NCBI GenBank assembly: GCA_963799485.1
Contig: CAWCXJ010000008.1
Coordinates: 192,001-256,000 of the forward strand
Origin: an uncultured Trueperaceae bacterium
GTDB taxonomy: Bacteria > Deinococcota > Deinococci > Deinococcales > Trueperaceae
Length of the DNA: 64,000 nt
Direction of reading: 5' to 3'
The notes under the pieces were generated by a model. It made no database searches. It had not been told where the DNA came from and saw only the letters and a program-made list of their open reading frames with translations. Below are positions 1-64,000 of the stretch, one piece after another. A program made the translations under genes and the position numbers. Position 1 is the stretch's first letter. The number at the start of each line of letters is the position of its first letter.

Positions 1-744
1 GAGTGGCGGCGCGTGTTGCGGGCCGCTCTCAAACACCGGGCGGTGGGGCCGCAGGCGTTTTTTGTAGCGCGGGCGCTCCCGGCGTACCGGGCGTATGTTG
101 CGGCGTTTTCCGGCGCGGCGCGGCGTACCGGGGCGACGCTTGTCGCGGGCTCGAGCTTTCTCCCGCATATCGAAAACGAGGCGGCGCGCGGACTGCACGT
201 CGCCGATGGACGGGTGCAAAACGTGGCGTATACCTTCGGGCCGACGGGCACTTTGCTGGGGCGGAGCGGGAAACGTTACCTGACCGGGGGGCTCGAGTCG
301 CGTCTCGGCTTGTCCCGCGCCCCGGCTGAGAGCCTGCGCGTCTTGCACACCCCGGCAGGGCGCGTCGGGGTAGCGCTCTGTTTAGACGGGTTTTACAGTT
401 CGGTGTTGGAGACCTTCGACGGTCTAGGCGCGGACATCGTGGTGCAACCGAGCGCCAACTACGCCCCCTGGACGCGCCGCTGGCCCCCCGACGAAAGCTA
501 TTCGGAGGGCGAGGCGTGGCTGAGTTTGGGTCTCCGGGCCGGGCTGAGAGGGCGGCAAACGATCCGTTACGGCGTCAATCCGATGCTGGTCGGCGGGATG
601 TTCGAGCTGCGCGCCGAGGGGAGAACGAGCATCGTCGCCAATTCGCGCTACCTCGAGGCCGAAACAGAAGGCTACAGCGGCGTCGTGGCGCTCGCGCGGA
701 GCTGTGACGCCGAAGAGGTTGTCAGGACGACCGTAGAACTTTAA
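1..744 (+). CDS. Carbon-nitrogen hydrolase (nitrilase superfamily), 5'-truncated by the window edge
   Basis: Nitrilase-like motifs SGKRYL (Lys) and GVALCLDGF (Cys), plus GADIVVQP. Confidence 0.7.
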   Translation, partial: EWRRVLRAALKHRAVGPQAFFVARALPAYRAYVAAFSGAARRTGATLVAGSSFLPHIENEAARGLHVADGRVQNVAYTFGPTGTLLGRSGKRYLTGGLESRLGLSRAPAESLRVLHTPAGRVGVALCLDGFYSSVLETFDGLGADIVVQPSANYAPWTRRWPPDESYSEGEAWLSLGLRAGLRGRQTIRYGVNPMLVGGMFELRAEGRTSIVANSRYLEAETEGYSGVVALARSCDAEEVVRTTVEL

Positions 745-820
745 CCCCAACCCTCGGGGCCGGTTTACGGCGTCTTCGGGCGGTACCGCAAGAACCCGCT
801 ACGCCCGTTAAACTGATGAG

Positions 821-2701
821 ATGGTGTTGTCGGCCCTTTATGACGTGGAAAAGTTTTACGGCGAGCAGGTGGTGCTGGACGGCGTCACCTTGGAGCTGCG
901 CGCTTCATCACGAACGGCCTTGATTGGGCGTAACGGGGCGGGAAAGTCAACAATTTTACGGCTTCTCTTAAACCAAGATGCGCCCGACGGCGGCAGCGTC
1001 TTTCGGCGCGACGGGGTGAGCGTCGCGATGTTGGCGCAAGACCCCATCATCCCCCCCGGGATAAGCATTTTGGAGCTTTCCGAAACGGCGTTTGCCGAGC
1101 TGGACGAACTCGAACTTGGGTTGCAGGGGCTCGAGCACGAAGGCTTGGACGACCCCGAGGTTTACGCCCGCTGGGAAGTTCTGCACGAAACCTTCGAGCG
1201 GCGCGGCGGCTTTGAACGGCGTTCACGTAGGGATTCGGTACTCTTTGCCCTCGGGTTTCGCGGGCGCGAACACGAGGTCGCCGGCCACCTCTCCGGCGGC
1301 GAAAAAACGCGCTTGGGGCTTGCGCGCCTGTTGATGGCGCAACCCGACGTACTGCTGATGGACGAACCGACGAACCACCTCGACATGGCGATGCGCGACT
1401 GGTTGGGCGGTTATTTGTCGCGCTATCCGGGCGGCGTGCTGCTCGTCTCGCACGACCGGGCGTTTCTGGATGAGACCTGCGACGCGACCGCCGAAATCTC
1501 ACAGGGGGCGCTCCGGACGATGAATACGACCCCGACGCGTTACCGCGAAGCGCGGGCCGAGCAGGAGCGGCTCGAGGCCGCCACCCGCGCCAATCAGCAA
1601 AAAGAGCACGAGCGCCTCGCCGCCGCCGCCACCCAGATGAAACGCTGGGCCGGTCAGAGCGAAAAACTCCACCGCCGCGCCAAGGCGATGGAGCGCCGCA
1701 CCGAACGTTACGCCGCCACGATGCTCCCCGACGCCGAGGCTGCCGAGCGCCGGACCCGCTTTACCTTTCCCTGCGACGACTCCGGCGAAATTGTCTTGCA
1801 GGCGCAGCATTTGAGTAAAAATTACGGCGGTGAACAGCTTTTTAACGACGTGGACTTCGTTTTACGGCAAGGCGAACGCGCCGCGCTCGTCGGGCCGAAC
1901 GGCGCAGGAAAATCGAGCTTTTTACGGGTCGTTTTGGGCGAAGCGCCGAGCGACGACCCGCGCGCGTTGTTGCGCTTCGGCTCCCGTGTCCGCGTCGGCT
2001 ACTACGACCAGGAACTGCGCGGCGTCGAACCGGACGCAACCCTGTTTGAAGAGTTGGTCCGGCTCGTCGGTGACGGGGCGGCGCACAATCTCTTGGGGCG
2101 TTTTTTGTTTCCCTATGACGCGCAGTTCAAGCTTGTGCGTAACCTTTCCGGCGGCGAACGGGCGCGCTTGGCGCTCCTTAAGCTCACCCTTGGCGAGTAC
2201 AACTTTCTGGTGCTGGACGAACCGACAAACCACTTGGACGTCGAGATGATCGAAGCGCTCGAGGCTGCCTTAGCCGCCTACACCGGCACGCTCTTGATCG
2301 TCTCGCACGACCGGCGCTTTATCGCCCAAACGACCGACCTCGTGTGGGAGCTGGATAGTGGGCATTTTACGGCGTATGAAGGCGACTGGAGCTTTTACGA
2401 GCGTAAACGCCGTGAGCGGAGTTCTGAAGCGCCCGAAGCCGAGTCGGTACAGGTCGAAACTCCCAGAGGCGAACCCAGAGGCCCCTCGAGATGGCAACTC
2501 GGGCGCGACCAGGAGGCGTTAGAGGCGCGGATTGCCGAACTCGAGGCTGAACTCGGCGCGTTGACGCAAAAGCTTACGGCTCCGCAAACGCTCAGCGCCG
2601 ACGCGCTTGTGGAGGTGAGTGAGCGGCACGGACAGCTCGAGGCCGAACTCCTAGACGCGATGGCCCGCTGGGAAGAGACGGCACAGAGGCTCGAGGTCTG
2701 A
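821..2701 (+). CDS. ABC-F family ATP-binding protein
   Basis: Two NBDs (GRNGAGKS/LSGGE/DEPTNHLD and GPNGAGKS/LSGGE/DEPTNHLD), no TM segments, C-terminal coiled coil. Confidence 0.92.
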   Translation: MVLSALYDVEKFYGEQVVLDGVTLELRASSRTALIGRNGAGKSTILRLLLNQDAPDGGSVFRRDGVSVAMLAQDPIIPPGISILELSETAFAELDELELGLQGLEHEGLDDPEVYARWEVLHETFERRGGFERRSRRDSVLFALGFRGREHEVAGHLSGGEKTRLGLARLLMAQPDVLLMDEPTNHLDMAMRDWLGGYLSRYPGGVLLVSHDRAFLDETCDATAEISQGALRTMNTTPTRYREARAEQERLEAATRANQQKEHERLAAAATQMKRWAGQSEKLHRRAKAMERRTERYAATMLPDAEAAERRTRFTFPCDDSGEIVLQAQHLSKNYGGEQLFNDVDFVLRQGERAALVGPNGAGKSSFLRVVLGEAPSDDPRALLRFGSRVRVGYYDQELRGVEPDATLFEELVRLVGDGAAHNLLGRFLFPYDAQFKLVRNLSGGERARLALLKLTLGEYNFLVLDEPTNHLDVEMIEALEAALAAYTGTLLIVSHDRRFIAQTTDLVWELDSGHFTAYEGDWSFYERKRRERSSEAPEAESVQVETPRGEPRGPSRWQLGRDQEALEARIAELEAELGALTQKLTAPQTLSADALVEVSERHGQLEAELLDAMARWEETAQRLEV

Positions 2702-2855
2702 TTACAGCGGTGTCGAGGAGGTTTGACAAAGTACCGCGCGAACCCTGCCTTCAAATACGACCCGGCTGCCCCTGGCGCTTTGGACCGCACGCCTGTTTGG
2801 TTGCACGGTTGAAGACGTGTTTAATGAAGACGTATTTTGAGGGCGAGCAGGCGGG

Positions 2856-3296
2856 TTAAACCTCGAGTAAACGCTCGTCTAGACGTACATCGGCGTAGCT
2901 GCGCTCGCCCATGAGATACTTGAGCATACTCTCTTCGTTTTGCGGCAATATGACGCTGCGGCTGCCTAGATGACCCTCGAGCCGCCCTACCTCAAAGCGT
3001 CCCTGAAACACGTCGGTCATCCCCCGTGCGAAAAGCAGTTGCGGATTGAAAATACCCAGACAAACGAGCCGCCGCTCCGCGAAGGTGTGGAGCGTCAGGT
3101 GCGCTTCGGGCAGCGCCAAAGCGACCGAAACCCCGTCCGGAAACCAGTAGCTGACCCTGACCGGGTCGCCACTCACGGAACCGAGCGTGTTGAGAAGCCG
3201 GTAAGCCGTTTCGATAACCCAGCCCTCGTCGTGCAGGGGAGCCGACGCGCCGTAGCCGTCGACAATCATATGTGCGCCGTAGCCGAGCGAGTTCAC
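2856..3296 (-). CDS. S-adenosylmethionine decarboxylase (SpeD)-like protein lacking the cleavage serine
   Basis: GAHMIVDGY and GVSVALALPEAHLTLHTF resemble the SpeD G.H..D and ESH..IHT motifs, with Ser replaced by Ala. Confidence 0.65.
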   Translation of the reverse strand: MNSLGYGAHMIVDGYGASAPLHDEGWVIETAYRLLNTLGSVSGDPVRVSYWFPDGVSVALALPEAHLTLHTFAERRLVCLGIFNPQLLFARGMTDVFQGRFEVGRLEGHLGSRSVILPQNEESMLKYLMGERSYADVRLDERLLEV

Positions 3297-3481
3297 CCGC
3301 GTAGCCTATCACGCACGGGTACGCCGCGAAATTAGACCGTAAAACCGTAAGCTGCACCCCGACCATGCAAAAACCCTCGCCATAATGCTGCAAAGAGGGT
3401 CGCTGAAGTAGTGTGGTTCGGCTTTAGCTGCTCGAGCCGTAGTCATGCAGTTATGTTGCGCGCCGGAAACGGCTCGAGCGC

Positions 3482-4798
3482 CTAGCCCTTGACACCCCCG
3501 GCGGTGTACTGCCCGGTCAGCGCGTTTTGAAACGAGTAGAAAATAATCAGAATCGGCAAGCTACCCAGCACGGCGCTTGCCGCGAGTGTGCCCCACTGCG
3601 TCTGAAAGGCGTTGTTGGTAAACGCCCGGAGGCCGATCCCGACCGTCCATTTATCGTCGCCGGTCAGGAGGATGTTCGCCAAAATGAACTCGCTGTAGGT
3701 TCCGATAAACTGCAACAAGAAGATAAACAGCAGCATCGGTACGCTGATGGGCAGGATAATCCGCCAGAACGCGCCCCAGCGGGTCGTGCCGTCAACGAGC
3801 GCAGCTTCTTCTAGACTCGGACTGATCGACTCGAGATAGCCCTTAAAAATCCACGAGGCAAAGGCAATCGCCCCACCCGAATAAGCCAAAATCAGGCCCG
3901 CAAAGGTGTTTAACAGCCCCAGGTAGTTCATCAGGTAAAAAATCGCCACCAGCGCCATAAAACCGGGAAACATCTGCACGAAGATAAAACTCAGCAGGGT
4001 ACCGTAACGCCCCTCGAACTTCATCCGGGCAAAGGCGTACCCGGCGGTCGTGCTGATGAGTACGGCAAAAATCCCGGTCAGGCCCGAGACCAAGAGCGTA
4101 TTGCGGATAAAGAGCACGACTTTTTTCTCGCTGCTCGAGAGTACCCTTTCGCCCGCCTCGTTGACCGAAAAGAACTGGTTGTTGTTGATACTGACGACCA
4201 GCACCGCCGCGCTGCCGACGAGCGTCCAGATGGCAGCTGCTTTTATCCGCTCGGTAGCGGGCGTGTTAGGATTCGCATTGTTCGCTATAATTGCGCCGAT
4301 AAGGACAATCGCGGCAACGACCAGCAGACCGACGAGCAACCACTGGTACCAGAACAAGTTCGTCTCGCTCAGGACGTTCTGGTACTGCACCAGCGAGAAC
4401 TTCGAGGGGTCGGGCAAGATACCCGCGCGCACCAGCAGGTTGCCGGTTTGCGGCGGCGGCGTATTGAGGTTGTTGATGCGGTTGAACGAAACTGCCAAAA
4501 GGTTGATGACCGGATAGAGCGTCAAGAGAATAAACACCCAGATAAAGGTGTGACTCACTGCCGTCGTCGCGTAGGCGCTCGCCTTGTTGCGGCTGGTCGC
4601 GCGTCCGTAGAGATACGCGCCCAGGATAATCGCGGTGACGACGACGACAAAGCCGATGAGCAGTTTTAGCCAACCGTAAGGAATGACCAGAAAGCGGCTC
4701 CGGTCAATTTGCGCGAAAGCGACGCCAAGTGACAGCAGGCCGAGGCACGCCGCCGTGCGAAAAAGCTTCGTGTTCGTAAAGTCCAGATAGGCGTTCAT
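3482..4798 (-). CDS. malG: Maltose/maltodextrin ABC permease MalG
   Basis: EAA loop SLEEAALVDG, QMFP, AGYAFAR; lies in the mal cluster. Confidence 0.85.
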   Translation of the reverse strand: MNAYLDFTNTKLFRTAACLGLLSLGVAFAQIDRSRFLVIPYGWLKLLIGFVVVVTAIILGAYLYGRATSRNKASAYATTAVSHTFIWVFILLTLYPVINLLAVSFNRINNLNTPPPQTGNLLVRAGILPDPSKFSLVQYQNVLSETNLFWYQWLLVGLLVVAAIVLIGAIIANNANPNTPATERIKAAAIWTLVGSAAVLVVSINNNQFFSVNEAGERVLSSSEKKVVLFIRNTLLVSGLTGIFAVLISTTAGYAFARMKFEGRYGTLLSFIFVQMFPGFMALVAIFYLMNYLGLLNTFAGLILAYSGGAIAFASWIFKGYLESISPSLEEAALVDGTTRWGAFWRIILPISVPMLLFIFLLQFIGTYSEFILANILLTGDDKWTVGIGLRAFTNNAFQTQWGTLAASAVLGSLPILIIFYSFQNALTGQYTAGGVKG

Positions 4799-6399
4799 AC
4801 GTTCGATTCCTCCTTAAGCGCGCCCGTGACGCGGAAATTGATCAAGCTGATGGCGATGGTGATAAAGAAAATTAAGAGCGAAATTGCTGAACCCAAGCCG
4901 TAGGCGTACCCTCCGACCGCCTGAAACGCCTCGTTGTACGCCCACGAGATAAGGATGTCGGTACCGCGCGCCGTCGAGGTGCCGCCGTCGTAACCGGGGC
5001 CGCCGCCGGTCAGGAGGTAAATGAGGCCGAAGTTGTTGAAGTTAAAGGCGAACCCTGTCAGGGTAATCGGCACGAGGGCGGTGCGCAGGAGCGGTAACGT
5101 CACGCCCGTCACACGCCGCCAGACGTTCGCGCCGTCAATTTTGGCGGCTTCGTAGAGGTCTTCGGGGATCGCTGAAAGTGCGCCGAGGGTTGCGGTCATC
5201 ATAAAGGGCAGGCCGAGCCACAGGTTCACCAGCAAGATTGCGCCCCTCGCAGGCCACACGTCGCCGAGCCAGTCGAGGACGGGCAGGTCGAGGAGCGCCA
5301 GAATGCGGTTGACCGCGCCGAAGTTCGAGTTCAAAAAACCTTTCCACACCTGAATGGTGATGATGCTCGGCAGCGCCCACGGGATAATCAGCAGGGTGCG
5401 GTAGAGGTTACGAAACCTGAGGTTCGGGTTGTTCAGGAAAATTGCCAAAAATACGCCGAAGACGGTGTTGATAAGGACCGTTGACACGGCGAACAAGATG
5501 TTCCACAAGAATACCGGGCCGAGTGAACGGGTTGCCTGATTAAAGATAGTACGGAAGTTTTGCCAGCCGACGAAACCGAAGTCGTTGTAGCGCGTGATGG
5601 CGGCGTAGGTCTCACCTTGGGGCAGCGGTTCGTCAAGGGTGACGGTATTGCCGTCAACTGAAAGCATCGTCCGGCGGACGCCCGCACTCGGTACCGCGAC
5701 GCCGACGTTCTCTAGATTTACCGCGCCGGGCGGCGCACGTTCCAAGGTCAAGGTATTGCCGTCTACAGCGGTGACGTTAAACTCGGCGCTGAAACCGATG
5801 TCGGTCAGCTCGAGCGTCACCACCGAGGGCGTCGTGCCTTCGGGGAGCGGTTCGGCGAGGGTCAGGGTGGTGCCGTCAAGGGCGGTTGCCGCTACGCTCA
5901 AATTACCCGAAACATCGATGAGCGCCGGAACGTCTGTGCAGCCGTTCCTTAAGGCTTGACAGCGGAGCGTCGCAGCGTCGGCGACCTCTACCGTCGCCCC
6001 CTGGACACTCGCAATATCGGTGCGGCTACTGATATTGAGCTCACCGTTACGAATCCCCGCGTAGTCGGTAAACGCCAGAATAACCGTTAAGATAACCGGG
6101 AAAAGCGCGAAGGTCAGCAGAAACAAGATAGACGGCAGCAGGTAGTACCACGGCATAATCCATTCAAAGCGCCGGGCAATGACCTGAAGCGCGACAAGCA
6201 GTACGGCTAAACCGATCAGTACCCCGACGTAAAGCGGCACGTTTGGTACCACCTGCTGAACGAGCCAGGTACCGGCAAAGGCGGCGACGGCGGCGATGGT
6301 AATCGCAAGCAGCAGCAAGAGGAGCGCTTTCCACAGCCGTGCGCCCGTCCCGCCTGAACCTTTAGGCAAATGATCCGAAACCGGACGTGAAATGTCCAC
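4795..6399 (-). CDS. malF: Maltose/maltodextrin ABC permease MalF
   Basis: LYEAAKIDGA, FAFNFNNF, TDILIS motifs; large periplasmic insert. Confidence 0.87.
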   Translation of the reverse strand: MDISRPVSDHLPKGSGGTGARLWKALLLLLLAITIAAVAAFAGTWLVQQVVPNVPLYVGVLIGLAVLLVALQVIARRFEWIMPWYYLLPSILFLLTFALFPVILTVILAFTDYAGIRNGELNISSRTDIASVQGATVEVADAATLRCQALRNGCTDVPALIDVSGNLSVAATALDGTTLTLAEPLPEGTTPSVVTLELTDIGFSAEFNVTAVDGNTLTLERAPPGAVNLENVGVAVPSAGVRRTMLSVDGNTVTLDEPLPQGETYAAITRYNDFGFVGWQNFRTIFNQATRSLGPVFLWNILFAVSTVLINTVFGVFLAIFLNNPNLRFRNLYRTLLIIPWALPSIITIQVWKGFLNSNFGAVNRILALLDLPVLDWLGDVWPARGAILLVNLWLGLPFMMTATLGALSAIPEDLYEAAKIDGANVWRRVTGVTLPLLRTALVPITLTGFAFNFNNFGLIYLLTGGGPGYDGGTSTARGTDILISWAYNEAFQAVGGYAYGLGSAISLLIFFITIAISLINFRVTGALKEESNV

Positions 6400-6419
6400 G
6401 TATGACCCCTTTCAGAACT

Positions 6420-6457
6420 AAAAAAGCCGCTAGGTCGTGTTTCCCTAGCAGCTTTTT
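6420..6457 (-). terminator. Stem-loop after malE (terminator-like or mRNA stabiliser)
   Basis: AAAAAAGCCGCTAGG...CCTAGCAGCTTTTT imperfect inverted repeat with a T-tract on the minus strand. Confidence 0.55.
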
Positions 6458-6471
6458 CTTTAAGTATTGCC

Positions 6472-7662
6472 CTAGTTTCCTTCGATTTGTGCGACCGCGC
6501 CGCTCAGCACTTGCGCGGGGTCCGAACCTTGGCTTTCCAAAAGGACGGTCAGCGCGTCGCCCATCGGCCCCCAGACGTTGCCCATTTCAGGAATGTTGGG
6601 CATCGGTTCGGCCTCTTTGTAGGCGGCGATAAAACCGGACAGTACGGGGTCGTCGGCGACGGCGGCAGCGGCCTCTAAGGAGGTCGGGATGCGACTACTC
6701 ATCTCGGCGAGTTTAATCTGCGCGTCGGGGCGGGTAAGCCACTTGGCGAAGTTTGCGGCGTCGGCCTTGTTTTGCGAAAACTCGTTTAAGAGGACGCCCT
6801 GAACGCCGATAAAGCCTTTCCAGGTGGTACCGTCCGCCATCGGTGGGATGGGCATCGCGGCAACCGGAATTCCGGCCTCGCGCGCGTTGGCAATGACCCA
6901 GGGGCCGTTATAGATCATCGCCGCCGAGCCTTCGTTAAACAACCCTTCGGCAACCGACGAATCGGTTCCGGGTGGAATCAGCCCGTAGTCGTACTGCAGC
7001 GCCTTAATCTGCTCGGCACCCTTGATTGCGCCTTCGTTGGCGAGGCCCACATCGTTCGGGTCGAGGTTGCCTTCGGCGTCGCGCTTAAAGACGTAACCGC
7101 CGTTCGAGAGAATCCAGTTGTACGAAAAGTAAAAGTTCTTGTCATCGTACAAAAAGCCGTAGGTGTCGCCGCTGGTCAGCTCCTGCGCTTTGGCGATCAT
7201 GTCCTCGTAGGTTGCCGGAAACTCGCTTTCAGGCACGAGGTCGGTGTTGACGACCAGCGCCGGGCCTTCGGAGTAGACGGGCAAGCCGAAGAGCCGACCG
7301 TTAAAGGTAAACGCCAGCCGCGCCTGTTCGGAAAGGTCGGCTAAATAGTCTTCGGTGGCAAACTGCGACATATCCGCCAGCACGCCGCCCGCTGCGAGTT
7401 CACCGAGCTGGTCGTGGGGAAGTGTGACCACGAGGTCGGCGGCTTCACCTTGCGGGGCGGCGAGGAGCATTTTCTGCTTGAGTTCACCTAATTCGATGCG
7501 GGTGATGCTCACCGGGACGCCGAACGCCGCTTCAAAGGAGGCGGCTTCACCCTGGAGCCACTCGAGGTCGGTCTCACCGAAGTGACTCCAGACCGTGACC
7601 TCTTGCGCGGTCGTTAGGCCCACCGCTAAAAGAAGCGAAAGCGCGACAAACAGCTTTTTCAT
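6472..7662 (-). CDS. malE: Maltose/maltodextrin-binding protein
   Basis: Signal peptide, PHDQLG, YNGPW, PMPNIPEMGNVW. Confidence 0.9.
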   Translation of the reverse strand: MKKLFVALSLLLAVGLTTAQEVTVWSHFGETDLEWLQGEAASFEAAFGVPVSITRIELGELKQKMLLAAPQGEAADLVVTLPHDQLGELAAGGVLADMSQFATEDYLADLSEQARLAFTFNGRLFGLPVYSEGPALVVNTDLVPESEFPATYEDMIAKAQELTSGDTYGFLYDDKNFYFSYNWILSNGGYVFKRDAEGNLDPNDVGLANEGAIKGAEQIKALQYDYGLIPPGTDSSVAEGLFNEGSAAMIYNGPWVIANAREAGIPVAAMPIPPMADGTTWKGFIGVQGVLLNEFSQNKADAANFAKWLTRPDAQIKLAEMSSRIPTSLEAAAAVADDPVLSGFIAAYKEAEPMPNIPEMGNVWGPMGDALTVLLESQGSDPAQVLSGAVAQIEGN

Positions 7663-7861
7663 AAAGTTCCTTTCGGTGCTGAACTTGACACAAGCGCAGC
7701 GGCCCCGTGGGGCATTTATTTTTTACTTACACCTTAGAGCTTACACAATAAATTGAGGACAGTAAAGCGTGTTAGCCCTCAGTTGATTTTCTGTGCTGCA
7801 CGCTGCTTGCAGGGCTCGAGCGTGTTAAAAAATGCACGCTTGCAGTGTTAAGCTGGGCCGA

Positions 7862-9697
7862 ATGTTACATAACCTTTCACTCTTACACGACCCGCTGCGC
7901 GGGCGGCATGAAGGCAAGGCTGTCACCGTCGCCCTGCAAACGAGTCAACCCGTAACGGCGGCCTGGGTGCGAAGTGAACCCGACAACGAGGAGTTTTTGA
8001 GCCCACTGCTTCCTAAAGGTCGAAAGGGACGCTGGTTCATCTACCAGGGCGAGTTGCGCCTCAACCCGGCGGACACGGTGACGCGTTACGCCTTCAAGGT
8101 GTTGCCGGAAGCTTCAGCACATCAGCCGGGGCAAGTGTGGCTGAGCGAACTCGGTCAAACACCGTATTTTCCCGAACGTGCCGGACACTTTCGTTTCAAT
8201 CCGGGTTACAAGCCGGTGCCGTGGCTCTGGTCGCAAGTTTTCTACCAGATTTTTCCCGAGCGTTTTTATGACGGGGGCCCCGGCAACAACGTCGTGAGCG
8301 GCGAATACCTTTACGAAGGCAAGCCGGTCGTGGCGAAGGCGTGGGACGCGTTGCCGGAGCGTAAACAGGGGCCGAGGGAGTTTTACGGCGGCGACTTGGA
8401 GGGTATTCGGCAAAAGCTGCCGTACTTGCAAGACCTGGGTGTTACGGCGCTCTACTTAAACCCCGTCTTCACCTCGCCGAGTTCACACAAGTACGACACT
8501 GTAGACTATTTTCACGTTGACCCGCATTTTGGCGGCAACGAAGCACTGGAAACGTTGTGCGCGGCGCTGCGTGAACGCGATTTTCGCCTGATTCTAGACG
8601 CCGTGGTCAACCACACCTCGGAGCGTCACCCGTGGTTCGACCGTTACGGTGAGTACGACAAGGCTGGGGCATATGGTGGCGGCGAAACAAAAGACTTCTA
8701 CACCTTTGCTTCTGCTGACCCCGATTCGTACAGCGGCTGGATTGGTGTCAAAACTTTGCCCGTACTCGACTTTTCGCACCCCGAGGTGCGGCGGCGTGTC
8801 TACGAGGCCGACGACGCGGTGCTGCGGTACTGGTTGCGTCCGCCCTACAGCATCGACGGTTGGCGTTTCGACGTGGTGCATATGCTGGGCGACGGTACCG
8901 GGGCTAAAAACAACGCAGCGTATGTGCGCGGGTTTCGGCGGGCAATCAAGGAAGAAAACCCCGAAGCGCTGGTTTTGGGTGAACACTTTTTCGAGGCGAC
9001 CGCTTGGTTGCAGGGCGACCAGGAAGACAGCGCCATGAACTATTACGGGTTTACGCTGCCGGTGCGGGCGTTTCTGGCAGGTACCGATCACCGGGGGCAT
9101 TCTCTACAGATTGACGCGCGCGATTTTGAGTATCTGCTGACGAGGGCAAGGGCTCAACTCCCCTTTGAAATCCAGCTCTCGCAGTTCAACTTGCTCGGTT
9201 CACACGACGTCGCGCGGCTGCTCACACTTTTAGATGGCGATACTGCGCGGCTTAAATTAGCTGTGACGTTGCTGCTGACCTACATCGGCGTGCCGTGCGT
9301 CTATTACGGCGATGAAGTGGGGCTTTTGGGCGGCGATGACCCCGACTGTCGCCGGACGTTTCCGTGGGACGCGGCGCGCTGGAACCAGGACATGCTAGCT
9401 CACTACCGGGCGCTGATTGCCTTTCGGAAAAAGCGGCGCGTGTTGCAAGAAGGGCTTTTTATCCCGCTTTACGCTGAAGGGGATGTGGTCGCATTCGCGA
9501 GGGTTTTGGAAAGTGAAATGGTGTTCGTTATTGTCAACCGTGGGGAAGCGGTGGGGCTCGAGCTTGACCTCTCGCAAGTCGGCCTAAAAGATGAGCGGCT
9601 TCAGTCGTTCTTTGAAAACGAGCTTGCTCGAGTTGAAGATGGCGTTTTACAACTGACATTGGAAGCGTGCAGCAGCCGAGTCCTCTTTACAAGTTAG
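7862..9697 (+). CDS. malZ: Maltodextrin glucosidase (GH13)
   Basis: FYQIFPERF, FYGGDL, HKYDT, DGWRFDV, GEHF, LGSHD; start set at ATG 7862, 7 nt after TAAGCT. Confidence 0.88.
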   Translation: MLHNLSLLHDPLRGRHEGKAVTVALQTSQPVTAAWVRSEPDNEEFLSPLLPKGRKGRWFIYQGELRLNPADTVTRYAFKVLPEASAHQPGQVWLSELGQTPYFPERAGHFRFNPGYKPVPWLWSQVFYQIFPERFYDGGPGNNVVSGEYLYEGKPVVAKAWDALPERKQGPREFYGGDLEGIRQKLPYLQDLGVTALYLNPVFTSPSSHKYDTVDYFHVDPHFGGNEALETLCAALRERDFRLILDAVVNHTSERHPWFDRYGEYDKAGAYGGGETKDFYTFASADPDSYSGWIGVKTLPVLDFSHPEVRRRVYEADDAVLRYWLRPPYSIDGWRFDVVHMLGDGTGAKNNAAYVRGFRRAIKEENPEALVLGEHFFEATAWLQGDQEDSAMNYYGFTLPVRAFLAGTDHRGHSLQIDARDFEYLLTRARAQLPFEIQLSQFNLLGSHDVARLLTLLDGDTARLKLAVTLLLTYIGVPCVYYGDEVGLLGGDDPDCRRTFPWDAARWNQDMLAHYRALIAFRKKRRVLQEGLFIPLYAEGDVVAFARVLESEMVFVIVNRGEAVGLELDLSQVGLKDERLQSFFENELARVEDGVLQLTLEACSSRVLFTS

Positions 9698-10799
9698 CAC
9701 TGTAGCGTCCGCTCGGCAAGGTTTGAATCGTACCTTGAAGTTCTAAAGTCATCAGGGTTGGCAACAGTTCGGGCGCACTTTTTCCGGTAGCGACAATCAG
9801 CTCATCTAACAGCGGTTCACCCCGGCTCCGAATCAGCGCCGTAAGTTCACCTAAAAATCCGGGCAGTTCAGGTTTGGGTTTTGCGGGGGTGCGTGCGTGC
9901 TGCCAACCGAACTCGCTGCGAATGTCGTCGGCACTCTGCGTTAAAACCGCGCCCTGTTTGAGCAAATCCAAGGCACCTTCAGCTCTGGGGTCGCCGAGCC
10001 TGCCGGGAACGGCGAAGACGCTGCGGCCCTCCTCGAGCGCGTACTCTGCCGTAATCAAAGCGCCCGATTTTCTGCCGCCTTCGACGACTAAAACACCTTT
10101 GGAAAGCCCGCTGATAATCCGGTTGCGTCCGGGGAAATATTCGGCTCTCGGCGACGTGCCGAGGCGGTATTCGCTCACAATCGCGCCGCGACCTTCTAAA
10201 ATGCGCTCAGCCAGGCGGCGGTTGCCACCGGGATAGATGATATCGACGCTCGAGCCCAACACCGCCACCGTCTGCCCGCCTGGTGTAGCCAACGCACCTT
10301 CGTGCGCGGCGGTATCGACCCCGAGTGCCAGACCTGAAACGATGGCGACGTTTGTTTCCGCCAGCTCTTGCGAAAAACGGCGGCTCAGCTCGAGCCCGTA
10401 GTGACTCGCGTTCCGCGTCCCGACGACGCCCAAGCTCCGCAGTTCGGTCAGCTCGCCGTGTACCGTTTCGGGTAGTGTCCCGCGCACATAGAGTACCGGC
10501 GGCGGGTCGTAAATCCGCGCCAGGGCTGCCGGGTATTCGGAGGTGCCGAGCGCTAAAAGCGTGACGTTGAGACGTTGGACCCGGGCCATTTCCGCGTCGG
10601 CCTTGGTTTGGGCGACGCCTCGAGCCGCTACAATAGCCTCGGCAAGCTTGCGTCCGATGCCTTCGACCTGCGTAAGTTCTGCCGCGCCCAAATCTGTGTC
10701 TGCGCCAACCCCGAAATGTTCGACCAAAGCCTTGATTTTGCGCGGCCCCAAACCGGGGGTGAACGAAAAGGTCAGCAGGGCGTGAAGCGCGGGGTTCAT
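9687..10799 (-). CDS. dprA: DNA-processing protein DprA
   Basis: VVGTR, VSGLALGVD, FPGRNRIISGLS, SGALITA. Confidence 0.93.
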   Translation of the reverse strand: MNPALHALLTFSFTPGLGPRKIKALVEHFGVGADTDLGAAELTQVEGIGRKLAEAIVAARGVAQTKADAEMARVQRLNVTLLALGTSEYPAALARIYDPPPVLYVRGTLPETVHGELTELRSLGVVGTRNASHYGLELSRRFSQELAETNVAIVSGLALGVDTAAHEGALATPGGQTVAVLGSSVDIIYPGGNRRLAERILEGRGAIVSEYRLGTSPRAEYFPGRNRIISGLSKGVLVVEGGRKSGALITAEYALEEGRSVFAVPGRLGDPRAEGALDLLKQGAVLTQSADDIRSEFGWQHARTPAKPKPELPGFLGELTALIRSRGEPLLDELIVATGKSAPELLPTLMTLELQGTIQTLPSGRYSANL

Positions 10800-10843
10800 G
10801 TAGGGCAATCGTAACAGGCGCGGGCGGCGCTGCCGATGAAGTT

Positions 10844-11326
10844 TTACGCGCCTTGGTCGGCAGGGCCGGGTTGGCCTGCGCCGGTTCGACCTGCGCGCAC
10901 CTCAGCGCGAAAAAAGTTTTCTGCCGCTACCGGAGAACCTGCAGCCCGCCGCAGCAGAGCGAGCTGCCCGATGTGCGTCATAGCGTCGGACAACGGGCCT
11001 TGTACAAGGCGTACCAGAAGTTCAGCATCTTGTGATTTGGACAGTTCATGCTCGAGCGCCTCGAGCATTTCATAAAACCGTGCAGTTTCGCCCTCCCAAC
11101 TCAGGTCTTGAAGCGTACCCCGGTGCGCCGCGTCACCTGTTTGCACAACTTTCAGGCCGTAGTGCAAAACCCCGCTCATGTGCCGGACGAGCCGCTGCGG
11201 TGTACGCACCCCAAACCCGAGTTCAAACGAGGCGAAGTCTGGAGGCGCGCCTTCCAGAGTCTTTTGTAAGCGGTACGCCAGCGTTGCCAGCAGGTGACGG
11301 ATAAAAAAAGTGTCGGGTGGATTCAT
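10844..11326 (-). CDS. DinB/YfiT-like four-helix protein
   Basis: TPQRLVRHM and DAMTHIGQLALLRR. Confidence 0.65.
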   Translation of the reverse strand: MNPPDTFFIRHLLATLAYRLQKTLEGAPPDFASFELGFGVRTPQRLVRHMSGVLHYGLKVVQTGDAAHRGTLQDLSWEGETARFYEMLEALEHELSKSQDAELLVRLVQGPLSDAMTHIGQLALLRRAAGSPVAAENFFRAEVRAGRTGAGQPGPADQGA

Positions 11327-11513
11327 GGTGTCTACGCTACACCGTCGCTTTAGGCCGCGCTCGGTTTACCGCAGTGCAAAGCCCCCGCAAAGCCCCCGAC
11401 GCACGGCTCGAGGCTCGAAAAAAGGTCTCAGAACTATCGGTCGGCAACTGTTAGAAGGTGGAACATCGGGGCTCGAGCCGTCGGTAAAAATTGCCGCTGG
11501 CACGGTGCGCATC

Positions 11514-12947
11514 TCAAACCCGCTCTTTGGGCGCGCCGCGTTTCCACCGCACCCCGCCCGGCGCGTCCTCCAACACCAGCCCCAGCTCTGCCAAACGGTC
11601 ACGAATCGCGTCGGAGGTGGCAAAGTCGCGGCGCGTCCGGGCTTCCTGCCGCTGTTCACTGACGAGCTGGACAAGTCCGTCCAAGAGGGCCGTATCATCC
11701 TGCACGTTTTCCTGAACCCCGAGAATGCCGAGTACGTCCCCGGCGAGGTCGTCGAAAAAGGCTTTGGCTGCTGCTATGTACGCGGCGTCCGCGCGGCCTA
11801 GTTTGGCGTTGACATGGCGGCTTACGTCGAATAGTACGGCAATGGCCTGCGGCGTATTGAAATCGTCGTTCATCGCCGCCGTAAAACGCTCGCGGTAGGC
11901 CGTAAAAGGGTCGTTTTGCGGCGTCGCCTCACCCTCCACGCGGCGCGAAAGTTCTGCGTAAGTTTCTTGCAACCGTTTAAGCCCTTGTTTGGAGGCGTAC
12001 ACGCTTTCGTCCGAAAAGTCGCTGACGCTGCGGTAGTGCGCGCCCAAAAGGTGAAAGCGGAGCGCCGTCCCACCGTGTTCGGCAAGGAGTTCGGCAAGGG
12101 CCAAGGCACCTTTGGACTTCGCCATCTTCTCACCGCCGAAAGTCAAAAAGTTCCAGTGGAGCCAGTACCGCGCGAACGGTTTGCCTGCACCTTTCGCCTG
12201 GGCAATCTCGCACTCGTGGTGCGGGAAAATCAGGTCGAGGCCGCCGCCGTGAATGTCGAAGGTGTCGCCCAGATATTTGGTACTCATCACCGAGCACTCG
12301 AGGTGCCAGCCCGGATAGCCTTCACCCCAAGGCGAAGGCCAGTGCATCAGGTGGCCCTTTTCGGCGGCTTTCCACAAGGCGAAGTCGCGCGGGTCGTCTT
12401 TGTCGCTCCTAACCTCTACGCGCGTACCCTCTTGCTGGTCGTCGGCGTTGCGGCCCGAAAGCTCGCCGTAGTCGTCCCACGCCGATACGTCGAAATAGAC
12501 GTTGCCGCCGCGTTCATAGGCCAGGCCGCGTTCCAGTAGCGTTTGCGTCATCTCAATCTGTTCGGTGATGTGCCCGGAAGCGCGCGGGATGATGTCGGGG
12601 CGGCGCACACCGAGTTGCGCCATCGCATCGAAATACCGCCAAAAGTACTTTTCGGCAATTTCCATGGGCTCGAGCTGCTCCAAGCGCGCCCGTTTGACGA
12701 GTTTATCCTCACCCTCGTCGGCGTCGTCGGTTAAGTGCCCGACGTCGGTAACATTGGAAACGAAACGCACCCGGTAGCCTTCATGCGTAAACCAGCGGCG
12801 CACCACGTCGAAAAATACCGGGCCGCGGGCATTACCGATGTGCGGTTCACTGTAGACAGTCGGGCCGCAGACGTAAATCCCGACGTGGTTCGGGACGAGC
12901 GGCGTAAAGGTTTCTTTTTGACGGGTCAGGGTGTTGTAGAGCTGCAT
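11514..12947 (-). CDS. cysS: Cysteine--tRNA ligase
   Basis: [36 protein letters not shown]. Confidence 0.97.
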
Positions 12948-12993
12948 GGGGTCTCCTTGGGGCAGATGTGGGGGCTAGGGTCGGCTTAAAACG

Positions 12994-13032
12994 CTAGCAA
13001 CATCGTGGGGTAGTAAAGGAGAACTTACTCAT
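12994..13032 (-). CDS. Putative cysS leader peptide MSKFSFTTPRCC
   Basis: ATG 6 nt after an extended -10 (TGC-TAAACT); ends TGT TGC TAG; contains TCTCCTT, complementary to the cysS SD AAGGAGA. Confidence 0.75.
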   Translation of the reverse strand: MSKFSFTTPRCC

Positions 13033-13038
13033 GCTTAA

Positions 13039-13047
13039 AGTTTAGCA
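13039..13047 (-). promoter_or_regulatory. Extended -10 promoter of the cysS leader (leaderless)
   Basis: TGCTAAACT-N6-ATG. Confidence 0.65.
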
Positions 13048-13141
13048 TGGCGTCTGTTCTGACCGAGAAGCCAAGTAGACACAGCGATATTCGCGTACCT
13101 ATTTATCCTCTTGATTTGAAAAGGCTGTAACGATAAGCTGT

Positions 13142-13581
13142 TCAACCTCCCCTGACGAACGTTGTGTTGTATCGGTGGACGCTCAACTTGCTCTGAACAG
13201 ATGGATGGTCGATGATGCCCTTATAGACGCCGTAATTTCTGTAGACACGCTCTTTGTCTAACGAGTTGTCCCGCCGACGTTTGCGTTTGACAAGCTCGGG
13301 GAGCATTGCGTGAAGTTCGGTGATGACAAAGCCTTGCCCGTAAAAAGCCGTGATTTCTTCTCTGGTAAGATAAGAAGTGACAAAGAGGATGGAATCGGCG
13401 TCTGTTTCGAGAAAATTTTTCACGATGCGTTCAAATAAAGCTTGATAACCTCTTCGCTTTCGGGCCAGATGCCGCCGTTTAATCTCTGTGTTTCGTCATC
13501 TATCTCGAACACCTCGAGCCCTGAACGCGGCGCAACCGTCGATTTGCCCACACCGGAGAGTCCCAAGAGTAGAGGCTTCAT
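13142..13581 (-). pseudogene. Frameshifted small P-loop (nucleotide-kinase-like) protein
   Basis: ATG 13581 reads MKPLLLGLSGVGKST (Walker A) and stops near 13420; adding one T at about 13438 joins it to ORF 13142-13423. Confidence 0.55.
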
Positions 13582-13689
13582 AAGTCATCTTTTCACAAAT
13601 TATGAGGCCCGGTGCGTTACCAAAATATTAAGCTGGGGATATACCTTGCTTGAGGGCTGACCAAACTCGTGAGCGCGAAGAGGTGATTA

Positions 13690-13935
13690 AGGGCTCGAGC
13701 GTCCGAGGCCAGCGGACGGCTGCGCCCGCACCCGCGTTGGTCGAAGACGGCGTGGTACGTCTCCGGGTCGAAATTACGGCGTGCGCCGGGGGTAGAGCCG
13801 CTACCGGGGCCGCCGTGCAGGTAGACCGCCGGGATACCCGCAGGCGTGCCCACCTCTTCGTAGTACAGCGTATGAGCGTTCCCGACCTCGAGCATTCCGG
13901 AGTAAGGTTCTATTGCCGGATGGCTATGGGTCACT
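13690..13935 (-). pseudogene. Truncated proline iminopeptidase (N-terminal fragment)
   Basis: HTLYYEEVG, LHGGPGSG, FDQRGCGRSRP present; the catalytic GxSxG and the rest are absent. Confidence 0.75.
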
Positions 13936-13976
13936 GCAGCACCAGATATATTGCAGCACCAGATATTCCTGGCAAA

Positions 13977-14005
13977 CAAAAAAAGAGCCCCCGAGGACTC
14001 TTTTA
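13977..14005 (-). terminator. Intrinsic terminator of rpmB
   Basis: AAAAGAG...CTCTTTT hairpin with a T-run on the minus strand, just after the rpmB stop. Confidence 0.65.
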
Positions 14006-14021
14006 CGACTTGCAAGCCGGT

Positions 14022-14249
14022 TTACGCGCTGAGCGTCCGGCCTGAGCGGATGCACGAGGTGCAAACGCGCGCGGCGTGGGCGTGACCGCCACGAAAGACC
14101 TTGACGCGTTGCAGGTTCGGGAACTTCCAGGTTTTGGTGATGCCGGTGGTTTTTTTACCGACGCCGCCCTCACGCTTGGCTTTACCGCTCTGCACGACCT
14201 TGTTGCCGACGATGGGTTTTTTCCCACAGATTGCACATACTTTTGCCAT
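14022..14249 (-). CDS. rpmB: 50S ribosomal protein L28 (Zn-binding form)
   Basis: [10 protein letters not shown]...PNLQ...VCTSC; SD GAGGTGA. Confidence 0.93.
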
Positions 14250-14311
14250 AGTCACCTCTCGCTCGAGACTCGTCTTTTTGCTCGAGCCAAAACCTTACAA
14301 GTCTAGCACAG

Positions 14312-15406
14312 CTAGACCTTGTGAAGCAAATAAACCCGTGGGTAGTGTCCGCCGTGAAAGACCTTGAAGGATGTTCTAAGCTGCCAGAGCGTCTGGTTTT
14401 GTAAAAGGTGCTCGAGCAGCCTGACTTCGTGCGTAAGTAGCACAAACCGCGCGCCCGGCGCAGCGACGCGCGCGCACTCGCTCAGCAGAGCCGGATAGAG
14501 CGCCGCGTTTTCCTTGTGCGTCCCTACGGCGTCTCCCCACGGCGGGTCGCTCACGATGACGTCGACGCTGCCCTCAGCGAGCCCGGTCGCGGTCGCGTCG
14601 GCCTCGAACAGTTCTGCCGTAAACCCTGCCGCCGCGACGTTTTGCGCGCTGCACGCAAGCGCTGCCGGATTCTGGTCGCACCCCGTAAACTGTAACGAAC
14701 TGTTTTGGAGTCCTGCTTCGGCAAGCAGCGTGCCGCTCCCGCACATCGGGTTGAACACGCGTTCACCGGGTTTTATCTCGGCAAGTCCGACCATGACTGC
14801 CGCGAGCGCCGCGTTGAGGCCGCCCGGCAGATTGCAAACGCGCCATGCTCTGGCAGAAAGGGGCCGAGGTGTCAGGCGTAAAAGGACTTCCCAACCGTTT
14901 TTGGGTGAGCGTCTTACCCGCATAAGCAGGTCGCCCTCGGCGTCTTGAACCATTCCGGTCGTTTGGGCTAGCTGTTCGCCCAAACGCCTAAACACCGCCG
15001 AGTCGTCTCCGGCGGCGCTCAGGCGAAACCCCGTAAACCTCGCCTGCGCCGTTCGGTCTTTGATTTCTCTGATGAGCCGCGAGAGATGCTCATGCCCGAG
15101 TAGCGCTTTGGGGCGCGGCACCGCAAACGTCAAAAGCCGGTACACCGAGACGACCGTCCGCAAGTTTGAAAGTTTTACGGCGTCACCGACGTAGCGAAAG
15201 GCGACTGCACCCGGTTTTTCTCTGACCTGCTGCACGCCCTTGACGCCTTTAAGTTCGGCTAGGGCAAAGGGCTCGAGCCCCGGCAATACCTCGGCCTCGA
15301 AGTCTGTTTCTTTAGGCTTGACACCTTCAGAAGGGGCGGTTCGCGGGGCCGCCTCTGGCTTGTAAGGGCGTTTGGGTCGGTGGGCTGGACGTCGTTTGGG
15401 CGGCAC
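14312..15406 (-). CDS. SAM-dependent RNA methyltransferase (UPF0020/THUMP-like)
   Basis: NPMCGSGT and SDPPWG; start set at GTG 15406, 7 nt after TAGAGT. Confidence 0.75.
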   Translation of the reverse strand: MPPKRRPAHRPKRPYKPEAAPRTAPSEGVKPKETDFEAEVLPGLEPFALAELKGVKGVQQVREKPGAVAFRYVGDAVKLSNLRTVVSVYRLLTFAVPRPKALLGHEHLSRLIREIKDRTAQARFTGFRLSAAGDDSAVFRRLGEQLAQTTGMVQDAEGDLLMRVRRSPKNGWEVLLRLTPRPLSARAWRVCNLPGGLNAALAAVMVGLAEIKPGERVFNPMCGSGTLLAEAGLQNSSLQFTGCDQNPAALACSAQNVAAAGFTAELFEADATATGLAEGSVDVIVSDPPWGDAVGTHKENAALYPALLSECARVAAPGARFVLLTHEVRLLEHLLQNQTLWQLRTSFKVFHGGHYPRVYLLHKV

Positions 15407-15460
15407 GTTCTCCACTCTACCGGACAGAGCCGCGCGTCGCGTCCCGGTAAGCTTAAAAAG

Positions 15461-16567
15461 ATGCCGCGCTCGCTCTACCTGCACGTTCCGTTTTGCCCTC
15501 ATATCTGCCCTTACTGCGACTTTCACAAGATGCGGCGGAAGCGCGGGCTGGTCGCGGCGTACCTCAAACGTTTGCGTGAAGAGGCCCAGGCGCTGCACGC
15601 CGAGTTTCCCGGCACGCTGGACACGGTTTATTTCGGTGGTGGCACGCCGTCGCACCTTCAAGATGATGAGCTGGCGTTTGTAGTCGAGACTTTACGGCAA
15701 ACGTGGGGTTTTCCGGGCGCGCAAGAGACGACGCTCGAGGCCGACCCCCTCACCTTCGACGAGGCGCGTTTGAAAATGTTCAAGGCGCTTGGGTTTGACC
15801 GGCTTTCTATCGGTTTGCAATCGACCCAGGATGAAGTCTTGAGATTTCTGGGACGGCAACACACCGGGCGTGAAGGCTTGGCTGCCGTCGAAATGGCGTT
15901 AGCCGCCGGGTTTACGGTCTCCGCCGACCTGATTACGGCGGTTCCGGGTCAAGACGCGGCGCGCGACCTGCATACACTCGCGCAGACCGGTGTGTCGCAT
16001 GTCAGCGTCTACAACCTGACGATTGAGCCCGATACGCCCTTTGCGCGGCGCGGCGTCCGGGTGGACGAAGACAAAGAGGCCGACGACTACGCGCTTGCCG
16101 ACCGAATCTTGTCGGGTTACGGGCTGGCACGCTACGAGGTCTCGAGCCACGCCCAGCCCGGTTTTGAGGCGAAGCACAACAGCGTCTACTGGTCGGGCGA
16201 ACATTTTCTGGCGCTGGGGCCGTCGGCGGCGAGCTTTGTCCCGTCACGGAGAGATACCCTGCGTCTGGTCGGCGAACGCCGCACGAACCCGCCGATCAAG
16301 GGTTGGCTGGCGGGGGAGAAGCCCGACGTGCTGCCCGTAAACCCTGAAGCGTTTGTTCAAGACGTATTGATGACCGGACTCAGAACGCGGCGCGGGGTCG
16401 ATTTGGTGCGTTTGGGTGAACGCGCCGGGTTCGATGTCAAAGCGCATTACAGCGACGTTTTGATTTCTTTAGAAGACGCCGGCTTGACCGAATACTGTGG
16501 CTTTTACTTGCGCGTAACCCCTGCCGGACTGCTACAACTCAACCGGGTTACAGCGGCGTTTTTCTAG
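15461..16567 (+). CDS. hemW: Radical SAM heme chaperone HemW
   Basis: YLHVPFCPHICPYCDF, FGGGTPS, YEVSS, HNSVYW. Confidence 0.88.
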   Translation: MPRSLYLHVPFCPHICPYCDFHKMRRKRGLVAAYLKRLREEAQALHAEFPGTLDTVYFGGGTPSHLQDDELAFVVETLRQTWGFPGAQETTLEADPLTFDEARLKMFKALGFDRLSIGLQSTQDEVLRFLGRQHTGREGLAAVEMALAAGFTVSADLITAVPGQDAARDLHTLAQTGVSHVSVYNLTIEPDTPFARRGVRVDEDKEADDYALADRILSGYGLARYEVSSHAQPGFEAKHNSVYWSGEHFLALGPSAASFVPSRRDTLRLVGERRTNPPIKGWLAGEKPDVLPVNPEAFVQDVLMTGLRTRRGVDLVRLGERAGFDVKAHYSDVLISLEDAGLTEYCGFYLRVTPAGLLQLNRVTAAFF

Positions 16568-16923
16568 GGCTCGAGCAAACCTCACGCCAGCACAAACAGG
16601 GCGGGGGCGAACACGCCGATAAAAACGCCTTTAACCCATTTCAGCAACATCTGTAATCGCCCTTGCGGTTTTACGTTCGTATTCGACTTCGTGCTGCTAC
16701 GGTTCGTAACGCACTGTACCGCTAAATGTTTACGGCTAAACAAGTACACTCACAGCACAGTACCCGTTCGTGGAACTCCGGTACTGTAAGGGTGACAGGC
16801 GTGTTCAGCCGACCTCTGTGACAACAGAATGACAGGTAATGCGGGCAAACGCTGAAAAATACCAAGAACTTTGAAAGGCTACTTTGTGTACCGATTCCAC
16901 CAACTTGTACAGGTCTCGCGTTA

Positions 16924-17823
16924 GTGGCAGACGAACTCGAGCAAGCACCGCAAACCCCAACTGAAGCCATGCCCGACGCGCCCGACGAGGGCAGCGCGGT
17001 CGAAGACTTTTTTAGTACCGACGACATCTTCCGGCGGGTGCTGGCAACGGCGGCGCACGAGCTCGAGCGCCCGACGAGCACCTTCATCTGGGGCGCACTC
17101 GCCGCCGGACTTATTCTGGGCTTTTCGTTTTTAGCGCGCGCCGTCGTTACTGCCGCCGTACCGGGGCAGCCTTCCCTGGTAGGCGACTTGCTCTATCCCG
17201 TCGGTTTTATCTTTGTGATTTTGGGCCGTTATCCGCTCTATACCGAAAATACCCTAACCCCGATGACGCTCGCCTTGACCCGTTTCGCCAGCTTGCGCGA
17301 TCTGCTGCGCATCTGGGGTTTTTCGTACCTGCCCAACCTCGTCGGCGCGGGAGTGTTCGCGCTGCTGTTGGCAGCTACCGGGATCATGCGCCCGGATACT
17401 GCCGAGGTCGCTTACAGCATGGGTGAACACCTGCTAGAAGCACCCTGGGCCGACGCTTTTTTCCGTGCGCTGCTGGCGGGTTGGCTCTTGGCCGGACTTG
17501 TCTGGTTGGTGCACGCGGCGCGCGACACGGTGTCGCGGCTGCTTCTGGTCTGGCTGGTAATCTACCTGCAGGTCTCCGCTGAGCTCTACCACTGCATCGT
17601 CGGGTCGGTCGAGGTGCTTTACGTGGTTTTTCGTGGCGATGCGAGTTTCTGGGCCTATCTGAGCGACTTTCTCGTCCCGGTCACGCTCGGTAACACCGTC
17701 GGCGGGGTGGTGTTCGTTGCGGTCTTGAACTGGGCGCAGTTTAGCCCGGACAAAGGGCACGGTCAAAGGTTCGGGCCGAAACTGTCGTGGCGGGAGTGGC
17801 TGGTGGGGCGTAAAGAGCGTTGA
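16924..17823 (+). CDS. Formate/nitrite transporter family (YfdC-like)
   Basis: YPVGF, LYTENT, HCIVGS, LGNTVGG. Confidence 0.85.
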   Translation: MADELEQAPQTPTEAMPDAPDEGSAVEDFFSTDDIFRRVLATAAHELERPTSTFIWGALAAGLILGFSFLARAVVTAAVPGQPSLVGDLLYPVGFIFVILGRYPLYTENTLTPMTLALTRFASLRDLLRIWGFSYLPNLVGAGVFALLLAATGIMRPDTAEVAYSMGEHLLEAPWADAFFRALLAGWLLAGLVWLVHAARDTVSRLLLVWLVIYLQVSAELYHCIVGSVEVLYVVFRGDASFWAYLSDFLVPVTLGNTVGGVVFVAVLNWAQFSPDKGHGQRFGPKLSWREWLVGRKER

Positions 17824-17893
17824 GTCGGGTGCAGCAGGTGGTGGGCTCGCGTAGAAAAAGCAGTTACAGCTGCGGGGGAATAGGGGGAGCTAA

Positions 17894-18424
17894 ATGTTTT
17901 TTGACAACTGGTTTGGACTTTTAAGGGTTCTCGTTATCACCCCACTGGCTTATCTGGCTTTAATCGTTCTTTTACGCGTCTCGGGTAAACGCACTTTATC
18001 GAAGATGAACGCCTTCGACTTTGTTATCACAGTGGCGCTGGGTTCTACCTTCGCCTCGATTATTCTCTCGAGCAACGTGGCGCTGCTAGAAGGCGTAATG
18101 GCGTTTCTGATGCTGATTGTCAGCCAGTTCGTAATTACCTGGTTGTCGGTGCGTTCCCGGACGGTCAAGCGGTTCGTCAAGTCCGAGCCCAGCTTGCTCT
18201 TTCATCAGGGTGAGTTTTTAGACCGGGCGATGAAATACGAGCGTGTTACCCGCGAAGAAGTACTCGCCGCCGTGCGCGAAAAAGGTCAAGTAGCTTTGGG
18301 GGAGGTCGGTGCGGTGGTTTTGGAAACCGACGGCACCTTTAGCATCCTCTCGCGCGCCTCTGCCGAACAACGCTCGACCTTGCAAGATGTACGCGACATT
18401 TCCGGGAGGCTGGAACACAGCTAA
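17894..18424 (+). CDS. DUF421 (YetF-like) membrane protein
   Basis: GKRTLSKMNAFDF and LETDGTFS. Confidence 0.85.
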   Translation: MFFDNWFGLLRVLVITPLAYLALIVLLRVSGKRTLSKMNAFDFVITVALGSTFASIILSSNVALLEGVMAFLMLIVSQFVITWLSVRSRTVKRFVKSEPSLLFHQGEFLDRAMKYERVTREEVLAAVREKGQVALGEVGAVVLETDGTFSILSRASAEQRSTLQDVRDISGRLEHS

Positions 18425-18429
18425 AGAGC

Positions 18430-19317
18430 CTACAAGCCCAGCAGCTGCGCGAGCCTGACCCACTCGAGGTCGAACACCAGCGTTTTAACCGCGAGCGCCA
18501 CGACGACGACCAGAAATACGCGCCGCACCACCTCGTTGTCGAGCCTTAGGGCCAAGCGCCCGCCGAGCAGCGCCCCGAAAAACATCGCTACGCTAAGCAG
18601 CAGACCGAGCGGCCAGTTGACGAGCCCGGCCCAGATATAAACGACGGTAGCGATGAGCGACGAAAACAGGTTGATGACCTTGGTCGTCGCTACAGCCTGC
18701 AAAAAGGTCATGCCGAACAGCGCGACAAACCCGGTCGTCAGCATCGTCACGTAGCCGCCCGAAAAAAAGCCGCCGTAAACACCCAAAAAAAAGGTCAGCA
18801 GGTAGCCGCCGAGCGCCGCACCCCGCCCGATGTGCGTTTTGGGCGCCACCCCGGCGCGGCGGTTGACGATGACAAACCCTGCTACCGCAAGCATAAAAAA
18901 GGCAATCAGTAGGCCCATCGCTTCAGCCGGGACGAGGGTTACGAGATACGCGCCGACCGCCGACGCAAAAAGCGTCAGGCCGATAAACAGCGGCAGCCGC
19001 GCCCGGTCGAACTGACCCTTGCCGACAAACGGCAACGCCCCGCCGAGACTCATAAAGGTCAGGGCGAGCATGTTCGTCGCCGTAGCGACGCGCGGGTCGA
19101 TACCGAACTGCAGCATCACCGGAATCGTAATCAGCGAATTTGCGCCGGTAACGACGCCGACGATGCTCGTCAGAAAGAAGAGTACGCCGAGCAGCCCAAG
19201 CTCGAGCGGCGACAGGTTAATGGGCTGCCACAGCCTCAAAAGCGTCGAGCTCGAGCCGGTAACGACACTTTTCCCGTTCGCCGCGCCGGTAAAGGTCGCT
19301 GCCGGGCGGTACCGCAA
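18430..19317 (-). CDS. TauE/SafE (TSUP) family transporter; true start probably near 19215
   Basis: About 8 TM segments, ATATN, GVYGGFFSGG. Confidence 0.8.
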   Translation of the reverse strand: MRYRPAATFTGAANGKSVVTGSSSTLLRLWQPINLSPLELGLLGVLFFLTSIVGVVTGANSLITIPVMLQFGIDPRVATATNMLALTFMSLGGALPFVGKGQFDRARLPLFIGLTLFASAVGAYLVTLVPAEAMGLLIAFFMLAVAGFVIVNRRAGVAPKTHIGRGAALGGYLLTFFLGVYGGFFSGGYVTMLTTGFVALFGMTFLQAVATTKVINLFSSLIATVVYIWAGLVNWPLGLLLSVAMFFGALLGGRLALRLDNEVVRRVFLVVVVALAVKTLVFDLEWVRLAQLLGL

Positions 19318-19708
19318 CGATTTCGGCGAGCGTCGCCCCGAGGTATTCGCAGGTCTTACGTGAAGCGATATTGTCGGGGTTGCAGGTAATCCATAAGGGC
19401 TCGAGGCCGTGCTTTTTCGCCAGCGGTAAGAGCAGGCGGCAGGCGCGCGCCGCGTAGTGCCGACCCCGGTACGCGCGCGCCACGCCGTAGCCGATATGCC
19501 CCGCGTAATGGGTGATGTAGTGCGCGTTGCTGAGCCGCAAATCGATGTCGCCCATATATGCGCCCGTTTCGGCGTGGGTCATCGTAAACGCATAATTCGG
19601 AGCCAGCCCGAGCGAGCGGCTCCCCTTATAAGTGCGCTGCAACACAAGCGTCAATTCACCGTCTTGCAACACCCCCGGCTCGTAAAACTGGACGCCCCCG
19701 ACCCGCAT
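19217..19708 (-). CDS. GNAT family acetyltransferase
   Basis: GHIGY, YRGRHYA, ITCNPDNIASRK. Confidence 0.85.
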   Translation of the reverse strand: MRVGGVQFYEPGVLQDGELTLVLQRTYKGSRSLGLAPNYAFTMTHAETGAYMGDIDLRLSNAHYITHYAGHIGYGVARAYRGRHYAARACRLLLPLAKKHGLEPLWITCNPDNIASRKTCEYLGATLAEIVAVPPGSDLYRRGEREKCRYRLELDAFEAVAAH

Positions 19709-19712
19709 GTTT

Positions 19713-20282
19713 TCAGGCGCGCCCTAGAATAATCACGCGCTCCATTACGTCGGGCTTTGTGCCGGACGGGCGCATCGGGTCGATACGTTGCAGCTTGTCG
19801 AGAACCTCCAAGCCTTCAGTGACTTGCCCGAACACGGTGTGTTTGCCGTCTAGCCAAGGTGTTTGGGCAAAGGTGATAAAAAACTGTGACCCGTTCGTGC
19901 CGGGGCCAGCGTTGGCCATCGACAACGTCCCTTTTTGTTTGTGTGAGCGCCCGTTGTCGGTTTCGTCACCAAACTCATAGCCCGGCCCGCCGCGTCCTGA
20001 ACCGGTCGGGTCGCCGGTTTGCGCCATAAAGTCTTCCAAGACCCGGTGAAAAACGATGCCGTCGTAGTAACCGTGACGCGCCAAAAAGACGAAGTTGTTG
20101 ACGGTTTCGGGGGCGTCGTCCTGAAACAAATCGACGACGATACGGCCTTTGTTCGTTTCGATCACGGCGCGGTAATCCGTACCTGCTTCTAAAACCTGTT
20201 CGGGTTTGGCGAACTTCGTCTGACGCTCACTGCTTAGCGGTTCGGCTTCTGTGTAACCTTCTTGGTAAGCTTGGGTGTCCAT
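19713..20282 (-). CDS. Cyclophilin-type peptidyl-prolyl isomerase (cytoplasmic)
   Basis: [33 protein letters not shown]. Confidence 0.93.
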
Positions 20283-20292
20283 AAAAAGCTCC

Positions 20293-21162
20293 TTACGGTT
20301 TGGGTTTTTGAATGATGGTGACGGACTCTAAAATATCGGGTTTGGCGTAAAATCCGATCAGCGTGTCGCCGCTCCCGGATTGACCGACGACAGCACTGTA
20401 ACCGGCGACTTCGAAGCGTTCGCCGGGTTCGGGCAGGTTGCCAAGTTTTTGGTCGAGGTACTCCCCGAGCGTCCCCTTTGCACCCTGCGGCAACGTCAGA
20501 CCGCCCCGCCGCACCTTGGCGAGTGCGTCATCCGGTGAAAACACATATTGCGGGTCGGATGAGGCCGGGTCGATACGCTCGAGCCTGTTCAGCACGTCCT
20601 GTCCACTTATCAGGTCGCCGAAAATCGAATAGCCGCCGTCTAACCACGGCGCGGCGGCAAAGGTGATAAAAAACTGCGACCCGTTGGTGTTCGGGCCGGC
20701 GTTCGCCATCGCCAAAACGCCCGGTTCGTCGAACGTCAGGCCGTCGGCGATTTCATCGTCGAAAGCGTAACCGGGGCCGCCCGTTCCCGTCCCTGTCGGG
20801 TCGCCGGTCTGCGCCATAAAACCGTCTAAAACACGGTGAAAGACCACACCGTCGTAAAAACGGTATCGCGCCAAAAAGACGAAGTTGTTGACCGTTTCCG
20901 GGGCCTGGTCTTCAAACAAGTCGAGTACCACCGTGCCCTTGCTCGTCTCGAGCACGGCGGCGTAATCCTTGTTGGGCTCGAGCACCATCTTCGCCTCGGC
21001 GAACTCCCGCTGTGGTGCTTCGGATAGGAAGGGAACGGCGGTGTAACCTTCCGGGATGGTCGGGGTCGTTGGGGTTGCACTCTGAGGTGCACTCTGGGCT
21101 GCATTTTGAGCGAAAGCGCTCGCTAGCAGCAAGAGAAGGAAAGCTGACAGAAGTTTGTGCAT
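20293..21162 (-). CDS. Cyclophilin-type PPIase with signal peptide
   Basis: Signal peptide plus the same cyclophilin motifs and a C-terminal insert. Confidence 0.9.
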
Positions 21163-21328
21163 AGAGCCCTACTATATCCCGGCTTCCAGCGAGCGGTTTG
21201 CAACCGGGAGTCACGACGCAGGGCTTACGCATAGAACTTTGAGGTAAGCGTCATTTTTTGGGTCGCTTTCAGTGATAGGCAGTAGCGGCGTCCGTGCATA
21301 AACCCCAACGAAACGGCTAAACTAGCGT

Positions 21329-22282
21329 GTGTTTTCCGAGATTCGTTACGGCTGCGCCCGCGTCGCTGAAAGTTCAAGATTTGTGAGGTTGGGGGCTGAC
21401 CGCCTCGCCCCTTACGCCGAACTCGCGCTTGTCGGCATTACCACGCCCACCTACGACACCGACCATCACTTTACCGGCGGCTCCGTGACCAAAAACGCTG
21501 AAGCCGTGCTCGCCTTCAACCTCACTTTGGACACCGTAAACTTCGGCTCCGGTTATTTTCCGCACCTGCATAAACGCCCCGGCATGTCGGGCTACTTTAC
21601 CGTCGCGTCGGCGCTTAAAGACTACTTTGACGCACACGGTCCGCTCTCCGCCGACGAATTATGCGCGCTCACACCCGAAAAGACGGCGTCTATCTTTGCC
21701 CAAGACCTCAAAGACCCGGTGCGCGCCGAGCTGCTGCGGCATTTTACCGAAGCGCTTCAGCAGCTTGGCAGTTACCTTGCAGAAAAATTTGGCGGGTCGT
21801 TCGTCCGGCTCGTCGAACGGGCGGAGGGTTCGGCGGAAAGGCTCGCCGAACTGCTCGCGGTGATGCCCTATTTCCAAGATGTTTCGCAGTATGGAGCGCT
21901 GAACGTCCCGCTCTACAAACGTGCGCAGATTGCCGCGTCCGACCTTGCACTGGCATTTAACGGACAGGGATGGGGCGCGTTTAGCGACTTGGGGCAGCTC
22001 ACCATCTTTGCCGACAACCTCGTACCGCATGTGCTGCGCGTAGACGGCCTGCTCAGCTACGATGCGGGGCTCGCCGCACGTATCGATGCGGGAAAGCTTA
22101 TCGCTGCCGGGACACCCGAAGAGGTCGAAATCCGCGCTGTGGCCCTTCACGCCGTTGAGCAGCTTGCCGCGCTGCTACCGGGAGTGAGCGCCAGGGACCT
22201 CGACGTGTATCTCTGGAACCGGGGGCAAGGCGCAGCCTACAAAGCTGTTCCCCGCCACCGCACCCGCACGGTCTTTTATTAA
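21329..22282 (+). CDS. Queuosine-salvage nucleoside/nucleotide hydrolase (DUF2419/Qng1 family)
   Basis: DTVNF, YKRAQI, LTIFADN.VP, EVEIRA, LDVYLW, HRTRTVFY. Confidence 0.85.
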   Translation: MFSEIRYGCARVAESSRFVRLGADRLAPYAELALVGITTPTYDTDHHFTGGSVTKNAEAVLAFNLTLDTVNFGSGYFPHLHKRPGMSGYFTVASALKDYFDAHGPLSADELCALTPEKTASIFAQDLKDPVRAELLRHFTEALQQLGSYLAEKFGGSFVRLVERAEGSAERLAELLAVMPYFQDVSQYGALNVPLYKRAQIAASDLALAFNGQGWGAFSDLGQLTIFADNLVPHVLRVDGLLSYDAGLAARIDAGKLIAAGTPEEVEIRAVALHAVEQLAALLPGVSARDLDVYLWNRGQGAAYKAVPRHRTRTVFY

Positions 22283-22300
22283 CAGCTTTTTACTGACAAG

Positions 22301-23140
22301 ATGACCGTTGCCGAGGGGCTAAAACTGGCTGAAGAACGGTTGCGGGGTGCAGGGCTCGAGACCCCGCAAACTGAAGCCCTCGCGCTCTTCGCGAACCTGT
22401 TACACCTCTCCCGGAGTGAACTCCACCTCAGCCGCGCCCGCGTTTTGACCCCTGCAGAAAGGGAACAACTAGCAGGGTGGCTCGAGCGCCGTAAACAGCG
22501 CGAACCTTTGCAGCACATTACCGGCCTCGCACCCTTTTACGGCCTCGAGCTAAACGTCACGCCGGACACGCTCATTCCACGCCCGGAGACCGAAAGGCTC
22601 GCCCAACTCGGTTTACAAGCCGTAAAGCAGCTTGCTGCGCCCAAAGTTTTGGACGTCGGTACGGGTAGTGGAGCCGTCGCGCTGGCGCTAAAAAACGAAC
22701 GCCCCGACGCTGTGGCGTGGGCGACCGACCTGTCAGCGGCGGCGCTGGACGTAGCAGAGAAAAATGCAAAACGTTTGGGACTGGAGATTCACTTTGCCCT
22801 TTCAGACCTGCTCTCTGCCCCCGCGGTGCAGGTATTTACCCGGAGCGCCGACCTGCTCATCAGCAACCCGCCTTATTTGCCCGCGGGCGACGCGGCGTGG
22901 CTCAGTCCTGAAGTTCAGCGTGACCCGCCGGGCGCGCTCTTTTCGGGCGCGGACGGGTTGAGGCATTTTCGGCAGCTCGCTGCACAAGCGCTCAAGCTGC
23001 TCAGACCGGGTGCGGTTTGCCTTTTGGAACTCGACCCGCGCAACGTGCGGCAGGCGCAGGCAGAGAGTAAAGCCTGGACGGAAACAGCCGTACTCACCGA
23101 CCTCGTAGGCCGGGAACGGTTTTTACGGCTCAGGCGTTAA
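22301..23140 (+). CDS. prmC: Release factor glutamine methyltransferase
   Basis: EPLQHI, LIPRPETE, DVGTGSG, SNPPY. Confidence 0.93.
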   Translation: MTVAEGLKLAEERLRGAGLETPQTEALALFANLLHLSRSELHLSRARVLTPAEREQLAGWLERRKQREPLQHITGLAPFYGLELNVTPDTLIPRPETERLAQLGLQAVKQLAAPKVLDVGTGSGAVALALKNERPDAVAWATDLSAAALDVAEKNAKRLGLEIHFALSDLLSAPAVQVFTRSADLLISNPPYLPAGDAAWLSPEVQRDPPGALFSGADGLRHFRQLAAQALKLLRPGAVCLLELDPRNVRQAQAESKAWTETAVLTDLVGRERFLRLRR

Positions 23141-23622
23141 TTGTCGGTTTGGTATTCGGGGTTGGGTTTGGGGCGCTCGAGAAAGCTCGCGAGAATGAGC
23201 AGCGCCGCGCCGATAACGACGTACGAGTCGGCGACGTTAAACACCGGGAAGTTGAAGTTCGGCAGGTAGAAGTGGATAAAGTCGCGAACGTAGCCGAGCG
23301 CGAAGCGGTCGATCATATTGCCGACTGCGCCCGCTAAAATCAGCGTAAACGCCCACACCTGTGCCCGTGGCAACGTCCGCGAGTTTCTGATTAAATAAAT
23401 AAAAATCCAGAGCGCGACGACAGCCGACAAAATACCCAAAAGCAGCGTGGTGGTCGGGCCGCGCTGCAAGATACCGAAGGCCGCGCCGATGTTGCGGGTA
23501 TAGGTAAAGTTAAAACCCAAACCGAGGGGCACGCTCGGGCCGTTGAGCGGGAAGGTGTTGACCGCCCAGACTTTGGTCAGCTGGTCCAAAACGACGAGCG
23601 CCGCTGCAAAGATCAGATACAT
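23137..23622 (-). CDS. lspA: Lipoprotein signal peptidase II
   Basis: DQLTK, NIGAAFG, GNMIDR, VRDFI, FNVAD. Confidence 0.93.
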   Translation of the reverse strand: MYLIFAAALVVLDQLTKVWAVNTFPLNGPSVPLGLGFNFTYTRNIGAAFGILQRGPTTTLLLGILSAVVALWIFIYLIRNSRTLPRAQVWAFTLILAGAVGNMIDRFALGYVRDFIHFYLPNFNFPVFNVADSYVVIGAALLILASFLERPKPNPEYQTDN

Positions 23623-23800
23623 AGACCAAGTATACACCGCTTACCGAAGACCGTACCGACAGGCGCACGCGAATTTACGCTTTTGTCGCAGGTACCGGGC
23701 GAAACTTGTGTTTTACTGTGTATATTATGTATACCCAATACTTCGGCAAGCGCCCGGCGTTTGTCAGGGCGAGCGCTGGACTGCAAAGGAGGGGTACGCC

Positions 23801-26800
23801 GTGCCCGCGACCCTAAATCAACTGCAAGGCTTTATCAACCATAGTAAACGAAGCCGAACGCTTTCCGAGCGGCTCCTCGGGATACTTTTCGAACGTGCAG
23901 CGCCCGGCTTGCTGGAATGCTTCAAGCTGGACGGGCTCGAGGCGCTCGGCAAAGAAGCGCTGGCATTTCTGAGGGAACCCGGCGAGCTGAAAGTGCGTGT
24001 TTACAACCCGTCGGTAGAGACGCAGGGTTGGACAGTCCCCTACACCGTTTTGGCGCTCACGCTGCCCGACCGTCCCTTTATCGTCGATTCGGTGCGGGCG
24101 GCGGTGCGGCGGCAAGGTCTAGAGACCGCGCACGTCTTGCACCCGGTTCTAAGCGTCGTTCGGGAGGCGTCCGGCGAAGTAACCGAACTTCACAGCGCCG
24201 CCGGAGCCGCTGAAGCTGCCGGGCAACCGGGCGATAAAGTTGCTTTTGAAATGTTTTTCGTCTCCCCGGTCGAAAACAAAACGGCTCGAGACGCGTTAGC
24301 GGCTGAGGTTAGCGACACGCTTGCCGACGTGCTTTTGGCAACCCGCGATTACGGCGCGATGCTGGCGCGGGCGGAAAGCCTGGGGCTCGAGCTGAACGCA
24401 CTCACCGAAGCCGCAAGTGGCGAACGCGCGGATGAACTTGCCGAATACGCCGCCTTCATGCGCTGGCTCGAAGCCGACAACTTTATTTTTCTGGGCTACC
24501 GCGAATACGACATACTGGAACATGAGGGTGTCGAGAGCTTGAGGGTCACGCCCGGTTCGGGTCTTGGCATTCTGACTAAAAAGAACAGCGCGTATGAGAC
24601 GCCGAAGCCGCTCTCGGAGATTCCCGAAGGGCTGCGCGAGCGCGTCCTTGGCGGGCGCGTTCTGACCGTGACGAAAACCAACGCCGAAGCGACGGTACAC
24701 CGCCCGGTGCGGATGGATTATCTGGGGCTTAAAAAGGTGCGAGGCGGCCTCTATGTGGGGGAAAACCGTTTTGTCGGGCTCTTTACCTCGAAGGCGCTCG
24801 CGGCACCTGTCGAAGAGATTCCTATTTTACGGCGCAAACTGCGGCTCATCTTAGAACTCGATGGGGCCGAACCGGGGTCGCACGACTTTAAGCAGCTCGT
24901 CGCAGTATTCAACTCGCTGCCCCGCGACGAACTCTTCTGGAGCGACGCGCCGAGGCTTTTAAGCGATATTCGCACCGTCGTTACTGCCGCGCAGAGCGGC
25001 GGGGTACGCGTTACGGTGCGACCCGACCCGCTGGCGCGGGGGCTCGCGGTGATGGTCATCATGCCACGCGACCGTTTTAATTCGGGTGTGCGGCGGCGGG
25101 TACAGGCGTATCTGGCAGAGAAGCTCGGCGCGACCCACACCGATTATCAGCTGGTCATGGGTGAAGGCGACGAGGGGGTGCGGTTTCACTTTTTTTTCTC
25201 GACGCAGACCGACTACCGGGTGCTCGAGGTTGGCGCGCTCGAGCAGGGCGTCGCTGCCCTCACCCGCAGCTGGGGCGACCACCTCGGCGACCTTTTGACC
25301 CGGCAGCTGGGCCGCGCAGCAGGCGGACGGCTCTCAGCCCGTTACGCAGATGCGTTTGACGAACGCTACCGCGCCGACACGACGCCCGAAACCGCGCTGC
25401 GCGACGTGGAAAATCTGGAGCAACTCAGGCAGGCGGCGCAAGCGACGCCGGACACGCCCCCGTATCTCGTCACCTTGCTCAACCCGCACGAGTCGGCGCA
25501 CGCCTCGCAGCAGGGGCTGGGTGATGAGGCGAGCCACCTCGAGATTTATCACTTAGGCCGCACGCTCGTTTTGAGCGACGCCTTGCCGCTGCTTGAAAAC
25601 CTGGGGCTCAGGGTGCTCGAGCAGGTCGCCTACACCTTCGAACTGACCGATTCAGCCCGGACAATCTACGGCCTGGACATCTTCCGCGTCCAAAACCGTG
25701 ACGGCGAACCGCTCCGGGTCGAACACGACGGCGAACGCCTCCGCGCCGCGCTGACCGCGCTTTTGCAGGGTGACGCCGAAAACGACCGGATGAACCGCCT
25801 AGTTCTCTTTGCGGGGCTCACCGTGCGGCAAGTTGCGCTGCTCAGGGCGCTGCAGATGTACGCCGCGCAGCTGAGTATCAGCGTCAGCCGCAGCTTTATC
25901 GTCGATACACTGCTGAAGCATCCGGAGTTGACCGCGCAGCTCGTGAGGATATTTGAACTTAAGTTTGCGCCGGCTGTCCCAAACCGCGAAAGCAAACTTG
26001 CGGCGGCGCAGGCTACGTTCGAAGAAGCACTTCAGGGGGTTTCGTCGCTTGCCGAAGACGAAACGCTCCGCGCGCTAGGTAGTCTTATCGACGCCACCGT
26101 GCGGACGAACTACTTTTTGGACAAGCCTTACATTTCGTTCAAGCTCGAGTCCGCAAAGGTGCCGCACATGCCCGAACCACGCCCGCTTTTTGAAATCGCC
26201 GTGTCTGCGCCGCACGTCGTCGGGACGCACCTGCGCGGGGGCCGGGTCGCGCGCGGCGGGCTGCGCTGGAGCGACCGCCCCGACGACTTTCGCACCGAAG
26301 TCCTGGGCCTCATGAAAACCCAGATGACCAAAAACGCCGTTATCGTCCCCGTAGGTTCCAAAGGCGGCTTTGTCCTAAAAGGTGCGCCGGCCGAGCGAGA
26401 CGCGCTGCAGGCGTTTGTCCGTGAGCAGTACCAGACCTACTTGCGCGGGCTGTTGGACCTGACCGGCAATATGGTAAACGGGGAGCCGGTCGTACCGGAA
26501 GGTCTCGTGGTGTACGACGACCCCGACCCCTATCTGGTCGTCGCTGCCGACAAGGGCACGGCGACGTTTTCCGACCTTGCGAACGAGACCGCCGCCGAAT
26601 ACGATTTCTGGTTGGGCGACGCGTTCGCTTCGGGCGGCTCGCATGGCTACGACCACAAGGCCGAGGGGATTACCGCGCGTGGCGCGTGGGAGAGCGTCAA
26701 GCGGCATTTTCTCGAGCTCGGCGTCAACGTCACGCGCGACGCCGTCACCGTTTTCGGGATCGGCGACATGTCCGGCGACGTGTTCGGCAACGGCCTCCTT

Positions 26801-28600
26801 TATACCGACACGCTCAAATTACAAGCCGCGTTTAACCACCTGCACATCTTTCTAGACCCCGACCCCGACCCGGCAGCGAGTTTTACCGAACGCCAACGAC
26901 TTTTCAAGCTGCCGCGTTCGACGTGGGAAGATTACGACTCAGCGCTTATAAGTGAAGGCGGCGGGGTTTACTCACGTTTTGCCAAACGCATTCCGCTTTC
27001 CCCGCAAGCGCAGGCGATGTTGGGCGTAGACGACGCAGCGCTCTCAGGCCAAGACCTTATCCGGGCCATTCTGAAGATGCCTGCCGATCTCTTCTGGAAC
27101 GGCGGCGTCGGTACCTACGTCAAGGCGAGCAGCGAGACGCACGCGCAGGTCGGCGACAGCAGCAACAACGCCGTGCGCGTCGACGCGTCCGAACTGCGCG
27201 TCCAGGTCGTCGGGGAGGGCGGCAATCTGGGGTTTACGCAGCTTGCCAGGGTCGAGTACGCCTGCGCCGGAGGGCGCATCAATACCGACGCGGTAGACAA
27301 CTCGGCAGGCGTCGATATGTCCGACCACGAGGTCAACCTCAAGCTTGCCCTGCAGCCCCTTTTAGCGGACGGCACGCTGAGTTTTGCGGCGCGCAACGAC
27401 CTTTTGCGTGAGATGACCCGCGAGATCAACGACCTTGTCTTGCAGGACAACGCGCGGCAAGCCCTGACGCTTTCACTCGCGCGGCGGCGCTCGGAACGCG
27501 ACCCGACGCTCTTTGCGTCGCTGCAAGAATATTTGACGGAACGCGGCGGCTTGCGGCCCAGCGTCGAGTTTTTGCCGAGCGCAAAGACCGTACAGGAACG
27601 CGCCTATACTCGCCCCGAACTAGCCGTTTTGATGGCGTACACCAAAATGGGGCTTTACCGGCGACTTTTAGAAACCGATCTACCCGACGACCCGCACTTT
27701 CAGGAGTATCTTTTCAGCTACTTTCCCAGCATCTTGCAAGAACGCTACCCGGCGGCGATTCGTACACACCCTCTAAAACGCGAAATTATTGCTACGCAGT
27801 TTACCAACGCAGTCGTCGATCTGCTCGGTGTAAGCTTTGTCCACCGGGTGTTGCAAGAGACGGCCTCGAGCCCCGTCGAGGTCGTCCGGGCTGGATTGTT
27901 GGCACTCACGCTGCTCGGGGTACCCAAACTCTTGACGCGAATTTTGGAAAGTGGGGCGGAAACCGAAACGCAGTACGCCGAACTCGACACCCTCGCCCGC
28001 GCCGCTGAAGCCGTCGTCATCTGGCTCGTGCTGAGTGGCGTCCGGGTCGAACCGCTAGCGGCGTTTACCGAAGCTTACAAAAACCCACTGTGGCAACTGC
28101 GCCGCGAGCTGGAGACGGTTTTGGGTGGCAACGAGTTGGAAAACTTCCAAGCTAAAAAACGTGAGCTGGCAGAGGCTTTCGGGGCAGAGTTGACCGGAGA
28201 ACTCGTGACGCTCCCCTATTTGCCGAGCATGATGGGTGTCATCCGCGTAACGCAAGAATCAGGCGCACCTTTAGAGCGCGCAGCCCAGCACTTTTACAGT
28301 CTTGGCGAACGGCTTTCACTCGGGAGTTTGCGTGATGGGCTACTCGCGCTGCCGACGGCGAACAAATGGGAGAAAATCGCGCTCAGCACGCTCATAATGG
28401 ACTTGCGCCGGATGCAAGTCGGCTTGAGCGTCCAATATCTAGCGAGCGGCGCAGAAGCTGTCGAGGCGTTCCTGGCAAAAAATCCGCAGAGTCTCAAACG
28501 TTACGATGCGACCCTCGCCGAGGTGGCGCGGGGGGGGGACGTGGGGCTGGCGAGCGGCGGCGTATTGAGGGGACTGTTGCAGGCGCTGCTCGAGGCTTGA
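23801..28600 (+). CDS. gdhB: Large NAD-specific glutamate dehydrogenase
   Basis: ARGGLRWSDR, KNAVIVPVGSKGG, VAADKGTA, GDMSGDVFGNG; SD AAGGAGG before GTG 23801. Confidence 0.93.
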   Translation: MPATLNQLQGFINHSKRSRTLSERLLGILFERAAPGLLECFKLDGLEALGKEALAFLREPGELKVRVYNPSVETQGWTVPYTVLALTLPDRPFIVDSVRAAVRRQGLETAHVLHPVLSVVREASGEVTELHSAAGAAEAAGQPGDKVAFEMFFVSPVENKTARDALAAEVSDTLADVLLATRDYGAMLARAESLGLELNALTEAASGERADELAEYAAFMRWLEADNFIFLGYREYDILEHEGVESLRVTPGSGLGILTKKNSAYETPKPLSEIPEGLRERVLGGRVLTVTKTNAEATVHRPVRMDYLGLKKVRGGLYVGENRFVGLFTSKALAAPVEEIPILRRKLRLILELDGAEPGSHDFKQLVAVFNSLPRDELFWSDAPRLLSDIRTVVTAAQSGGVRVTVRPDPLARGLAVMVIMPRDRFNSGVRRRVQAYLAEKLGATHTDYQLVMGEGDEGVRFHFFFSTQTDYRVLEVGALEQGVAALTRSWGDHLGDLLTRQLGRAAGGRLSARYADAFDERYRADTTPETALRDVENLEQLRQAAQATPDTPPYLVTLLNPHESAHASQQGLGDEASHLEIYHLGRTLVLSDALPLLENLGLRVLEQVAYTFELTDSARTIYGLDIFRVQNRDGEPLRVEHDGERLRAALTALLQGDAENDRMNRLVLFAGLTVRQVALLRALQMYAAQLSISVSRSFIVDTLLKHPELTAQLVRIFELKFAPAVPNRESKLAAAQATFEEALQGVSSLAEDETLRALGSLIDATVRTNYFLDKPYISFKLESAKVPHMPEPRPLFEIAVSAPHVVGTHLRGGRVARGGLRWSDRPDDFRTEVLGLMKTQMTKNAVIVPVGSKGGFVLKGAPAERDALQAFVREQYQTYLRGLLDLTGNMVNGEPVVPEGLVVYDDPDPYLVVAADKGTATFSDLANETAAEYDFWLGDAFASGGSHGYDHKAEGITARGAWESVKRHFLELGVNVTRDAVTVFGIGDMSGDVFGNGLLYTDTLKLQAAFNHLHIFLDPDPDPAASFTERQRLFKLPRSTWEDYDSALISEGGGVYSRFAKRIPLSPQAQAMLGVDDAALSGQDLIRAILKMPADLFWNGGVGTYVKASSETHAQVGDSSNNAVRVDASELRVQVVGEGGNLGFTQLARVEYACAGGRINTDAVDNSAGVDMSDHEVNLKLALQPLLADGTLSFAARNDLLREMTREINDLVLQDNARQALTLSLARRRSERDPTLFASLQEYLTERGGLRPSVEFLPSAKTVQERAYTRPELAVLMAYTKMGLYRRLLETDLPDDPHFQEYLFSYFPSILQERYPAAIRTHPLKREIIATQFTNAVVDLLGVSFVHRVLQETASSPVEVVRAGLLALTLLGVPKLLTRILESGAETETQYAELDTLARAAEAVVIWLVLSGVRVEPLAAFTEAYKNPLWQLRRELETVLGGNELENFQAKKRELAEAFGAELTGELVTLPYLPSMMGVIRVTQESGAPLERAAQHFYSLGERLSLGSLRDGLLALPTANKWEKIALSTLIMDLRRMQVGLSVQYLASGAEAVEAFLAKNPQSLKRYDATLAEVARGGDVGLASGGVLRGLLQALLEA

Positions 28601-28847
28601 ATACCAAAAAGAGACACCCGAAGCGTTCAAAAGCGCGAGCCGAAAACCTCCTCTGTGGGAACTGGCTCGAGCGGCAGATGTTCGGGCGGGCGAACTTCGA
28701 TATGCGGCAGTGTTTTTACACGGTCAAACGCCCACGGTCGAACTCGCAAACTGGTTCAACAGCCACTTTGTGTGGAGTATCTGTCAAGTCGATTTCGAGA
28801 GACGTCTGTGAGGCGCTCCAAACGCTTACGCTGGGGCTGGAGTCACC

Positions 28848-29732
28848 TTAGCTTGGCGGTTTTAACAACGCTCCAATCCGGCTCTGCAAGACGCCGCGGC
28901 TAAGCTCACCGACCTGACTGCTCTGAATAATTCCGCTTCGGTCGATAAACACGGTGGTGGGCAGCCCTACACCCCCGATTTTGGTATAGACGTCACGCGT
29001 CCGGTCGGGTGCGTTTTGCGCCGGGTCATCGAGCCAGATAGGATACTGAACACCGACGCTTTCGATAAAAGCCCGAACGGTCTCCGGAGACTCCTCGAGG
29101 TCGATACCCACGATCGTGACGCCCTGTGGCCCATACTCTTTTTGAACCGCGTCCAAAAGCGGCATCTCGCGGCGACAGGGCGGACACCACGTCGCCCAGA
29201 AGTTCAGCACGACCACCTGACCCTGGAGGCTCGCCAAACGCGCCGGTTTACCTGCTAAGTCGCTTAAGGTAAAGTCCGGCATGGGGTCGCCGGTGCGAAC
29301 GAGGTCTGTACCCAAATCCAACCTCGTCGAGGCGTAGATGAGGCCGAACAGGAGCGCAGCGACGCCGAAGCCCCCGACCAGTGCCTGAAGGTAACGTCCC
29401 CAGCTTTGCGGCTGCCGACGCCACAGTCGCCAGGCGATAAAAGCAGCGCCCACCACTGCTCCGGCTAACGGCATAAAACCGCCCTGCCACACATAAAGAA
29501 TTGTCCATGGGGTACGCCAGTAAGCGCTCCAGTTGGCGATTACAAATCCCAACCTGGCTCCGAGCAGTCCCAGCCAGACTGCGTTTTCAGCTACGCCTAC
29601 GGCCCACGCACGTTCAAGCGACATTCTGCCGGCAAAGCGACCGGCGAACCAGGGCGCGAGCACTAAGGCGAGCAGTACGCCGAAGCGTAAAACCGGGATG
29701 AGCAGTCCGCCTACCGAAAGAACTTCAGGCAC
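28848..29732 (-). CDS. Lgt-like N-terminal membrane domain fused to a TlpA/ResA thioredoxin
   Basis: LLGARLGFV and WQGG (Lgt-like); NFWATWCPPCRREMP. Confidence 0.85.
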   Translation of the reverse strand: MPEVLSVGGLLIPVLRFGVLLALVLAPWFAGRFAGRMSLERAWAVGVAENAVWLGLLGARLGFVIANWSAYWRTPWTILYVWQGGFMPLAGAVVGAAFIAWRLWRRQPQSWGRYLQALVGGFGVAALLFGLIYASTRLDLGTDLVRTGDPMPDFTLSDLAGKPARLASLQGQVVVLNFWATWCPPCRREMPLLDAVQKEYGPQGVTIVGIDLEESPETVRAFIESVGVQYPIWLDDPAQNAPDRTRDVYTKIGGVGLPTTVFIDRSGIIQSSQVGELSRGVLQSRIGALLKPPS

Positions 29733-29735
29733 CGA

Positions 29736-31199
29736 TTACACCTCTTTCTTTCTCGAGTTTCGCTCTTTTATTGCAACCAAAAACAGGGCGCCGACTAAAA
29801 CGGCGCTGAGTAGCGGAACCCAGTCTCCCAACCGGACATAGAGGGTGGTCGTTTCGCTGAGGGCTACTTGTGACCGGAACGCCGCGCGGTCACCACGCGG
29901 AAACCTTGCAGTAACCCGGCCCAGCGGGTCGATAACGGCTGTAATCCCGTCGTTTCCGGCTCGAGCCAGGTAGCGGCGCGTCTCAATGGCCCGTACCCGG
30001 CCCATCTGGAAGTGCTGCTCCGCGCCTGCTGTGCGCCCGAACCAGGCGTCGTTGGAGATGTTGACAAGCAGATTCGCACCCTCTTTGACCATTGTTCGCG
30101 CCACCGCCGGAAAGGTCGATTCATAGCAGATGTAGGTACCTGCGCGGACAGCGCCCAGCGCGAGCGGCTGGTAACTGTCCCCCGGCAAGGTGCTGAGCAG
30201 ACCGGAAAGGCCGATAGCGGTAAAGATCGGGTCGTAGGCAAAGCGCAGCGACTGCCGCAAGGGAAACGTTTCGCCAAACGGTACCAGCTTGACCTTGGCG
30301 TAACTGCTCGTGACACCTTCTGGAAAACTATAAGCACGGTTTTGGTAGATACTAAAATCGCTGGTAAAGTAGGGCGCGCCGATAATGGTCGGGGTTTTGA
30401 AGCTCGCCAGTGCCGACTCGACCCGGGTATCGGTCGGCGGAAGTGGCGACGCACCCTCGGGCCAGACGACAAGATCGGCGGGGCCTTGCGCCAAGGCTTG
30501 CCGGGTGAGGCCCTCGTAAAGCGTGAGTTCGTCAACCGTGCGGCCCGCCGCCTTCTCGAGGGGGTTGACGGCTCCTTGAACCAGAATCACCTCTTGGTCG
30601 GGTGCCGGGGGTGCCGGACGGGTCAGGCCGTAACCTGTTCCGGCAACCAGCAACGCGCCCATCAGCAGTGCCGGTCGCCAGCGGTGCTCTCTCAGCGCTG
30701 CAAGCGACGCGGCTGCGCCGGTAACGAGCAAACTTATCAGGGCCACACCGCCCAGGTCGGCGAGTTGAATCAGGGGCGTCGGCAAAAAGGCGTAACCGAG
30801 CGTTCCCCAGGTAAACCCAAAGACACCTAAAGTGCGCAGATACTCCATCACAACCCAGGCGAAGGGCAGAGCCAACAAGGTATAGCGGCCTGTCAACTTA
30901 GCCGCGAGTGTGGTGAGACCCCAGAAGGTTGCCAGCAGCGGCGGAAGCAGTAGCATCGGCAAAACGATCACCGGCCCGAACAGGGCGGTGAAACTGACCG
31001 GTAACCAAAACAGATGAACAACAAAAAAAGCCGCGCCACCGAGCCAGCCCAGCCTGAACGCCTGACCGCGCGTCTCGGCGCGTGCGATCAGGCTGTACAG
31101 CAAAGCCAGGGGTAAGGGGGCCAAGAACGACCAGGGATAAGGCGTAACGGTAAAACCCAGCAAAATCCCGGCTGCCAGCGCCTGAAGCGGCGAGGGCAT
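29736..31199 (-). CDS. lnt: Apolipoprotein N-acyltransferase
   Basis: Catalytic triad motifs WPEG, K.KLVPFGE, ICYES; SNDAWFG, RAIE. Confidence 0.92.
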   Translation of the reverse strand: MPSPLQALAAGILLGFTVTPYPWSFLAPLPLALLYSLIARAETRGQAFRLGWLGGAAFFVVHLFWLPVSFTALFGPVIVLPMLLLPPLLATFWGLTTLAAKLTGRYTLLALPFAWVVMEYLRTLGVFGFTWGTLGYAFLPTPLIQLADLGGVALISLLVTGAAASLAALREHRWRPALLMGALLVAGTGYGLTRPAPPAPDQEVILVQGAVNPLEKAAGRTVDELTLYEGLTRQALAQGPADLVVWPEGASPLPPTDTRVESALASFKTPTIIGAPYFTSDFSIYQNRAYSFPEGVTSSYAKVKLVPFGETFPLRQSLRFAYDPIFTAIGLSGLLSTLPGDSYQPLALGAVRAGTYICYESTFPAVARTMVKEGANLLVNISNDAWFGRTAGAEQHFQMGRVRAIETRRYLARAGNDGITAVIDPLGRVTARFPRGDRAAFRSQVALSETTTLYVRLGDWVPLLSAVLVGALFLVAIKERNSRKKEV

Positions 31200-31319
31200 T
31201 TGCACGGCTTTACGGCTGAGCGTTACGATCTTGGTAAATTTGAACGACTGTTCGGAATGCACGCGCCAAGTGTAAAAGCGAAATGTAAAGCCGATATAAA
31301 GGTAAGCGGTCGAAAGGTT

Positions 31320-31352
31320 CTTTACAGAGACTTTACAGATTTCTGATAGCCT
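31320..31352 (+). promoter_or_regulatory. OmpR-type direct repeat plus -10, upstream of DUF305
   Basis: CTTTAC-N5-CTTTACA-N9-TAGCCT. Confidence 0.7.
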
Positions 31353-31409
31353 TGGTAACATGCGCAGCGCACAAGATACTAAAGTACGTTTGAGCCAGTG
31401 AGGAGGCTT

Positions 31410-32109
31410 GTGAAACACCTTAGACCTTTAGCAATCGGCGTAAGTATCGTCCTCTTTGTCACAGTTGTCGTTACCACGATGTTAGGAGCCACGAGACAGG
31501 GTCCGGCAAGCATGCCGGGTATGAACATGGGAGGAAACCCCCAGACTCAAACGTACCTTGATAAATTGCTGACGCGTATACCGGGTATGAACATGGGCGG
31601 AAACTCGGACATGAACATGGGCGGAAACTAACGATATGCCTGGTGCGCTTGCCGAGCTTGCCGAACTCGAGGGCGAAGCGTTCGAAGTCGCTTTTATGTC
31701 GGTAATGACCGCGCACCACCGCGGCGCAGTCAAGATGTCCGAGTGGATTTTAGACCGCACCCAAAACCCGGATTTGCGGGCGGCGGCAAAAGCGATTATC
31801 GCGGCGCAAGACCCTGAAAACACCAAGATGATCGGCTGGCTCCAGGGATGGTACGGGCGCGGCATAGATGAAACGATGGCCAAACCCGTAGAGCAAGAGA
31901 TAACTTCGAGGATCGGTGCGGTGGCAACCGGCGACGCCGACACAGCCTTTTTAAGAGAAATGACGGCGCACCACGACAGTGCGCTTGATACGGCGCAGCT
32001 GGCACTTACGCGCGCGACCCACGACGACCTGCGCTCTCTTGCACGCGACATCATCGTGGCGCAGGCCAAAGAAATCTATACCTTTCAGACGCAACTAGCA
32101 AGACGCTAA
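31410..32109 (+). pseudogene. DUF305 (CopM-like) copper-binding protein split by a +1 frameshift at about 31626
   Basis: 31410-31631 encodes a signal/TM and GMNMGGN repeats; 31636-32109 has two M.AHH..A motifs; deleting one A fuses them. Confidence 0.7.
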
Positions 32110-32370
32110 AATCCGTCTCCTGTCACTGTAATCTCAGCATCCTGCTTGTATGTCGTAATTTACGCATCGCAACCGACGGTACTGTACTCTCATATTCGTA
32201 GAGCTGCCCCGTACGGCTGCGTTCTCAAAGCTGGGGAACCTCCGCTCGAGCCGTGTCGGCTGCGCTCCGTGAGCGCAGCCTGGATCAAGGTGACACTTGT
32301 TATGTCCAACGACGCTCATTCGCAGAGCAGCGTGAGGCTAAAGATTGGCGAAAGAGCCCGTGCCTAGCAG

Positions 32371-35300
32371 CTAGTCCCCTGGGGAAACCGCTACCTGCAC
32401 AGAAGGCGCGGAAGCTGTCCTGCCACGGGCTGCCAGCTTGAAGCCGCCGAAGATAAGCAGAATCGCCAGCATTTCGCCTAAACTCTGCGCGCCGGAAAAG
32501 CCGAAACGGTTGAGCGTACCAACCGCGCCCATCGCTATACCGCCCCCGGCAATGAGGATCGTGCCCCACATGCGGTTAGCCGACTCGGGCCTACCAAACA
32601 GACGCCAGGCAGAGACGAGCGCGCCTAGTACAAGCATCGCTGCGCCGTAACTGTTTAGAAAGATGGTGTGGAACCGCGGCGTCGCTGCCAGCGCCGTACC
32701 CAGGTCGGGAAACGCGCGCCCACTTAGCTGATCGGCGGAGCCGAGTTTGGCAAGCTCGAGGGGTGCGGCGAGGGCTAGCGCCAACACGGCCCCGGCGTAG
32801 AAGACGAGCAGCCAGGTCAGCGCCTGCGCCCACCTTCTGGGCAGCAGCAGCCAAGCTGTGCCGTGACCCAGAAAAGCTGCGGCAAACAGTGCGCCCGCTG
32901 CGTACCAGCTCCGGTAGCTTAGCGGCGTCCACGAACCACGCAGGGCGTGCAGCAGACCGAGGCTCGAGGCCAGCGCAAACATGCTGATACCGAGCGCCCA
33001 CCAGAACCGGTGAGGTGCCGGTTTTCGGGCGTAATCACCCCAGACGAGCAGCGCCAAGAACACGGCGACAAGCGCCGCCAGCGCACTCCAGGAAGGGCTT
33101 TCACCGACCACGACGACACGCGGCGCAGCTGCTCCGGTCGCCTTAAACGTAGCAGGCGGACGCGCAGGCGCAGGGGGCGGCGCTGCGAGTGGAGCCAGTT
33201 TCGGATTTAGCGTGAAGTAGTACTCGGTGGTGCCACCGTACATGCTCGAGGTCTGGTCGGCTACGAGCAGATAACGACCGGGCGACAGCGCTTCGGTAGG
33301 TTTAAGCGTCAGGCGCTCGAGCTTGCCCGCACGTGTTCGCGCGACCTCTTGCAGCGGCGTCTCGTGCGCGTCGCTCAAAGCGACCAGGCGGTAGTCCGTA
33401 GCGTCGCCCGTGCGGCGGTCCTGCACGACGAGCGTGTCTACGGCGGCCAGCGCGAGCGAGTCGGGGGGAAAGTCGGCGGGCGCTTCGTACCAGGGGTAGG
33501 GCCGCACGAAGGCGTCGTTGGAGGCGAAAAAGAGGCCCCGCGACGCTTCGGGCACTGCGCGTAGCGGCGTGTACTGCGCCCGCGCGCCGACGCTGCCGCC
33601 CAAGAGCGGTACCAGCAGCGTCGAGAGCAGCGCCAGCCCCAGCACGCTCGCGCCCAGCGCGACCGCCGTTTTGCGGCGGCGTACCCGTGGCGGCAAGCGC
33701 CGCTGCAGACGACCCCCACCCGGACGATGGCGGCGGCGCAACACCAGCGCGAGCGCGAGGCTCGAGAGCAGCGCCGTTCCCGGAAAATAGTACATGTAGA
33801 CGCTCAGCCCGGCAGCGGTGAGAAAGGTGTTGCCGAAGGGACTAAAGAGCATCGGCAACAGTGCCCAGGCTACGCCGGGGCCGACCGCAGCCAAGGGCCA
33901 GCCCACCACCGGTACCCCGGCCAGAAACCAGCCGAGGCCCGGAAAACCTGCAAAGGCTCCAACAAACTCGGCACCGACCGGCAGCGCCGGGGGCAAACGG
34001 CGTAGTGCCGGCGGCAGCGGCCCGGTAACTCGTGCAGGGTAGGCCGCCACTGCGCTGCGGCTCTGAGCGCGAAAAGACCGTGTGTAACGCCACGTCAGCT
34101 GAAAGCACCGGAGCGCCCCAACCAAAAAAAGGCTAAAGCCGACAAACCCGAGCGCCAAGCCGATGGGTGCTACCGCCGTAAGCAGCTGCGGGTCAACCGG
34201 GTGCAGGTGGCTTTTTTCAGTCATCTCGGCGTTGACCGCGCGCCCACCCGCAGCCACGAGCAGCGAGGCTTGAATCCCGATGTAGGCCAGCCCCGCATAG
34301 ATAAAGAGCGCACCCCGCTCGAGCCACAACACCGCCCCGGTAAGTTTGTCTAAAGGCAGCTTGGGGATGGTGGCGAGCGCCAGCAGCACCGCCAGCGGTG
34401 TCAAGCCGCCCAGGATGTTGAGCTGCGCGTGTGCGCTCGGCAACACCTCGCCCAGCGCACCGGCCCGCATGTACCAGAGCTTGACGGCGTCGATAGCCTG
34501 AAAAGGGCCTTGCAGCGTGCCTACAAAAAGCGCCAAACCGCTCAGATAAACAGCCGTCCTGAGCGTCCCCGCCGCGCGCCGGGCCGACTGCACCATCGTG
34601 AGGATAAACAGCCACACCCCCGCCGTCATCACCAGACCGCCCACTAAGATGGGGCCGCTGTGAAGGAGTCCCAAACGCGCCACGACGGCCTCGGTTACGA
34701 GGCCGTCGTCGACTATCCGGTAACCCTCGTAAAGCCCGAGCAGCAGCAGCGAGGCGTAAAAGAGCAGGCCACCCGGTAACAGCACCCAGAAGATGAGTCC
34801 GGCGCGCCGCCGCGACACCGCCGCCAGGCCCAGACGCGGCCCCAGATAGATAAAAAACGCGATAGCGAGCATCAGCGTTCCGAGCACCAGATTGATATGC
34901 GCGTGGCTCACGGGGTCGATCATGCGCCCGGCGATCCCGGCAGCCTGAATCCAGGCCTCGTTCTTGGGCAAAACCTGCAACACCCCTTGCACGGTGCCGA
35001 CCGTCAGCGCTACCGTACCGACCACGAGGTATTTGAGCAGGTGGGCGTGCGGTTTTTTTTCGTCGACCCGCCGTGAAAACCAAACCGTCAGTACGGCGTT
35101 TAAGGTGTAGGTCCAGTAGCCGAGTCCCAGCATCATGCCGGTCACGCGCAGAGGGATACTGTGCCACTTGCCGACCAGCGCCTTGGCGTCGGCGTAAGTC
35201 AACCCGTTTTGCACCATGTTGCCCTCGACGACGCCTAGAATGAGCCAGGCCAGATAAAAGCCCGATACGCCGAGCGCCGTAAACCAGAACGACGCGGTTG

Positions 35301-35700
35301 CCATCCCCGGACTGTAGAGCGGGCGCTTGGTGATGCGGGGCAGCACGTACCAGGTGAGGCCGGTCAGCAAAACCGTACCCACCCCCACCACGAAGATATG
35401 AGTGTTGGACAGGTCTTTAGCCATCTCGCCGCCGTGGTCGGCGGTCATAAGCCACTGAAACACGCCCGGCAGGTTCTTGAGAACGCCGTGTAGCGCCCCG
35501 ACCACGAGCGCGCCCGCGCCGAAAAGCGCGTACAGCGGCAAAAAGCGGTCGTAGGCGGTGATTTGAGCGCCACTAAAGCGCTGCGGCGCGCTACGCTGCG
35601 CGTTTGCCGCGGGCACCAGCCAGGCCACCAGCCCGGTCACGGCCAGCGCCGCGAAGAGGATGCCGATGACGTCGAGGTTGTTTAAGCTGGCGACCCACAT
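32371..35700 (-). CDS. 1109-aa polytopic protein: heme-copper-oxidase subunit I-like repeats, a soluble domain and a C-terminal 7-TM domain
   Basis: WYVLPRITKRPLYS, GTVQG, SHAHINL, GTLQG, SAHAQLN resemble CcoN helices. Confidence 0.6.
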   Translation of the reverse strand: MWVASLNNLDVIGILFAALAVTGLVAWLVPAANAQRSAPQRFSGAQITAYDRFLPLYALFGAGALVVGALHGVLKNLPGVFQWLMTADHGGEMAKDLSNTHIFVVGVGTVLLTGLTWYVLPRITKRPLYSPGMATASFWFTALGVSGFYLAWLILGVVEGNMVQNGLTYADAKALVGKWHSIPLRVTGMMLGLGYWTYTLNAVLTVWFSRRVDEKKPHAHLLKYLVVGTVALTVGTVQGVLQVLPKNEAWIQAAGIAGRMIDPVSHAHINLVLGTLMLAIAFFIYLGPRLGLAAVSRRRAGLIFWVLLPGGLLFYASLLLLGLYEGYRIVDDGLVTEAVVARLGLLHSGPILVGGLVMTAGVWLFILTMVQSARRAAGTLRTAVYLSGLALFVGTLQGPFQAIDAVKLWYMRAGALGEVLPSAHAQLNILGGLTPLAVLLALATIPKLPLDKLTGAVLWLERGALFIYAGLAYIGIQASLLVAAGGRAVNAEMTEKSHLHPVDPQLLTAVAPIGLALGFVGFSLFLVGALRCFQLTWRYTRSFRAQSRSAVAAYPARVTGPLPPALRRLPPALPVGAEFVGAFAGFPGLGWFLAGVPVVGWPLAAVGPGVAWALLPMLFSPFGNTFLTAAGLSVYMYYFPGTALLSSLALALVLRRRHRPGGGRLQRRLPPRVRRRKTAVALGASVLGLALLSTLLVPLLGGSVGARAQYTPLRAVPEASRGLFFASNDAFVRPYPWYEAPADFPPDSLALAAVDTLVVQDRRTGDATDYRLVALSDAHETPLQEVARTRAGKLERLTLKPTEALSPGRYLLVADQTSSMYGGTTEYYFTLNPKLAPLAAPPPAPARPPATFKATGAAAPRVVVVGESPSWSALAALVAVFLALLVWGDYARKPAPHRFWWALGISMFALASSLGLLHALRGSWTPLSYRSWYAAGALFAAAFLGHGTAWLLLPRRWAQALTWLLVFYAGAVLALALAAPLELAKLGSADQLSGRAFPDLGTALAATPRFHTIFLNSYGAAMLVLGALVSAWRLFGRPESANRMWGTILIAGGGIAMGAVGTLNRFGFSGAQSLGEMLAILLIFGGFKLAARGRTASAPSVQVAVSPGD

Positions 35701-35822
35701 CAGCGGCGGCCCCCGTCCGGCCAGAAGGCGGCGGGTTGCGAGGCACCCCCGGGTAGGCCGCGCGCCGCGCCGGTCGTTTTTGGGTCGGCCTCAGCCGTGA
35801 AAAGCTGTTCTAAACGCATCAT
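35700..35822 (-). CDS. Small 40-aa ORF translationally coupled to the 1109-aa gene
   Basis: SD-like AGGGGG; TGATG overlap at 35700. Confidence 0.35.
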   Translation of the reverse strand: MMRLEQLFTAEADPKTTGAARGLPGGASQPAAFWPDGGRR

Positions 35823-35834
35823 TTCCCCCTGGCT

Positions 35835-36650
35835 TCAGTCGTTATCCGACGTAACTTGACCGTGGTTTACCAGCGCGACGAGCGCCACGCCGCCCAGCGT
35901 GTTGCCGACAAGCGTCGGCGTGAAATAGTCGGCGAGGTACGCGCCCCAGCCGAGTTGCCCGGTGACGGTCAAGTAGAGCACCTCGGTGGAACCCGCGATG
36001 ATGTGTGCGAAGCCGCCCAAGCGCACTAAGTAGGTGAGTAGCAAGACCACCCCGAGCCGCGCGTCGCCCGCGGCGGGCAGCAGCCAGACCACCAGAGCGA
36101 TGAGCCAACCCGCAAAAATCGCCCGCAGCATGATGGTCCAGAACGAGCCGCGCAGCGCCTCCTCGCCGATGGCGGCGAAAGCTTCTTTAACGGCGGGGTC
36201 GAAGGTTTGGCTCGTCCCGAGTACCCAGGCGACGAGAAGTGCCCCGAGCAGGTTCGCCGCCAAGACGATGGCCCAGAGCCGCAGCAGCTTCCAGATGTGG
36301 GGCAAAGTAGGCTGCTCGAGCACAGGCAGCACCGCGGTCAGCGTCGTCTCGGTGAAAAGCTGCTGGCGACCCAGGATGACGATCACGAAACCGATGGTGT
36401 AGCCGAAGCTCGTCAGCAGCGTGCGCCACTCCGCCTCGGGCAAACTGGCCCGGATGAGCCCTTCGGCGATGAGCGAAAACCCCATCCCCAGCCCCGCTGC
36501 CAGCGCCGACCAAAAAAGTGCCGCAGGGGCGCGGCCCAACTCTTCGTCGCCCTCCTTACGGACGATGTTGTGGACCAGCCTTGCAGACGGGCTGCTGCGC
36601 TCGCGCACCGTTTCGGCGTCGTCGCCTTTGGGTGCAGCCGACCTGCTCAC
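35835..36650 (-). CDS. Formate/nitrite transporter family (YfdC-like)
   Basis: RQQLFTETT, HIIAGS, GNTLGG. Confidence 0.85.
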   Translation of the reverse strand: MSRSAAPKGDDAETVRERSSPSARLVHNIVRKEGDEELGRAPAALFWSALAAGLGMGFSLIAEGLIRASLPEAEWRTLLTSFGYTIGFVIVILGRQQLFTETTLTAVLPVLEQPTLPHIWKLLRLWAIVLAANLLGALLVAWVLGTSQTFDPAVKEAFAAIGEEALRGSFWTIMLRAIFAGWLIALVVWLLPAAGDARLGVVLLLTYLVRLGGFAHIIAGSTEVLYLTVTGQLGWGAYLADYFTPTLVGNTLGGVALVALVNHGQVTSDND

Positions 36651-36717
36651 GTCTCAGCCGCTGTTGTCGGGCGGGCCGGGCACCGGGGCTGCATGTAGCG
36701 CCCGACTGCGCAGGTCA

Positions 36718-36903
36718 TCAGCGAACCCCCGGCTCGAGCAGGTAAATCAGCCCGAACCATACTGCGTAGGCGAGCATCATCGCGCCCAACAAAAGCCAGG
36801 TGCGGCGCGCCGCGCGGCGGCGCGTGGCGTCGTCTTCGTGGGTCTGCGGATAGTTCTCCCGGTGCTGTTGGTGTTTGTCTTGCTGTTTTGCTATCTTCGG
36901 CAC
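36718..36903 (-). CDS. Small single-TM protein
   Basis: SD AGGGGA before GTG; hydrophobic C-terminus. Confidence 0.55.
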   Translation of the reverse strand: MPKIAKQQDKHQQHRENYPQTHEDDATRRRAARRTWLLLGAMMLAYAVWFGLIYLLEPGVR

Positions 36904-36910
36904 GGCTCCC

Positions 36911-37216
36911 CTAACCCAGCTCGAGCAGGTACTCGACCTGCAGGTCACGCGGCGGCGGCTGCATCTCCTCGAGCACGTCCTGGGGCGTTTCGCCGCACCC
37001 GATCCAGGCCTCGAGCTGCTCCTCGAGCGCCCAGCGCACGATGGCGAGAATCGCAACTTCGTCCGACTCCGCCCGCCCCAACAGCTCCATGCTTACAAAG
37101 CCAGGGAGGCTCTGCAGCACCCCCTTGAGCGCGATAAGCGCGAAGTAAGCCTCGTCCCAGACCTCGCGGCTCAGGCGCGCCCGGGTGAGTTGCGTGTAGT
37201 GGGTCGCGGCGGGCAC
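36911..37216 (-). CDS. ABM/IsdG-like small protein
   Basis: About 100 aa, PGFVS, then a W...E...AW pattern. Confidence 0.55.
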   Translation of the reverse strand: MPAATHYTQLTRARLSREVWDEAYFALIALKGVLQSLPGFVSMELLGRAESDEVAILAIVRWALEEQLEAWIGCGETPQDVLEEMQPPPRDLQVEYLLELG

Positions 37217-37217
37217 G

Positions 37218-37580
37218 CTAGTAGACCTGCCCCTGCAAAATCTGCTGGACGGTCAAAAAGAGCGTCCACAAAAAGATGCCTACCCACACCCACTTCATCA
37301 CGCCTACCGGGCCGACGTGCTCTTGAAGGTAGCCGTTGTATTCCTCTTGCGGGTAGAGGTCGTTGCGCCAGCGCGTGCGGCCCTGCCAGCGTGTCAGTAG
37401 CCACAAACCGAGCGCCGTCACCACCAGCCAGCCGAGGTAAACCAGGATGAGGCGGAGGTTGTTTTGCAAGCTCAGCCACTCCCAGGTAACGCCGCCGTTG
37501 GGCGCGAGGTAGTAGTTGCTGTAGAGGTAGTCGTAGTAGGCTTTGAAGGCTTCGGGGGAACTGCCCGAGGGAACGTTCAT
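37218..37580 (-). CDS. Small 2-TM protein of the oxidase operon
   Basis: ATG overlaps the upstream stop, SD GGAGG, two hydrophobic helices. Confidence 0.65.
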   Translation of the reverse strand: MNVPSGSSPEAFKAYYDYLYSNYYLAPNGGVTWEWLSLQNNLRLILVYLGWLVVTALGLWLLTRWQGRTRWRNDLYPQEEYNGYLQEHVGPVGVMKWVWVGIFLWTLFLTVQQILQGQVY

Positions 37581-37924
37581 TTCAAATCCTCCCGCGCCCA
37601 GTCGGGCACCTTTTCCCAGGCCCAGGCCGGGGTTTCGTAGTCGGGTTCGGGCGTGAGCCAGAAGGTCTTGACCTCGCCCTCCATGTCGCTGAAGTAGCCG
37701 CGCCGCCAGGCTATCAAGGAGATGAGCAGCGCGGGCAGCATGAAGCCGAAAAAGGCGGTCATCAGCATCCAGTCGGTCATCACAAAGTCCGCAACTGCGT
37801 CCTTGGGCTGGTCGTGAGCGGCGGCCATCCCGCTGCCGAGGGCAAACACCCACAGCATCAGCCGGGGCGCACGCCAAGGCGCGAGTGAAGCCTTTGGTAA
37901 CACCGACTTTAGGGTTGGAACCAC
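37577..37924 (-). CDS. Small membrane protein (CcoS/CcoQ-like position; start uncertain)
   Basis: TM followed by AWRRGYFSDME, reminiscent of the CcoS W....GQF.D motif. Confidence 0.5.
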   Translation of the reverse strand: MVPTLKSVLPKASLAPWRAPRLMLWVFALGSGMAAAHDQPKDAVADFVMTDWMLMTAFFGFMLPALLISLIAWRRGYFSDMEGEVKTFWLTPEPDYETPAWAWEKVPDWAREDLK

Positions 37925-39381
37925 TGCAATCCCTCCGTATTCATGACCTGTTCGCGGCTCAAGACGTTGTCGCCGCGCGCCTGCGACTCGTTAAAGGCCT
38001 GCTCGAGCAGGCTGAAATAGGCACTCTGGATAAGGCCGGTGAGGCGCGCCAGGGTCAGCGGCAGCTTGCCGCCGACGAAGATCACGTCGTTCGGGTCCAT
38101 CCCTGGTGCCACCCAGTGCGCCGCCGCGTCGAAAGGGGTGGCGGTGGCGCTGTGCTCGGCCCCGGTTTCGCGCTCCGCCAGGGGATGCGCGGCGATGTAC
38201 TCGAGCATCGCCGCCGGGGGCTGCCAGTCGAGGTACATGTCCGGCGTCGGCAGGGTCTGCGGTTCCGCGAGGCTGCCGCCCGGAATGGTCTTCAAGAACA
38301 GGACCAGGCGCCAGATGTCCTCGACCGACAGGCGGGTGCCGAAGTTTTCCATGGCCGAGCCCTTACCCGCGGTCAAAAGACGGTGGTACATCTGTCCCGG
38401 CGAGGCGAAGAACCCCATTTGACCACTGACGGCGCTCGTGTCGGTAAAGTTGAAGGGCTTGGGTGCCAGAAAGGTCGCCGCGGGTCCGTTGCCGTTGCCG
38501 TTGACGCCGTGACAGCCCACGCAGCGCTCCTGAAAGATGACTTTGCCGCGCAGCAGGTTCTGCCGGGTCAGCGGCAGCGGGTTGTCGGTGAGCCAGTAGC
38601 TGCGGGCCATGCTGTTCATCATCCACACCGCCATCCAGGGGACGCCCTCCGGCGAGGTGTCCATGGCCGAGCCCGCAGGGCGGTAACTGCCGTCCGCCTG
38701 AAGCTGCTGAACCAGGTCGGGGAAAAAGGTGGCGGGGTCTTGGCCCATGCCGGTAATCAGCATCATCTTCTTGCCGACGTCCATCGCTGCGGCGCGGAGC
38801 AAGCCTTCCTTGCCCCCCTGAAAGCGGTTGTACTCGATGGCGTCACTCGTGCGGCTGTCGCTCCAGAACGAAAAGCGCGGCATCACCGACTTGGGCGTGG
38901 TGTAGCGCGGGTCGAAGTAGTGCGCCCGCTGCCAGTCGTCGGGGTGCTGCCCGCCTTCGTTGGCGAGGTCGGGGCCGGTGCGAATCGAGCCGAACAGGTT
39001 GGGCGTCCAGCCCGCGCCCGGCCAGTCGCCCGCTTCGGACGCCCGCGTGTAGACGAAGTACTGGCCCACCGCGACGTCCTGGGGCCTGGTGAAGCCCGAG
39101 TGGCACAAGTAGCAGCCCTGTTGCTGAAAGTTTTGCTTACCGCGCCAGGCCGCGTCCGAGAGCGGCGTCGCGTTGGGGCTCGGCGACGGCTCGAAGGTGG
39201 TCAGCGGCAGCACCACCACGAAGCCGACCACCAGCGCAAACACCAGCATCGCGCCCAGCGACACGACCAGCGGCTCCATGCGCATGATTTGCTTGGGCGG
39301 GTCGCGCCAGTTTTCGGGCGTGCTGGGCAGACCCGAGCGCATGCCCTGGTTGTCGTCGCTCTCAGGAGGCACCGAGTTCAC
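37909..39381 (-). CDS. ccoO: cbb3-type subunit II (CcoO)-like protein fused to a second cytochrome c
   Basis: GCYLCHS, GSIRTGPDL, SVMP; second heme motif CVGCHG...SAMENF. Confidence 0.8.
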   Translation of the reverse strand: MNSVPPESDDNQGMRSGLPSTPENWRDPPKQIMRMEPLVVSLGAMLVFALVVGFVVVLPLTTFEPSPSPNATPLSDAAWRGKQNFQQQGCYLCHSGFTRPQDVAVGQYFVYTRASEAGDWPGAGWTPNLFGSIRTGPDLANEGGQHPDDWQRAHYFDPRYTTPKSVMPRFSFWSDSRTSDAIEYNRFQGGKEGLLRAAAMDVGKKMMLITGMGQDPATFFPDLVQQLQADGSYRPAGSAMDTSPEGVPWMAVWMMNSMARSYWLTDNPLPLTRQNLLRGKVIFQERCVGCHGVNGNGNGPAATFLAPKPFNFTDTSAVSGQMGFFASPGQMYHRLLTAGKGSAMENFGTRLSVEDIWRLVLFLKTIPGGSLAEPQTLPTPDMYLDWQPPAAMLEYIAAHPLAERETGAEHSATATPFDAAAHWVAPGMDPNDVIFVGGKLPLTLARLTGLIQSAYFSLLEQAFNESQARGDNVLSREQVMNTEGLQWFQP

Positions 39382-40939
39382 CCCCCGCCGCGGCGTCGGG
39401 GGCGGGACCCCGACCCTGCGCCAGCACCCGCTCGAACTCCTCGCGCACGATTTTCCGGGTGTCTTTGCGAATGGTCTGCACGATGTTGTAGGCCTGCACG
39501 ATGCCTGAAAGCACGATCATCGCGCCGAAGGCGGCCCGCGCCATGTACCAGGGGCGGATCATGGTGAGCACGTTGACCTCGGGCACTCCCTGCAGCCACG
39601 ACTGCCCCTGGATAAAGCCGGCAATGGTCAGCGACCAGAAAAAGCCGGTAAAGCCTATCAAAATAAGCCAGTAGGTCCATTCGGAGAGAGTGCGGCTGTA
39701 GATGGGCTTGTCGTAGATGTGCGCCACCGCGTACTCGATAAAGCCGATGCCTAAAAAGGTAAACGCGCCCAGCAAGGCCAGGTGCGCGTGCGCCACCACG
39801 AAGTTGGTGAAGTGCGTGAAGCGGTTGAACTGCTGCACTGCCTGGAACGAGCCTTGGATGTTGACGAGCAGGTAAAAAACGAGCGCGGTGAGGCTAAAGC
39901 GCAGCGGCATGTTGGTAAAAAACTTGCCCCACGAGCCGCGCATGGTCATGATGATGTCGGTTACAAAGGCGAACACGGGCACGAGGAGCATGATGGACGA
40001 AATCGTCGCGTAGCTCTTGAGCCAGCCCGGAATCGGCGCTTGCAAGAGGTGATGGTGGCCCACGCCGGTGTAGAAAAAGGCTATACCCCAGAACGAGATA
40101 AACGAGAGCGTCTGCGAGTAGAGCGGCGTGTTGGTGAGCCTGGGAATCAAATAGTAAAGGATCGCCAAGAGCATTGGCGTGAGCCACAACCCGAAGAGGT
40201 TGTGGTTGGCCCACCAGTTGAGCATCCCGTCGGCGATCCAGGTCGGTGCTGCGCCCGAACCGCCCGAGCCGGTCAGCATGTTGGTCCAGCCATTACCGCT
40301 GTAGCCCTGCGGACGCCACATCACGTTGCCGATAAAAAAGTCTGCGGCGAGCCACAGCGGCGCGGCCACGATCCACCAGACCGTGACGTAGAGCGGCCTC
40401 ACCTTGCGGGTGAGCAGCGTCATCAGCACGTTGTAGATGTTGAGCAGCCAGGCGATGAGCAGCAGCACGTCTATCCACCAGACGAACTCGGCGTATTCGC
40501 GGCCCTGGTTCCAGGCGAGCCCGGCGATAGTGACGATGGCCGCGACGAACATGATGTTCCAGAGCACCGCCGAGACCTTGGCGAGCCGGGGGCTGTAGAG
40601 CCCGCGCCCCAACAGGCGCGGCAGCATATAGAAGGCCGCGCCCCAGTACATCGAGGAGAGCCAGGCGAAAATCACTCCGTTGACGTGCAACATGCGGATG
40701 CGCGGAAACGTCAAAAACGAGATGCCGTTGAACGTTTCCGGGGCAATGAGCTGGGTGGCGATGATGAGCCCGAACAAGTCCACCACCGTGAGCCAAAAAA
40801 TACTTGTGCCGAGCCACCACATCACCGCGCGGTCGCCTTTGGCAAAAGCCCCCTCTTTAGTAAAGCGTCCTGCCCCCAGTGCACCCCCGATCTCGTCGCC
40901 GAAGCGGTTTGATCTAGGTGTCCCTATTGCTTGTTCCAT
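39362..40939 (-). CDS. ccoN: C-family (cbb3-like) heme-copper oxidase subunit I
   Basis: RMLHVNG, QGREYAE, WWANHN, FYTGVGHHHL, AHAHLAL. Confidence 0.85.
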   Translation of the reverse strand: MEQAIGTPRSNRFGDEIGGALGAGRFTKEGAFAKGDRAVMWWLGTSIFWLTVVDLFGLIIATQLIAPETFNGISFLTFPRIRMLHVNGVIFAWLSSMYWGAAFYMLPRLLGRGLYSPRLAKVSAVLWNIMFVAAIVTIAGLAWNQGREYAEFVWWIDVLLLIAWLLNIYNVLMTLLTRKVRPLYVTVWWIVAAPLWLAADFFIGNVMWRPQGYSGNGWTNMLTGSGGSGAAPTWIADGMLNWWANHNLFGLWLTPMLLAILYYLIPRLTNTPLYSQTLSFISFWGIAFFYTGVGHHHLLQAPIPGWLKSYATISSIMLLVPVFAFVTDIIMTMRGSWGKFFTNMPLRFSLTALVFYLLVNIQGSFQAVQQFNRFTHFTNFVVAHAHLALLGAFTFLGIGFIEYAVAHIYDKPIYSRTLSEWTYWLILIGFTGFFWSLTIAGFIQGQSWLQGVPEVNVLTMIRPWYMARAAFGAMIVLSGIVQAYNIVQTIRKDTRKIVREEFERVLAQGRGPAPDAAAGGELGAS

Positions 40940-41059
40940 GAACCCCCCTTACCTGTAGCAACTGTTAAACAGTGCTGAGCTGCTACTCACGTTGACCTTG
41001 TAAAACGCTTTTACGCTGTGTGAGCCCCCTCCCTGAAATGTTCTAGCGTACTGAGCGCT

Positions 41060-41090
41060 ATGGTAGGAGGCAGATGTTACGGTTTTGTGA
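41060..41090 (-). promoter_or_regulatory. OmpR-type box plus -10 of the oxidase operon
   Basis: TCACA-N6-TAACA-N9-TACCAT. Confidence 0.65.
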
Positions 41091-41127
41091 AAGCTCTAAA
41101 CCGACAGCTCCGGGACGCCGGAAAACG

Positions 41128-41158
41128 TCATAAAACGGTAACAAACGACGCCTAGAGT
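41128..41158 (+). promoter_or_regulatory. OmpR-type box plus -10 of two-component system 1
   Basis: TCATA-N6-TAACA-N9-TAGAGT. Confidence 0.65.
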
Positions 41159-41252
41159 AGGCGCTAAGACTTTTGGGTGCTAGGACTTTTAGGGCTAAGG
41201 CGTGAGGCTAGGCGGCTGCTCGAGGTTCGTGGCCTCGGTCAAGGAGGGATAT

Positions 41253-41918
41253 TTGACTATCTTGGTAGTAGACGACGACCCGTCGATCCGCGAAGTGCTG
41301 CGCGTCTTTCTCGAGCGCGAAGGCTTCGAGGTCGTCGAGGCCGCAGACGGCGCGAGCGCCCTGGCGAGCGCACCGGGGGTAGACCTGGTTGTGCTGGACC
41401 TGATGCTCCCCGAACTCAGCGGTTGGGAGGTGGCTAAGGTACTGCTGCGAGACCGTCCAGAACTGCGTATCGTCATTCTCACAGCGCGAAATACTGAAAA
41501 CGAGCGGGTCTACGGTCTGGAACTGGGAGCAGACGATTACGTGGTAAAACCGTTTAGTGCGCGTGAGGTCGTGGCGCGTATCAAATCGCTGCTGCGCCGC
41601 GCGGGGCTTAGCGATCAGCTGCGCTACGGTGAGCTGTCGATTCAGCTCGGGACCCGCGACGTCTACTTGAGGGGAACCAAATTGCTGCTTTCCAAGCTCG
41701 AGTTCGAGCTGCTCGTCACCCTCGCCCAGCACCCCGGCTTGGCCTGGAGCCGCACCCGCTTGCTCGAGCGCGTCTGGGGTGGCGACTTTCCCGGCAACGA
41801 ACGCGTAGTAGATTCGCGCATCGCTATTTTACGGCGAAAACTCGACGACGCTTCGGAGCAGCCGCGCTATATCGAGACCGTCCACGGGGTCGGCTACCGC
41901 TTTATCGAGTCGTCATGA
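41253..41918 (+). CDS. OmpR-family response regulator
   Basis: VDDD, LDLMLP, GADDYVVKPF, ETVHGVGY; SD AAGGAGG before TTG. Confidence 0.92.
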   Translation: MTILVVDDDPSIREVLRVFLEREGFEVVEAADGASALASAPGVDLVVLDLMLPELSGWEVAKVLLRDRPELRIVILTARNTENERVYGLELGADDYVVKPFSAREVVARIKSLLRRAGLSDQLRYGELSIQLGTRDVYLRGTKLLLSKLEFELLVTLAQHPGLAWSRTRLLERVWGGDFPGNERVVDSRIAILRRKLDDASEQPRYIETVHGVGYRFIESS

Positions 41919-43087
41919 AGATTTTTGGTCGCTTATTCGTAAGTCACCTGCTGACCGCTGTTGTTGCCAGCGCCGGCATCGTCGTCGGGGTTGGCCTGCT
42001 GTCGCCGACCTTTTACGGTCAACATCTGGACCGTCTTGCCAGCACAGGGATCAGTGCCCAGGCGTACCGTGCGGTTCTTGCCGAGGGGCACCAGCGCGTC
42101 ATGCTACTGGCGTTGGCAATTTCACTGCCCATTGCCCTTGTGTTGGCTATGACCGTCTCATACCGCGAGGCGCGGCGCGTGGCTACGGCTGCCGAAAAGC
42201 TTGAAGTGGGGAGTCGCGCCCTGGCGGGCGGTCACTACACGGCGCGCCTCGAGGTCGCCGGAAACGATGAACTGACCGCTATCGCCCAGCACTTTAACGA
42301 GCTGGCTGAAGGTTTGGCGGCAACTGAAGCGGAGCGCTCGGCGCTGATCGGCATCGTCGCGCATGAACTGCATACGCCTCTTTCAGCGCTGCAGGGCTAC
42401 ACCGAGGCTTTTGCCGAAAAGCTGATGCCCTTAGACGCAGTGGCGACCGCGATGAACCGCGAGCTCGAGGCGATGCGGCGCGTGACCAACGATCTGCTGC
42501 TGGTTTCGCGTATCGAGGCGCGCGGCGTCGAGATCAGGCGTACACCCTGCTCCGCAGCTGGACTGTTAGCAGACGCTTACGACCGCTTCCAACCCATCTT
42601 TGAAGAACGGGGGCTCGCCCTAAAACTCCAGGAAACGAGCCTTTTGCCCTCTGTTTATGCAGATTACGACCGGGTTTTGCAGGTTCTTTCGAACCTGCTT
42701 GCGAACGCGCTCAGGTACACGCCGACCGGTGGCCTGGTGGTTGTCGGGGCCGGGGTTCAGGAGGGAGCGGTCAGGTTTTTTGTAAGTGATGATGGCCCCG
42801 GTATCGCGAGCGCTCACCAGCAGCGCATCTTCGAACGTTTCTACAGGATTGACCCGGCGCGTAGCCACCGTGACGGTGGCAGTGGTATCGGGCTTACCGT
42901 CGCAAAGGGTTTGGTCGAGGCGATGGGCGGCCGGATCGGGCTCGAGAGTGAAGAGGGTCGTGGCAGCAGGTTTTACTTTACCTGCCCGGCCTGCAGCAGT
43001 GACGACCAATGTTTTCCCGAGCTGGTCGCTACGGCAAGAAACTACAAAGCGCAGGCTGCAAAACGTATAAGCCACACTCGCATTTAG
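41915..43087 (+). CDS. Sensor histidine kinase (HAMP, BaeS/CopS-like)
   Basis: AHELHTPL, NALRY, DDGPGI, GSGIGL. Confidence 0.92.
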   Translation: MKIFGRLFVSHLLTAVVASAGIVVGVGLLSPTFYGQHLDRLASTGISAQAYRAVLAEGHQRVMLLALAISLPIALVLAMTVSYREARRVATAAEKLEVGSRALAGGHYTARLEVAGNDELTAIAQHFNELAEGLAATEAERSALIGIVAHELHTPLSALQGYTEAFAEKLMPLDAVATAMNRELEAMRRVTNDLLLVSRIEARGVEIRRTPCSAAGLLADAYDRFQPIFEERGLALKLQETSLLPSVYADYDRVLQVLSNLLANALRYTPTGGLVVVGAGVQEGAVRFFVSDDGPGIASAHQQRIFERFYRIDPARSHRDGGSGIGLTVAKGLVEAMGGRIGLESEEGRGSRFYFTCPACSSDDQCFPELVATARNYKAQAAKRISHTRI

Positions 43088-43125
43088 GACGGCTGCGGTG
43101 ACTAGCTGGGCGAGACGTGAGACGT

Positions 43126-43341
43126 ATGGAATTTGGATTTTTATCATTTTCGGCAGCGCCTTATTTCGTCATACCCTGGTACGCGTTTGGTCCGGGCGCG
43201 GTTGTCTGGGTCGTCCGTGATACCTACACCGTCGCCGCCCACGTCAACGCTGCGCTCAACAAGAGGCCTAGCCGGTTATCGTTTTCTTTTTTTCGGTACT
43301 CGGTCTCGGTGTGTCTCTCTGGGGCTGCCGCGCACCCGTGA
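43126..43341 (+). pseudogene. Membrane-protein remnant (DUF4396-like N-terminus)
   Basis: FVIPWYAFG...WVVRDTY continues in another frame as VIVFFFSVLGLGVSLWGCRAP, then stops. Confidence 0.45.
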
Positions 43342-43497
43342 TCGGCAAGAAAAAAGCGATAAGGCTACGGTTCAACCCAGAAAAGCGCGTTCTAGCCGGG
43401 TATCTTTACAGACTTTATCAGGGACGGTACGGGCTGCAAGCACAGTGGACACCTAGCAAAAAGGGCAGGTAAGCGTTCGCGCCACGGCCAGGGGGTT

Positions 43498-43530
43498 CTT
43501 TACAGGGGCTTTACAAATCTCTGATACCCT
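43498..43530 (+). promoter_or_regulatory. OmpR-type direct repeat plus -10, upstream of DUF3105 and two-component system 2
   Basis: CTTTAC-N5-CTTTACA-N9-TACCCT. Confidence 0.7.
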
Positions 43531-43643
43531 CGGCTATAATATGGCTAGCACTTTATCAAAACTGCAGAAATCCTGCTAAACCAAAGTCGCCACCGCAAAG
43601 CCTAGCAAGTAGTCGCTTTTGCAGATCATTTTAGGGAGTTTAC

Positions 43644-44180
43644 GTGGCAGTAAAAAACGTAAGAGGCAAGCAAAACTTTCAGGGTAGATGGAAACGACCG
43701 GTGTTCTGGTTTGCCGGTATCGGCGCAGTTGTGGTTGCTGTTGTGATAGGAGTAAGTTTTCAGCGTCCCGCTACACCGGGGGAGGCCTTTGCCAACCAGG
43801 GTAACGCGCATATCGCCGAGGGTAGTACCAGCGCAGATTATAACTCCAACCCGCCGACCTCAGGCCCCCACTGGAGTACCATCGCCGACTGGAAAAGTTA
43901 TGACTTTGTCGTCCCTGACCAGGTGCTGCTGCATAACCTCGAGGATGGTGGCGTCATCCTCTGGTACGCTCTCGGTTCGGGTGAAGAGAATCAGCAGCGC
44001 ATTCGTCAGCTCGAGGAGGTTGCACGGGGCTTTGAACGGGTCATTATTGCGCCGCGTGAGAGCTTGGGAGCCCCCTTTGCGGCAACCGCTTGGCAGCGGC
44101 GGCAGCTCTTCGAGACGCTCGGTACTGCTGAGATGCGCACCTTTATCGAAGCTTATGAAGGTATTGACCACCATGGCTAG
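43644..44180 (+). CDS. DUF3105 protein
   Basis: YNSNPPTSGPH, LHNLEDG, ATAW. Confidence 0.85.
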   Translation: MAVKNVRGKQNFQGRWKRPVFWFAGIGAVVVAVVIGVSFQRPATPGEAFANQGNAHIAEGSTSADYNSNPPTSGPHWSTIADWKSYDFVVPDQVLLHNLEDGGVILWYALGSGEENQQRIRQLEEVARGFERVIIAPRESLGAPFAATAWQRRQLFETLGTAEMRTFIEAYEGIDHHG

Positions 44181-44261
44181 CGGTTTTATAAGGCTGGATA
44201 TCTGGCTATGGTGAGACGGGCATCCACCTAAGCACGCTGTGGCTTGGTTTGAAGAGGTCTA

Positions 44262-44948
44262 GTGGCTGAGCGAATTTTACTGGTAGAAGACGATCCCGAT
44301 ATCGTCAGGATTGTCCAGGCATACCTGACCCGTGAAGGATTTCAGGTCGAAACAGCAGTAGACGGCGCAACCGGCTTGGCTTCAGCACTAGCCCAGCCAC
44401 CTGCACTCATCGTACTCGACTGGATGCTACCGCGCCTCGACGGTGAGACGTTTATGATGCACTTGCGCCTGACACTCGCCACACCCGTTATAATGCTCAC
44501 AGCTAAAGGTGAAGAGGACGACCGACTACGGGGTTTTGAGCTTGGCGTAGATGACTACATTCCCAAGCCCTTTAGTCCCCGTGAACTCGTCGCCCGTATT
44601 CACGCCGTTTTGCGCCGTGCGCACGGTGAAAAGGTTTCTACCCAGGCTATCTGGCGCGGGAACCTATGGATCGATCCCGTAAAACGTCTTGCAAGTTTGG
44701 GCGGGCACCAGCTAGACCTGACCACACGCGAGTTTGAGCTGCTCTATACGCTAGCAGAGCAACCGGGGCGGGTATGGCACCGCAACGAACTTCTAGACCG
44801 CGTTTGGGGGCGCGACTTTACCGGTATAGACCGCGTGGTTGACGTCCATGTGTCCAATTTGCGCCTGAAGCTCGAGGCGTTTTGCGGCACAGCTGTACTT
44901 GCCACTGTTCGTGGTGTAGGTTACAAGTTTGTCGAGAGTCCAGCGTGA
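44262..44948 (+). CDS. OmpR-family response regulator (CopR-like by context)
   Basis: VEDD, LDWMLP, KPFSPREL, TVRGVGY. Confidence 0.92.
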   Translation: MAERILLVEDDPDIVRIVQAYLTREGFQVETAVDGATGLASALAQPPALIVLDWMLPRLDGETFMMHLRLTLATPVIMLTAKGEEDDRLRGFELGVDDYIPKPFSPRELVARIHAVLRRAHGEKVSTQAIWRGNLWIDPVKRLASLGGHQLDLTTREFELLYTLAEQPGRVWHRNELLDRVWGRDFTGIDRVVDVHVSNLRLKLEAFCGTAVLATVRGVGYKFVESPA

Positions 44949-46075
44949 GGTTTTCCCGTAATCTAAGCCTCTACTGGCGTTTGCTCGCTTCGTACCTCCT
45001 TTTGATCGTCGTTTGCTGCACCATCTTTTTCCTAAGTGCGGAGATGTTCGGCCCCATTTTGTTGGATCACCATGTTCGCGATATGCAGGCGGCCATGAAC
45101 CGCGTGACACCGCAAACGTTCGGGGCAGCGATGGCGTCGGATTTGGGTGACGCGTACCGGCGGGCGCTCAATCAGTCGATACTCTGGGGTCTGCTCGTCT
45201 CTGCCGGTATTGCCGGCGGGATAGCCCTGTTTGTCACAAGCCGCATCGTCGCGCCGCTAAAAAGTATGCAGCGCGCAAGCCAGCGAATCGCGGCGGGACG
45301 TTATCAAGACCGCTTGGACGCGCAGGCTCCCGGAGAGGTGGGCGACCTCGCGGGATCGTTTAATGCGATGGCAGAAACCCTGGCGCAAACCGAAAGGCGA
45401 CGCGTCGAGCTGTTAGCGAGCGTAGCGCACGAGTTCAAAACGCCGCTGAGTAGTCTGCACGGTTATCTCGACGGGCTCGAGGATGGCGTCTTCCGCACCG
45501 ACCCCGAAACGCTGACGGCGTGCCAACGCCAGGTCAGGCGGCTCGAGCGCTTGGTCGCTGACCTCTCACTGCTTTCACGGGTCGAGACCGGTCAGGAGCA
45601 GTTCACCAAGAAGCCGGTACCGATACGTGATCTGCTCGTGCAAGCTTCAGGCACCTTTCGCCCCCAGTTTGAAAAGCGCAAGGTTGCGTTTGTCGTCGAG
45701 CCCGTTTCCGCGTCATGGTGCGTGCTTGCCGACACCGACCGCACCGAGCAGGTACTTTCGAACCTCATCGTTAATGCCCTGCGCCACACGCCCCCCGGTG
45801 GTACCGTTAAGCTTGCAGCCCGTGAACAGGGCCGCGCTGAGATCGTTTTCGAGGTTCGGGACACCGGCGCGGGCGTCGCCGCTGAAGACTTGCCTCACCT
45901 CTTTACCCGCTTTTACCGGGGTGACAAAGCCCGTCAGTATAGTCAAGGGGGCGGAAGCGGTATCGGCTTGACGATTGCCAAGCACTATGTCGAGGCCCAG
46001 GGTGGGCAGCTCGCGGTGCGTACAGAAGCGGGCTGGGGCGGCATTTTTACCTTTTCCCTGCCCCGTTTGAGCTAG
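44945..46075 (+). CDS. Sensor histidine kinase (CopS-like by context)
   Basis: Periplasmic DHHVRDM...M...M; AHEFKTPL, NALRH, GSGIGL. Confidence 0.92.
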   Translation: MRFSRNLSLYWRLLASYLLLIVVCCTIFFLSAEMFGPILLDHHVRDMQAAMNRVTPQTFGAAMASDLGDAYRRALNQSILWGLLVSAGIAGGIALFVTSRIVAPLKSMQRASQRIAAGRYQDRLDAQAPGEVGDLAGSFNAMAETLAQTERRRVELLASVAHEFKTPLSSLHGYLDGLEDGVFRTDPETLTACQRQVRRLERLVADLSLLSRVETGQEQFTKKPVPIRDLLVQASGTFRPQFEKRKVAFVVEPVSASWCVLADTDRTEQVLSNLIVNALRHTPPGGTVKLAAREQGRAEIVFEVRDTGAGVAAEDLPHLFTRFYRGDKARQYSQGGGSGIGLTIAKHYVEAQGGQLAVRTEAGWGGIFTFSLPRLS

Positions 46076-46113
46076 CTTGGAACTCGAGCGCCGGTAACGT
46101 AAACTACAGAGGG

Positions 46114-46818
46114 TTATAACCGGCTCAGTAACCAAGTCGGCGTCACGCGTAAAAGAAAGCCGTTTAGCCAGGTGACGTAGCCGCTCACCATAAGGACGCC
46201 GAAGGACACAAGGACAACACCTGCAGCGCGTTCGGCCCAAGGCAGAAACGGACGGAACCGACCACTAAAACGCTGGAACGACCCCAAGCTTAGCGCAGCC
46301 AGAAGAAAGGGTAGCGCTAGGCCCAGCGCGTAAGCCGCCAGCAGGCTTACACCGCTCGTAAGCGTCGCCGAAGCGCCCGCCAGCGTCAAAATGGCTCCCA
46401 GAGCCGGGCCGATACAAGGCGTCCAGCCAATAGCAAACGACATTCCCATGAGAGCTGCACCCAAGGGCGTACTCGTCGCACCCTGATAATCGAGCTTAGC
46501 GGTTCGGTAAAGTAGCGGGATCTTAAAAGCGCCTAACAGCATCAAGCCGAACAGCACGACCAGCACGCCGCCGGCACGGATGAGCAGGCCTCGAGACGCC
46601 AGCAGCACCCCGCCCAGCGCACTAGCCGACGCACCTAACGCAATAAAGACGAGCGAAAACCCCAGGACAAAGAGCAGGCTGTTGCGAAAGACCGTAAGGC
46701 GGTTTTTCGAGCTGCCGCCCACATAGGCGAGATACGAGGGTACCAGGGGCAGAACGCAGGGTGAGAGAAACGAAAGTATGCCCGCGAGAAAGGCAACCGG
46801 AAGACTCGGTGCGATCAT
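46114..46818 (-). CDS. ccdA: Cytochrome c biogenesis CcdA
   Basis: SFLSPCVLPL and GWTPCIGP. Confidence 0.92.
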   Translation of the reverse strand: MIAPSLPVAFLAGILSFLSPCVLPLVPSYLAYVGGSSKNRLTVFRNSLLFVLGFSLVFIALGASASALGGVLLASRGLLIRAGGVLVVLFGLMLLGAFKIPLLYRTAKLDYQGATSTPLGAALMGMSFAIGWTPCIGPALGAILTLAGASATLTSGVSLLAAYALGLALPFLLAALSLGSFQRFSGRFRPFLPWAERAAGVVLVSFGVLMVSGYVTWLNGFLLRVTPTWLLSRL

Positions 46819-46824
46819 ACCTTC

Positions 46825-46857
46825 AGTGTAAGTGTCTTGTGTAAAGTTGGCGTAAAG
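46825..46857 (-). promoter_or_regulatory. Direct repeat plus -10 of leaderless ccdA
   Basis: CTTTAC-N5-CTTTACA-N9-TACACT-N6-ATG. Confidence 0.7.
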
Positions 46858-47032
46858 CTTACGCTTTAGCCGACCTCATTATTCCGGTAGCGCTCGACGG
46901 TTGCATTACACCCTTGCGTACTGCTAGTTCGTCAGTGAAGCCAGACTGTGACGAACCAGCTGCAGCCTACCGTGTTGGTTTAGCGGTTGCTCAGTTTTGA
47001 CACGGTGTCCGAGTCTTTTTGCACGCTGATAC

Positions 47033-47065
47033 CTTTATGTAGGCTTTACAAAACGTCGGTACGCT
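47033..47065 (+). promoter_or_regulatory. Direct repeat plus -10 of the multicopper oxidase-lgt operon
   Basis: CTTTAT-N5-CTTTACA-N9-TACGCT. Confidence 0.7.
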
Positions 47066-47077
47066 TTTTTTGAAAGG

Positions 47078-48565
47078 ATGTCTATGCGCATTACACGAAG
47101 AACATTTTTGAAATCGGCGGGGCTTGGCGTCGTCGGTGCAGCCCTCTCAAATTCCTTGATCGGTAGCAGCGTTTTAGCAAGCGCGCCGCAAGCGACGTTT
47201 CCAACCCCGCCCGAAACGGGCCAACGACTCGCCGACGGTACGCTTCGTATCTCACTACGCGCTGCCGAAGGCGAGGTCGCGGTCGCAGACCGCACCGCCA
47301 AGTTGTTGACCTATAACGGGCAGTTTCCCGGACCAACGCTGCGGTTACGCGAAGGAGAACGCGTTGCGCTCACGTTGACCAACGATCTGCCTAAACCCAC
47401 CAATCTTCACTTCCACGGTCTTCACATTTCGCCACAGGGAAAGGGTGACAACGTTTTCCGGATCGTCGAGCCGGGAGAAACGGCGGAGTACGCCTTTACC
47501 GTGCCTCAGGGTTCTGCAGGAACGTACTGGTATCACCCACACGTCCACGGGGACGCATCGAGGCAACAGTTTCACGGTCTCGCCGGCGCAATTGTGGTCG
47601 AAGGTGCTGCCGACGCAACCTTTCGCGGGCTTCCAGAGCAGCTACTGGTGCTTAAAGATATCGAGTTCCGGGCGGATGGACAGGTACCGCCACATACCAG
47701 AACAGACTGGATGATGGGGCGCGAGGGCAGTCTGCTGACGGTCAACGGCGCGGTCAAGCCAAAGTTGACCGTAGCCGATGGCGCTGTGCGGCTCCGGCTG
47801 CTTAACGCGTCGAACGCACGCTACTACCGCCTTCATATCCCGGGGGCGACGTTTCACGTTACGGCTACCGATGGGGGCAGTGTCGGCGCACCTTACCGCG
47901 TTAAAGAATTGCTCTTGGCTCCCGGCGAACGTTACGAGGTCGTCGCGCAGTTTCCGCAGCGTGGGCGCTACTCGCTGCAAACCCTGCCGTACAACCGCTC
48001 TCCCGAGGAGATGGAGATGGAACCGGCGGGTGGGGGCATGACCGGCATGAACATGGAGCCGGCGGGCGATGGCCCGAGCGGGATGGACAGGGGGCCAAGC
48101 AAACGTGCAGAACTCGCTGAATTCGAGGTAGGCGCTGCAAGCCGCTTTGAAATGCCTCAGGTACTAACCGCGATCACTGCGTTACGACCTGAGGACGCCA
48201 CCTTACGGCGGCGCATTGTACTTACTGAAGACATGGAGAACCTGGAGTTTTATATCAACGGCAAATTGTTCGACGCGGAGCGCACCGACTTTAGGCCAAA
48301 ACTTGATACCGTCGAGCACTGGGAGTTCGTCAATGAGAGCGGTATGGATCATCCCATGCACCTGCACGTGCACCCCTTTCAAGTCTATTCAAAACGTGGT
48401 CAAAGGGAGGCGCAAACCACCTGGAAAGATGTCGTCAATGTTCCGGCTAAAAGCAGTGTGGAACTTCTCGTAGCGTTTGCGGATTATCCGGGGCGAACAA
48501 TGCTACACTGCCACATCCTCGAGCACGAAGACTTTGGCATGATGAGCGTGGTGGACCCGGTTTAG
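47078..48565 (+). CDS. Tat-exported multicopper oxidase (CueO-like)
   Basis: TRRTFLK, HFHG, WYHPH, HPMHLH, HCHILEHED; Met-rich loop. Confidence 0.93.
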   Translation: MSMRITRRTFLKSAGLGVVGAALSNSLIGSSVLASAPQATFPTPPETGQRLADGTLRISLRAAEGEVAVADRTAKLLTYNGQFPGPTLRLREGERVALTLTNDLPKPTNLHFHGLHISPQGKGDNVFRIVEPGETAEYAFTVPQGSAGTYWYHPHVHGDASRQQFHGLAGAIVVEGAADATFRGLPEQLLVLKDIEFRADGQVPPHTRTDWMMGREGSLLTVNGAVKPKLTVADGAVRLRLLNASNARYYRLHIPGATFHVTATDGGSVGAPYRVKELLLAPGERYEVVAQFPQRGRYSLQTLPYNRSPEEMEMEPAGGGMTGMNMEPAGDGPSGMDRGPSKRAELAEFEVGAASRFEMPQVLTAITALRPEDATLRRRIVLTEDMENLEFYINGKLFDAERTDFRPKLDTVEHWEFVNESGMDHPMHLHVHPFQVYSKRGQREAQTTWKDVVNVPAKSSVELLVAFADYPGRTMLHCHILEHEDFGMMSVVDPV

Positions 48566-48618
48566 GCAGTGGCTAACGTAATTCGGGTGATCAAGACAAG
48601 CTTGGAGGTTAAACCTTA

Positions 48619-49548
48619 ATGGACCCTATCATGTTGCAACTCGGGCCGCTGGCGCTGCGCTGGTACGGCTTTTTAATCGCACTCGGCGTGCTGATCGGTT
48701 CGAACTGGACGCTTTATGAAGCCAAAAAACGCGGTTTAGACCCCGACAAGCTGCTCGATATGACGCTCTGGCTGGTGCTTGCCGGACTTATCGGGGCACG
48801 CCTCGTCTACGTCCTGACGAGCCCGGCAGCGTACTTCGGCCCCGGTGGGAACCCGTGGAGCGCAGTGGCCATCTGGCAGGGCGGCGGCAGCATCCACGGC
48901 GGCGTGTTGGGTATTTTCGTGGCGGTCTGGCTTTACTCGCGGCTTCACGGGCTCAACATGTGGGCGTACCTGGACGTGTTGACGCCGGTCGGGGCGCTCG
49001 GGGTCATCGGCGGTCGGATGGGCAACTTTATGAACGGTACGGATACGACCGGGCGCGTGACGGGGTGGCCCGTCGGGTTTACCTGGCCGGAGCCGGGGAC
49101 ACAGACGTTTGGCGCGGTTGGACGGTTTATCTTCGGGGACGACCTCTGGGCGAACTCGCCGGAGGTCGTTGTCAACGGTCAGGTCGCTTACGGCCCGGTT
49201 CACCTGACCCAGGGCTACGGCGTACTCATCGGGATTGCACTGATTTTTATCTTGTTGTGGGCGTTTCGGCGGAGCCGCGCCCCGGGGTTTGTCTGGTGGC
49301 AGTTTGTTTTGTGGTATTCGGTTTTGCGTTCGGTATTCGAAGAGACGTTTCGCAATAACCCGCTCTTCTGGGAGGTGTATTTGCGTGAAGGGATCAACGC
49401 GCCCGGAATCGGGCTTTTTACCCTGACGCAGCTTGTCAGTATCCCGCTGGTTTTGATTTCAATCTATATGCTGCTAGTCATACCCCAGCCGTCGGACGAA
49501 CTTCCTCAAGCATCTGGTACCACACACAAAAGAGAGGAAGCGCTATGA
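48619..49548 (+). CDS. lgt: Prolipoprotein diacylglyceryl transferase
   Basis: RWYG, GARLVYV, GGSIHGG, GRMGNFMNG. Confidence 0.92.
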   Translation: MDPIMLQLGPLALRWYGFLIALGVLIGSNWTLYEAKKRGLDPDKLLDMTLWLVLAGLIGARLVYVLTSPAAYFGPGGNPWSAVAIWQGGGSIHGGVLGIFVAVWLYSRLHGLNMWAYLDVLTPVGALGVIGGRMGNFMNGTDTTGRVTGWPVGFTWPEPGTQTFGAVGRFIFGDDLWANSPEVVVNGQVAYGPVHLTQGYGVLIGIALIFILLWAFRRSRAPGFVWWQFVLWYSVLRSVFEETFRNNPLFWEVYLREGINAPGIGLFTLTQLVSIPLVLISIYMLLVIPQPSDELPQASGTTHKREEAL

Positions 49549-49703
49549 CCTTACTGCTATCGCACAAACGACTCGGTGTCGCCGTCCGTTACAGAATTGG
49601 ACAAGCTCGAGTCTCACCGTCTTTTGAAATGTCCGGATAAACGTCCGCTCGGTGTCGGAGAACTGTTCGGCGCACCGCGAGGCGGTACCGCAAAAGCTCG
49701 CGC

Positions 49704-49925
49704 CTAAAGCTTCAAGTGCTTTATGAGCAGGCGCGTCGAGCAGTTCCAGTCTGCGCTACCCATGACGATAGGGCACCCCGGTGCCTGAACCCGGCGCAGT
49801 GTTTCGCGCGGTTGTGGGCCGAAACTCGCCACATCGCCCAGGTAGACAAGCTTGTCGGCTCCCGCGTCAATATCGGCTAAGACAGTCTCGAGCCCCGCTA
49901 TATTCCCGTGAATACCGCAATCACC
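49704..49925 (-). pseudogene. Metallophosphoesterase N-terminal remnant
   Basis: GIHGNIAGLETVLAD, YLGDV, GPQP; the DxH and GNH motifs are degraded. Confidence 0.6.
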
Positions 49926-50491
49926 GCCAGCACCTAGGCACCTGCTAGCGTCACCGGTTTTACTGCAAGCGCGCTGTGAGACCCGCGTGGGCATCTGTGA
50001 GTTTAGCTTGTGGCGACTCGCGACCAGTAGCGATGAGACCTTGCTGGAACATGCCGCTCGTCTTGACGAGAAGCAGGTACGGCTTTTTCAACTGTCTATC
50101 GGTGTTGCAAACGGTTGGGCACCAGCCGTGATGTAGACACTGCCCCAGCCCCAGTTAGGCCTCTCAAGTTACTTGCTCGAGGCGCTTGTCCTTACTTTGA
50201 GACCGGGGCAAGTCACGGAAATGCACATAAAAGTAACCTGGTAGCGGCTTACAGAGTCCGTGAGAAGCGCCTTATGAAACGAAACAAGACCAGCGCTTTG
50301 CAGCGTAAGCCGGCGTTGCAAAGCAGCTCGGCTTGACACTTGGCGAAGCCTAAAGTTTGGCAAGCTCGCGCGTACCACCTTAGGGTAGGCGCTTCGGCAG
50401 TGACGTGACCGACTGCTTGCCGACTGCTTGACTGCATAAAACCCTCTGGAGGCAACCTGGGACAGTTGCAGGCGGCGCTATACTAGTCCGA

Positions 50492-51775
50492 ATGAACGCT
50501 GACATTTACACCCATACGTTTGACAACGGCCTTACCCTGGTCGTACAAGAGATGGCCTGGTTGCCGTCGGTTTCGTTTAACTTACTCTTGCCGTTCGGCG
50601 CTGTAACCGACCCGCAAGGCGCTTTGGGAAGCGCCGCCGTGCTCGCCGAATGGCTCGACCGGGGAGCCGGAACGCGCGACTCACGCACCTTGTCTGCCGA
50701 TCTCGACGCGCTCGGGGTGCGGCGTGGCGGCGGTGCCGGCGGCGAGAGTACGGTGCTTTCGGGTTCGCTGCTCGCCGACGCCTTACCCGCGGCGCTGGCA
50801 CTCTACGCCGACATCGTGCGGCGTCCGCACCTTACCGACGCCGAATTTGAGCCTGCTCGCACGGTTGCGCTGCAAGACCTTGCCTCGCTCGAGGACAACC
50901 CGGCTCAGCGGTTATTTATCGCGCTGTCCAAAACCTATTTCGCCTCCGCGCACGGGCGCAGCAGCTACGGCGAGGCCGACGACCTAAAGGCGCTGAGTGC
51001 TGCGGGCGTGCGGCAAGACGCTGCGCGGCGGCTCGGGCCGCAGGGCGCAATCTTGAGCGTCGCAGGGGGCGTTCGCCGGGAGAACGTAAAAGCGCTTGTC
51101 GAAAAGCTTTTCGGTGACTGGCAAGGTGCCGGGGTACCGCTACCCGAGGTGCAGGTCGGTAAAACGCACACTACTCATATCACCGCCCAAACCTCACAAA
51201 CGCAGATCGGCGTGGCTTACGAGGCGTTGCCGCCCGGTCATCCGGACTGGTACAAAAATGCTCTGTCGGTCGCCGTTTTGAGCAAAGGAATGGGGTCGCG
51301 CCTGTTTGCCGAGGTACGCGAAAAACGTGGTCTCGTCTACAGCGTTACGGCGCTCGGCCGGGCAGTACACGGTTACGGCTACACGCTCGCCTACGCCGGC
51401 ACGACCCCCGAACGGGCCGCTGAAACGCTTCAAGTCCTCCTCGGTGAACTTACGCGCCTGCGGGACGGGATAAGCGCCGAAGAGTTGGCGCGCGCCCGCA
51501 CCGGCCTCTTGTCAGGGCTGGTGATGGAAGGCGAATCGAGCGGCGGCGTCGCCGCGAGCCTTGCCCGCAACACCTTCTTGTTCGGCGCGCCGCGTCCGCT
51601 GGACGTTATCAAGGCTGAGTTGTCGGCGGTGACGCTGGCGGGTCTCAACCGCTACCTGGCGGAGCGCCCCGAACCTCGCTTTACCGTCCTGACGCTCGGC
51701 CCGAGCGCCCTGAACGCCGAGCTCGCCGCAACGACCGTTCCGGAAACCGACCCCGTAGAAAAGGTAAACGCATGA
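50492..51775 (+). CDS. M16 family peptidase-like subunit (no HxxEH)
   Basis: SRLFAEVREKRGLVY; AVLAEW at the zinc-motif position. Confidence 0.85.
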   Translation: MNADIYTHTFDNGLTLVVQEMAWLPSVSFNLLLPFGAVTDPQGALGSAAVLAEWLDRGAGTRDSRTLSADLDALGVRRGGGAGGESTVLSGSLLADALPAALALYADIVRRPHLTDAEFEPARTVALQDLASLEDNPAQRLFIALSKTYFASAHGRSSYGEADDLKALSAAGVRQDAARRLGPQGAILSVAGGVRRENVKALVEKLFGDWQGAGVPLPEVQVGKTHTTHITAQTSQTQIGVAYEALPPGHPDWYKNALSVAVLSKGMGSRLFAEVREKRGLVYSVTALGRAVHGYGYTLAYAGTTPERAAETLQVLLGELTRLRDGISAEELARARTGLLSGLVMEGESSGGVAASLARNTFLFGAPRPLDVIKAELSAVTLAGLNRYLAERPEPRFTVLTLGPSALNAELAATTVPETDPVEKVNA

Positions 51776-52992
51776 CTTTCGACAAAATAACGCTTCCCAA
51801 CGGCCTCGAGATTATCGGCGAACACAACCCCGAGGCGCAGTCGTTCGCTGCTGGCTATTTCGTCAGAACGGGCGCGCGGGACGAAACCGAGGAGGTTTCG
51901 GGTGTCTCGCACTTTTTAGAACACATGATGTTTAAGGGTACCGAGAAACGGAGCGCTGAAGACATCAACTTGGAGTTCGACACGCTCGGCGCAAATTACA
52001 ACGCCTACACCTCGGACGAGCGCACCGTGTATTACGGCGCGGTCTTGCCCGAACGCGGCGCGGCGCTCGTCGATTTACTCTCGGACATGATGCGCCCCGC
52101 CCTCCGCGAAGACGATTTTACGCTCGAGAAAAACGTCATTCTAGAAGAGATCGCCATGTACGAAGACCGTCCCGCCTTCAAGGTTTTTGAAGAGGGAAAC
52201 GCACGGTTTTACCGGGGCCATCCGCTCGGACAGTCGATTCTGGGGCCACCTGAGTCTATCAAGGCGCTCTCGCGGGCGCAGATGCTTGACTACTTCCGCG
52301 CCCGCTACGCGTCCGACAACCTGTTTCTGGCGGTTGCCGGGCGTTACGACTGGGAGGAGCTCGTCGCGCAGGTCGAGACCCTGACGGAGAGCTGGGAGCC
52401 GAGCCGCGCCGCACGCCGTTACCCGGCGCTCGCGGGTGCTACCGGCGATGAACAGCTCGCCCTGCCGAATTTGGCCCGCACCCATACGGCGCTCTACGCC
52501 CCCGGTGTCGGCGCGCAAGACCCGCTCCGCTACGCCGCCGGGGTGCTGGCAAACTGTATCGGCGACAGCAGCGGTCGCCTCTACTGGGCGCTCTTAGACA
52601 ACGGGCTCGCCGACAGCGCCTCCTTGTCACACGACGCCGCAGACGGGGCGGGCGTGTTTATCGGCTACCTTTCGGCGAGCCCGGACGCGCAGCAAGCGGC
52701 GTTGCGGCTCTACCGCGAGGTGTTGACGCAGGTACAAACCGAGGGCGTAAGCGAAGACGAGTGGCGGCGGGCGCAGCGTAAACTGGCGACGAGTATCACG
52801 CTGCGCGGCGAGACGCCGTTCGGTCGGCTGATGTCGCTCGGTGTGCGTTACGAACTCGAGCGTTCTTACGCCTCGGTACAAGCTACCGTCGCGCAGATTA
52901 TGGCGGCGAGTTTAGCGGACGCAGAGACGCTGCTCGGGCGTCGTCCGTTTGACAAGCTTTTTAGCCTGACACTCGCGCCTGCCCCGGCTTAA
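51772..52992 (+). CDS. M16 family zinc peptidase
   Basis: SHFLEHMMFKGT, NAYTS, EKNVILEE. Confidence 0.92.
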   Translation: MTFDKITLPNGLEIIGEHNPEAQSFAAGYFVRTGARDETEEVSGVSHFLEHMMFKGTEKRSAEDINLEFDTLGANYNAYTSDERTVYYGAVLPERGAALVDLLSDMMRPALREDDFTLEKNVILEEIAMYEDRPAFKVFEEGNARFYRGHPLGQSILGPPESIKALSRAQMLDYFRARYASDNLFLAVAGRYDWEELVAQVETLTESWEPSRAARRYPALAGATGDEQLALPNLARTHTALYAPGVGAQDPLRYAAGVLANCIGDSSGRLYWALLDNGLADSASLSHDAADGAGVFIGYLSASPDAQQAALRLYREVLTQVQTEGVSEDEWRRAQRKLATSITLRGETPFGRLMSLGVRYELERSYASVQATVAQIMAASLADAETLLGRRPFDKLFSLTLAPAPA

Positions 52993-53063
52993 TCCGGTCT
53001 TCACGGAGCTTTAGGTCTAGCAGCAGCACAGCAGTTCTCACCCGCGCCGTCGTACACTCTTTT

Positions 53064-53723
53064 ATGCGTTTATCTAGTGTACGGCGGTTTTGCTTGTTTT
53101 TGTTCTTGCTACCTTCGGCTTATGCAGGTGCAAGCACTCAGGTGGGCAGTCCCCAAGACTTTGCCGCGTTGACTGTCCGGCCCGACGGCCCCGAAGAACT
53201 CGACCTGAGCACCGGTGTAACGACCTTGCCGCAAGGGGGTGAAATCGTCTACCGCAACGAGGGCGTGACGCTCCGGGGGTCGTTTATCCGCTACTTGGCG
53301 GGTGACTTTATCGAGGTCGAGGGCGCGTCGGTAACGGGCGACTTTGGAACGCTTCAGGCGCCGCGTCTGCGTTTTGACGTTGCGGCGCAGACGCTTCAGG
53401 CGCAGGGCGGGGCGGCGTTTTCCGGGGAGGCGTTGGAACTGAGCGCCGACACGCTTTTACTCGACTTGGGGGACGACGTAGCGGTTTTAGAGAGCAACGT
53501 GACCAGCACAGCTCCTGCGCTGACGGCTCAAAGCGCAGTTGTCGATCTCAAAAATCCGCAAGCGCTACTCGTCGGTCCTTACAGCTATCAGGACGGTCCC
53601 ATCGGGCTGACGGGTGCAGCCGGTAAACTGCTGGCGCTCTCGTGGGACGCGTCGGGGGCGCTAAGCGCCGAGAGCCAAGTTCCGGCGGCGCTGCAGACGC
53701 GTTTTGCGGCGTACCTGCCGTAA
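53064..53723 (+). CDS. Exported OstA/LptA-like protein
   Basis: Signal peptide, beta-rich sequence, upstream of an lptF/G-like gene. Confidence 0.5.
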   Translation: MRLSSVRRFCLFLFLLPSAYAGASTQVGSPQDFAALTVRPDGPEELDLSTGVTTLPQGGEIVYRNEGVTLRGSFIRYLAGDFIEVEGASVTGDFGTLQAPRLRFDVAAQTLQAQGGAAFSGEALELSADTLLLDLGDDVAVLESNVTSTAPALTAQSAVVDLKNPQALLVGPYSYQDGPIGLTGAAGKLLALSWDASGALSAESQVPAALQTRFAAYLP

Positions 53724-53755
53724 CCTCGCGCGCCTTGCAGCAAGTTATTCCACGC

Positions 53756-55801
53756 GTGTTTTGCCGCTACACCAGACCGGTCGCCGTTTGCAGCCTGTTG
53801 CTGCTGCTTTTGGGTAGCGGCGTCGCTTTCGGCGCTTGTGACCCTGCCGAGTATGGTCAAAAACTCGAGCTCGCGGGTCTCGGCGTAGCCTATGTGGGCG
53901 AACTGACCTACGACAGCGCCCAGGACAATGCCGAACTTTTCGGGGGCGTTTGTTTCGTTTCTAGCGGTACCCCTCAGCTCACGCTCCGCGCCCCGGCGAT
54001 GCGGGTCGAGCAGGTCGCTACCGACCCGCTGTTTGTCGCACAGGGGGCAACGCTGACGCTGACGAACTACACCATCTTTGCCGAAGAACTGTCAGGCGAC
54101 GCGCTGGGGCTGAACCTGCAAAACCTCTCGGTCATGAGCCCGCAATTTTCCGGCACGGCGGTGCGCGCCCGTTACACCGCTAAAAACGGCCAAACGATCT
54201 TTAGCGGCGTCAACTTCAAGCTCGGCAACTTCCGGGTCGAGGGCGCGGCGGCGGGGTTGACCGAAAATACGCTGGTTTTGCGCTCGGCGCGCGCGACGAC
54301 CTGCGCGTGTAAAAACGGTGGACTTTACGCGCTCGTCGCCCCAAACGTCGTTATCGATCTGTCTACCGGCCTCGTGCGGGTTGAAGGGGGCGTCCTCGAG
54401 ACGCTCGGTTTGCGTTTCGGCCTCACCCCCAACCTGCGGCTCATTTTGGGCGGCGCGTCACGTCTAGTCGGGCGTCCGGGTGGTGGACGTGTTCAGGTCG
54501 GGGGAGCGGCCCTTTTACCTGCGGCCCCGGCTCCCAAACCTGTAGGAACCGTGATCGAGGAAGGAACCAAAGTCGCCTTGCCGCTGCAGCTGACGCCGTG
54601 GGCGGGTCTCGAGCTGGGCGCGGCGGGTCTCGGTACGGAGCACCCGCTCGGGCTCGTTGCGCTGCTCAAGCTGAATTTTGCGCTCAGTCGCAGCAACCTG
54701 CAGGCGGTACTCGGACGAGTCGGGCCGGGGCTCCGCGCCGACGCGCTGCTAAGGACGCCGCTTGCGCCGGGTGTCGGTTTCGACCTCAGCACGACGAACC
54801 GCCCTTGGGCAGACGCCGGGTACTTACACGAAGGGGCGCTCGGGCTTTACGCGGGCCGTCGCCTCAGCGGGGTACTAGGTGCGGTCAACGACTCGCTCGA
54901 GCTGGGCGGGCAGCTTTTCGCCGCCTTGTCGCAGCAGACGCTCGCCGGAACGCTCATACAGTCGCCGCGTTTCGGCGTGCGGGGGAGCGCCAACTATATC
55001 GCCGCGCCTACCTCGGTCGGCGTGTTCGCGTTTCGCACCGAAGCGGAGGCAACGTTTTACCCTCGGGGCGGCAGCCCGGACGATTTGGACAATTTAAGTA
55101 CAGTCAACCTGACGCAGCTCGGCGTGCGGTTGCAACCGTCGTGGCGCGCTCGGTTCGGGGCGCTCAGAACGTTTTTTGCGCTCGACCACCGGGCGGTTTT
55201 CGGCAGCTCCCCGTTTTCAACCTATCTCGACAGGCTCGAGCCGCGCAGCATCCTAGACGGGTCTCTGGCACTGGTCGGCGAGGGCCGCCGCCTCAGCATC
55301 GGGGGGCGTTACGCGTTTGTTTTGGAGGGCGCGGAAAACCCCGTCCGGCGGCTTCGCCTGGAGGCCGCCGTAACGCTTCCGGTATCGGGACTCTCCACCC
55401 GCAGTACCCTGAGCGCCGAGGTCGCCGGTCTCTTGGGCCCTGCCGACCCCGATGTGGACGCCTTTATCGCCGCGCAAACCGAATTGCTGCTGGTGTCACC
55501 CCTCGAGCTGGGTTTCCGGGGACGTTACGATTTGTTGCCGCAAGAGGTTGGTCTAAAGCTTTTGGAGGTTTACGCGAGCTACCCCATCAGGGTAAAAAAC
55601 GTGACCTTGCGGCCTTTTTTGGGGTTGAACGCCGCGCCCTTTTTGACCGGCGATATGTTGAACGCGCCCCCGGTCGTTTCGGGCTACGGGCTCGAGGTTG
55701 CGTACCGGAGTTGCTGCGGTACACTAAGAGCGTCTTACCGGCTCCACGACCAGACCGTCAAGACCTCGTTCGACGTGCGTTTGGCTGAGGTAAACCCATG
55801 A
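53756..55801 (+). CDS. LptD-like outer-membrane protein (start uncertain)
   Basis: ATTCAC motif, alternating beta-strand C-terminus, SCCG; context. Confidence 0.5.
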   Translation: MFCRYTRPVAVCSLLLLLLGSGVAFGACDPAEYGQKLELAGLGVAYVGELTYDSAQDNAELFGGVCFVSSGTPQLTLRAPAMRVEQVATDPLFVAQGATLTLTNYTIFAEELSGDALGLNLQNLSVMSPQFSGTAVRARYTAKNGQTIFSGVNFKLGNFRVEGAAAGLTENTLVLRSARATTCACKNGGLYALVAPNVVIDLSTGLVRVEGGVLETLGLRFGLTPNLRLILGGASRLVGRPGGGRVQVGGAALLPAAPAPKPVGTVIEEGTKVALPLQLTPWAGLELGAAGLGTEHPLGLVALLKLNFALSRSNLQAVLGRVGPGLRADALLRTPLAPGVGFDLSTTNRPWADAGYLHEGALGLYAGRRLSGVLGAVNDSLELGGQLFAALSQQTLAGTLIQSPRFGVRGSANYIAAPTSVGVFAFRTEAEATFYPRGGSPDDLDNLSTVNLTQLGVRLQPSWRARFGALRTFFALDHRAVFGSSPFSTYLDRLEPRSILDGSLALVGEGRRLSIGGRYAFVLEGAENPVRRLRLEAAVTLPVSGLSTRSTLSAEVAGLLGPADPDVDAFIAAQTELLLVSPLELGFRGRYDLLPQEVGLKLLEVYASYPIRVKNVTLRPFLGLNAAPFLTGDMLNAPPVVSGYGLEVAYRSCCGTLRASYRLHDQTVKTSFDVRLAEVNP

Positions 55802-55903
55802 TTAAACGCACGATTAAACCCGCTAAACGCCTGACAAAGCGGTCAACCGAACTTCTCGGCGCTGTGAGATGGACGCCTATGTCTACCTACCCTATGTCTA
55901 CCT

Positions 55904-57034
55904 ATGTTTAAACGCCTCGACCGCTACTTGCTCCAAGAAAGCATCGCCCCTTTCTTTTTCGGGCTGCTGCTCTACAGTGGCCTCGCGGTGATGAGCGCCA
56001 ACTTTCCGCGTTTACAGTGGATTGTCGGTACCCCCTTCTGGCGGCTGCTCTACTGGCTGCTGCTCCAGTTTCCGGCGGCGGTTGTGCAGACGCTGCCGAT
56101 AGCGCTCCTTTTGGCGGTGCTGCTCTCGTTCGGTCGGCTCGCCGCCTCGAATGAGCTTTTGGCGATTCAGGCGGGCGGCGTCGCCCTCAGGCGGCTCAGC
56201 GCGCTGATGCTGCTGCTTGGACTTTTCGCTGCCGGGAGCGCGCTCGCCATCAACCAGTGGGTGCTGCCGCGTACCAACGTACAGGTCGGTAGCCTCTGGT
56301 GGGAACTCACAGGGAGCGGCAGCGGGCTTTTTCGGTTGGTGCGGCAGAGTTTGCCGCTTGGGGACTATACGCTTTCATTTGAGAGCGTGACGCCGGACGA
56401 CGAACTGCAGGGGGTCAGGCTCGAGGCCTGGCAAGGAGCTGAACTAAGCGTCGTCCGCGCCGCGCGCGCACGTTTTACCGGGTCGGGACTGATCCTTTAT
56501 GACTACCAAACGACGCGCCTCGACTTGGGCGTGCTCGCGGGCACCACCCCGCAAAGTGCCGCTACGACCCTTTCCGAACTCGTACTGCTCAACAACCGTG
56601 CGCCCAACCCGGACGCGCCCCTGACCCTCAAACTTTCCGAAGACCCCAACGCGCTCATCACACGTTATTCGGGTGGCGGTTTTGAAGACGCACGCTCGAT
56701 TTCGGAAGTGTACCGGGACGCGCGCGACCCCCGCCTAAGCGCATCCGAACGCCGTGACGCCGCGACCCTCTTTCACCGCAAACTCGCCGAGCCGTTTGCC
56801 AACCTCACGCTTTTGGCGGTTGCGCTGCCGCTCGCCGTCCTGCACGCGCGGAGCCGCAGCGTCGCGTTCGGCTTGTCGTTGTCGGTGACGCTCGCCTGGT
56901 ATATTTTGCTCACCCTTGGACAACTGCTCGCGCAAGCGGGTGTGCTGCCCACCTGGTTCGGGCTCTGGTTCGGCAACGCGCTGCTTTTAGGGATAGGGCT
57001 CTATCTGCTCTACGCCCGGACGAATTTCAGGTGA
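55904..57034 (+). CDS. LptF/LptG family permease
   Basis: KRLDRYLL, RLAASNELLAIQAGG, HRKLAEP. Confidence 0.88.
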   Translation: MFKRLDRYLLQESIAPFFFGLLLYSGLAVMSANFPRLQWIVGTPFWRLLYWLLLQFPAAVVQTLPIALLLAVLLSFGRLAASNELLAIQAGGVALRRLSALMLLLGLFAAGSALAINQWVLPRTNVQVGSLWWELTGSGSGLFRLVRQSLPLGDYTLSFESVTPDDELQGVRLEAWQGAELSVVRAARARFTGSGLILYDYQTTRLDLGVLAGTTPQSAATTLSELVLLNNRAPNPDAPLTLKLSEDPNALITRYSGGGFEDARSISEVYRDARDPRLSASERRDAATLFHRKLAEPFANLTLLAVALPLAVLHARSRSVAFGLSLSVTLAWYILLTLGQLLAQAGVLPTWFGLWFGNALLLGIGLYLLYARTNFR

Positions 57035-57156
57035 GTGAACAGTGCGCGCCGCGTAACGACAACGAGCGCAGACCTCCCTCATGGCTTTTCACTCGTTGCT
57101 CGTTGCTTTCTGCATAGCTAAAGAAACGCCGCAGGTGTGGTAAATTGGTGTTTCTG

Positions 57157-59367
57157 ATGGAGACGCTGACGTCGCCCTTACCCGAAACGCTAGACCACAA
57201 AACCGACTACCTGAGCGAACACGACAAAGTGCGTCTAGGGAGCGCGTACAGCTTCGCTGAGGCGGCGCACCGGGGCGTGACGCGCCGCTCCGGCGAGCCT
57301 TACATTACCCACCCGGTCGCCGTCACCGAACTGCTAGCCGAGATGCAGCTCGACGCCGACGCGCTGATCGCCGGGCTTTTGCACGATACCGTCGAAGACA
57401 CCGAGGTTACGCTCGCCGACGTTGAAACGCACTTCGGGGCGCCCGTGCGCCGCATCGTCGAAGGTGAAACGAAGATCAGCAAGCTCAAAATCTCGCGCCT
57501 CGGCAACGAATACGAGGACGAACAAGCCGAAAACCTGCGGCAGATGCTCCTCGCGATGGTCGGTGATGTGCGGATTATTCTGGTCAAGTTCGCCGACAGA
57601 CTGCACAATATGCGTACCCTGCAGTTTATGCCGCCGGAAAAGCAAAAACGCATCGCCCGTGAAACCTTGGAGATTTTTGCGCCGCTCGCGCACCGTTTGG
57701 GGATCAACCACGTCAAGAGCGAATTGGAAGAACTTGGGTTTTTGTACGCCGAGCCTGAACGTTACCGCGCTTTAGAACGCCAGGTACGGCTCCGCCGCGC
57801 CGAACGTGAAGCGTATGTGGCGCGCTCTATCGTGATGCTAGAAGACCGCTTGGCCCAGGAGGGCTTGTCGTTCGATATTGCGGGGCGCAGCAAAGGGCTC
57901 TACAGCGTTCACCAAAAGATTTTACGCGACGCCAAAAACTTAGACCAAATCTTCGACCTGATGGCGATTCGGGTCGTTTTGTCCCCGACGACGCACCTGG
58001 GCCTCAGCTTGGAAGACGAAGAAAAAGCCGTCTGCTACCGCGCGCTCGGGATTATCCATTCGATCTGGACGCCGATACCGGGCCGCTTTAAGGATTACGT
58101 GGCGGTACCCAAACCTAACGGCTATCAGTCTTTGCACACGACCGTTATCGGCTTGCAGGGGCAGCCTATCGAAGTGCAGATTCGCACAGAGCGGATGCAC
58201 GAAGTCGCCGAGTACGGCGTCGCGGCGCACTGGGCGTACAAACAGGGCCTCGGTGAGGCGTCCCCGGCGGCGCTCCAGGGGCGGCTGACCTGGATGAAGC
58301 AGCTCGTCGATGTTGACGAGGGTTCGGAGAGCGCGGGTGCGTTCGTCGATACGGTCAAGACCGACTTGCTCTCTGAACGGGTACTGATCTTTACGCCTGC
58401 CGGTGACATCGTAAATCTGCCGCTCGGCAGTACCCCGATAGATTTTGCCTACCACGTCCATACCCAGGTCGGGCACCGCTGTTCGGGGGCGCGCGTGAAC
58501 GGTGAAATCGTACCGCTTTCGTACACGCTGCAAACCGGCGACCGCGTAGAAATCCTGACAAACCGGGGCGCGCACTACGGGCCGTCTCCCGACTGGCTCG
58601 GGATAGTCGTTACAAGGGGTGCTAAACAAAAGATTCGGCACTATTTCAGGCAACAAGAGCGTGAGGGCACCCTCGAGAGCGCCAAACGCACTTTAGAGCG
58701 CGCGCTGCGCCGTAAACACCTGTCGGTAGCGCATTACACCGGTAAAAAGCTCGAGGTCGCCGCCCGCAAACTTATCAACGCCGATTCGGTCGACGAGCTT
58801 TATTTGGCACTCCACGCCAAACGCGTGACTCCTAAACAGATTTTGCTCGAGCTGCTCCCCGAAGCGCCCAAACCCACACCGCCTGCACTGCCTACCCCGA
58901 AACGCGGTACCGGCGGCATCTACTTGGACGGCCTCGACGCGCCCGCCAAACTCGCACAGTGCTGCAGTCCGGTGCGCGGCGACGAGGTCGTCGGCTACAT
59001 CACGCGCGGGCGCGGCGTCACGGTTCACCGTTGCGACTGTCCGAACGTTAAACACCTGATGCGTAAAGAGGCCGAGCGCCTCGTGCACGTGACCTGGGAC
59101 GTCGCGACCGGCGAGGTCTACCCGGTCGATTTCGAGGTCGTCGGTGTCGACCGTCCCGGTCTGCTGATGAACGTTTTAGATGTGATTGCCGGAATGAACA
59201 AGTCGGCCTCGAGAGTCACCGCCGACGTGCAGAGTAGCGCAAACGCCCGGATTCATTTCCGCATCGACGTCAAGGACCAAACCGAGGTCGACCGGGTCAA
59301 AGAAGCAGTGCTGCGTATCGACGACGTGACGCGTATCTACCGCTCACGACCGGGGCTTAAAGCGTAA
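57157..59367 (+). CDS. rel: Bifunctional (p)ppGpp synthetase/hydrolase Rel
   Basis: GEPYITHP, LLHDTVED, RFKDY, YQSLHT, EVQIRT; TGS and ACT domains. Confidence 0.95.
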   Translation: METLTSPLPETLDHKTDYLSEHDKVRLGSAYSFAEAAHRGVTRRSGEPYITHPVAVTELLAEMQLDADALIAGLLHDTVEDTEVTLADVETHFGAPVRRIVEGETKISKLKISRLGNEYEDEQAENLRQMLLAMVGDVRIILVKFADRLHNMRTLQFMPPEKQKRIARETLEIFAPLAHRLGINHVKSELEELGFLYAEPERYRALERQVRLRRAEREAYVARSIVMLEDRLAQEGLSFDIAGRSKGLYSVHQKILRDAKNLDQIFDLMAIRVVLSPTTHLGLSLEDEEKAVCYRALGIIHSIWTPIPGRFKDYVAVPKPNGYQSLHTTVIGLQGQPIEVQIRTERMHEVAEYGVAAHWAYKQGLGEASPAALQGRLTWMKQLVDVDEGSESAGAFVDTVKTDLLSERVLIFTPAGDIVNLPLGSTPIDFAYHVHTQVGHRCSGARVNGEIVPLSYTLQTGDRVEILTNRGAHYGPSPDWLGIVVTRGAKQKIRHYFRQQEREGTLESAKRTLERALRRKHLSVAHYTGKKLEVAARKLINADSVDELYLALHAKRVTPKQILLELLPEAPKPTPPALPTPKRGTGGIYLDGLDAPAKLAQCCSPVRGDEVVGYITRGRGVTVHRCDCPNVKHLMRKEAERLVHVTWDVATGEVYPVDFEVVGVDRPGLLMNVLDVIAGMNKSASRVTADVQSSANARIHFRIDVKDQTEVDRVKEAVLRIDDVTRIYRSRPGLKA

Positions 59368-59447
59368 ACAGGTCGAGCGGTGCAGCATTCGGCAAAAAGT
59401 CCGAACAGTCTTTTCGAACAGTCTTAAAAGCCAAACAGTCTTAGGTG

Positions 59448-60200
59448 CTAAAGTCCGGGCTCTTGTTTAGCGCCGCTAACGACAACAGTCTCACGCGCAC
59501 GTTCGTTGTGGAGCGGCACCCCTACTGCTTCTCGGTTGAGTAGCTGCGCCGCAGTTCGGAGCGAAAAAACCAACCAGCAGACGATGCCGAGCATTTTAGA
59601 CAGGTCTTCGATAAGCAGACCGGCATCCCCGCGGATGCCAAACAGAAAACGGAGCAAACCTTGATCGGTTAAAACTGAAAAGGCAAAAAAGCCGAGAGCC
59701 AGACCGAGAAGTAAAAAATCCGTTTCTAACAGGAGTTGAATAAACCCGACAAAGCCAGCTGCCAAGATGCCGTAAACAGCGTACAGAGCAAGCTCGGAAA
59801 TACCTAACCAGACCGGTAGCATCGCCTCATGCAACATAAACAGGTCGTCTAACGCAAGAAGGCCGGCAAAAACGGCCATGTAAACCAAAAAAACTTTTTC
59901 CAAACGTCTGCCGGGTACTGTAGCGGTCGTCCGCCGGAGCAAAAAAGCGGCGAACGCGTATACAACCGCGCTCGTCCACCAAAGTAAAACCCCGACGTTT
60001 GAGAGTGCGCCGCGGTAGAACATCACGTCGCCCTGTAGGTCGTAAATTTCGGCGTTGGTATCGCGTAGTAGCGTACCGATCGGCACGAACCGCTGAACCG
60101 CAAGCATGAGATAAATGACTACAACCGGCAAAAGCACAGTCAAGACAACCGTCCGTAAAAGAGGTACTTGCTTGAGCAGGCGGGATAACAGAAGGTGCAT
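59448..60200 (-). CDS. Hypothetical polytopic membrane protein
   Basis: About 7 TM, LDDLFMLHE, IEDLSK; SD AAAGGA. Confidence 0.7.
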   Translation of the reverse strand: MHLLLSRLLKQVPLLRTVVLTVLLPVVVIYLMLAVQRFVPIGTLLRDTNAEIYDLQGDVMFYRGALSNVGVLLWWTSAVVYAFAAFLLRRTTATVPGRRLEKVFLVYMAVFAGLLALDDLFMLHEAMLPVWLGISELALYAVYGILAAGFVGFIQLLLETDFLLLGLALGFFAFSVLTDQGLLRFLFGIRGDAGLLIEDLSKMLGIVCWLVFSLRTAAQLLNREAVGVPLHNERARETVVVSGAKQEPGL

Positions 60201-60378
60201 GAGAGTCCTTTGAAGAGATGGTGAAATCGTCAGCACTGTGTAGAAATATCCGGTCGGCTGACGCCGGGCTGACAGAACCTCAAGATAGCTTAGCAGATTC
60301 TGCCGCCGCTACTACGTAAATACCTGCGGATAACAGCTTTGAAACCAACTGCTGTCAACCTCGCGTATAAATGTGCGG

Positions 60379-60801
60379 ATGACCCGCCGCCTTGAGCTAG
60401 CGACACTAAACTTGGAAAATATGAAACGCTCGAGTTGGCACAGTATTCTGACGTTCGCAACGGTTACCGGATTTATCGGCTCGAGCACGCTCGCTATGGT
60501 GCTGAGCCTGACAACACCTACGGGAGCAAAAATACTGGTTTTTACAGGCGGTTTTTTTGGAACGCTACTAGTCGGCGCGCTGCTCCCCCGCGTCCGGCAA
60601 AATGTGCTCGGCGTATTCCAGTCTGCTACGAGTCGGTCGGAACAAACGTCGGCGTCCAGGCGTAACCGCGCCCCAGCGCCCAGGTACCTGCGAAACACGC
60701 CCAGCAAGCTGCGCCGGTTAGAGCGGCATATGCTGCTGAGGAGTCGCTACAAATACACGCGCGTGAGCCTGCCGCAGAAAAAGAGAGTGGCAAGAAAGTA
60801 A
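60379..60801 (+). CDS. Hypothetical 2-TM protein with a basic tail
   Basis: Two hydrophobic segments; no family recognised. Confidence 0.5.
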   Translation: MTRRLELATLNLENMKRSSWHSILTFATVTGFIGSSTLAMVLSLTTPTGAKILVFTGGFFGTLLVGALLPRVRQNVLGVFQSATSRSEQTSASRRNRAPAPRYLRNTPSKLRRLERHMLLRSRYKYTRVSLPQKKRVARK

Positions 60802-61139
60802 GCTGCTTGCAGGTCTGCCTAAAGCACAACTGCGTCTCGCCGGTCGGTAGCGTAAAACCTGTGGGTACCGCGAGAGGCTGCTCGAGCAGAGCAAGCTCAC
60901 GTAACACACAGGTTTTCTCGACCACTAGGGTCTCTTGCCGAAGCTCGCCGCTGCAGGTGCAAACAGCGAGCTTACCGGCTTTAGCGGGCTGCCCGGTGCT
61001 AAAAAATTGTGCCGCTGTCTAACGGGGATGTCGGGTGGGGTAATACCTGCTCGGATAGCGCCTGACGCATCCGGAACGAAGCCCGGTAAGACGAGGCTGA
61101 CGCCAGGTTCGGTTCCTGTGCCTGCCCGGCTACCCTCCG

Positions 61140-62729
61140 CTACACCATGACCCGCTCGTCATCGAGACCGGTCGCACCGCTCGGGTGCGGGGGGCGTTGT
61201 TCGGTTATCTGCGTATCACCGCTACCGTCGGTGCAGCGTACTGTAAAAGTGTGTTGGCCCGACTCGAAAGGCCACTCGAAACGCCACAACACCCAGGTCA
61301 GCTCAGACATCGGCTCGCGGAGCTGTGCGGGCTGCCAGTCGCCGTCATCGACCTTGACCTCGACGCTGCGAATCCCCCGCGCCCCCGCATAGGCGATACC
61401 GCCGACCGGGATTACCTCACTATCTTTAGCGTCGGCAATCATCATGTTCGTCGCTACCGTGTCGATCACCGAGGTGGCCCGTACCTGCGCCTCGCGGTCC
61501 CATGAGCGCACCACCCAGTAACCGGGTTCCCATGAATCTACGACCTCGATGGTTTCAATCCATTTGGGTTGCTTCATACCGTAGTGGTCGGGGATATAGA
61601 TGCGGAGCGGAAAACCGTGCTTGATACGGAGCGGTACCCCGTCCCAAGCGTAAGCGAGGACGATACGCGGGTCATTGCGGATATCGGCTAGCGCTACGTA
61701 CTCGAAAAAGCCGTCGGCAGACGTGATTCGCAGATGTGAGGCGTTTTCTTGCAAGCCCCACTCGGGCAGCAGGTTTTGTAGCGGGACGCCCGTCCAGCGC
61801 GTGGTGCCGATCAGCTCGCCGCCGACAGGGTTTGAAATACACGACATGGTGACGAACTGATCGGTCGCCTCAAAAGCGCGCATCTCCGAGAGCGTGTACT
61901 CTCTGGGCGTATCTACCAGCCCCTCGACCCGTAAACGCCAGTCGGCTGCTTGAAGGGTAGGGGGCGCAAGGTTGATATCGATACGGTAGTGCTGTTCCAG
62001 GGGGGTATATTCGGGGCGTGTTCCCTGTACGGGCGCAACCGCTGCACCGGCGTTGGGGAGCGCATTGTTCGCCGACCAGCGCTGACCTTCAGGCGGCGCT
62101 TCTTCGGCGTTCCGGCGGCTCAGCACCGCCCCGACGCCTGCGCCCGCTACGGTAATAAGTGCCGCCGCGCTCCCGACCCGCACGATAAATTGCCGTCGGT
62201 TGACGGGCTCGGCGGTGACAGCCGGGGTAACGATTCGGGTCACGCGGCGTTGTAACCATGCCAGACCCAGACCCCAAACGACAAGTGCCAACAAAACCCA
62301 AAGCCCGTCTGCAAGCGTCGCGCCCTGCCGGGTCGCGCTGATCGCACCTAAAATTAAACCCAGTACGAGACCGTAACTTGAACCGGCGAACAGGCTCGAG
62401 CGCCGCCCCCGGAAAAAAGCAAAGTACGCCGCCCCGCCAATGAGGGTCAGCCCGAGGGTCAAAGCTACCGCCATCGCCTGTTCTGCCAGCTTGGCGTTTT
62501 CTCTGACTGACAACCCGAGGGCGTTAATCATCCCGACCATGCTGTCGATGCCGGTCGTAATCACACTTCCCGGTAAGATGCGCGAGATTAGATCGAAAAT
62601 ATCAAAAGGGATAAAAGGTACGCCGACAGTCGTGTAGGCCAGGAACAAGAGCGCCAGCAGCGGCGCGCTCAGCAGCAGGGCGAGAGCCGCACCGACGACG
62701 AGAGCAAGCCAGATATTGGGTTTTTTCAC
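61140..62729 (-). CDS. Membrane-bound sulfite oxidase-family molybdoenzyme
   Basis: Internal NRRQFI, MSCISNPVGG, HGFPLR, YGMKQPKW. Confidence 0.88.
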   Translation of the reverse strand: MKKPNIWLALVVGAALALLLSAPLLALLFLAYTTVGVPFIPFDIFDLISRILPGSVITTGIDSMVGMINALGLSVRENAKLAEQAMAVALTLGLTLIGGAAYFAFFRGRRSSLFAGSSYGLVLGLILGAISATRQGATLADGLWVLLALVVWGLGLAWLQRRVTRIVTPAVTAEPVNRRQFIVRVGSAAALITVAGAGVGAVLSRRNAEEAPPEGQRWSANNALPNAGAAVAPVQGTRPEYTPLEQHYRIDINLAPPTLQAADWRLRVEGLVDTPREYTLSEMRAFEATDQFVTMSCISNPVGGELIGTTRWTGVPLQNLLPEWGLQENASHLRITSADGFFEYVALADIRNDPRIVLAYAWDGVPLRIKHGFPLRIYIPDHYGMKQPKWIETIEVVDSWEPGYWVVRSWDREAQVRATSVIDTVATNMMIADAKDSEVIPVGGIAYAGARGIRSVEVKVDDGDWQPAQLREPMSELTWVLWRFEWPFESGQHTFTVRCTDGSGDTQITEQRPPHPSGATGLDDERVMV

Positions 62730-62857
62730 GTTTTTCTCCTCAACAGGTTAAGGGGCCTGATAAAGCTGGTATATCAGGTGAGGTAGCTGACTCGAGTCGT
62801 ATTAAAAGAGGTTCTATAACGTAAATGTAGCGTGAACGAGCAAGATTTTACGTCAAA

Positions 62858-62916
62858 TGTACGACAAAGGCGTCTGTATGACAAACCCGTATGACAAACC
62901 TGTATGACAAAGGCGT
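62858..62916. repeat. Four tandem YGTAYGACAAA units
   Basis: Copies at 62858, 62875, 62888 and 62901. Confidence 0.75.
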
Positions 62917-62952
62917 TCCTACCCACCGAACTGCAAACCGTCATCGGTCTGT

Positions 62953-64000
62953 TTACGCTACTGACCGCTCGGTGTGTTCCGGCTGCGCCGTCAGCGCGGC
63001 CCTTAACTGTCTGACAACTTCGCCAACCTGTTCGTCTTTGAGGTTCGGGTATAGCGGCAAGGCCAAAAGCTCTCCGGCAGCGGCCCTGGCGTCTGCACAG
63101 TCGCCGTGTGCTTTACCCTTTAAGGGTGGCAGGTCGGAGAGTGCATAAGGGTAGTAGGCCCTCGCTTCGACACCGCGTTCGTTAAGTTCTGCCATCACCC
63201 TGTCACGTTCGGGCACACGTACGACGTAGAGATGATAAACCCCGTTCCGGTGCTGCGGCACCGTCACCGGCAAGTCGGCTAGAAACGTATCGTAACACCT
63301 CGCCAAGGTGCGCCGCCGCGCGTTCCAGCCGTCCAGATAAGGCAGTTTGACGCTCAGTACGGCAGCTTGGAGGGCGTCGAGCCGCGAGGTGTACCCGACC
63401 GCCTCGTGAAAATAAGGACGTGTGGTGCCGTGTGCGCGCAACAACCTGACCTGTTTGGCAACGTCCGCGTGCGGCGTCGTTACGAGCCCGCCGTCCCCGG
63501 CTGCACCCAGGTTTTTCGTCGGGTAAAACGAGTAGCAGCAGGCGTCGCTCCAGCTACCCATCGGTTTGCCGCCCAGCGCTGCGCCGACCGCTTGCGCGGC
63601 ATCCTCAATCACCTTGAGGTCGTGCTTTCGGGCGAGTTCGGCGAGCGCGGGCATGTCGGCGGGGCAGCCGTAAAGATGTACGGGCATGAGCGCTTTCGTG
63701 CGCGGCGTCAGCGCGGCCGCGGCAGCCGTAACAGACAAGTTGAGCGTATCGGGGTCGATATCGACCAGCACCGGTTCCGCGCCGACCAAAAGCACCGCTT
63801 CGGCAGACGCGTAAAACGACAACGCCGGAACGATGACCTCATCGCCGGGGCCGATTTGGAGCGCACGCAGCGCCAACACCAGCGCGTCGGTACCCGAGCC
63901 GACGCCGACCGCGTGCGCCGAGTTCGTATAGGCCGCAAACTCGGCTTCAAACCGTGCGACCCGTTTGCCCAACACGAATTGAGCTTTGCGGAGGGTCTCC
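62953..64000 (-). CDS. DegT/DnrJ/EryC1/StrS aminotransferase (5' end outside the window)
   Basis: SGTDAL, EDAAQA, SFYPTKNLGAAGDGG. Confidence 0.92.
   Translation of the reverse strand, partial: ETLRKAQFVLGKRVARFEAEFAAYTNSAHAVGVGSGTDALVLALRALQIGPGDEVIVPALSFYASAEAVLLVGAEPVLVDIDPDTLNLSVTAAAAALTPRTKALMPVHLYGCPADMPALAELARKHDLKVIEDAAQAVGAALGGKPMGSWSDACCYSFYPTKNLGAAGDGGLVTTPHADVAKQVRLLRAHGTTRPYFHEAVGYTSRLDALQAAVLSVKLPYLDGWNARRRTLARCYDTFLADLPVTVPQHRNGVYHLYVVRVPERDRVMAELNERGVEARAYYPYALSDLPPLKGKAHGDCADARAAAGELLALPLYPNLKDEQVGEVVRQLRAALTAQPEHTERSVA

Follow-up and report, generated by a model that had tools for sequence, protein, structure and literature searches.

The closest described counterparts of the array analysed here are the highly iterated palindromes of cyanobacteria, HIP1 (GCGATCGC) and its alternatives (Elhai 2015, PMC4390886; Xu et al. 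2018, PMC5861425). As portrayed in the cited parts of those studies, HIP1 is associated with the Dam-like methylase DmtA and with DmtC, a CGATCG cytosine methylase. Its enrichment is quoted as 55- to 228-fold, and a kilobase-scale periodicity, over tens of kilobases, has been reported (Xu et al. 2018).

The hexamer CTCGAG has itself been described as a methylation target. Blow et al. (2016, PMC4752239, S3-S5 Tables) list type II m6A methylases producing CTCG(m6A)G, with 94-99.5% detected and no cognate nuclease named, in three Deinococcota: M.Mhy14884I in Marinithermus hydrothermalis, M.Mch9957IV in Meiothermus chliarophilus and M.Mru1279II in M. ruber. The parts of that study cited here carry no comment on how abundant CTCGAG is in those genomes. 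The study also describes an orphan CTCGAG methylase of Nocardia whose sites are concentrated at the replication origin, between dnaA and the replication gene that follows it, and for which a housekeeping role was suggested; in its S3 Table the Nocardia enzymes are m5C or of unknown type and have a Vsr partner. A CTCGAG pair, MamA/MSMEG_3214, has been predicted in Mycolicibacterium smegmatis (Randall et al. 2020, PMC7526240).

An earlier note on 64,000 nucleotides of an uncultured Trueperaceae chromosome (the window) proposed that CTCGAG forms a HIP1-like array in a non-cyanobacterium. The host is indeed not a cyanobacterium, and the closest named record that shares its syntenic methylase locus is titled 'uncultured Truepera sp.'. 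The comparison with HIP1 is apt: CTCGAG is a hyper-abundant palindrome that occurs in spacers and in every reading frame, persists between species and is also carried by resident mobile DNA. Like the cyanobacterial palindromes as they are described in the cited accounts, CTCGAG is the commonest word of its length, lies in both genes and spacers, exceeds what codon use predicts, is more conserved between genomes than control words, has flanking-letter variants that differ by lineage and is missing from some related lineages. However, it is not HIP1 proper: the word has a different six-letter core and belongs to another phylum, and CGATCG falls below expectation in this genome, at 172 copies for an expected 1163. 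Orphan methylases recognise the core of the cyanobacterial palindromes, whereas here there is a candidate partnerless methylase only.

CTCGAG is the commonest hexamer of the genome

The window holds 126 copies of CTCGAG, about one per 508 bases, against a mean of 19.85 (s.d. 4.34, largest 32) in 100 dinucleotide-preserving shuffles. Extension by G before and C after gives GCTCGAGC, which occurs 43 times against a shuffle mean of 2.68 (largest 7). The by-eye figures of the earlier note, more than 100 and about 40 copies where about 20 and about 2 were expected, are thus borne out, as is the extent that it gave for the array, the first copy lying at 149-156 and the last being a core copy (Table 1).

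The genome-wide ratios that the note had proposed computing agree with the window. In the assembly, which comprises 15 contigs and is 99.99% complete, CTCGAG ranks first among 6-mers with 7252 copies where 1163 would be expected at order 0 (6.2-fold), whereas the runner-up palindromic 6-mer is only 2.1-fold over expectation. GCTCGAGC ranks first among 8-mers (1755 copies, 17-fold). Both the core and the 8-mer are less enriched than is quoted for HIP1. The outer G and C represent a half-site preference, and the two flanking sides act independently (order-6 Markov ratio 0.96). Another abundant word, CCGTAAA, also figures among the commonest 8-mers of the genome. We found no published report of the abundance of CTCGAG.

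Placement within the window was determined with our own crude ORF caller. The Leu-Glu frame contains 81 copies and the other two frames 6 and 15, in line with the claim that copies also occur outside the Leu-Glu frame. The remaining 24 lie in 10,178 non-coding bases, in which 3.1 would be expected at order 0. Twelve of the 14 positions that the note listed as intergenic lie outside called ORFs; the other two, 14262 and 14281, fall inside one called ORF, and because the caller is rough we do not count them as errors.

Table 1. CTCGAG array and selected copies in the window
Feature	Position	Strand	Basis
126 dispersed CTCGAG, 43 extended to GCTCGAGC	149..62796		counts against shuffles
GCTCGAGC pair, 42 bases apart within a single non-coding spacer	3430-3437, 3472-3479		outside called ORFs
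GCTCGAGC, non-coding	7814..7821		position and ORF calls
Core (11407-11412) and GCTCGAGC (11471-11478) in one non-coding spacer	11407..11478		position and ORF calls
GCTCGAGC, non-coding	16569..16576		position and ORF calls
GCTCGAGC, non-coding	28665..28672		position and ORF calls
GCTCGAGC, non-coding	32244..32251		position and ORF calls
Core (60429-60434) and GCTCGAGC (60479-60486, 60880-60887)	60429..60887		outside called ORFs
Final copy of the window, core only, non-coding	62791..62796		position and ORF calls

The excess is a property of the DNA rather than of the proteins

The abundance of CTCGAG could be a by-product of Leu-Glu dipeptides and preferred codons. The CTC-GAG frame does hold 4949 of the 7252 copies, the Leu-Glu dipeptide is itself 1.23-fold above expectation, and in high-G+C relatives synonymous shuffling removes most of the excess. 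We compared the counts with synonymous shuffles, codon-order shuffles, a table of Leu-Glu codon pairs and, for non-coding DNA, Markov models. A strict dicodon-preserving shuffle retains the frame-0 copies by construction, so frame 0 is untestable in that way and these other null models were used instead. The earlier note had held that its claim would fall if the enrichment vanished on dicodon-preserving shuffling. However, the complete ORFs of the window contain 99 copies against a mean of 26.9 (largest 39) in 200 synonymous-codon shuffles. Genome-wide, the 4949, 299 and 880 copies in frames 0, 1 and 2 compare with 1496, 37 and 219 in synonymous shuffles (3.3-, 8- and 4-fold excess), and non-coding DNA holds 1133 copies against 179-321 for Markov orders 1-3, an excess of about 6-fold. 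CTCGAG also encodes 54% of the 9236 Leu-Glu pairs, whereas codon usage predicts 15%. The frame shuffles, the non-coding excess and the window ORF shuffles refute the by-product reading, which is almost certainly wrong. CTCGAG is thus a signal carried by the DNA itself, with about equal enrichment inside and outside coding sequence and an excess in each of the three frames.

Among Leu-Glu pairs, the four one-letter synonymous neighbours of CTCGAG are 1.7- to 5.7-fold depleted relative to expectation from the margins (CTCGAA 209 seen against 1190 expected, CTTGAG 155 against 331, CTAGAG 187 against 310, CTGGAG 427 against 736), and two-letter neighbours are in excess. This pattern is a point for a sequence-specific repair bias or gene-conversion drive, by which near-cognate mismatch processing would turn one-letter variants into CTCGAG, and the word would build up and be regained after mutation without having a function. 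Precedent comes from Nocardia and Rhodopseudomonas, where m5C CTCGAG methylases are paired with Vsr-type genes (Blow et al. 2016, PMC4752239, S3 Table). However, the transition neighbours TTCGAG and CTTGAG are not depleted in non-coding DNA (0.92 and 1.02 of expectation), unlike in the known signature of very-short-patch repair. Moreover, a search of this 99.99% complete genome found no Vsr homologue, and its only complete C5 methylases adjoin ParB-like and terminase-like ORFs, an arrangement seen for phage genes. We therefore rejected a very-short-patch repair signature.

Copies are evenly spaced and extend to mobile DNA

The copies are spread more evenly than chance allows. The coefficient of variation of the gaps is 0.935, compared with 1.025±0.012 for random choice among protein-compatible positions (lowest of 300 draws 0.990), and short gaps and long gaps are both underrepresented. 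Correspondingly, among the 2184 genes that reach 600 bp, 228 contain no CTCGAG, against 300±12.7 in the null. A drive acting site by site predicts neither this over-even spacing nor the deficit of copy-free genes. The measurement concerns the evenness of neighbour spacing, in distinction to the longer-range periodicity reported for HIP1.

Even spacing and the scarcity of long gaps are what might be expected if a chromosome-organising or nucleoid protein bound CTCGAG directly, methylated or not. The G...C half-site preference with independent sides is also as expected for a dimer. Against this, the reading comes without a candidate protein, and six bases are short for a specific architectural site.

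Multi-copy DNA contains 1.65 copies per kb compared with 2.00 elsewhere, and in insertion sequences and prophage-like contigs CTCGAG is nearly as dense as in the rest of the genome. Almost equal enrichment of resident mobile DNA would suit a drive, which would act on all cellular DNA. We saw no cluster of sites around dnaA here; the genome-wide spread thus differs from the arrangement in Nocardia, with which this genome shares a conserved partnerless methylase and, putatively, its target word.

A word common to whole lineages and to their resident mobile DNA might alternatively serve as an orientation-independent 'self' tag, akin to uptake sequences or Chi sites, for DNA uptake or for recombination with relatives' DNA. 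The known signals of both kinds are, however, longer and non-palindromic. In addition, the distribution of long AddAB-like proteins across 31 genomes does not follow that of the word: these nucleases are present in genus g17, which has no excess, and absent from the densest lineage (three genomes searched, each 94% complete). On its palindromic form and the AddAB distribution we rejected CTCGAG as an uptake signal or Chi-like site, and we consider a self tag very improbable.

Site positions are conserved within the genus

We assessed conservation at conserved Leu-Glu pairs in two relatives of the same genus (224 and 246 gene pairs). The probability that the relative has a site is 0.82-0.83 where this genome has one and 0.15-0.22 where it does not, giving odds ratios of 16 and 26 compared with control medians of 4.3 and 6.2. 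Retention of the one-letter variants CTCGAC and GTCGAG is only 0.47-0.56. Sites found only here and only in the relative number 53 to 55 and 66 to 49, such that there is no site loss despite an in-frame TGA in the methylase gene described below. Against another genus, positions are not conserved (0.42 compared with 0.44 in a small sample, n=30 from 25 gene pairs). Persistence of 0.82 between species is also expected from restoration by a drive, and the conserved positions and depleted one-letter neighbours together would follow equally from a site-restoring repair bias. Given the spacing and the lack of a Vsr-like signature, we nevertheless regard a drive without function as unlikely.

The comparison across relatives that the earlier note had suggested shows that CTCGAG leads the palindromic 6-mers in 17 of the 20 relatives sampled. 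Despite differing G+C content, four genomes from two genera keep it at about 2 copies per kb. One related genus (G019) instead avoids the word, with 3 copies in 80 kb against about 27 expected, which accords with the note's remark that restriction sites are normally avoided. Flank rules vary by lineage, being absent in G022 and G030, R...Y in G006 and G...C in G017, and this lineage specificity is a further point in favour of a direct DNA-binding protein. Its abundance, its excess in non-coding DNA and its conservation identify CTCGAG as a genuine highly iterated palindrome of the chromosome of this Truepera-genus organism.

A partnerless methylase is a candidate for the modifying enzyme

The search for an orphan methyltransferase, which the earlier note had advised, turned up, as a candidate, a chromosomally encoded adenine methylase of the Eco57I family. 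The enzyme has the motifs DPSFGGG and NPPF together with the Pfam domains Eco57I and M_Eco57I_C, and is of a different kind from those of the HIP1 systems. Of the other family genomes, 12 of 18 keep it, as do five of five in the genus, and the gene is intact in 11 relatives. In this genome, however, the assembled gene carries an in-frame TGA, located between motifs I and IV at a codon that the public reads do not span. No nuclease gene was present in the 4.4 kb around the methylase. Its neighbours, which we named from sequence, are a glycosyltransferase-like ORF and two membrane-protein ORFs, and these genes also flank it in G001, G003, G005 and a named Truepera MAG.

XhoI/PaeR7I-type restriction-modification systems and MamA/MSMEG_3214 share with this genome the same word and its reading by an adenine methylase, here a candidate. 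However, with no nuclease gene beside the methylase and the word enriched 6.2-fold rather than avoided, we rejected a type II restriction-modification system acting on CTCGAG. Restriction usually leaves avoidance as its footprint, and that is found in G019 instead. The Pfam XhoI family had no match in the genome, in a weak search in which the control likewise matched in no genome.

The three Deinococcota orphans of Blow et al. (2016) share phylum and target word with the present case, and the Marinithermus gene is labelled 'Eco57I', a Pfam family matched by the present methylase as well. Those enzymes are reported as active by SMRT methylome, whereas the candidate here has an internal stop and is at most a putative orthologue. 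Named Meiothermus species carry relatives 53-56% identical to the Truepera enzyme, but these are only M. luteus and M. rufus, together with unnamed Meiothermus species, and provide no sequence tie to the three published methylases. The nearest solved structure, M.BseCI, is a weak match.

All six Deinococcota-labelled loci carrying the methylase have flanks with a CTCGAG excess, of 3.4- to 7.3-fold. Eighteen loci in other phyla, whose homologues are at least 42% identical, show no comparable excess (flank ratios 0.3-3.4). The methylase alone therefore cannot be the whole system, which implies a second, Deinococcota-specific component, a putative reader. Methylase presence also tracks the excess poorly. 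It had no match in the densest lineage (G022 and G030, 24- to 30-fold excess, 94% complete), in G017 (9-fold, 92% complete) or in G009 (5-fold, 67% complete), and it is present in G011, G013, G015 and G018, which have little CTCGAG excess beyond codon usage. Thus, the methylation link drawn in the earlier note gains indirect support from a widely kept partnerless candidate and from published CTCG(m6A)G modification within the phylum, but is weakened by the broken gene here and by the missing match in the densest lineage.

Excess in lineages in which the methylase was not found is also what a protein binding CTCGAG regardless of methylation would predict. That three further members of the Deinococcota methylate CTCGAG (Blow et al. 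2016, PMC4752239), however, means that a methyl-blind reader is not the simplest reading, and we judge such an architectural protein to be distinctly unlikely.

A proposed selected, methylation-linked mark

The best reading of these observations, which we favour tentatively, is that CTCGAG is a methylation-linked, genome-wide mark maintained by selection and recognised by a putative reader. Each copy would be a target of CTCG(m6A)G methylation by the chromosomal Eco57I-family methylase, which lacks a nuclease partner, and the array would constitute a regularly spaced methyl mark. Selection would act on both the density and the spacing of copies, such that every stretch of DNA would carry one. 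After replication the mark would briefly be half-methylated, and it would be read by the putative protein, which would require one no more than a few hundred bases from any point of the chromosome. The purpose of such a reader could be post-replicative repair, chromosome organisation or the discrimination of the cell's own DNA from foreign DNA.

CTCGAG is the commonest hexamer of the genome

In the window (C8:192001-256000 of the assembly), CTCGAG occurs 126 times, against a mean of 19.85 and a maximum of 32 in 100 dinucleotide-preserving shuffles, and its 8-letter extended form GCTCGAGC occurs 43 times, against a mean of 2.68 and a maximum of 7 under the same shuffling scheme. The excess that an earlier note on this DNA had claimed is therefore real. 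It extends to the whole assembly of this Truepera-like bacterium (G000; 3,655,195 bases in 15 contigs), in which CTCGAG is the commonest of all 6-mers, with 7252 copies where base composition predicts 1163. The resulting ratio is 6.2; that of the runner-up palindromic hexamer is 2.1. GCTCGAGC is the commonest 8-mer of the genome (1755 copies, 17-fold), and every contig carries CTCGAG at 1.5-2.1 copies per kb.

The core of the word is the hexamer itself. G stands at position -1 (C at +1) in 50-53% of copies, in coding and non-coding DNA alike, the flanks further out are nearly uninformative, and few copies belong to an extended palindrome. Neither outer letter depends on the other (order-6 Markov ratio 0.96), so that the preference is weak and separate for each half-site. 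The sparse flank information, the rarity of extended palindromes and the ratio of 0.96 together rule out a longer hidden motif or repeat element. Among related genomes, G022 and G030 have no flank rule and G017 has the G flank in 80% of copies. In G006, a family member with 42% G+C (loci L078, L079, L098 and L099), the word takes the form RCTCGAGY, with A at -1 in 53%, G in 44% and C plus T in 3%; this lineage-specific rule parallels the variants of HIP1, the highly iterated palindrome (HIP) of cyanobacteria.

Other words of G000 also have unusual frequencies. The non-palindromic GCCGTAAA is a second hyper-abundant word (886 copies; its complement TTTACGGC, 866), and the commonest 10-mer is TTTTACGGCG, with 277 copies. 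TTTAAA is nearly missing (22 copies versus 271 expected; 0.03 of the maximal-order Markov expectation), and GGCGCC (210 versus 2410), GGATCC (53 versus 1163) and GCATGC (83 versus 1163) are strongly avoided. These four avoidances resemble traces left by restriction systems, whether past or present.

The excess is a property of the DNA rather than of the proteins

We used 3183 genes, covering 82% of the genome and predicted with a crude purpose-made caller, to separate the word from the codons that can form it. The three reading frames of the called genes hold 4949, 299 and 880 copies; shuffling synonymous codons within each gene leaves 1496, 37 and 219, and shuffling codon order 1133, 38 and 188. 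CTC-GAG makes up 54% of the 9236 Leu-Glu pairs where genome codon usage predicts 15%. The Leu-Glu dipeptide is 1.23-fold over expectation and Glu-Leu 1.04-fold. Thus, codon choice is visibly shaped by CTCGAG and Leu-Glu frequency modestly raised, and codon-based and k-mer-based annotation tools will be biased in such genomes.

Non-coding DNA (654 kb) holds 1133 copies, versus 184 expected at order 0 and 179-321 at Markov orders 1-3, and the resulting 6.15-fold excess equals the genome-wide one. In the window, the complete ORFs contain 99 copies versus a mean of 26.9 and a maximum of 39 in 200 synonymous shuffles, and the 10,178 non-coding bases contain 24 versus 3.1 expected. The earlier note had held that its claim would fall if the excess disappeared on dicodon-preserving shuffling and intergenic density was ordinary; because the window excess survives the synonymous shuffles and exceeds the non-coding expectation, the claim stands. 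The synonymous-shuffle and non-coding excesses rule out a codon or dipeptide by-product. CTCGAG is a DNA-level word, in uniform excess across frames and spacers.

Copies are evenly spaced and conserved within the genus

Gap lengths from one copy to the next show a coefficient of variation (CV) of 0.935; for eight other abundant hexamers the CV is 1.11 to 1.26. As a null, we placed as many copies as observed on positions chosen at random among those compatible with the protein sequence and in non-coding DNA. In 300 draws the CV was 1.025±0.012 and never below 0.990. Gaps under 40 bases (5.0% observed versus 7.6% in the null) and over 1500 bases (3.9% versus 5.3%) are both under-represented, and only 228 of the 2184 genes of at least 600 bp lack a copy, versus 300±12.7 in 100 draws. 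The copies are more evenly spread than chance. Such evenness would not arise from a process that treats every site on its own, and it argues for selection on coverage over simple mutational drive.

Conservation was assessed in 224 and 246 gene pairs with the same-genus genomes G001 and G005, which agree with G000 at 0.53 and 0.59 of four-fold third positions (chance, 0.32). At conserved Leu-Glu pairs, a copy in G000 is also a copy in the relative in fractions of 0.82 and 0.83; where G000 encodes the pair differently, the word stands in the relative in 0.22 and 0.15. The corresponding odds ratios are 16 and 26, and the medians for 119 and 160 control dipeptides, each represented by its most frequent codon pair, are 4.3 and 6.2. 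Retention is only 0.47-0.56 for the one-letter variants CTCGAC and GTCGAG, and TCG-AGC, the form of CTCGAG in the third frame, has the highest odds ratios of all (131 and 122). A third same-genus genome, G002, gave 0.81 versus 0.29. Within the genus, therefore, the positions of the word are conserved. The comparison with G008, from another genus, gave 0.42 versus 0.44 at only 30 sites, so positions seem to turn over at greater evolutionary distance. Density is about 2 per kb in G001, G002, G005 and G008 despite G+C contents of 57 to 67%.

A repair bias that restores the word would account for its depleted one-letter neighbours and persisting sites but leaves the even spacing unaccounted for. 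No match to Vsr (PF03852) was found in G000, on which ground we reject Vsr-type repair, and we regard a restoring bias as unlikely. AddAB-like nucleases do not follow CTCGAG across genomes; this rejects a Chi-like reading and counts against the word serving as an uptake or 'self' tag, which we consider highly improbable. The word is present on resident mobile DNA: multi-copy DNA of G000, which totals 175 kb in blocks of ≥700 bp sharing ≥95% identity and probably consists of insertion sequences and duplicated prophage parts, carries the word at 1.65 per kb versus 2.00 elsewhere.

The excess is wide but patchy across the order

Counts of GCTCGAGC in 31 genomes of the order run from 5 to 3795. 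We sampled 22-80 kb from each of 20 relatives, and later 480 kb each from G001 and G005. CTCGAG ranks first among palindromic hexamers in 17 of these 20, and its distribution is wide but patchy, with sister lineages showing avoidance, no excess, 6-fold excess and 30-fold excess. The avoiding genus (G019, G023 and G027; 4.2-4.8 Mb, with a G+C content of about 66% in the single genome that was sampled) has 20-49 copies of GCTCGAGC per genome. A search for XhoI-family nucleases found no match in G000 or in five relatives that lack or avoid CTCGAG, G019 included; the control was silent in every genome, so this result carries little weight.

CTCGAG frequency in sampled relatives of G000
Class	Genomes	Observation
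Extreme excess, family f5, 45-50% G+C	G022, G030	5.6-5.8 per kb, 24- to 30-fold
Strong excess beyond synonymous shuffling	G001, G005, G008, G006, G012, G017; G009 (small sample)	clear in Leu-Glu and other frames
Moderate excess, same genus, 67% G+C	G002	Leu-Glu frame 1.4-fold, other frames 3.1-fold
Weak excess, high G+C	G010, G011, G013-G016, G020	1.3- to 2.4-fold after shuffling
No excess	G007, G018	about 1-fold after shuffling
Avoidance, family f2	G019 (L064-L067)	3 copies in 80 kb versus about 27 expected

A partnerless adenine methylase in the Truepera family

G000 encodes two complete and one partial C5 methylase, an MmeI-like enzyme, two type I M subunits, a 1090-residue N6/N4 protein, two DUF1156 proteins and, on contig C6, a gamma-class adenine methylase of the Eco57I family. 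The two complete C5 enzymes lie in prophage-like modules, the other ORFs of which were named by eye from sequence; their catalytic halves are alike and their C-terminal, target-recognising halves differ. The methylase-like ORF of the window probably encodes an RNA rather than a DNA methylase.

Coordinates of methylase genes and associated features
Feature	Location	Strand	Details
Gamma-class adenine methylase	within L016 (G000:C6:24502-28941)		motifs DPSFGGG, NPPF; Pfam Eco57I, M_Eco57I_C
In-frame TGA of this methylase	L016:2941-2943	minus	between motifs I and IV
Glycosyltransferase-like gene beside it	L016:350-1240 and 1221-1553		two overlapping frames
Prophage-like module	L001, G000:C2:19047-23006		in order: ParB-like ORF, C5 cytosine methylase, small ORF, terminase-like ORF
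Prophage-like module	L002, G000:C3:34389-38336		same order as L001
C5 methylase of the densest lineage	within L277 (G022:C15:66464-70351)
Methylase-like ORF	window 14312-15661	minus	~449 residues; RMKL-like (UPF0020) domain; weakly like tRNA/rRNA guanine methylases

No nuclease gene adjoins the C6 methylase in G000. This gene and its glycosyltransferase-like neighbour are either both decaying, as recent pseudogenes, or both affected by local assembly errors. Public reads do not reach the TGA codon: the best run contained at most 0.13 of the sampled words, and the assembled contigs end one base before the codon. The methylase frame is open over its full length in 11 relatives, and the same genes flank it in G001, G003, G005 and a record titled 'uncultured Truepera sp.'. 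The methylase was detected in all 5 of the genus's other genomes and in 12 of 18 others of the family. Among the 31 genomes searched, none was found in families f2, f3 and f5, and f4 gave one weak match. A single methylase common to all enriched lineages was thus not found, the Eco57I-family enzyme being limited to the Truepera family among these 31 genomes, and lineages with no detected copy can be very rich in CTCGAG. The densest lineage (one copy per 175 bases) has a C5 methylase in all three of its genomes, G022, G026 and G030 (80-81% identical). In G022 and G026 the gene that follows it, of ~500 residues, is also conserved (71% identical) and encodes an RMKL-like methylase domain. This C5 methylase was not found in G000. 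A binding protein blind to methylation, as an alternative basis for the excess, seems to us quite unlikely.

The C6 methylase family comprises 5366 proteins at E 1e-10 or better, with members 50-56% identical in Meiothermus luteus, M. rufus, other Meiothermus, Planctomycetes, Acidobacteria and Chloroflexi. We surveyed DNA flanking homologues in 76 loci of at least 6 kb, from 80 fetched. All six loci labelled Deinococcota have 3.4- to 7.3-fold CTCGAG. Eighteen further loci, from other phyla with homologues at least 42% identical, have 0.3- to 3.4-fold, counts that are ordinary, and the methylase is therefore not a sufficient cause. One 12-kb contig labelled as a Myxococcota metagenome-assembled genome (L169) carries a 51% identical methylase and 45 copies (10.8-fold), a density otherwise seen only in Deinococcota-labelled records; either the contig is wrongly binned or the trait may occur in a second phylum.

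Adenine methylation of CTCGAG has been measured in cultured Deinococcota. The relevant entries of Blow et al. 2016 (PMC4752239, S3 Table) list active type II m6A enzymes for Marinithermus hydrothermalis DSM 14884 (M.Mhy14884I, gene described as 'Eco57I', 94.6% of sites detected), Meiothermus chliarophilus DSM 9957 (M.Mch9957IV, 94.1%) and Meiothermus ruber DSM 1279 (M.Mru1279II, 99.5%), and name no cognate nuclease for any of them. Phylum, enzyme type, Pfam family label and the missing partner suggest a link between the Truepera enzyme and these enzymes, although we could not prove orthology. Protein searches and a cluster look-up for a sequence link to the published CTCGAG methylases gave only Meiothermus luteus, M. 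rufus, unnamed Meiothermus species and other phyla, and a structure search for the specificity of the C6 enzyme gave only weak matches (best, M.BseCI, E 0.0056). The same paper describes an orphan CTCGAG methylase in Nocardia whose sites cluster at the replication origin; in G000, by contrast, no cluster was seen around dnaA, which sets aside a Nocardia-like origin cluster. Elsewhere, REBASE predicts CTCGAG recognition for the Mycolicibacterium smegmatis MamA homologue and its adjoining nuclease, according to Randall et al. 2020 (PMC7526240), and passages of a preprint (10.64898/2026.06.24.734251), in which the phylum is unstated, report that one host-phage group of hot-spring genomes shares CTCGAG and TCGA methylation.

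A possible second HIP system

To our knowledge, work on highly iterated palindromes has been nearly confined to cyanobacteria, and we know of no established function for them. We class CTCGAG here as a HIP with another word, candidate methylase class and phylum than the cyanobacterial ones, and new as such. It offers contrasts absent from HIP1: sister lineages ranging from avoidance to 30-fold excess, published methylomes of cultured relatives and spacing more even than chance. Elhai 2015 (PMC4390886) and Xu et al. 2018 (PMC5861425) deal with cyanobacteria only, and searching their text gave no mention of Thermus or Deinococcus. A literature search that left subscription journals mostly uncovered found no publication on CTCGAG abundance, either in general or in Thermus, Deinococcus-Thermus, Truepera or Meiothermus.

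The reading that we favour, and put just short of probable, is that selection acts on the density and spacing of CTCGAG, that the word would be methylated by the partnerless adenine methylase, and that a putative reader protein would need the mark within a few hundred bases. It is possible, if somewhat doubtful, that several Deinococcota lineages run a second, independently evolved HIP system of this kind, with an orphan-methylated palindrome selected for density and even spacing and a putative reader needing a methyl mark every few hundred bases. These lineages would be Truepera and its family, Meiothermus-labelled genomes and the uncultured low-G+C family with the densest copies; the Deinococcus-size sister genus, in which the word is avoided, would not be among them.

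A second case would show that HIPs are a general phenomenon and not a cyanobacterial oddity. Because some of the lineages have cultured members, and because measurements of CTCGAG adenine methylation already exist for Meiothermus and Marinithermus strains in culture, the purpose of HIPs, a question thirty years old, would, if this reading is true, become testable by experiment outside cyanobacteria.

Follow-up and report, generated by a model that had tools for sequence, protein, structure and literature searches.

The cysS locus of an uncultured Trueperaceae bacterium raises the question of whether a reading frame of only 12 codons that precedes the gene serves as a leader peptide reporting on cysteine and, if so, which part of the frame does the reporting and how the report reaches cysS. 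The locus lies within a stretch of 64,000 nt (contig C8 of the 3.66-Mb assembly GCA_963799485.1), which we refer to as the window and to which all coordinates refer. In Firmicutes, T-box leaders of cysS respond to uncharged tRNA-Cys by direct binding of the tRNA, without translation. The window shares the target gene with these leaders, but an Rfam scan of positions 12000-14000 at E values up to 10 returned three chance-level matches, with no T-box and nothing else relevant among them.

Anatomy of the cysS leader locus

The features of the locus, all on the minus strand, are as follows.

13039 to 13047, minus strand: extended -10 element TGCTAAACT, read from the sequence and separated from the ATG of the short open reading frame (sORF) by TTAAGC (6 nt)
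12994 to 13032, minus strand: leader sORF MSKFSFTTPRCC, 12 codons plus TAG, with its ATG at 13032-13030; putatively leaderless
13016 to 13022, minus strand: anti-SD UCUCCUU within sORF codons 4-6, with 7/7 positions paired with AAGGAGA in the MFE and centroid folds
13000 to 13005, minus strand: putative sensor dicodon CGA-UGU (Arg10-Cys11), followed by UGC at 12997-12999
12974 to 12998, minus strand: small hairpin GCUAG...CUAGC across the sORF stop codon in the predicted fold, without a U run after it
12965 to 12969, minus strand: ACAUC, predicted partner of GAUGU (13000-13004), forming the inner helix that closes the anti-SD/SD interval in the predicted fold
12952 to 12958, minus strand: cysS Shine-Dalgarno (SD) sequence AAGGAGA, the exact complement of TCTCCTT at 13022-13016
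11514 to 12947, minus strand: cysS, cysteinyl-tRNA synthetase, 477 aa, with Pfam domains tRNA-synt_1e (E 9e-101), DALR_2 and CysS_C

On the minus strand, the sORF reads ATG AGT AAG TTC TCC TTT ACT ACC CCA CGA TGT TGC TAG, and its stop codon is followed by 46 nt and then by the cysS ATG at 12947-12945, from which the gene opens ATG CAG CTC TAC. Further downstream of cysS lies dprA (9687-10808), and an ORF of 93 aa (13142-13423) lies upstream of the leader. A sequence-only reading of this DNA had placed the -10 element, the ATG, the stop codon, TCTCCTT, the SD and the cysS start on the minus strand, and each of these positions is correct, as is its claim that TCTCCTT and AAGGAGA are perfectly complementary (13022-13016 and 12958-12952).

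A two-hexamer promoter scan found 0 sigma-70 sites at the cysS leader, and the sole terminator-like match there is on the plus strand. That match is an inverted repeat, CCATGCT-AAACTTTA-AGCATGA, which at 13029-13050 covers both the -10 element and the ATG of the sORF and is probably due to chance, because it is absent from two other Truepera leaders (L002 and L003). An 84-aa GTG ORF, listed mechanically on the plus strand at 12735-12989, runs antisense to the 5' end of cysS and the leader.

A similar element is known from the same phylum. The 5' end of the Deinococcus deserti cysS mRNA encodes a leader peptide of ten residues, two of them Cys, and its transcription start site (TSS) was mapped on the AUG of this peptide by dRNA-seq with TEX-treated libraries (Fig. 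6 of de Groot et al. 2014, Genome Biol Evol 6:932, PMC4007540). A supplementary table of that paper gives the cysS gTSS at -121, and the authors predicted that the leader acts by transcription attenuation (PMC4007540). D. deserti and the window share the gene and the layout (-10 element, short Cys ORF, leader, SD, cysS), but the leaderless start was mapped in D. deserti, whereas in the window it is predicted. Judging from the extended -10 element and from the homologue mapped in D. deserti, the cysS transcript in the window would start at, or within 1-2 bases of, the A of the ATG at 13032. The statement in the sequence-only reading that no such description exists for cysS in Deinococcota is wrong in light of the D. 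deserti case (PMC4007540); this kind of element is already known, including in this phylum, and to call it new to the phylum would be an error.

Conservation of the leader across Deinococcota

We compared cysS upstream regions using a phylum set of 326 genomes, which comprises one order and five families (f1-f5), with f1 being Trueperaceae, the family of the window. Orthologues of cysS are present in 321 of these genomes. The leader sample consists of the cysS 5' regions of 110 genomes, namely the first 30 and 80 further genomes that were chosen to span all families and, among those listed, the maximum number of f1 genera, with genome G300 left out. The leaders of f2 (10-11 codons, CC, sORF approximately 105-130 nt before cysS) match the D. 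deserti peptide and gTSS (PMC4007540), and we therefore take f2 to be Deinococcaceae; f4 probably corresponds to the Thermus and Meiothermus groups.

A mechanical caller, which looked for TAnnnT, a spacer of 5-9 nt and an ATG or GTG opening a frame of 4-60 codons with at least one Cys, found a Cys-containing leaderless-type sORF upstream of cysS in 91/110 regions, compared with 8/110 reverse-complement controls. Such sORFs occur in all five families among the 110 genomes, and the leaders contain an R-C or C-C motif at 89/110 loci. Within the first 30 loci, 23 carry TGnTAnnnT, 5-8 nt and an ATG or GTG at the homologous position, and the TGT is in frame with the promoter-proximal start at all 21 loci that combine this arrangement with a downstream GATGT. 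L007 was set aside from this frame test, as its GATGT match is its own ATGATGT start. Three further Truepera-like metagenome contigs encode MSPLLMYDTRCC, MFLLSHARC and MFLRPSYTRCQLPRDDS, each followed by a stop codon, at the same site, and peptide residues outside R-C are not conserved among the leaders. The cultivable T. radiovictrix likewise has the homologous leader (locus L006).

The excess over controls (91/110 against 8/110) and the preserved frame (21/21) indicate that the proposed leader peptide with Cys codons before cysS is not a chance ORF. The comparison thus confirms the observation that the sORF is real, conserved and placed as would be expected for a leaderless leader peptide of cysS. 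A short ORF lies 5' of the gene and contains conserved codons for the amino acid that the gene handles, as in ribosome-mediated attenuators, and the interpretation of the sORF as a sensor is strongly supported by the comparison between genomes. The expectation of a conserved Cys sORF upstream of cysS across Deinococcota therefore stands, while the covarying anti-SD/SD pairing that was expected along with it was not found in seven Truepera leaders.

The remaining 19/110 loci carry no such sORF upstream of cysS. In genus g23 of f4 (L050, L051 and L060), there is no sORF, and TATAAT lies 7 nt before the cysS ATG, while at least six f1 loci (L018, L088, L096, L105, L108 and L109) have a -10 element directly before the cysS start. 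Because the -10 element directly precedes the start, cysS itself looks leaderless in g23 and at those f1 loci, and cysS in g23 appears to be free of leader-peptide regulation. Two f1 loci feature repeats: in L009, GATGTCACTAA is duplicated in tandem at the end of the sORF, and in L011, the interval from the sORF to cysS contains GATGGCTTGCGA four times in tandem.

Arg-Cys written CGA-UGU is the conserved unit of the leader

The sequence-only reading took the Cys-Cys pair as the sensor, a view that the comparison does not uphold. Two Cys codons are present in the window leader, but f1 leaders mostly contain just one, and CC is present in only 16/49 leaders of this family. The conserved unit is instead Arg-Cys written CGA-UGU, with the exact hexamer CGATGT found in 46/49 leaders of f1, 9/9 of f3 and 12/12 of f4. 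CGA directly precedes the first sensed Cys codon in 68/70 leaders of these three families, and the first Cys codon is UGU in 88/89 leaders across all five. The CGA/UGU pattern spans cysS upstream regions of approximately 41 to 67% G+C. A tract of consecutive Cys codons of the mycobacterial type occurs neither in the window nor in most f1 leaders, and the cysS leaders of f2 and f5 carry CC or CCC without CGA.

Within the genome that contains the window, CGA accounts for 5.2% of Arg codons and UGU for 34% of Cys codons. Its tRNA-Arg genes have the anticodons ACG, CCG, CCT and TCT only, of which ACG and CCG alone serve CGN codons, tRNA-Arg(UCG) is absent from its tRNA genes, and there is one tRNA-Cys, with anticodon GCA. 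The genome also has a TadA-like gene, whose score of 146 bits is just short of the curated cut-off (150). In the absence of a gene for tRNA-Arg(UCG), CGA would be decoded only by tRNA-Arg(ACG), presumably with I34, through I:A wobble; UGU would be decoded through G:U wobble by the single tRNA-Cys(GCA), and both codons would therefore be slow choices. CGA has been measured as a slow codon in the his leader of Salmonella (PMC4046918).

The same arrangement is found before other genes, in leaders that all lie outside the window; together with cysS, four unrelated leaders thus have a nearly invariable CGA ahead of the codon that is sensed. Among 15 f1 loci each, all 11 R-W leaders found for trpE contain CGA-UGG and all 11 leaders found for thrS contain CGA-ACG, and CGA-AUG is present in 8/9 R-M leaders of metG found in 30 loci of f1, f3 and f4. 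In contrast, trpE and thrS leaders in f3, f4 and f5 have runs of WWW or TTT in place of CGA-X, with TTT in the thrS leaders of f3. The trpE leaders of Trueperaceae also share G-R-W-R written CGATGGCGN, and the thrS leader of the genome that contains the window (contig C5, L333/L334) ends ...ARTSLHAR with CGA-ACG. Of the leaderless sORF candidates genome-wide, 11/49 contain CGA, a share that carries no weight as evidence because random triplets are estimated to give about as many.

Two other accounts of the conserved hexamer were considered and set aside. An ACAUCG-like sequence that could pair with CGAUGU occurs downstream of it in the window, L003, L111, L104 and L005/L071 but not at other loci, and a second frame started by the internal AUG of CGAUGU gives products without conserved length.

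We suggest that CGA may be a functional part of the sensor, acting either as a programmed pause or through wobble pairing in the P site that slows decoding in the A site. Our broader proposal is that Trueperaceae and, for cysS, two sister families use a fixed two-codon sensor grammar of CGA plus a chosen cognate codon, in which CGA would serve as a sensitiser, a single codon would replace codon runs and the expression platform would have been exchanged between families. We advance this proposal tentatively, with somewhat less than even confidence. Literature searches returned no paper on leader peptides of Truepera or Meiothermus and none on CGA before regulatory codons.

Folding of the window leader predicts masking of the cysS SD

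In both the MFE and the centroid fold of the window leader, nt 11-17 (UCUCCUU) pair with the cysS SD and nt 3-10 pair with the cysS AUG and codons 2-3, with GAUGU:ACAUC formed between them. The MFE fold has a z score of -2.48, and 5/200 shuffles fold equally well. The predicted probability that the SD is paired, P(SD paired), is 0.96 for the free RNA and 0.93 with a modelled ribosome at the stop codon, and it falls to 0.40 in a stall model with UGU in the A site, an opening that depends on the assumption that the footprint extends 12 nt or more 5' of the P site. These results are stable from 30 to 55 C. As a background, 54 genes of the same genome with an A[AG]GGAG[AG] SD have a median P(SD paired) of 0.52, and 1/54 reaches 0.96; six other Truepera leaders give 0.66-0.82 as free RNA, above that median. 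Moving the A site along the sORF leaves the SD open for codons 2-11 and closed from codon 12, which makes UGU the final codon that, when in the A site, keeps the SD open.

The pairing itself is less distinctive. The window sORF:SD duplex, at -10.0 kcal/mol, does not stand out from 300 dinucleotide shuffles of the CU-rich sORF (z -0.91, p 0.17), and among the seven Truepera leaders only L004 is significant in this test (p 0.023). A weak sORF:SD signal is present in f1 leaders with a gap of at most 65 nt (n=16, mean z -1.35, 25% at p <=0.05), whereas f1 leaders with long gaps show none (n=36, mean z +0.20), and f2, f4 and f5 leaders show no duplex signal against shuffles. In the trpE leader of the same genome, MRFKLSFQLEPQRWRL (contig C7, minus strand, L301), the sORF lies approximately 67 nt before trpE and contains CGA-UGG, with no terminator. 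There, approximately 17 nt including UCC-UUU (UCCUUUCAGCUCGAGC) pair with the trpE SD region at -28.3 kcal/mol (z -2.57, p 0.007); over 11 f1 genomes, the trpE duplex test is significant in the genome of the window only.

The expectation of covarying anti-SD/SD pairing found no support, as RNAalifold returned 0 consensus pairs for the seven Truepera leaders and three of the seven have their anti-SD outside the footprint of the stalled ribosome. The position of the anti-SD is not conserved among Truepera leaders: in L002, L003 and L111, the best anti-SD is GUCUCC at nt 3-8, outside the Cys-stalled footprint, and the modelled stall barely opens the SD (0.69 to 0.57, 0.72 to 0.71 and 0.66 to 0.51, respectively). 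ACAUC or GCAUC occurs at the equivalent place in L111 and L003/L191 and is absent in L002 and L004. An SD partner inside the stalled footprint (>=0.5) was found in approximately 20 leaders of f1 and f3 and in 7 of f2, f4 and f5, with no clear enrichment over the terminator families. The proposal that a stall releases a masked SD therefore stands in part: the fold pairs codons 4-6 with the SD and a modelled stall at UGU opens it, while a ribosome at the stop codon does not, but covariation is lacking and the duplex is unexceptional against shuffles.

Masking of the SD by a leaderless Cys-sensing sORF is our best reading for this genome, which we consider plausible rather than proven and about as probable as its negation, given its reliance on modelled folds. 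According to this reading, the first 39 nt of the transcript would be translated as a leader peptide whose role is to report the supply of Cys-tRNA(Cys) and not to make a product, with CGA-UGU as the reporting unit. When Cys-tRNA is plentiful, the ribosome would reach UAG and leave, which would let nt 3-17 pair with the SD, the AUG and codons 2-3 of cysS and keep translation of cysS low. When Cys-tRNA is scarce, the ribosome would wait with UGU in the A site and cover approximately nt 14-43, which would block both the anti-SD helix and the inner GAUGU:ACAUC helix, leaving the SD free and cysS translated.

The output part of the leader differs between families

We scored as a terminator any hairpin of at least -8 kcal/mol strength that follows the sORF and ends at a U run. 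Such terminators are present in 14/15 leaders of f2, 12/12 R-C leaders of f4 and 4/4 leaders of f5, but in only 1/49 of f1 and 0/9 of f3. Between the sORF and cysS of the window, there is no hairpin plus U-run terminator of the D. deserti type. This absence is meaningful because the metG and aspS leaders of the same genome have canonical terminators. The metG leader, MNGRMMQLRPGPG (contig C8, minus strand, L271), has CGA-AUG-AUG followed by a clean hairpin and U6-U9 terminator, and the Asp/Asn leader, MNPRRFDDDNWWYGA (contig C6, before a 435-aa class II AspRS-like gene), likewise has a clean hairpin and U6-U9 terminator. This one genome therefore mixes terminator-type leaders with leaders that are putatively of the SD-masking type.

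In the f2 example L035, the Cys codons CUGUUGC can be read as pairing with GUAGCAG around the stop codon, and GCGGUAGCAG as pairing with CUGCCGCCGC, which overlaps the 5' arm of the terminator; both pairings are readings by eye and not computed tests. A classical four-segment attenuator layout can thus be read off the f2 leaders. The f4 leaders (L052-L061, L068-L070 and L027) have sORFs of 6-7 codons that encode M-x-F-A-P-R-C with the stop right after UGU. Their terminator stem begins 15-16 nt after UGU, as checked in L027, L052 and L055, and CGAUGU or GCGAU can pair with the 5' arm of the terminator.

Alternative outputs for the same sensor

The main rival retains the sensor and assigns the output to Rho, which would load after the sORF stop and end transcription in early cysS unless a ribosome at the C-terminal Cys codons kept it off. 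This arrangement would be of the tnaC type, a design in which the leader-peptide ribosome controls Rho-dependent termination, and it would account for the absence of conserved RNA structure. The genome contains a gene for Rho (Rho_RNA_bind, 90 bits), and the 32 nt between the sORF stop and the SD are C-rich and G-poor (44% C, 16% G), although a leader that bears an anti-SD or is unstructured would likewise be C-rich and G-poor. Across this gap, the median C-G skew reaches +0.23 in the 49 leaders of f1 and +0.25 in the 9 of f3, which are the families that lack terminators; it is lower in f4 (+0.05) and f5 (-0.20) but also positive in f2 (+0.19), where terminators occur. In the window, 11/49 f1 leaders and 3/9 f3 leaders, the Cys codons lie within two codons of the stop; in 38/49 f1 leaders, however, Cys is more than two codons before the stop, which would place the RNA beyond the stop out of reach of a stalled ribosome. 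The 46-nt gap is, in addition, short for a Rho loading site. We consider Rho-dependent termination unlikely.

A second alternative, which we judge improbable, assigns the output to mRNA stability, with a ribosome near the 5' end shielding the leaderless RNA from 5'-dependent decay so that more cysS message would be present at low Cys-tRNA. A parked ribosome shields the message from 5'-dependent decay in this way at the erm leaders of Bacillus. Shielding would need only features that are universally conserved, namely an AUG at the 5' end, an sORF of short length and a sensor codon, which in most short leaders is codon 5-11, and is consistent with the lack of conserved structure. However, the stalled ribosome in the window would leave approximately 13 nt of the 5' end free, and many f1 sORFs have the Cys codon 20-35 codons from the start. 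Furthermore, three families clearly use terminators, so that where an output is readable, it is as a rule based on structure.

That the sORF is no sensor at all, with CGAUGU acting as a protein-binding or pairing site in RNA or DNA within a frame that is open by chance, or with the peptide itself being functional, is very improbable: the hexamer is conserved at the nucleotide level, its flanks often form a small palindrome (e.g., GCCGAUGUCGGC) and no Rfam family matches the locus, but the frame from the promoter-proximal ATG is kept at 21/21 loci, the controlled gene is the one that charges tRNA-Cys, the same logic recurs with a different hexamer in trpE (UGG), thrS (ACG) and metG (AUG), residues outside R-C vary, and f2 and f5 retain Cys codons without CGA.

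Relation to known leader peptides and significance

Masking of the SD by the sORF, our preferred reading for the window, has a demonstrated counterpart in mycobacteria, where leaderless polycysteine sORFs of the "Cys ribulon" act by SD masking and translational attenuation (Canestrari et al., 10.1101/834739), the mechanism that we propose here. In the mycobacterial leaders, it is the consecutive Cys codons that pair with the SD region, and the regulated genes belong to cysteine-metabolism operons, with no mention of cysS in the text of that report (10.1101/834739). The window differs in its unrelated phylum, its target cysS, its two Cys codons (one or two per leader) and an anti-SD that lies 4-7 codons upstream of them. 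Its Cys tract does not pair with the SD; in the fold, codons 4-6 do so, and the partner of the Cys region is ACAUC, located 6 nt before the SD.

Ribosome-mediated attenuation before cysS has also been described in Rhodobacterales, where uORFC-8-2 contains tandem Cys codons (Brewer et al. 2021, RNA Biol 18:2417, PMC8632094). That leader has two conserved stems and a U-run terminator, with its Cys codons at positions 14-15 and mostly UGC (PMC8632094), whereas the window leader has no terminator, no conserved stems, UGU as its first Cys codon and a start directly at the promoter. Compared with the D. deserti leader, that of the window lacks a terminator, is only 46 nt long between stop and cysS, and ends in R-C-C written CGA-UGU-UGC. 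The portion of de Groot et al. available (PMC4007540) contains no discussion of codon choice or of other families.

The new elements are the view, across the phylum, of a single sensor coupled to several outputs, and the CGA-X grammar. The cysS leader extends the published Deinococcus observation to the whole phylum, and the joining of one sensor to several outputs provides a clean natural example of modular attenuator evolution. The CGA-X grammar, if true, would add a new principle to the design of ribosome-mediated attenuators. If the effect of CGA holds, it would connect the sensitivity of bacterial regulation to P-site wobble decoding and furthermore would offer an easy rule by which to search for leader peptides with a single sensor codon, which escape present ORF and RNA-motif finders.
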